This document shows positions 1 to 20,000 of a stretch of DNA of 20,000 nucleotides, one piece after another; position 1 is the stretch's first letter, and every line of letters begins with the position of its first letter. Made by a program: the position numbers and the translations under genes. Source of the stretch: an uncultured virus (IMG/VR IMGVR_UViG_3300042908_001353) (lineage: Duplodnaviria > Heunggongvirae > Uroviricota > Caudoviricetes). The notes below the pieces were generated by a model that was given only the letters and a program-made list of their open reading frames with translations, had not been told where the DNA came from and ran no database searches. The stretch lies in the IMG/VR virus record IMGVR_UViG_3300042908_001353; one strand, written 5' to 3'.

Positions 1-2688
1 TTCTTCTGTCAAATCAAATCCATAATCTAACATTTCTTTTTTTATTTCAGAAATAAGTTGATTTTTAGTCATTCCCCCACGTCTATATAAAATTCCTTCT
101 TCATTTTCAATATCGAAATCTTCGGCACGATTACCCATTTTATAGTCCAAATGGTGATATATGTCGTCTATACTTGCTGATGAAATTGCTAATTTATCTT
201 CTTGCCAAGACATTAATCTTGAACCGCCTTGAATCATTTCAATTAAATCTTTTGAATATTTAGCAATATGCAATAATTGCTTTTTTGGAATTTCGCCACC
301 ATTTTTATATTTTTCCCAACCTTCTAACGAATGTTTTACATCGGCAATACTTTGTTCGATACGAGTTAATTTCATTTTAACCCATTCTTCCAAATTCGTA
401 TCTTCATCAATCATTTTATCAATCTTAATGGCATATTCATATATTTCACCAAGATTAATTAAAGCCATTTTTTTATCATAATCATAAATATCGAAATTGG
501 CTTCTCCACCACTTTTAAAATTACCTTTTTCATAATCTTCATATCCCTGTAATTCATTTACTTCTACACCAATAGGTCGTAAAGCAAAAGGTTCTGCATC
601 TAAACCAAATTCAAAGGTATATCCAACTTCTGCTAATTCGTTTTGTAAATCATTTAGCGTATTGTAATCACTTTCTTCCAATTCATAGTCATTCAAAATG
701 GCTTTAACATTTGCAGGAATATTTTCGTAATCTTCAAATAAATCTACATACGCAAATCCACCATTTTCCATTTTATCATCTTCCTCATCTTCATAACCTT
801 GTAATTCGTTTAAATTAACACCAATAGGTCTTAAACCATAAGGTATATTATCTAAATAACTTTCAAATGTATATCCAACTCCCTGTATTTCTTTGTGCAT
901 CTCAGCCATATCGGAATAATCCATTTCGCCTAAATCATCTCCAAACTTTTGAGCATATTTATCTAAAATAACTTGAACTTTTTGTGGAATATTTTCGTAA
1001 TCTACAAATAAATCCACATACGCAAATCCACCATTTGCATATTTAGGTTCATTTCCCAAAAATACTAATTCCGATATATCAAATTTAGCATATTCATTTC
1101 CTGTTTTATGTTTTATTTTGACTTCGTATGTTTTATTATTGGGCATTATTTTTACTATTTGTCCTTTACTATTAGTGTAATGACTTGGATAGTTTGGCAT
1201 TATTTTGACCATATCTCCAACTTGAAAAATAACATTCCCACCATTATCGTATTTATTTTTCATATATTTTTGTTTGTAATCATCAACCGTTAAAACTTCA
1301 ACAAGGTGTATATCGGAATTATCGTATTCATCAAGCCACATTTCTTTAACATACTTAATTGCATCTTTTTCATTATCAAAACTTGATAAATAACGGAATT
1401 TTAATAAGTTACCACCATCTTTTTCTAATTCTTTCGCCAATACAACAACTTCGATTTCATTATCTACGCTACCACCATTTGCATAACCTAAAATGTCGTC
1501 AAGCGAATAACCTGTATCATCACCAAATTGGGTATTGTAATCTTGATTTTGTAAATCCTTTACAATTTCATTTGCCATTCGTTCCATATATTTTGAACCC
1601 TCTTGACTTTGGCTTAAAATTAAACGTGCAACTCTAAAAAATTCATTAATTTCTAATGCACAAAAACGGGCAAATAAATAGTGTTGTATATGTCGGTTTC
1701 CTTCTTCAAAAACCATAGCAGGATATGAACTTGAAAATAATTCCCAAACAGGAACACCTAATCGTAAATCCATAGTTTCATTTTCTAATGAATCTACGCT
1801 ATCAATAATCATTTGTGAAGATTTCGGGTCATCGGGTAAACCTTGCGTACCAAAAACGTCCATAATGGCTTTTACTAATTCGTGAACTACAACAGGAAAA
1901 TTAATTCCACGCACTTTTAAGGTCGGTGGGTCTGTTTCATCTTCAATTTCTTCTTTACCTGCCATATTTGATGGTTGAGATGCCATTTGTTTGATAGTTT
2001 CATCGGGAAATAACCAATAAATAATATCGTTTGCTGACATCATTTTACCATATTCGTTAGTCATTTGTGGATTAATTTCATTTAATTCACCTGCTACTAA
2101 CTGAAACATATAGTGTCCTTTTTTTGAAGCACCTTGAATAAGCATATTAATAAATCTACGCTTATGTTTTTCCATTTCAAATAATTCGGATGCGGTCATA
2201 TTTTCTACTTCCGCTTGTTCTCCAAATTGGCTTTGAACTTCTTGTTGATTTTGTTCTTTTCCTTCCAAAATAAAACCTTCACCCGATATACTTCCCACAG
2301 GAACTATTTTAGCATCGTATAAAAATGCATCTTCGGGTATTTCCATTTCATTTACAACAACATCAACTGCTAATTTTTCAAGTTTTGGTATGTGTGGTTG
2401 TTCGGCATTTGTGATAGTGCGAACTGCACCCATTAAAACGCTTGATACTTCACCAATACTTGCAGGATTAATTTGTGGATTATATCGTTTCACTAAACTA
2501 ACCACATCGTTAAATCTTTTGTATGCAATTAATTCCAAAAAGTTTATTTGATTACCACTTGCATCAGTTTTAGGAAATGCAGGGTTTTTTGCTAAATCTA
2601 AACTATTTGATTTTATTTGATTTTCTAATTCGGGATTCATTCGTACCCCACTATTCAAATAAATGTTTTTTTGTTCTTCTAAATTCAT
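1..2688 (-). CDS. Large modular protein (>=896 aa, runs off the left edge; absent from the ORF track). N-terminal ~400-aa domain with an HELVK zincin-like motif, then short modules separated by [YFM]xxGG, including a KOW/SH3-like module and two duplicated module types
   Basis: Manual translation from ATG at 2688 (MNLEEQKNIYLNSGVRMNPELENQI...) is open to position 1. It contains KRRFINMLIQGASKKGHYMF, FPVVVHELVKAIMDVF (HELVK 1870-1884) and FQVGDMVKIM...KGQIVKI...YEVKI. It starts 10 nt after the stop of the upstream gene. Confidence 0.9.
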   Translation of the reverse strand, partial: MNLEEQKNIYLNSGVRMNPELENQIKSNSLDLAKNPAFPKTDASGNQINFLELIAYKRFNDVVSLVKRYNPQINPASIGEVSSVLMGAVRTITNAEQPHIPKLEKLAVDVVVNEMEIPEDAFLYDAKIVPVGSISGEGFILEGKEQNQQEVQSQFGEQAEVENMTASELFEMEKHKRRFINMLIQGASKKGHYMFQLVAGELNEINPQMTNEYGKMMSANDIIYWLFPDETIKQMASQPSNMAGKEEIEDETDPPTLKVRGINFPVVVHELVKAIMDVFGTQGLPDDPKSSQMIIDSVDSLENETMDLRLGVPVWELFSSSYPAMVFEEGNRHIQHYLFARFCALEINEFFRVARLILSQSQEGSKYMERMANEIVKDLQNQDYNTQFGDDTGYSLDDILGYANGGSVDNEIEVVVLAKELEKDGGNLLKFRYLSSFDNEKDAIKYVKEMWLDEYDNSDIHLVEVLTVDDYKQKYMKNKYDNGGNVIFQVGDMVKIMPNYPSHYTNSKGQIVKIMPNNKTYEVKIKHKTGNEYAKFDISELVFLGNEPKYANGGFAYVDLFVDYENIPQKVQVILDKYAQKFGDDLGEMDYSDMAEMHKEIQGVGYTFESYLDNIPYGLRPIGVNLNELQGYEDEEDDKMENGGFAYVDLFEDYENIPANVKAILNDYELEESDYNTLNDLQNELAEVGYTFEFGLDAEPFALRPIGVEVNELQGYEDYEKGNFKSGGEANFDIYDYDKKMALINLGEIYEYAIKIDKMIDEDTNLEEWVKMKLTRIEQSIADVKHSLEGWEKYKNGGEIPKKQLLHIAKYSKDLIEMIQGGSRLMSWQEDKLAISSASIDDIYHHLDYKMGNRAEDFDIENEEGILYRRGGMTKNQLISEIKKEMLDYGFDLTEE
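505..1041 (-). repeat. Tandem duplication of an ~85-90 aa module within the 1..2688 CDS
   Basis: NGGFAYVDLFVDYENIP...VGYTFE...LRPIGV..NELQGYED and NGGFAYVDLFEDYENIP...VGYTFE...LRPIGV..NELQGYED. The DNA acatacgcaaatccaccattt recurs with a 270-nt offset. Confidence 0.9.
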
Positions 2689-2698
2689 ACAATAGGTT

Positions 2699-4006
2699 TT
2701 ATTTATTTAAAAATATAAAGTCGTATTTACTTGCCTTTGGTTTTGGTTTAATTTTAGGTCTATAAGGCGTTTTTGGTGTTGTTGGTGTAATTGTCGGTGT
2801 AATTGTTGGTGTTATTGTAGGTTGATTCATTCCAACCCCACCTCCGTTGTCAAATTTTTGCAAGGGTTTTACTGCTATAAATCGAAATGATTTTTTTCTA
2901 TCTTTTGTTGGTGCTGAAATTTTTTGAATAACTGAATATCCGTTAGATTTTAATTCTTTGATTTTTGCTTTGAAATTGTTTATTTTTTCTAAATCTCCTA
3001 CCCAAATAATCTGATATTCGCCAATAATATCATATTTTTTCAAGTGTTGGTATAATCGCCCTGTTCTATCTTGCGGGAAATTTTCCCATATTACTCTTCC
3101 ATTTTGAATTTGCTCTTTATCTGAATTTAACATCAAACCTCTTGTATCTTGTAAATACCTTCGTTCAAGGTCTTGTAGTATTTCGTTCATTTCGGAATCC
3201 GAAATACCACCGCCATTAGTGAATAAATGAGGATAATCTTCTTTGTAAAAAATCATATTATATCTATCCCACATTGAATCTACAAATTGATTAGAGGTTC
3301 TGCCATAAGCAGAATTTACCCTATCCAAAATAACTTCCTTTACTTTTTTCTTGTCTTTATGTATCTCTACTATTTCATCAACAAATTTATAAGCATCTAA
3401 TTGTGTTTGTGTTTTTTCAACCCCACCACCATTTTCATATTGCCTATTTCTTGCACGATGTTTAGGATTTCTTCTTGATGGTTCTATTTCGTAATTTTCA
3501 TCATCATTGTCGTTATAGTGTTCTTTTGTCCAAGCACGACCTGTGGGATAACTTCTATCTTTTTTATTAAAATAATAATAAGCAATTAATCCTGCTACGC
3601 CAAGTCCAACTGCACCTGCAATTAAACCACCAACGGCATATTCTTGAAATTCTTCGGAATTATATTGTCCATTACTCAACAAATAAGTAATAAAATCATA
3701 TTCTTCTGTCGTAATATCCGTACCATCTTCATTTTCAATAAATAAAGCGTAATATTTTTCGATACCTTTTTCAAAGTAATCTCGGTCTTGTTCGGGATAT
3801 GTAGATTCCCAACCACCAAAAGAAATTGGGTAATAAATACCATAAACTTCACTTGCTTTTTTTAGAATATTTCCAATAGTATCGCTTTCATTTTCAATAA
3901 TATAACCACTATCGGAAAAATCGCTTACTTCACGGCTATCTTCGGTTGTTTCTTGAAAAGTAATTGAATACTTAAATAATCTACTTGGACTAATTAAAGG
4001 TTGCAT
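2699..4006 (-). CDS. Hypothetical modular protein (435 aa) with one TM helix, four [YF]xxGG motifs and a Pro/Thr/Lys-rich tail
   Basis: ORF track. YAVGG is followed by hydrophobic LIAGAVGLGVAGLIAYYYF and then NKK. Also YENGG, FTNGG, FDNGG and the tail PTITPTITPTITPTTPKTPYRPKIKPKPKA. Confidence 0.85.
   Translation of the reverse strand: MQPLISPSRLFKYSITFQETTEDSREVSDFSDSGYIIENESDTIGNILKKASEVYGIYYPISFGGWESTYPEQDRDYFEKGIEKYYALFIENEDGTDITTEEYDFITYLLSNGQYNSEEFQEYAVGGLIAGAVGLGVAGLIAYYYFNKKDRSYPTGRAWTKEHYNDNDDENYEIEPSRRNPKHRARNRQYENGGGVEKTQTQLDAYKFVDEIVEIHKDKKKVKEVILDRVNSAYGRTSNQFVDSMWDRYNMIFYKEDYPHLFTNGGGISDSEMNEILQDLERRYLQDTRGLMLNSDKEQIQNGRVIWENFPQDRTGRLYQHLKKYDIIGEYQIIWVGDLEKINNFKAKIKELKSNGYSVIQKISAPTKDRKKSFRFIAVKPLQKFDNGGGVGMNQPTITPTITPTITPTTPKTPYRPKIKPKPKASKYDFIFLNK
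2780..2822 (-). repeat. 12-nt coding tandem repeat (PTIT)x3
   Basis: tgttggtgtaat tgtcggtgtaat tgttggtgttat tgtagg on the + strand. Confidence 0.85.
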
Positions 4007-4010
4007 ATAA

Positions 4011-4430
4011 CTATGATTTTTGTTTAAAATAAACGGCTACACCAACAAGGACTATTAAAACCCCTATTCCGATGTATAAATTTCTTTGCGATGATTTTTT
4101 ATTTTCTTCAATTTGAGCCATCGCCATTCGTTGTTGATTTTGATTTATTGATTTTTTTTCTAAATCATATTGCTCAATAATTGGCTTGGAACAAGCATCA
4201 AATGCTGCTTTTTTCTTTTTTCCACCCCTACGTTTTCCGCATTGTAATTCAACCAATCTCTCGATTTCTGATTGGGATGCTTTTTTTGTGGCACTTGCAG
4301 TAGCAAATTGTCCTGCACCTTGCGTTATTTGACCTGCACCCTGCACTATTGCACCTACATCAACCATATTTGAAAACATTTCATCATCGAAATTTTCAAA
4401 TATTTCCGAATTTTCAAAGTAATTATTCAT
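4011..4430 (-). CDS. Small C-terminally membrane-anchored protein (139 aa)
   Basis: C-terminal LYIGIGVLIVLVGVAVYF followed by KQKS. Acidic N-terminus, QGAGQ duplicated, two Cys flanking a basic patch. Gaps to neighbours are 4-5 nt. Confidence 0.85.
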   Translation of the reverse strand: MNNYFENSEIFENFDDEMFSNMVDVGAIVQGAGQITQGAGQFATASATKKASQSEIERLVELQCGKRRGGKKKKAAFDACSKPIIEQYDLEKKSINQNQQRMAMAQIEENKKSSQRNLYIGIGVLIVLVGVAVYFKQKS

Positions 4431-4435
4431 AGTAT

Positions 4436-5101
4436 TTAATTTTCGTAAAATTCATTAACTGAATAGTTTGAATCGGCTTTTACCATTTCATACTTTTCAA
4501 TCGCTTGTTCTTGTGTTAAACGCACTTCTCGTTCCGTTTTTTTGCCTGTATTTGGCTCAATTAAAGTGTATAAAAAGATTGCATTATCATCAGCATCGTA
4601 AAACATATCATTTGAAACAAAACGATTTCCTTTCGCTATTTCAAAACGAACTACAAGTCCTTTTTTAAGATTATCAATTAAACTACTTTTTTTTGGCTTA
4701 CTTGTTTTACCTGCTTTTTTAGATACTGAATTTGCCCTGCGTTGCTTAAATTCTTCAACTAAATAATCGCAAAATTCTTTGGAATCAATATCATAAATTA
4801 CTCCATCAATTTCAACCTTTTCGCCATCCATTTTTTTTACACTCTTAGCAACTTTTTCAACCGCTTTTGGCTTGGTTGTTTTTGCTACTTTCGGTGCAGT
4901 TTTTTCAACTCTTGGTTTTGGCGTTTTGATTTCAACTTCTACTTCCTGTGGCTCAATAGTTTGTAATTTTGCTTGTAATTTTTCAATACCCTTTTGATAC
5001 AAAGGAATAAACTTTGCATCAGTTTTAGGATTTTTAATTAATTTTTGCAAGTCGGCTATTTTCTTTTTGATTTCGCCACCATCGTTGTATCTACGTTTCA
5101 T
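4436..5101 (-). CDS. Hypothetical basic protein (221 aa) with N-terminal YNDGG, Lys/Pro-rich linkers and a C-terminal domain paralogous to one in the helicase
   Basis: ORF track; A-rich stretch upstream of the ATG; LKKGLVVR...NDMFYDAD...NEFYEN. Confidence 0.85.
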   Translation of the reverse strand: MKRRYNDGGEIKKKIADLQKLIKNPKTDAKFIPLYQKGIEKLQAKLQTIEPQEVEVEIKTPKPRVEKTAPKVAKTTKPKAVEKVAKSVKKMDGEKVEIDGVIYDIDSKEFCDYLVEEFKQRRANSVSKKAGKTSKPKKSSLIDNLKKGLVVRFEIAKGNRFVSNDMFYDADDNAIFLYTLIEPNTGKKTEREVRLTQEQAIEKYEMVKADSNYSVNEFYEN

Positions 5102-5111
5102 TTTTTTGTAA

Positions 5112-8100
5112 TTAAAGTTCTAACAATATTTTTAATCCATTAATGTTTTCAATAATAGATTGACGTTCTTCTTCTTCTTCGGTTATTTCAAGTATTATTT
5201 CTAATCCTGCAATATTTTCAAGAATAAATGCTTTTTCATCATCTTCACCACCAACTTCCGTTATTTCTTCAATATCTTCTTCGGTAGTATCTTTTTCATA
5301 AAATTCATTTGTGATAAATTCTTGCATTGATTCATAAAACGCTATTGCATCCGCTTCCGTAATAACATCTTCCATTTCATCAACTTCATTATTATCAGCA
5401 TCCAAAATCAATGTAAATTTAATATATTCATTGGTGTCGGAATCGTAAAATAAATCGTTTTCATAGAACATACCATCTTTTTCAGTTCGTGTTCTTACAA
5501 TTAAACCTTTTTTCAAGCGACCAATAATTCTTGGCGTTTTAGGTTTTGTGGTTGATTTTTTTACTTGTTTCTTAACAATTTCTTCTTCTATTATTTCGGC
5601 ATCATCAACATTTGGTCTTATATCCAAAAACTGTCTTGGAGAAACAATAGTAGATGCTTCGTCTTGAACGAATGGTCGAAGTTGAGCATCAAGTAAATAA
5701 TTCATTTCAGAAAATTCACTTACTTTTTCTTCCAATGAGATTTGAGTGTAAAGTCGTTCTAATTTTTTTCTTGAATATTTTTCAATCAAACTATCAAATG
5801 AATTTGTTACGTTTTCTTTTTCTGTTGTAAACGCATTTACTTGATTTTTTAGTTCTTCAACTGCCATATCAACATCTTGAATGTCGATACCTAAAATTTC
5901 AAGTGTTTCTTTTATTTTGTTATATTTTTTTACAGCATCTTTATAATCAATCAAAGTTTTTACTACATCTGACTTCCATCTATAATTAACATACCGTGTT
6001 ATATCTTCTTCTTGTGGAATTGACATATTGTACTTACCATTGTCAAATCTTGAAAAATAATCTTCAACAAAATTATATTGAATTTCGTACATATCGTCAT
6101 CGGTCAAACTATTGAATTTTGAATTTGAAGAAAGAACAATATCATTAATTTTATTGATTAAATCTATTTTGTCGCTACTTGTACCTAATTCCGAATATTG
6201 TATTTCTTCAAAAGGTTTTTCATTCGTTAATTCATTTTTTCTATTTCTTTTCTCTGTAATTTTTCTTCCTATTTTTTGTTTTTCCGAATCTACTTTTTCC
6301 TTTAATTGTTCATCTAATAAGTCATTTATTTCTTGGTCAATGTTTTTAATTTTTATGTTATGTTTTTTGTAATCATAATAAGCAGAAATTACAACTAAAA
6401 TGCCCCGTACAATGTTTTCATCTTCCTTCAATATATTTTGGTATTTTTTTGCTTGTCTTAACTCATCAATTCGATTATTTCTCAAATTAATATCGGATGT
6501 TAGTTGTATTGTTTTTTCTTCAATATCAAATCTTGCTAAATCTTCGGGTTCATCTAATATCCTTTTTCTTAATTCTCCTAAATCAAATTCTTTTGTATCT
6601 AATACTGCACCTGTATTGTTTTTATCCCATAAAGTTTTAATTCTCAATGTTTTTTCATACAATTTTTGAAATACGGGTGGGTCAAATGAATTTCGTATCA
6701 TAGGATAAACAATACGAACATTAGCAAATCTGTTGCCCTGTCTATGGATTCTACCTGCAACTTGTTCATTAGTGGTCGGGTTCCAATCAAAATCACATAA
6801 AAACAACGTAGATGAATTATTTTGTAAATCAACCCCTGTTGAAATAGCCGATGAACCTAACATTATTATTGAACGACCTTTCAAAAACCTATTTTTTTCT
6901 TTTTCTCTATTTATTCTATTTGTTTTTCCCGAAACGATTGAAATATCATCGTAGGAATATCCTAAAATGTTTACTAAATAACTTTTTATTTTTTCTAAAC
7001 CTGTTTCACTCCAACTGAAATTAAGTCGTGTATTTTTTACATTAATTCCAATATTCATATAAATTATACAACCCGATAATGGTTTATCGTTGGCTTTTTC
7101 GTAATCGTGTATTGATTTTATACATTGTACGGCATAATTTATTTTAGGTGAAGATTCTACATATTGTTGTGGCGTTGGTTCAAAACCACTTTCTTTTGCA
7201 CAAACTGATAAATACGGACTTAAAGTAATTTGTTTTAGAATATTCAAACCAATTTGAACTCGTAATTTTGATTTATCACTTTCTGTTAAGTCGTTTTCAT
7301 CAACCGTTTCTTGTTTTTTTTCTAATATTTTTTGAACGGCTTTTTTCAATCTAAAAAAATCTTCTTCTTCTTCAAGCGGAAATTCAAGTGAATTAAAATC
7401 TTCTTGTTGTTCTTCTGTACCTCTTTCGTTGATTATTGCTAATAAATCTTCTTCTGAAATTTCATCAATATCAATTACATCTTGATTATCTTGACACAAT
7501 TCTGTGTAATCTATATTACCCCTAATATAATCTTTTACTTTTTTGAATAAAATATCCTGTTCGCTTGTTTCGGGCAAAATACTTCTTTCATCTATTGGAG
7601 AATTAGGCAATAAATATTTTTTAGGTCTTTTGATATTTGCATCTTCACCACTTTTGTAGTTCATTATTGCATAAATCATATTTCGCAAAGCAGGTAAATT
7701 CAGAAACCCTACTAATTGTTCTTTTCTTTCTACACCACTTGGACTAAATACTAAATCATAACTAACATCCATAAAAATATCATAGAAATCAGTCATATTA
7801 TTGAAATCAAATTTTGACAAAAAACCATAATTAGTTAATGCCAACATACCATATATTTCATTTGGCGAGTTGGTAAATGGCGTTGCAGTAAGTTGAATTA
7901 CATTTCTATCATTTGTATCTATATTTATGTATCGGCTTAAAAAATAACCACTTAAAGCAAGATTAGTATATTTTTTATTGCCTACATTGTATCTTCTAAC
8001 ACGGGTTTTATCGCTTTCAACATAGGTTTCATAACCATATCGGTCTTTTGCTTTAATCATTTTATAGTCGCCTAATGTATCCGTGTAGTTATTTTTGATA

Positions 8101-10325
8101 AAATGCGATTCATCGAAAATAGCACCATCAAATTCAAATTCACTTAAATCAATAATTGTATTTTTCACACCAAAAATTGCTTTTTTGAATTTTGCATCAA
8201 GATTGCTTTTCGCATCAAAATCAGCAGAATTAAATTTTCCGTTTTGTGAAATTTCGGTATAAATTTTGCCAAATTTTGAAGTTCTGTCATATCTTTGTCC
8301 TCTATTTTTGGATTCCGATAAACCTAAATGTTTTATGCCTTCGTATGTTGCCAAAAATATTGTTTTATCATCAAAATTTTTAATTGCACCAAGAACGTAT
8401 GGAAGTTCTTCTTTGTATATCTTAAATTCTTTTGTGAAAAAAGATTTTTTTGTTTCTTTAATCGTTGATAAAAAATCATTTTCTTGTTCTATTGTCAAAT
8501 CATCGTCAGCATCTATATTATTCTTTTCTTTGTATTTTCTTCTTTGGCTATTTACATAAAACATATAATCTCTATTAAAATCGTATGGATTCCAACCATC
8601 ATATTTTACAGAAATTAGAATGTTTATATCTTCATTTTCAAAATCATAATTATCGGGCATTTCTTTTAAGTAATCTTTAAGAAATTCTGCCCGTTGCATT
8701 TTATCAATATCTTCTACGGAATAATTTTTAATAGTTTTTACATATTCTTCACTTAAATTGTAAAGTTCCACATATTTATTCCATTGAGGAATATGTCCAT
8801 AACTTTTAATTGTTTTCTTTAAAATGTTTCCACCAACTTCTTTTGCAAATTTTTTGGCTTTTTTATATGTATCAAAAGATGTTTCGGTTTCAAAATTATT
8901 ATCCAAATAAGTAACTAAATAAGTAGTTTCATCACCGCCAAACATTTCTAATTTCCATTTGTCATAAACAGCATTAGGTAGCACTAAAATTGGTTTATTT
9001 ACTTTATTTGAACCTAACAAATGTGATAAAGTCATTATAGCAGATGCAGTTTTACCAACTCCAACTCCATAAGCGATTAAACCACTACCCGTTGTTTCAA
9101 TAAATTGCATCGCTTCAACTTGCGATTCATTGGGTATAAATTCAGTACCATTTTTGAAAATATTATTCAAAGAACAATTAATTGGATATTTGTGATACTG
9201 CGGTTCTGTAAAAAAATTGAATCTTTCATTCCAACTTAAAACTAAATTTAAACGTGCGGTTTCTGTCAAACTATTCAAAAAATTAAACATCATTATCTTA
9301 CCATTACGAAAAGATTTTTCTCTTAAATCTGAATAATTTGATTTTTCTCTTTCCGTTGGCTTTGAACCCAATGTTGCGTATGATATGAAGTATGTATTTA
9401 TTGATGCACGGGATGGAGAATCATTCAATAATTTAGAATCCATTTCATTTTCTACCCAATTTTTAAAAACATCGGTTAAACTGCCTTCATCGTTTTTCAT
9501 CCAATCGTCAGTAAAATCTGAATTTCTTAAAATATATGATTTCGCAAACTTTGAATAGGGTGAAATAACAAGTGAATTTTCAATATTGTCCGTAATTTGA
9601 ATAGGTTTATTTTTATGTTTATCTAACAAAGAAATGCGGTAATCTATTTCTTCTCCTGTAAACAAATTATTTTCTATTAAAATATCTTTATTTTGTGCTA
9701 ATTTTTTTCTTTTTTCATAGACATCTCCACTTATATAATCGTACAAATAAACATAAGTTCTTTCTATTGTATTATCATCCCTTTTTTTACGTTCTTCAAT
9801 TAAATAACCTGCTTGAACCAAAATATTAACGTTTGGTTGAGCATTTTTTGTATAATCTTCTCTGTTTAAATAGGGATTTGCATAAAGATATGCTTCTAAT
9901 TCTAATTCACTAATAAAAATTTTATCTGACTTTATTTTTCTTTTTTCAATTTCGATTTCGCTTCGGTCTGCTTCCGAAACATTTGCATCGTATATTGTTT
10001 GAGCAAGAGAAATAGTTAAAATTTGCTTTTCTCGTTCATTAATTGCCCTTGTTCTTTCTTCAATTTCTGCTGTTTTAATTCTTGCTTCTTGGTCGGAAAT
10101 CACATAAGGTCTGCCGTACACTATTGGTAGTAATTCGTATAAAAACTCGTATGGAGTGTATATTTTTTTTTCAAAAACACCGCCACCTTCTGTAAATACA
10201 TTTTCAACCTTATCTGCCAATAAAGATTTGGCTCTATTTTCAAAAACCCTTTGAATTATTTCTGCTTTTGATTGGTCAGAAATCAATTCATTTTCCGTGT
10301 TTTCGTACAAATTAAAATTTTCCAT
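5112..10325 (-). CDS. Large SNF2/SF2 helicase, DarB-like helicase module (1737 aa)
   Basis: Motif I AYGVGVGKT, Ia ILVLPN, II IFDESH, III LTATP, V STGVDLQ, DFDWNP, VI QVAGRIHRQGN. RQGN-type motif VI is typical of DarB-like phage/plasmid helicases. No N6-MTase NPP[YF] motif seen. Confidence 0.9.
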   Translation of the reverse strand: MENFNLYENTENELISDQSKAEIIQRVFENRAKSLLADKVENVFTEGGGVFEKKIYTPYEFLYELLPIVYGRPYVISDQEARIKTAEIEERTRAINEREKQILTISLAQTIYDANVSEADRSEIEIEKRKIKSDKIFISELELEAYLYANPYLNREDYTKNAQPNVNILVQAGYLIEERKKRDDNTIERTYVYLYDYISGDVYEKRKKLAQNKDILIENNLFTGEEIDYRISLLDKHKNKPIQITDNIENSLVISPYSKFAKSYILRNSDFTDDWMKNDEGSLTDVFKNWVENEMDSKLLNDSPSRASINTYFISYATLGSKPTEREKSNYSDLREKSFRNGKIMMFNFLNSLTETARLNLVLSWNERFNFFTEPQYHKYPINCSLNNIFKNGTEFIPNESQVEAMQFIETTGSGLIAYGVGVGKTASAIMTLSHLLGSNKVNKPILVLPNAVYDKWKLEMFGGDETTYLVTYLDNNFETETSFDTYKKAKKFAKEVGGNILKKTIKSYGHIPQWNKYVELYNLSEEYVKTIKNYSVEDIDKMQRAEFLKDYLKEMPDNYDFENEDINILISVKYDGWNPYDFNRDYMFYVNSQRRKYKEKNNIDADDDLTIEQENDFLSTIKETKKSFFTKEFKIYKEELPYVLGAIKNFDDKTIFLATYEGIKHLGLSESKNRGQRYDRTSKFGKIYTEISQNGKFNSADFDAKSNLDAKFKKAIFGVKNTIIDLSEFEFDGAIFDESHFIKNNYTDTLGDYKMIKAKDRYGYETYVESDKTRVRRYNVGNKKYTNLALSGYFLSRYINIDTNDRNVIQLTATPFTNSPNEIYGMLALTNYGFLSKFDFNNMTDFYDIFMDVSYDLVFSPSGVERKEQLVGFLNLPALRNMIYAIMNYKSGEDANIKRPKKYLLPNSPIDERSILPETSEQDILFKKVKDYIRGNIDYTELCQDNQDVIDIDEISEEDLLAIINERGTEEQQEDFNSLEFPLEEEEDFFRLKKAVQKILEKKQETVDENDLTESDKSKLRVQIGLNILKQITLSPYLSVCAKESGFEPTPQQYVESSPKINYAVQCIKSIHDYEKANDKPLSGCIIYMNIGINVKNTRLNFSWSETGLEKIKSYLVNILGYSYDDISIVSGKTNRINREKEKNRFLKGRSIIMLGSSAISTGVDLQNNSSTLFLCDFDWNPTTNEQVAGRIHRQGNRFANVRIVYPMIRNSFDPPVFQKLYEKTLRIKTLWDKNNTGAVLDTKEFDLGELRKRILDEPEDLARFDIEEKTIQLTSDINLRNNRIDELRQAKKYQNILKEDENIVRGILVVISAYYDYKKHNIKIKNIDQEINDLLDEQLKEKVDSEKQKIGRKITEKRNRKNELTNEKPFEEIQYSELGTSSDKIDLINKINDIVLSSNSKFNSLTDDDMYEIQYNFVEDYFSRFDNGKYNMSIPQEEDITRYVNYRWKSDVVKTLIDYKDAVKKYNKIKETLEILGIDIQDVDMAVEELKNQVNAFTTEKENVTNSFDSLIEKYSRKKLERLYTQISLEEKVSEFSEMNYLLDAQLRPFVQDEASTIVSPRQFLDIRPNVDDAEIIEEEIVKKQVKKSTTKPKTPRIIGRLKKGLIVRTRTEKDGMFYENDLFYDSDTNEYIKFTLILDADNNEVDEMEDVITEADAIAFYESMQEFITNEFYEKDTTEEDIEEITEVGGEDDEKAFILENIAGLEIILEITEEEEERQSIIENINGLKILLEL

Positions 10326-10336
10326 AATATTTTTTT

Positions 10337-10549
10337 TTATTCTACATTCGGGGTGCTTAATTCTACTTCAACCAACGCAAGTGCGGTATCTAAATTTGAT
10401 ATTCCACGCACTAATATATGCTGTTTCACTCTAAAAATAATTCTTTCTTTACCTTCGTGTGTCGTTGCAAATTGCGATAAATAAGGCAAATCTTTTACCG
10501 AAGAAATTGATTCTCGGATTAACATATCTAATTGATTTTCGCTATACAT
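10337..10549 (-). CDS. Small hypothetical protein (~70 aa)
   Basis: The ORF track starts at TTG 10558; the in-frame ATG at 10549 (MYSENQLD...) is preferred. It ends 11 nt before the helicase start. Confidence 0.7.
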   Translation of the reverse strand: MYSENQLDMLIRESISSVKDLPYLSQFATTHEGKERIIFRVKQHILVRGISNLDTALALVEVELSTPNVE

Positions 10550-10607
10550 ACTTTTCAAAATTTACTCGTAAATACTAAAAATTGCTTTTTTTAATATAAA
10601 ACAAAGT

Positions 10608-10615
10608 CAAATTTA
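10608..10615 (-). promoter_or_regulatory. Candidate Bacteroidota -7 promoter element TAAATTTG
   Basis: caaattta on + reads TAnnTTTG on -, within the only long intergenic gap of the cluster. No clear -33 TTTG. Confidence 0.4.
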
Positions 10616-10679
10616 CTATAAATACGCTAACGAAAAGAATATATGTAATTTTTTATTATTGCTATGAATTTGTAAATTT

Positions 10680-13600
10680 TTACAATTTTTTAAGTGTACC
10701 ACCATCGGTAATTTTCACACCATTATTATTGTAATTATTTATCAAACTTGCAATTTGCTTCAATGTTCCTTTTACCGAATATTTGTTAGTATCAGCCATT
10801 GTTCTACGATTAATAATTATTGAACCCGAAACAATAACATCATCTACGTCAGTATTTTCGGCTTGTGGTTGTATATTTTCGATGTTTATAGTTGAATTAC
10901 CTTTGTAAACTTTTGCACCTGTATCAAAATTTTTACCGCCACCTAAAACATTAATTGCACTTGCAATTTGTGAAAAAGTTCCTTCTATCGTGTAAATATT
11001 ATTATCATTAAAAGCATTGGCAACAAGAACGGCTTCATCTCTTTCTGCTTCAATTATATGCCCCCCATCACCAACTTCAAATTTTCTACCGCAACCTGTT
11101 TCATCATTACATTCGGAGTGTAATTGCCCTTCAATAATTCCACCTTCTTTGTAAATTTTTTTTGTTCCACTAATACCTACATCACTTGGTCTTAAATCAC
11201 TTGAAATATATCCATACTCATTTGCTTTAATTCCATCTACTTGCATACTTCGGGTTTTCGATACTTTTCCAAAAGGTGATTTTCGTAAAACAACTCTTGC
11301 AGGTAAATAATCACAACCCATATTTAATGCGGTTTGTAATCGGTGATTCCCTTCAATTAACAAAACGCTATTATCTTCGGTTGAATATTCTATAATTAAT
11401 GGCTCTTTAATACCCTCACCTAAAAATGATTTTTCTAAACTTTTAATCGTAAGGTTACTATCATTTGTATTCCATTTTGGTTCTTTATATCGGTCAAATT
11501 GCTTGAATTTTAATAATTGATTTACAGGTACTAATTCGACTTTACTATCCTCACTAAACCAATAATCTTCCATATTCAATGGCACTTCGCCATAGGCACA
11601 AATAATTTTACCACCTTCTTCCTTTTTCGGAACATTGGCTTCACTCAAAGCGATTGCGATTGCCTGTTTAGGATTAGTTACTTTTTCACCATACGATGTT
11701 TTTAATTCGCCTTGCTTGTATTCACGCATCACTTCGGAAATTTTTTCTTTTTGTGCTTCCGTTTGACCGCCTTTACTATAATTTTCTACTCCTTGAATAA
11801 TTTGGTTGTAATCGTCTATATTAAGTTTTTTGTTGGATAAATTGGATATGTTTTCAATTATCTTATGGATTTGTAAATCATTTTTTAATTCTTCGTTTGA
11901 CAGTTCCAATAATCTTGTCAAAAGTGAAATTGAAATTGCTAAATAAATTCCATTTTGATTTTTTAACTCACCCCCTGTTTCAAAATTATTTTCATTTTCA
12001 AAATTTATTAAATCAATTTCATCCGACTTAATTCTTTTCCATTCTGCTTCTAAATCCGTTCTATTCCCAAACTTAATAGTATCTCCACCAATATATTTTA
12101 ATTTACCTAAATTTTTCAATTCGGTTCTATCAAAATAAGCACTACCACCAATACTTTCTAAATTACCTAAATCTTTAAGCGAACTATTAGTAAATACTGC
12201 AAATTGAATAATTTTTTCAAGTTTATTTAGGGATTGTAAAGCACTATTTTTGATAACGCAAATACCACCTATGTAGGTTAAATTACCCAAGTCAATTAAT
12301 TTGGTGTTTTCTTCTAATATAAAACCACCATCAATTCTTTCTAAACTACCTAAACTTGCTATTAAACTTGACTTAAACTCTATTTTACCTTTGATATATT
12401 TCAAATTAGTAAATTCAGATATTCTACTATTCAATAAATTCACATCACCTAAAATACGTTCTATGTTTTGTGTTGTTTTTGTAAAGTTGTTTCCGAAATC
12501 AGCATTTGCACCAATGTATGTCAAATTCGGAAAAGATTTAATTCTACTTCCATTTATACTAAAATTAGTTCCTACACTTTGTAAATTAGGTAATTCAGTT
12601 GATTGACATTTATTAAATAACGCTTGATTTTCTACTTCTATTAAATTTGGAAATGCTACTTCTTTTGACGAATTACAAATAATACTTTTTGCTTTTTTCA
12701 AATTACCTGTACTTTCCAATGCTGAATTTTCTCCAATAATTAAATTACCACATTCTTCTAAATTTCCTAAACTAATAACATTCGTAAATATGCTCACGCA
12801 ATCAATATCTCCACCATAATTGGTTAAATTTCCAAAAGACGTTAAACCTAAATTTGTGCCTTGAAATTTTAATTCTCCACCAATTAATTCGATTGAATCA
12901 AAACTTTGAATTGTTCGGCTACCAATAATTAAATTGCCACCTATTTTTTTTAATTGACCAAAACTTGTTGAATCATTGTTAATAGTTAAATTTCCAAGAA
13001 TTTCGTATAAATTACTATTTCCTAAATCAAAAGCATTTGTATCATTTAACATTAAATCCCCTAAATAATATCGTGTATTAGGTGTTAAATTAGATAGGTT
13101 ATCTGCAAATTCTTCGGCTTGAAAAAATTGATTTGGTAAATTACTAATTGCCGTATTTACAGTTTGAAAAAAATTAATGTTTGTTGGATTTTCACTATAT
13201 TTTCCTTTACCAACGCCATCTTTATTTTTAACTACATAAAGATAATCTTCCATTATTGTTGGGTACATACCCTCATCTTCTAACCTTTTAATAGAATCTC
13301 CAACTTTTATATTGTAATTTAATTTATCAATATATTCTTCGGCACTATTATTTCCTATATTCAAACGACAAAATCTTTTGGCAATTTCAGAGTAATAAGG
13401 TGATATATTTTGACCTTCTAATGTGCCACTTATTTCACCAACTAAATCGTGGTTCATTCTAATAGCAATCTCGGGTTGCAAACCATTTTCAGTTTTTTCT
13501 GCAAAAACGTAAAAATTACCGCCTTGTCCTTGATAAATTCCTGTACCTACTAATTGGTCTAACGCATAACTTGTAGTACACCATTTAGTATTTTGAACAA

Positions 13601-16600
13601 AAGCCGTTAATTTTTCCGCATTTTCTTTAATTTCTAAATCGTTTGCATTTCCTTTACCTAAAAATGTAAACCACGTTCCACCATCTGCTTGAATTGTAAC
13701 TACCTCATTTACTAAATTTTGTCCTTCTTCGGCTAATATTTCTATATAATCTTTTAATAACTCATTACTTTTACTTGTAAATAGTTTTGCCAATGCACTT
13801 GCACTAAAACTTGTAATATTTGTTGTGGTTATTTTTGTTCTACTAAGTAGTTGTTGTTTATTTAGATTGTAATTAAATTTTAATATTGCAGAAAACATCA
13901 AGTAAATAAATTCATTTGGATATAAATTATCTTTGAAATAATAAATCCAAGATTCCAAAGTGTATTTTTGACTTTCAGCAAGTTGATTTACTTTTTCTAA
14001 TCTTTTTTGTTGATTTTGTTGATTTTCTTTGATTTGGTCAATAACGGAAGTAGGTTCTTGGTTGATTTGTGCTTGTCGTATATCTGCAAGAAAAAAAGCA
14101 TCTATTCCTTTACTATCTTCGGAAATAACATAATCCGTGTAAGTAGCATAAAGTTTTTCTACTTCATTTTTTAATTTTTCTTCAAGCGAATCACTATCGA
14201 AATTTACACCTTGTATTCCCATAGTGATAAATGCTTCGATTTTGTATTTATCGGTAACACCGATACGAGCATATTTTTGTTGTTCTTGGTGAACAAAACC
14301 TTGTGGGGTGGTATTCCCTTGAATTTTACCACCTTTTCCGAATTTATTTTCCATATTTTTATTTGTGTTTTCCATATTTTTATTTTTTTCTAAATTTCCC
14401 CCACCATTGAAACGAATGTCGGAATTGTAATTATCAAAAGTGGTATTTCTTCCATCCCCTAACTTTATTTGTTCGGGATAATACACAACAATTTCTTCGC
14501 AACTATCAACTCCATTTTCAAAACTCATATTTTCAATCCAATTAGGATAAACTACAACACCATCGTAACCTTGATTTTTTAATTCATCTGAATTTAATTG
14601 ATAATTTCTGTATGAACTTTTGTTAAAATAAGGATTTTTGATATTTAAAAAACAATTTAATTCAATTTCTCCATATCTTGATTGACCAACATTAGGTGTG
14701 AAATAAAATCCTTTACCATAATAACCTGCATCTGTATTTTTACCTATTTCATATTCATCAAATTCGTAAAATTCTTTTGGTGTATTATGAACACAAATTA
14801 ATGGTTCTCCGTTTTCATCAATTATTTTAGAAACACCTTCGTAATCTTTTGTTTTGTACGCTTCTTCCCAATCACCAAACCAATTCTTAAATTCTTTGGT
14901 TCTTACAAGATTATATATTTCAGTAAAGTATAATCCACTCGGCTTTCCGTTTGGTGCAATTAAACCACCACCTGCATATCGAATATCGGGGTTATTCCCA
15001 TCGAAAGTAGTGTTCGTGCCATCGGCTAACTTAATTTGATTAGAATTAAATACTGCTATATTATCGTTATTTCCTTCATAACTTTCATAACCATCATAAT
15101 CGTTATTTTTAATCCATTCAATTATTGGATTCATTTCTAAAATAAAATAGTTAATACCATTCTTTAACTGATATAACAAAATATCAAGTGGATTTGAATT
15201 TTCATTCAACCCTGCTTCAATTAAATAGTAATTATCTAAAAAATCATATAAATCATTGAATCCATTTTGTTTTACTTGTTCCATTAAAATTTTATCGGAA
15301 TCTTTTTGTAGTATTTTTCTGATTTCTTTTTCTTCTTTTTCAGTTGTTTTATTTGGTAAAAAAGGATTTCTACAATTTATGAAATATGTTCTTAATTTAT
15401 CGCCAAAACTTTCTGCAAAACCTAAATCGCCAAAATAATATACTCCGTGTCCACCATAGTTAATGTAATCAAATACATTTTTAGGGTTATTATCACCTCT
15501 CCATTTTACTTTTGGCTCACCATTCTCATCAATTACTTTACTTGCGTTTGCAGGGTCGTTTTCCCAATCACCGAACCACGCTTTAAATTCGGGTGTACGA
15601 ACCAATTTATATTGTTCGGGTGTTAAGTTGCTTGGCTTTCCGTTTGGTGCTATTAATCCACCTTTTGCATATCGAATGTCGGGATTTCCTGCATCGAATG
15701 TAGTGTTAGTTCCATCTGCGAGTTTTATTTGATTGGGTTCAAATGCAACATACAAACTACCTCTTGGCGTTTTAATTATTATGCCATTATTACAATTTTC
15801 CTTTGCTCTTTGAAAATAACTTGTAGAATTTAGGTCGAAATTATCAGTAGCGTGATAGTAGTCCACTTCATATCCGTATTCATCTTCAAATACATTTAAT
15901 AAAGGTTTTTCTATTTTCAAAAATACTTCTTTAACTTTTCCTCTAAACGCTTTATTTTTTTTATCTGTAAAAAAGAACCCACCACCATACAAATCACTCT
16001 TACTTTGCCAATGATTTAATCCTATTTTAGATTTATCAAATGTATTAAAATCATTATCTGTTCCGTGATAAACAGGTAATGGCTCTCCGTTAGAATCAAC
16101 AACCTTACTCGCAGTTTCGGGTGAGTTTTCCCAATCACCGAACCACGCTTTAAATTCGGGTGTCCGAACTAATTTGTATTGTTCGGGCGTTAGGTTGCTT
16201 GGCTTTCCATTTGGTGCAATTAAACCACCATCAGCGTATTTATTTTCCGTATCTTTTGTAAGTTCTTTTGAATTATATTTCAAAATTTCATAGTTGTTTT
16301 GACCATCAATAGATTGAAAACCTGCGTTTTTATAAAATTTAATAAGTTGGTCTTTGTCCAAATATTGCTCAACATCAATAAGTGGCGAAGGTTGTACTTG
16401 TATTTCGATACCAAATTTATCTGCTAATTCGGTAAGTAGTTTAATTGCTTTTGTTCCGTGTCCTTTACCTTTTTCTTTAACAATCAAAGAATCAAGTATT
16501 ATTACAGGTAATTTATCGTATTTTAATATTATTTTTTTTACTAATCCATTATCTAATACCAATCTTGCTGATTGCGAAAATCCAAATGAAATATTTTTAT

Positions 16601-17393
16601 CGGGAGATTTATAAACTACACCTGTTGCGTAATAATCAAGACCAATATTTTCAATTTCTTTTTCGTTCAATTCTTGCCAACCATTTTCTTCAAACCAATC
16701 AAAAAAATTACCCATTTTTTTTTCTGATTCTTCTCTCATTATTTTTCCCCCACCATTAAATCGAATGTCGGGGTTATTCTCATCGAATGTAGTATTCGTT
16801 CCATCGGCAAGTTTTATTTGATTAGATTCAAATGCGACAATTATTCTTTTTTTATCTTTTTCTCTAATAAATTCTATACCATTAAAATCTCTTTCTCTTG
16901 CTTTATCTATGTATAAATTTTCAAAATATGGTGTACTCCAATTCTCATCTGATACTTCTCCTACCCAACTTGAAGGGTACATTTTTTTTATATTCAAGAA
17001 ATATGATTTTGATATTTCATATTTAGATTCATTAACATCTTGTATTATTTGTTCTACACTTAAACCTTGTTGCATTAAGTTTTTAATCCAATTCGGATAT
17101 TCACCTTTATTAAGTAATTCTAAAACGCTTATTTTAGAAAATTCATCATCTTTTTTGTTTTCAGTAAAAAAAAAGCCGTGTGATACTCCTTTAAGTTCAA
17201 ATATATTAAATTCTGAATCAGAAAAATGATAAACAACGAGAGGTTCTCCGTTAGAATCAATTACTTTACTTGCGGTTTCGGGAGAATTTTCCCAATCACC
17301 GAACCAATCCTTAAATGCCTTTGTACGAACTAATTTGTATTGTTCGGGTGTCAAGTTACTTGGCTTACCATTTGGTGCTAATAATTTATTCAT
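10680..17393 (-). CDS. Giant polyvalent protein (~2237 aa): ART-GNAT-ART-ART-ART-WCT domain-LRR-helical module-DUF6496-like-ParB-like-C-terminal domain
   Basis: ATG 17393 (MNKLLAPNGK) is preferred over TTG 17426. Four VRT.EFK.WFGDWE...GEP..YH...GF[FY]FT...F..NQIK units resemble ART-PolyVal. GNAT: KGKGHGT...LIKFYKNAGF. LRR: LGNLxxIGG units. DUF6496-like: VMREYKQGELK...PKQAIAIALSEA. ParB-like: EPLII...LIEGNHRL. Confidence 0.9.
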   Translation of the reverse strand: MNKLLAPNGKPSNLTPEQYKLVRTKAFKDWFGDWENSPETASKVIDSNGEPLVVYHFSDSEFNIFELKGVSHGFFFTENKKDDEFSKISVLELLNKGEYPNWIKNLMQQGLSVEQIIQDVNESKYEISKSYFLNIKKMYPSSWVGEVSDENWSTPYFENLYIDKARERDFNGIEFIREKDKKRIIVAFESNQIKLADGTNTTFDENNPDIRFNGGGKIMREESEKKMGNFFDWFEENGWQELNEKEIENIGLDYYATGVVYKSPDKNISFGFSQSARLVLDNGLVKKIILKYDKLPVIILDSLIVKEKGKGHGTKAIKLLTELADKFGIEIQVQPSPLIDVEQYLDKDQLIKFYKNAGFQSIDGQNNYEILKYNSKELTKDTENKYADGGLIAPNGKPSNLTPEQYKLVRTPEFKAWFGDWENSPETASKVVDSNGEPLPVYHGTDNDFNTFDKSKIGLNHWQSKSDLYGGGFFFTDKKNKAFRGKVKEVFLKIEKPLLNVFEDEYGYEVDYYHATDNFDLNSTSYFQRAKENCNNGIIIKTPRGSLYVAFEPNQIKLADGTNTTFDAGNPDIRYAKGGLIAPNGKPSNLTPEQYKLVRTPEFKAWFGDWENDPANASKVIDENGEPKVKWRGDNNPKNVFDYINYGGHGVYYFGDLGFAESFGDKLRTYFINCRNPFLPNKTTEKEEKEIRKILQKDSDKILMEQVKQNGFNDLYDFLDNYYLIEAGLNENSNPLDILLYQLKNGINYFILEMNPIIEWIKNNDYDGYESYEGNNDNIAVFNSNQIKLADGTNTTFDGNNPDIRYAGGGLIAPNGKPSGLYFTEIYNLVRTKEFKNWFGDWEEAYKTKDYEGVSKIIDENGEPLICVHNTPKEFYEFDEYEIGKNTDAGYYGKGFYFTPNVGQSRYGEIELNCFLNIKNPYFNKSSYRNYQLNSDELKNQGYDGVVVYPNWIENMSFENGVDSCEEIVVYYPEQIKLGDGRNTTFDNYNSDIRFNGGGNLEKNKNMENTNKNMENKFGKGGKIQGNTTPQGFVHQEQQKYARIGVTDKYKIEAFITMGIQGVNFDSDSLEEKLKNEVEKLYATYTDYVISEDSKGIDAFFLADIRQAQINQEPTSVIDQIKENQQNQQKRLEKVNQLAESQKYTLESWIYYFKDNLYPNEFIYLMFSAILKFNYNLNKQQLLSRTKITTTNITSFSASALAKLFTSKSNELLKDYIEILAEEGQNLVNEVVTIQADGGTWFTFLGKGNANDLEIKENAEKLTAFVQNTKWCTTSYALDQLVGTGIYQGQGGNFYVFAEKTENGLQPEIAIRMNHDLVGEISGTLEGQNISPYYSEIAKRFCRLNIGNNSAEEYIDKLNYNIKVGDSIKRLEDEGMYPTIMEDYLYVVKNKDGVGKGKYSENPTNINFFQTVNTAISNLPNQFFQAEEFADNLSNLTPNTRYYLGDLMLNDTNAFDLGNSNLYEILGNLTINNDSTSFGQLKKIGGNLIIGSRTIQSFDSIELIGGELKFQGTNLGLTSFGNLTNYGGDIDCVSIFTNVISLGNLEECGNLIIGENSALESTGNLKKAKSIICNSSKEVAFPNLIEVENQALFNKCQSTELPNLQSVGTNFSINGSRIKSFPNLTYIGANADFGNNFTKTTQNIERILGDVNLLNSRISEFTNLKYIKGKIEFKSSLIASLGSLERIDGGFILEENTKLIDLGNLTYIGGICVIKNSALQSLNKLEKIIQFAVFTNSSLKDLGNLESIGGSAYFDRTELKNLGKLKYIGGDTIKFGNRTDLEAEWKRIKSDEIDLINFENENNFETGGELKNQNGIYLAISISLLTRLLELSNEELKNDLQIHKIIENISNLSNKKLNIDDYNQIIQGVENYSKGGQTEAQKEKISEVMREYKQGELKTSYGEKVTNPKQAIAIALSEANVPKKEEGGKIICAYGEVPLNMEDYWFSEDSKVELVPVNQLLKFKQFDRYKEPKWNTNDSNLTIKSLEKSFLGEGIKEPLIIEYSTEDNSVLLIEGNHRLQTALNMGCDYLPARVVLRKSPFGKVSKTRSMQVDGIKANEYGYISSDLRPSDVGISGTKKIYKEGGIIEGQLHSECNDETGCGRKFEVGDGGHIIEAERDEAVLVANAFNDNNIYTIEGTFSQIASAINVLGGGKNFDTGAKVYKGNSTINIENIQPQAENTDVDDVIVSGSIIINRRTMADTNKYSVKGTLKQIASLINNYNNNGVKITDGGTLKKL
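11154..11609 (-). other. ParB/Srx-like N-terminal domain module
   Basis: SLEKSFLGEGIKEPLII...LLIEGNHRLQTALNMG...LPARV; bounded by KEEGG and YKEGG. Confidence 0.8.
11625..11765 (-). other. DUF6496-like module
   Basis: KISEVMREYKQGELKTSYGEKVTNPKQAIAIALSEA matches my recollection of the DUF6496 pattern; bounded by YSKGG and KEEGG. Confidence 0.7.
12060..13100 (-). repeat. ~22-aa leucine-rich repeat region
   Basis: Repeats such as SLGSLERIDGGF, DLGNLTYIGGIC, DLGNLESIGGSA, NLGKLKYIGGD, SFPNLTYIGANA. Confidence 0.85.
14397..17393 (-). repeat. Four ART-like cassettes with conserved ends and divergent cores: 16746-17393, 15657-16223, 14964-15656, 14397-14963
   Basis: Each begins L[IL]APNGKPS and ends QIKL[AG]DG.NTTFD..N[PS]DIR[YF]xxGG. 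A 39-nt exact match lies at 16125-16163 and 15558-15596. Confidence 0.92.
16239..16745 (-). other. GNAT acetyltransferase module within the polyvalent protein
   Basis: IILDSLIVKEKGKGHGTKAIKLLTELADK (motif A) and LIKFYKNAGF (motif B); bounded by FNGGG and YADGG. Confidence 0.8.
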
Positions 17394-17404
17394 TAAAAAA
17401 ATAA

Positions 17405-17423
17405 TTATATTTGTCAAAGATAA
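17405..17423. promoter_or_regulatory. Overlapping bidirectional Bacteroidota-type -7 elements
   Basis: TATATTTG on + (17406-17413) and TATCTTTG on - (17422-17415) form the imperfect palindrome ttatatttg-t-caaagataa in the 53-nt gap between divergent genes. Confidence 0.65.
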
Positions 17424-17446
17424 CAAGTTAAATTAAAAATTTTATT

Positions 17447-18214
17447 ATGGATTTGGTTAATTACAAAAATTTGAAAAAAGCCGATTGGCAAACATTGGCT
17501 ACAAAATTTAATGTTGAGTGGACAGATGAAAGTGTTGTTAGATACTTGGTTGAAAAAATTGCTGAAAAAATTGGTGTTGATGATAAAATTTCAAGCGACA
17601 ACTTAATTAAAAAAGAAGTGTGCGAAAAATTATTGAATAATCCCGATTTAATGAATCAACCAACAAAAGAAAAAGTAGTAAAAGCAAAAACTACAAAAAC
17701 AAAAGTTTCAAAACCGAAAGAAACAAAAGTACCTGTTTTATCACGTTTAGAAGAATTACGTTTGGAATGTGAAAAATATGGTGTTGCTTGGGTAGATAAA
17801 CATACCGAAGAAGGTTTAGAGCAACTATTAACTGCAATAAAAAGTGCAGGGGTTACTCCAATAAGTACCGATACATTTGAAATAAGTTCAGATAATGTGG
17901 ATTCAATTAGTAGCGTAACTACAATTCAACAAACTGAATCAAACAAAGCCGAAACGCCTACAATTTATACATCAAATAATGGGGTTTTATTAAACTACCG
18001 AAATATTTATTTGAACGCAATTCGTGGTCATTTCCGTTGTTTATTTGCTCACGAAATTGAAGAAATGATTTCACGGGATAATGTGCCTTTCACTTATGCA
18101 GTAAAGTTAAACCCACAACAAAGAAATAAAGTCGAAATTATATTAACTATGGGTACTGAAAGTGTTCGTGTACCAAGTGATAATAATAATGATTGGATAG
18201 AAATTAACGGATAG
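17447..18214 (+). CDS. Hypothetical protein (255 aa) with two short helix-extension-helix (LEM/SAP/Rho-N-like) modules
   Basis: KADWQTLATKFNVEW...YLVEKI and LEELRLECEKYGVAW...GLEQLL, joined by a Lys-rich linker. It has its own candidate promoter and terminator. The fold call is tentative. Confidence 0.8.
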   Translation: MDLVNYKNLKKADWQTLATKFNVEWTDESVVRYLVEKIAEKIGVDDKISSDNLIKKEVCEKLLNNPDLMNQPTKEKVVKAKTTKTKVSKPKETKVPVLSRLEELRLECEKYGVAWVDKHTEEGLEQLLTAIKSAGVTPISTDTFEISSDNVDSISSVTTIQQTESNKAETPTIYTSNNGVLLNYRNIYLNAIRGHFRCLFAHEIEEMISRDNVPFTYAVKLNPQQRNKVEIILTMGTESVRVPSDNNNDWIEING

Positions 18215-18264
18215 AAAATACGCTTTGTTCAATCGTTCTTTTCTGAATTTTATTTTCCGTTATT

Positions 18265-18288
18265 ACCCCGATTTTTCGGGGTTTTTTT
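18265..18288 (+). terminator. Rho-independent terminator
   Basis: Stem ACCCCGA / loop TTTT / TCGGGGT followed by a T run, 50 nt after the stop at 18214 and between convergent genes. Confidence 0.85.
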
Positions 18289-18315
18289 ATATCCTATACC
18301 AAGAATAAATGGTAT

Positions 18316-18669
18316 TTACAGGACTTTATGGAAATCATTATTTTCGGAATTAATTGCATATCCATTTATAAACAACATATTTTTAATCATTTCAATATAG
18401 GAGAAAAAACATACCCTTTCGTCTTTTGTAAATTCAGCATCGTTAGGTATATGACCGAAAATTAAATCGAAATTATTTTTCTCTGCATATTCTTGAATCA
18501 TATTGAGTAATGCTTTTCCGTTACCCCTGTTGCGTTTTTTAATATCAACTGATAAATGCTTTAAGAAAATAGGTTTAGATGCTTTTAAGCCATATTCTTG
18601 TGCGTGTTCGGAAGTGGTTTCATAAAATTTAATCTCTAATCCTTCGTGTTCTAATTCTACTGATTTCAT
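18316..18669 (-). CDS. Stand-alone GNAT-family acetyltransferase (117 aa)
   Basis: IFLKHLSVDIKKRNRGNGKALLNMIQEYAEK is an acetyl-CoA binding motif A (RxxGxG). Confidence 0.8.
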   Translation of the reverse strand: MKSVELEHEGLEIKFYETTSEHAQEYGLKASKPIFLKHLSVDIKKRNRGNGKALLNMIQEYAEKNNFDLIFGHIPNDAEFTKDERVCFFSYIEMIKNMLFINGYAINSENNDFHKVL

Positions 18670-18995
18670 TAGTTAAAAATTGTTTCTTGTTGGTATTCCC
18701 ACATTTTATATTCTTCGGCAAAACTATCTTTTAATACTACCATAAAAATATCTTCTTGAAATTCTACATTTTCAAATAATTTTTCCTTGTTTAGTTTACA
18801 AGTAATTTCATTTAATACATCGTTATATTCGTCTATGTAGGTTGGCGTAAAAAATGGCAAATGGCTTTTGTGATTTATTTTACTTTGAAATTCGGAAAAT
18901 ATTATTGATAATAACAAATTGAAACGCACTAAATAGTCGTATTCACTATTAGAACTTAACACAAAATAGCATAAATCTTCTAAATCACTCTGCAT
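18669..18995 (-). CDS. Hypothetical protein (~108-120 aa; start uncertain)
   Basis: ORF track gives 19031; ATG 18995 (MQSD) or 19007 reduces the overlap with the upstream gene. Its stop overlaps the GNAT start (TAATG coupling). Confidence 0.7.
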   Translation of the reverse strand: MQSDLEDLCYFVLSSNSEYDYLVRFNLLLSIIFSEFQSKINHKSHLPFFTPTYIDEYNDVLNEITCKLNKEKLFENVEFQEDIFMVVLKDSFAEEYKMWEYQQETIFN

Positions 18996-20000
18996 TTTCG
19001 GATTCATAATCAACGCTATAAATATTATCAATTATTTCAACATTTTGCTCATTTATTGAAAAATTTTCAATTATGCTTTTATACGCATTATTGCCCATAC
19101 GCTTTAACTCGGATTTATTTTCCAAGAAAAAACGTATTTTATCAATCATATCGTCTTTTTTATTTATTACAATTCCATTATCTCCATCACGCATTATTGC
19201 ATTGTATGGAAAAGCATCAATTACCATTAAGGGTATTTGAAATAAACCTGCTTCTAAATACTTATTGTAGTTTTCCGATGTTTCATTAAATGTGGTTTTT
19301 TTCAATGGAACAAAAAGTATATCAAGTTGTAGGTTTCTTAATTGTTTATAGTAGTGAATTATTGTGCAAGGTTTTATTTGCTCGAACTTAAATCCATCGG
19401 GAAAACAATTTTTCTTTGTAAAGTGGTCTATGCCATCAAATCCTATTAAAAAGAATTTTACTTTATCGCCAAATTCGGTTTGTATTTTGTTAAATGTTTC
19501 TTTGTAAGATGCTAAATCATCCCAAGTGTAATTAGTGGCAACAATACCTATTCGCATAGTTTTTTGTTCTTCTATACTTAATTCCTGTTGGTCTAATTCG
19601 ATATTTTCTAAAATTATTTCTTCATCTACAAGGAGTGGTAAAGTACCTACTGAAACATAACTTTCTTGACCTTTGAATTTATTTTCGGATAAATCTTTTA
19701 ATTTTTCTAATAATACTTCCGTTAATTTATTATTCGTAACAAAAGTCAAATCCGAATTAAATATATTTTTTTCAATATTTTCTATTGCATTTCTTTCCTT
19801 AAACTCTTTTTGTAGGGGGTGGTTTTTTGGCAGTTCATAGTAATTGAAATCAACATTAAATACAATGTTAATATCGGGGTTTATTTTTCGTATGCTTTCA
19901 TAACTTTCGGTTAGGTCATCGAAAATAAATGGAAACACAATATAGTCCGCCCAAAGTATTTGAACTGAATGTAAAGGTATTTTTATTGGTTCATATTCCT
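18985..20000 (-). CDS. GT-B fold glycosyltransferase (GT4/Glycos_transf_1-like), 5' end outside the window
   Basis: LDILFVPL..TTFN...NYNKYLEAG...IP...PY...DGDNG...LKRMGNNAY. The frame stays open upstream of GTG 19938 to the edge (EYEPIKIPLHSVQILWADYIV). Confidence 0.85.
   Translation of the reverse strand, partial: EYEPIKIPLHSVQILWADYIVFPFIFDDLTESYESIRKINPDINIVFNVDFNYYELPKNHPLQKEFKERNAIENIEKNIFNSDLTFVTNNKLTEVLLEKLKDLSENKFKGQESYVSVGTLPLLVDEEIILENIELDQQELSIEEQKTMRIGIVATNYTWDDLASYKETFNKIQTEFGDKVKFFLIGFDGIDHFTKKNCFPDGFKFEQIKPCTIIHYYKQLRNLQLDILFVPLKKTTFNETSENYNKYLEAGLFQIPLMVIDAFPYNAIMRDGDNGIVINKKDDMIDKIRFFLENKSELKRMGNNAYKSIIENFSINEQNVEIIDNIYSVDYESENAE

Follow-up and report, generated by a model that had tools for sequence, protein, structure and literature searches.

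What is the function of a short peptide – an aromatic residue followed, after two variable positions, by Gly-Gly ([YF]xxGG) – that recurs through a block of adjacent genes in an uncultured low-GC phage? The initial annotation of the 20,000-nucleotide stretch of DNA analysed here (the window) had proposed that [YFM]xxGG punctuates domain boundaries in five proteins, and had suggested a di-glycine processing or virion-loading system. The 22 copies that it listed, together with the variants KEEGG and ITDGG, all lie in coding frames where it placed them (Table 1). A literature search found no published description of such a junction peptide.

Table 1. Motif-bearing genes of the window, their neighbour gene C, and the positions of the junction peptide
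Feature	Position	Strand	Description
Gene A	1..2688	-	3' end beyond window; full protein 1,203 aa; conserved N-terminal domain (aa 1-401), motif-separated variable modules, conserved C-terminal domain (outside window)
Motif, A	1471-1485		YANGG
Motif, A	1237-1251		YDNGG
Motif, A	1027-1041		YANGG
Motif, A	757-771		MENGG
Motif, A	505-519		FKSGG
Motif, A	295-309		YKNGG
Motif, A	73-87		YRRGG
Additional [YFM]xxGG, beyond the initial list	223-237		MIQGG, within conserved helical module
Gene B	2699..4006	-	435 aa; conserved head, exchangeable cassettes, Pro/Thr-rich tail
Motif, B	3626-3640		YAVGG
Motif, B	3425-3439		YENGG
Motif, B	3209-3223		FTNGG
Motif, B	2840-2854		FDNGG
Gene C	4011..4430	-	139 aa; C-terminal membrane anchor; no motif copy, one KRRGG
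Gene D	4436..5101	-	221 aa
Motif, D	5075-5089		residues 5-9, MKRRYNDGGEI
Gene E	5112..10325	-	1,737 aa; SNF2/Helicase_C polyvalent helicase; DarB-like PHROG match
Motif, E	10182-10196		FTEGG, single copy, after 43-aa head
Gene G	10680..17426	-	2,248 aa counted from TTG; four ART-PolyVal, PcfJ-like + LRR-like block, DUF6496, weak ParB_N, uncharacterised C-terminal module
Motif, G	16746-16760		
Motif, G	16224-16238		
Motif, G	15657-15671		
Motif, G	14964-14978		
Motif, G	14397-14411		
Motif, G	14328-14342		
Motif, G	11970-11984		
Motif, G	11766-11780		
Motif, G	11139-11153		
Variant, G	11610-11624		KEEGG
Variant, G	10698-10712		ITDGG

The junction peptide is real and conserved. In genes A–G (5,749 aa) [YF]xxGG occurs 21 times – not all of them independently, given duplication of two modules in A and of the four ART repeats in G, which share ...NPDIR[YF]xxGG – against 2.67 ± 1.64 expected from per-protein shuffles. 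That number was reached in none of 300 shuffles. Controls with shifted spacing are weak ([YF]xGG and [YF]xxxGG, each 6 against 2.5), and [ILV]xxGG is seen 6 times for 5.2 expected. Tyr or Phe stands at -3 in 18 of 44 Gly-Gly runs (4.4 expected), Ile stands two residues past the run in 14 of the 44 (3.6 expected), and the GG dipeptide overall is seen 53 times against 25.7. The coding strand carries every one of the 21 copies; the three frames of the plus strand hold 0, 1 and 0. Where related loci lack the motif system, three sets of them give densities of 0.16–0.45 per 1,000 aa, compared with 3.65 in the window genes. The motif is also absent right of 17447, as initially annotated: the four genes to the right of the motif-bearing block, H–K, contain no GG dipeptide at all. 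Across 120 homologues there are 908 copies where 61.5 are expected, and 287 non-redundant contexts yield a fuller consensus, K-[YF]-A-[NKD]-G-G-[G]-[VI], the residue after Gly-Gly being Gly in 46%. The peptide is nonetheless lineage-specific, to judge from a 3,633-aa polyvalent protein of a Bacteroides phage with the same ART domain, in which the motif is not enriched (2 copies against 1.5 expected).

Selection evidently acts upon the protein, since the motif is written in varied codons (TAT/TAC/TTT/TTC; GGT/GGA/GGC/GGG) that resemble background; moreover, among 18 diverged copies of one module Y/F and GG are constant and the x positions vary. A DNA-level recombination signal, although still a contributor, is insufficient as sole cause given the mixed codons and the retained interchange of Tyr and Phe. 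Nor is the motif a piece of one repeated domain: the modules between copies differ in predicted secondary structure, their Pfam matches are different or absent, and one and the same module may carry the motif or lack it.

In several proteins the motif does delimit modules, as the initial annotation proposed. Of 128 breakpoints of ungapped HSPs, 85 fall within 10 aa of a motif copy against 41.9 ± 5.3 for random positions, which matched the observed count in 0 of 2,000 cases. All five cassette swaps relative to near relatives break at the motif: three relatives of B are identical through ...YENGGGV, continue with unrelated cassettes, and resume identity at [FY]xNGGGV.MNQP. The nucleotide breakpoints lie directly after GGT GGT GGG GTT, both cassette flanks share GGT GGG GTT G, and the cassette breakpoints fall in a shared GGTGGGGTTG stretch, so that recombination itself could explain part of the uniformity of the motif. 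A sixth motif-bearing gene lies directly left of the window on L021, which, with L020, is one of two near-identical metagenome contigs that extend the window leftward by about 3.3 kb only. Within G, the best ART-PolyVal stretch (444–577) stops 9 aa ahead of the motif copy at 586, and DUF6496 (1893–1931) is bracketed by copies at 1883 and 1935. For A, an AlphaFold model of low general quality (mean pLDDT 40) has confident modules only at 412–475, 563–621 and 649–706, all between motif copies, with the motif in the low-confidence stretches between folded modules. The median spacing between copies is 77 aa (n = 788). One invariant copy sits inside a two-part helical unit whose halves occur together in 105 of 119 homologues, and for that reason looks structural; a scan of genome contigs with the helical module gave no match.

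The proteins so divided – A, B, D, E, G and the product of the next gene to the left – are probably polyvalent or cargo proteins, packed into the particle and injected. Phage polyvalent proteins, as described in the available text of PMC5512222, are giant and multi-domain, combining ART-PolyVal, SNF2-type helicase, ParB-like and many unknown small domains; they are proposed there to be head-packed and injected, and their processing by zincin-like metallopeptidases is predicted. The words 'linker' and 'glycine' are absent from the available main text of that paper, supplementary files aside, and no junction peptide is described in it. Several unrelated effector or DNA-handling domains per polypeptide, ART-PolyVal included, is the hallmark given by Iyer et al. 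2017, and it is what we find here; such proteins often, although not obligatorily, carry a zincin-like metallopeptidase domain, whereas the window has none. Pfam places ART-PolyVal (PF18760, 161.4 bits) in four stretches of G, which also contains DUF6496, and Helicase_C and SNF2-rel_dom in E, in keeping with the cargo-type character first assigned to these genes. The individual domain names fared unevenly: ART and DUF6496 hold, the LRR-like part matches Recep_L_domain at 26.2 bits, the ParB_N match is weak (E 0.023, below the family cut-off), KOW/SH3 reaches only E 0.06–0.36, and GNAT, assigned to G 228–396, has no Pfam support. The 'WCT' block of G gives only a weak PcfJ lead in the ESM Atlas and nothing below E 0.3 against PDB sequences. 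No match to MuF reached threshold (best MuF_C, E 0.014), and Pfam and PHROGs scans found no capsid, portal or terminase gene in the window. The true start of G looks like an ATG 11 codons downstream of the TTG, giving MNKLLAPNGKPS, and this N-terminus aligns with the post-GG sequence of the internal repeats (GG-LIAPNGKPS).

A possible link to the head comes from gene A, whose protein is 100% identical to P0001. A stand-alone relative of its N-terminal domain (410 aa, locus L001) is encoded directly upstream of the genes for large terminase, portal, head protease and major head protein. Relatives sharing this head-associated domain are without such a motif, and L001, itself motif-free, was the only relative in which a gp21-type protease (phrog_207) turned up; against the ESM Atlas the domain had no usable match. 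B has a predicted membrane helix in its conserved head, right after the first motif copy. Paralogues of the C family flank motif-rich genes in two of the other motif-rich records, G001 and G002, C being 41% and 39% identical to two G001 proteins (E 4e-14 and 8e-14).

Our leading reading, which we favour tentatively, is that these are module-string cargo proteins with the junction peptide as a candidate cutting site. The proteins, of a polyvalent or cargo type that travels inside the particle and enters the cell along with the DNA, are each a string of small, independently folding modules, and every module is headed by the short linear consensus peptide, kept by selection on protein and not on DNA. 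The same peptide is the seam for whole-module exchange between related phages. Most likely a host or phage metallopeptidase would cut at or just upstream of Gly-Gly, trimming short N-terminal leaders and C-terminal tails and setting modules free, whether ahead of injection or following it.

That the motif persists at protein ends, with nothing there for a linker to join, suggests processing. Of 120 homologues, 25 have a copy in their first 30 aa but only 4 in their last 30; among 31 likely complete shorter homologues the corresponding numbers are 9 and 4. In D the motif at residues 5–9 is kept in a relative at 74% identity (identity by A's N-terminal domain; the L023 orthologue reads MKRKYNNGGEI) and in a 38%-identical homologue (P0314, with MYNKKRYDGGGEI). 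Leaderless homologues begin where a cut would leave them, and the alignment of G's N-terminus with the post-GG sequence of its repeats points the same way. The motif is missing in six of ten D-like proteins, which start without it. The same modules also exist free of any motif (P0261, P0298, P0299), which, together with the six D-like proteins, indicates that the motif is dispensable.

A rather unlikely alternative is that the peptide stays uncut and serves as a standard connector and recombination seam: a flexible Gly-Gly hinge between hydrophobic anchors that would need no trans-acting factor, would let small modules unfold and refold singly during threading through the tail, and would owe its uniformity to recombination in its coding sequence. 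The five swaps that break inside the motif between flanks sharing GGT GGG GTT G fit such a seam, and the small, closely spaced modules, the invariant copy inside the helical unit and the low-confidence surroundings of the motif fit a hinge; indeed, partial unfolding of cargo proteins on ejection is proposed by Bayfield et al. 2023 in the available text of PMC10172136. Yet the mixed synonymous codons and the constancy of Y/F and GG beside variable x positions mark the peptide itself as the object of selection, copies at extreme N-termini (25/120; 9/31) and before short C-terminal tails have nothing to hinge, and ordinary linkers do not show such conservation when the folds are unrelated and the phages of several types. 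We consider it distinctly unlikely that the peptide is instead an uncut loading or docking handle, bound by the inner face of the capsid, the portal or the scaffold so as to recruit the module or chain into the procapsid. Handles of this kind are the capsid-targeting sequence of T4 and the cargo-loading peptides of encapsulins. A handle would accommodate a motif in any position – N-terminal, internal, or C-terminal before a short basic tail – and in several kinds of particle-internal protein, such as the tape-measure protein of G005 (PhageMin_Tail) or a 1,164-aa motif protein beside the giant ORFs of G003, a record whose gene content we read as N4- or crAss-like. It would also suit gp45 of crAss001, in which FAYGG (559) follows the portal-bound domain 425–552. 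Set against this, the peptide has no known partner, the motif is missing from many homologues of these modules and from the relatives with A's head-associated domain, and up to 13 copies per protein are more than a loading tag requires.

The initial annotation had leaned upon an analogy with clan CE proteases, and of its overall interpretation this is the part that is not supported, whereas the delimiter, the cargo nature of the proteins and the lack of a protease in the window stand. An adenovirus- or ASFV-like di-glycine polyprotein system, with a clan CE cysteine protease of the phage cleaving immediately behind Gly-Gly, is highly improbable. Adenain and ASFV pS273R do resemble the window in that Gly-Gly within a short consensus punctuates virion precursor proteins; Gly-Gly is invariant here, a small residue is often next (the Gly noted above), and the polyprotein-like strings extend over five or six genes. 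However, these are enzymes of eukaryotic viruses, and a search for cysteine proteases – C5, C48 and C57 included – found none in the 11 window ORFs or in the scanned parts of G001–G004. The spacing of the hydrophobic residue differs too: the adenain consensus has it at P4 of a cut after Gly-Gly, whereas the conserved aromatic residue here would lie at P5. The cuts mapped in T5 and P22, moreover, come before Gly-Gly and not after it.

Those two phages offer precedents for processing. Host OpdA removes 20 residues from P22 gp7, the mature protein starts Lys-Gly-Gly-Lys-Gly, and deletion of the leader has little effect, according to the available text of PMC8402733; in sequence the site reads SYPE|KGGKGG. 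Like the window proteins, gp7 is particle-internal and ejected, with a short N-terminal leader and an aromatic residue shortly before Gly-Gly, and the mild effect of leader deletion parallels the leaderless homologues seen here. Unlike the motif, its Tyr stands three residues ahead of GG and not two, with Glu at the aromatic place; the site is single, without repetition at module joints; and the enzyme is a host oligopeptidase, to which the internal joints of giant folded proteins may be inaccessible. The T5 tape-measure protein pb2 is cut after R1127, releasing a muralytic C-terminal domain (PMC10038345, whose available text does not name the protease). The T5 record reads ...FVPR|AEGGMMYPG, the sole A-x-G-G in 1,219 aa. 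Here a cut separates a functional domain of an ejected protein, at the N-terminal edge of an A-x-G-G-x-hydrophobic stretch (R|AEGGMM), although Arg replaces the aromatic residue and there is one site only; the last module of G has no sequence similarity to pb2C. In these proteins the mapped cut precedes GG by one residue or two, and host factors or metallopeptidases are involved.

The internal proteins of T4 carry a capsid-targeting sequence that is cut by the prohead protease gp21, and head proteins of phiKZ and SPN3US undergo comparable prohead processing. T4-type systems are like our proposal in that head-loaded cargo is trimmed at a short consensus by one protease and N-terminal leaders are removed; their sites, however, end in Glu ([LI]xE or [SAG]xE) and not in Gly-Gly. 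In crAss001 gp45 (cargo protein C1) the enrichment is weak – three motif copies against 1.08 expected – with two copies right after the structured segments 214–245 and 425–552. Like B, gp45 is particle-internal with a membrane helix (PMC10172136, in the available text of which 'cleav' and 'proteoly' have 0 occurrences). No sequence similarity to the window proteins was found, the search having matched nothing beyond two huge uncultured phages.

As for an enzyme, the initial annotation could identify no protease in the window with confidence, and none emerged from the scans: no peptidase family in Pfam or PHROGs matches any of the 11 ORFs, and HExxH is absent both from these ORFs and from the next gene on L021. 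In G001 and G002 a family with HExxH is encoded beside motif-rich genes. H-E-x-x-H and a downstream Glu are invariant in its 423 proteins, and its HExxH domain, as modelled (pLDDT 91), is structurally closest to M48 peptidases (BepA, Z 8.0, rmsd 3.5, 117 aligned; ZMPSTE24, Z 6.5), Z values of 8.0 or less being common for models without a clear match; Foldseek with the zincin model returned nothing at E ≤ 0.001. As to adjacency, the two homologue lists share seven 'longest contig' values, one of just 3,416 bases. This putatively M48-like family was seen in G001 and G002 only, G004 encodes a SprT-like zincin (30.3 bits against a cut-off of 25.6), and in G003 (CheckV 100% complete) the 59 ORFs scanned out of 82 included no match to a head protease family; no single peptidase is common to all motif-rich records. 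A complex prediction pairing the M48-like protein with a 42-aa G002 joint segment scored 0.00, which counts neither way.

Three further candidates were rejected. RadC/JAB is not supported as a general Gly-Gly peptidase: it is present in G001 and in 5 of 120 homologues, and is absent from G002–G005 (1/5 records) and from the window. C39 double-glycine leaders are 15–30 aa long and end in GG, with a C39 transporter nearby; the window has no C39 or ABC transporter match, and most motif copies are internal. Spontaneous Asn-Gly cleavage is at odds with the contexts, in which Asn precedes GG in just 25% and Lys in 20%.

A broader conjecture, possible if doubtful, is that the leading reading extends to a general junction code for phage-injected proteins: one peptide, read by a metallopeptidase, by which dozens of small effectors would travel in a few giant chains and then be cut apart. 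The peptide would comprise a hydrophobic or basic residue, Ala, any residue, Gly-Gly, any residue and Val or Ile; its reader would be an OpdA-type host oligopeptidase or a phage zincin; and it would double as the in-frame seam for trading effector cassettes. P22 gp7 and T5 pb2 would then be examples of this rule that have long been known in isolation.

Few phage proteins are as large or as poorly understood as the polyvalent ones, and their processing has been predicted since 2017, yet the available text of PMC5512222 names no site. With a defined junction peptide, the hunt for new termini in virion proteomes has exact positions to start from and mutagenesis has exact targets. The peptide further supplies a rule for splitting giant ORFs into modules, of use for annotation and structure prediction, and it makes effector-cassette exchange between related phages visible at nucleotide resolution. 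If the peptide is cut, then many small unknown modules would be separate injected effectors – a rich source of candidate anti-defence proteins.

The initial annotation had placed copies of a Gly-Gly peptide in several proteins of the window, and all those it listed do lie in the coding frame at the positions assigned to them. Defined as [YF]xxGG (Tyr or Phe, two residues, Gly-Gly), the motif occurs 21 times in genes A to G against 2.67 ± 1.64 under per-protein shuffling, a count that none of 300 shuffles reached. Three copies are duplicates within the ART repeats of G, leaving about 18 independent ones. The aromatic residue stands three places before the Gly-Gly run in 18 of 44 runs (4.4 expected) and Ile two places past it in 14 (3.6 expected); moving that residue by a single place in either direction leaves a weak rise (6 versus 2.5 expected in each case). 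The absence noted to the right of G also stands: the four unrelated genes there contain no Gly-Gly at all and are thus free of the motif. They include a group-1 glycosyltransferase (K) and the GNAT-like I.

Features of the window and of other motif-carrying records (positions refer to the window or to the record named)
Feature	Position	Strand	Remarks
A	1–2688	minus	3′ end open in window
B	2699–4006	minus	
B, C-terminus	2699–2830	minus	
C (gene-C family)	4011–4430	minus	
D	4436–5101	minus	motif near N-terminus
D, C-terminal domain	4436–4702	minus	aa 133–220
E	5112–10325	minus	Helicase_C and SNF2-related domains; DarB-like PHROG match
E, copy of D domain	5295–5552	minus	aa 1592–1677
F	10337–10558	minus	
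G	10680–17426	minus	four ART-PolyVal (PF18760, 161 bits), one DUF6496
G, start	17394–17426	minus	
J	18669–19031		same strand as K
K	18985–19938		overlaps J by 47 bases (18985–19031)
L023, low-complexity stretch	7350–8524		
G001, M48-like gene	65412–66242 (L069:5412–6242)	minus	
G002, M48-like gene	166303–167172 (L096:6303–7172)	minus	
G001, gene-C family	66247–72322 (L069)		
G002, gene-C family	168053–169009 (L096)		
G006, tailed gene	~1060–1830		
G001			74 kb; two proteins, 7 copies each
G002			170 kb; proteins of 1,656 and 1,939 aa, 13 copies each
G003			88 kb, CheckV 100%; 1,164-aa protein, 8 copies
G004			two proteins, 3 and 5 copies
G005			tape-measure protein (PhageMin_Tail), 8 copies

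The window (G+C 27–32% per 1-kb step, mean about 29%) has no megablast match among deposited phages and no exact match among IMG/VR contigs. By the definition of Iyer et al. 2017 (PMC5512222), its proteins with ART-PolyVal and SNF2 content are polyvalent proteins of the phage type. G is listed from a TTG, which gives it a hydrophobic head of 11 residues. An ATG lying 11 codons further in is the likelier start; it yields MNKLLAPNGKPS, in agreement with how every internal ART repeat begins. The domain that closes D recurs towards the end of the helicase E (40% identity, E = 6e-12). At its C-terminus B carries a Pro/Thr repeat (TITPTITPTITPTTPKTP), variable in number among relatives, and then a basic tail.

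That the motif brackets domains, as had been proposed, is borne out in G, where an ART domain (444–577) stops 9 aa ahead of the copy at 586 and the DUF6496 domain (1893–1931) is flanked by copies at 1883 and 1935. AlphaFold models A poorly as a whole (pLDDT 40) and is confident only at 412–475, 563–621 and 649–706; each of these modules is enclosed by copies, and the motif itself falls in the gaps of low confidence. In alignments to 119 of the homologues listed, 85 of 128 ungapped-alignment breakpoints are no more than 10 aa from a copy, where random positions give 41.9 ± 5.3.

The clearest evidence on the joints comes from comparison of close relatives – metagenome contigs whose N-terminal domain of A is 100% (L020, L021), 99% (L022) or 74% (L023) identical to that of the window. 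B is near-identical in the window, L022 and L023 through RNRQYENGGGV, beyond which the three carry three unrelated cassette sets, until near-identity returns at [FY]xNGGGV[GE]MNQPTITP. A switches likewise at EPKYA[ND]GG, [FY]xxGGEANFDIY and Y[RA][RG]GG, and its family alignment shows conserved N- and C-terminal domains around a variable middle. At the nucleotide level identity ends right behind GGT GGT GGG GTT and returns inside GGT GGG GTT G, so that all five breakpoints examined lie in the motif. In L023 a long Gly/Ala/Ser-rich low-complexity stretch with GGGGG runs follows the variable region of A, replacing the modules of the window. The full-length A, read from L021, has 1,203 aa, and the gene beside it there (more than 1,097 aa) also bears the motif (FIRGG, YGNGG, FDNGG, MAKGG). 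Enrichment holds in L020 (10 observed versus 1.3 expected), L021 (13 versus 1.0), L023 (15 versus 2.7) and the further related contig L024 (9 versus 0.4).

Selection acts on the peptide itself. Motif codons are mixed and resemble the background, and in 18 diverged copies of a helical module the flanking and internal motifs keep Y/F and GG, with variation at the two x positions. A search of 185,579 species genomes of bacteria and archaea returned no relative of this module. The motif does not belong to the module folds; FAYVDLF-type and D-type modules are also found without it.

A search with the variable part of A returned 253 proteins, and the 120 listed hold 908 copies where 61.5 were expected. 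The 287 non-redundant contexts yield the consensus K(36%)-[Y 73%/F 27%]-A(54%)-[N/K/D]-G-G-G(46%)-[V 53%/I 18%]. A degenerate DNA pattern for KYANGGGV matched 16 IMG/VR stretches; five of these, together with the virus record G001, were read as whole records and yielded further motif-rich proteins (table). P0322, a 1,523-aa representative found via D, has more than 12 copies of the form STYA[EG]GGE[IL]. The motif is a family trait, though not a universal one: relatives sharing only the N-terminal domain of A carry 0.16–0.19 copies per 1,000 aa against 3.65 in the window, nor is there enrichment in a polyvalent protein from Bacteroides phage BF1-TP2 that has the same ART domain (3,633 aa; 2 versus 1.5). 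In the cargo protein gp45 of crAss001 (L108), two of three copies (residues 260 and 559) lie just past segments 214–245 and 425–552 of the reported virion structure, the former in the tail and the latter on the portal.

The position of the peptide at chain ends bears on what it does. A copy falls in the first 30 residues of 25 of the 120 homologues listed (of 253) and in the last 30 of four; among 31 shorter, apparently complete homologues the figures are nine N-terminal and four C-terminal. The N-terminus reads MKRRYNDGGEI in D, MKRKYNNGGEI in its L023 orthologue and MYNKKRYDGGGEI in a homologue of 38% identity. A further six D-like proteins begin directly at the module without a leading motif, and in P0322 the D-type module is internal, behind SYKGGGAV. 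Some chains end a few residues past a copy (G, ITDGGTLKKL; P0274, YAKGGYMS). Small proteins of eight IMG/VR contigs (L071, L073, L075, L078, L080, L081, L084, L085) and of G006 end in GGx[VI]xKKYANGGGVRK plus 3–6 residues, the same peptide serving as a C-terminal tail in an unrelated setting; the one such gene read in context, in G006, is flanked by the genes for the two terminase subunits, small and large. Persistence at chain ends is expected of a trimmed site or a bound handle and not of a plain hinge, which would have no reason to remain there; that the peptide is an uncut connector or seam is possible but rather unlikely. An uncut loading handle fits the chain ends, and we consider it unlikely also. 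Our preferred reading, held tentatively, is that the peptide is a processing site, which would be cut at Gly-Gly or just before it.

Processing of this kind has partial precedents. T5 pb2 is reported to be cleaved after R1127, freeing a muralytic C-terminal domain (PMC10038345), and the first 20 residues of P22 gp7 to be removed by the host oligopeptidase OpdA, giving a new start Lys-Gly-Gly-Lys-Gly, with little cost when the leader is deleted (PMC8402733). In the deposited sequences the sites read FVPR/AEGGMMYPG (the sole A-x-G-G in 1,219 aa) and SYPE/KGGKGG, the slash marking the cut. Both are ejected phage proteins cut one or two residues upstream of Gly-Gly; unlike the window motif, each is a single site with Arg (pb2) or Glu (gp7) at the aromatic position. 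Clan CE-type processing, as originally proposed, is very improbable: both cuts fall before Gly-Gly, not after it, and involve no cysteine protease.

The window ORFs contain no peptidase family and no HExxH. Candidates come from elsewhere: G001 and G002 encode, among motif-rich genes and membrane-anchored paralogues related to gene C, a protein of some 280 aa in which H-E-x-x-H is invariant and a Glu follows further along the chain. The family has 423 homologues and no Pfam or PHROG match. In its confident model (pLDDT 91.2) a beta-sandwich at the N-terminus is joined to a helical domain, which best matches BepA (Z 8.0, rmsd 3.5, 117 aligned), ZMPSTE24 (6.5), a putative Zn peptidase (6.4), Ste24p (6.0) and abylysin (5.9), all moderate Z values; Foldseek returned nothing at E ≤ 0.001. 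The predicted HExxH...E domain thus resembles M48 metallopeptidases. Seven longest-contig sizes are common to the M48-like and motif-rich homologue lists, one of 3,416 bases, so within that lineage the two kinds of gene are often neighbours. A SprT-like zincin is encoded between the motif-bearing genes of G004, and RadC/JAB domains are embedded in some motif-rich proteins and absent from G002–G005; the lineage of the window itself showed none of the three. Members of the gene-C family are small, with an acidic N-terminus that is conserved and a membrane anchor at the other end, at least five paralogues standing in a row around the motif-rich genes of G001 with the common tail DKFLGMPKA.GITVA.VGGLAL; these may be ejection or membrane-channel proteins.

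No description of the junction peptide was found in the literature searched, which included the main text of Iyer et al. 2017 (PMC5512222). We hold with high confidence that the delimiter is real, conserved and selected as a peptide, and that it is the seam along which cassettes are exchanged.
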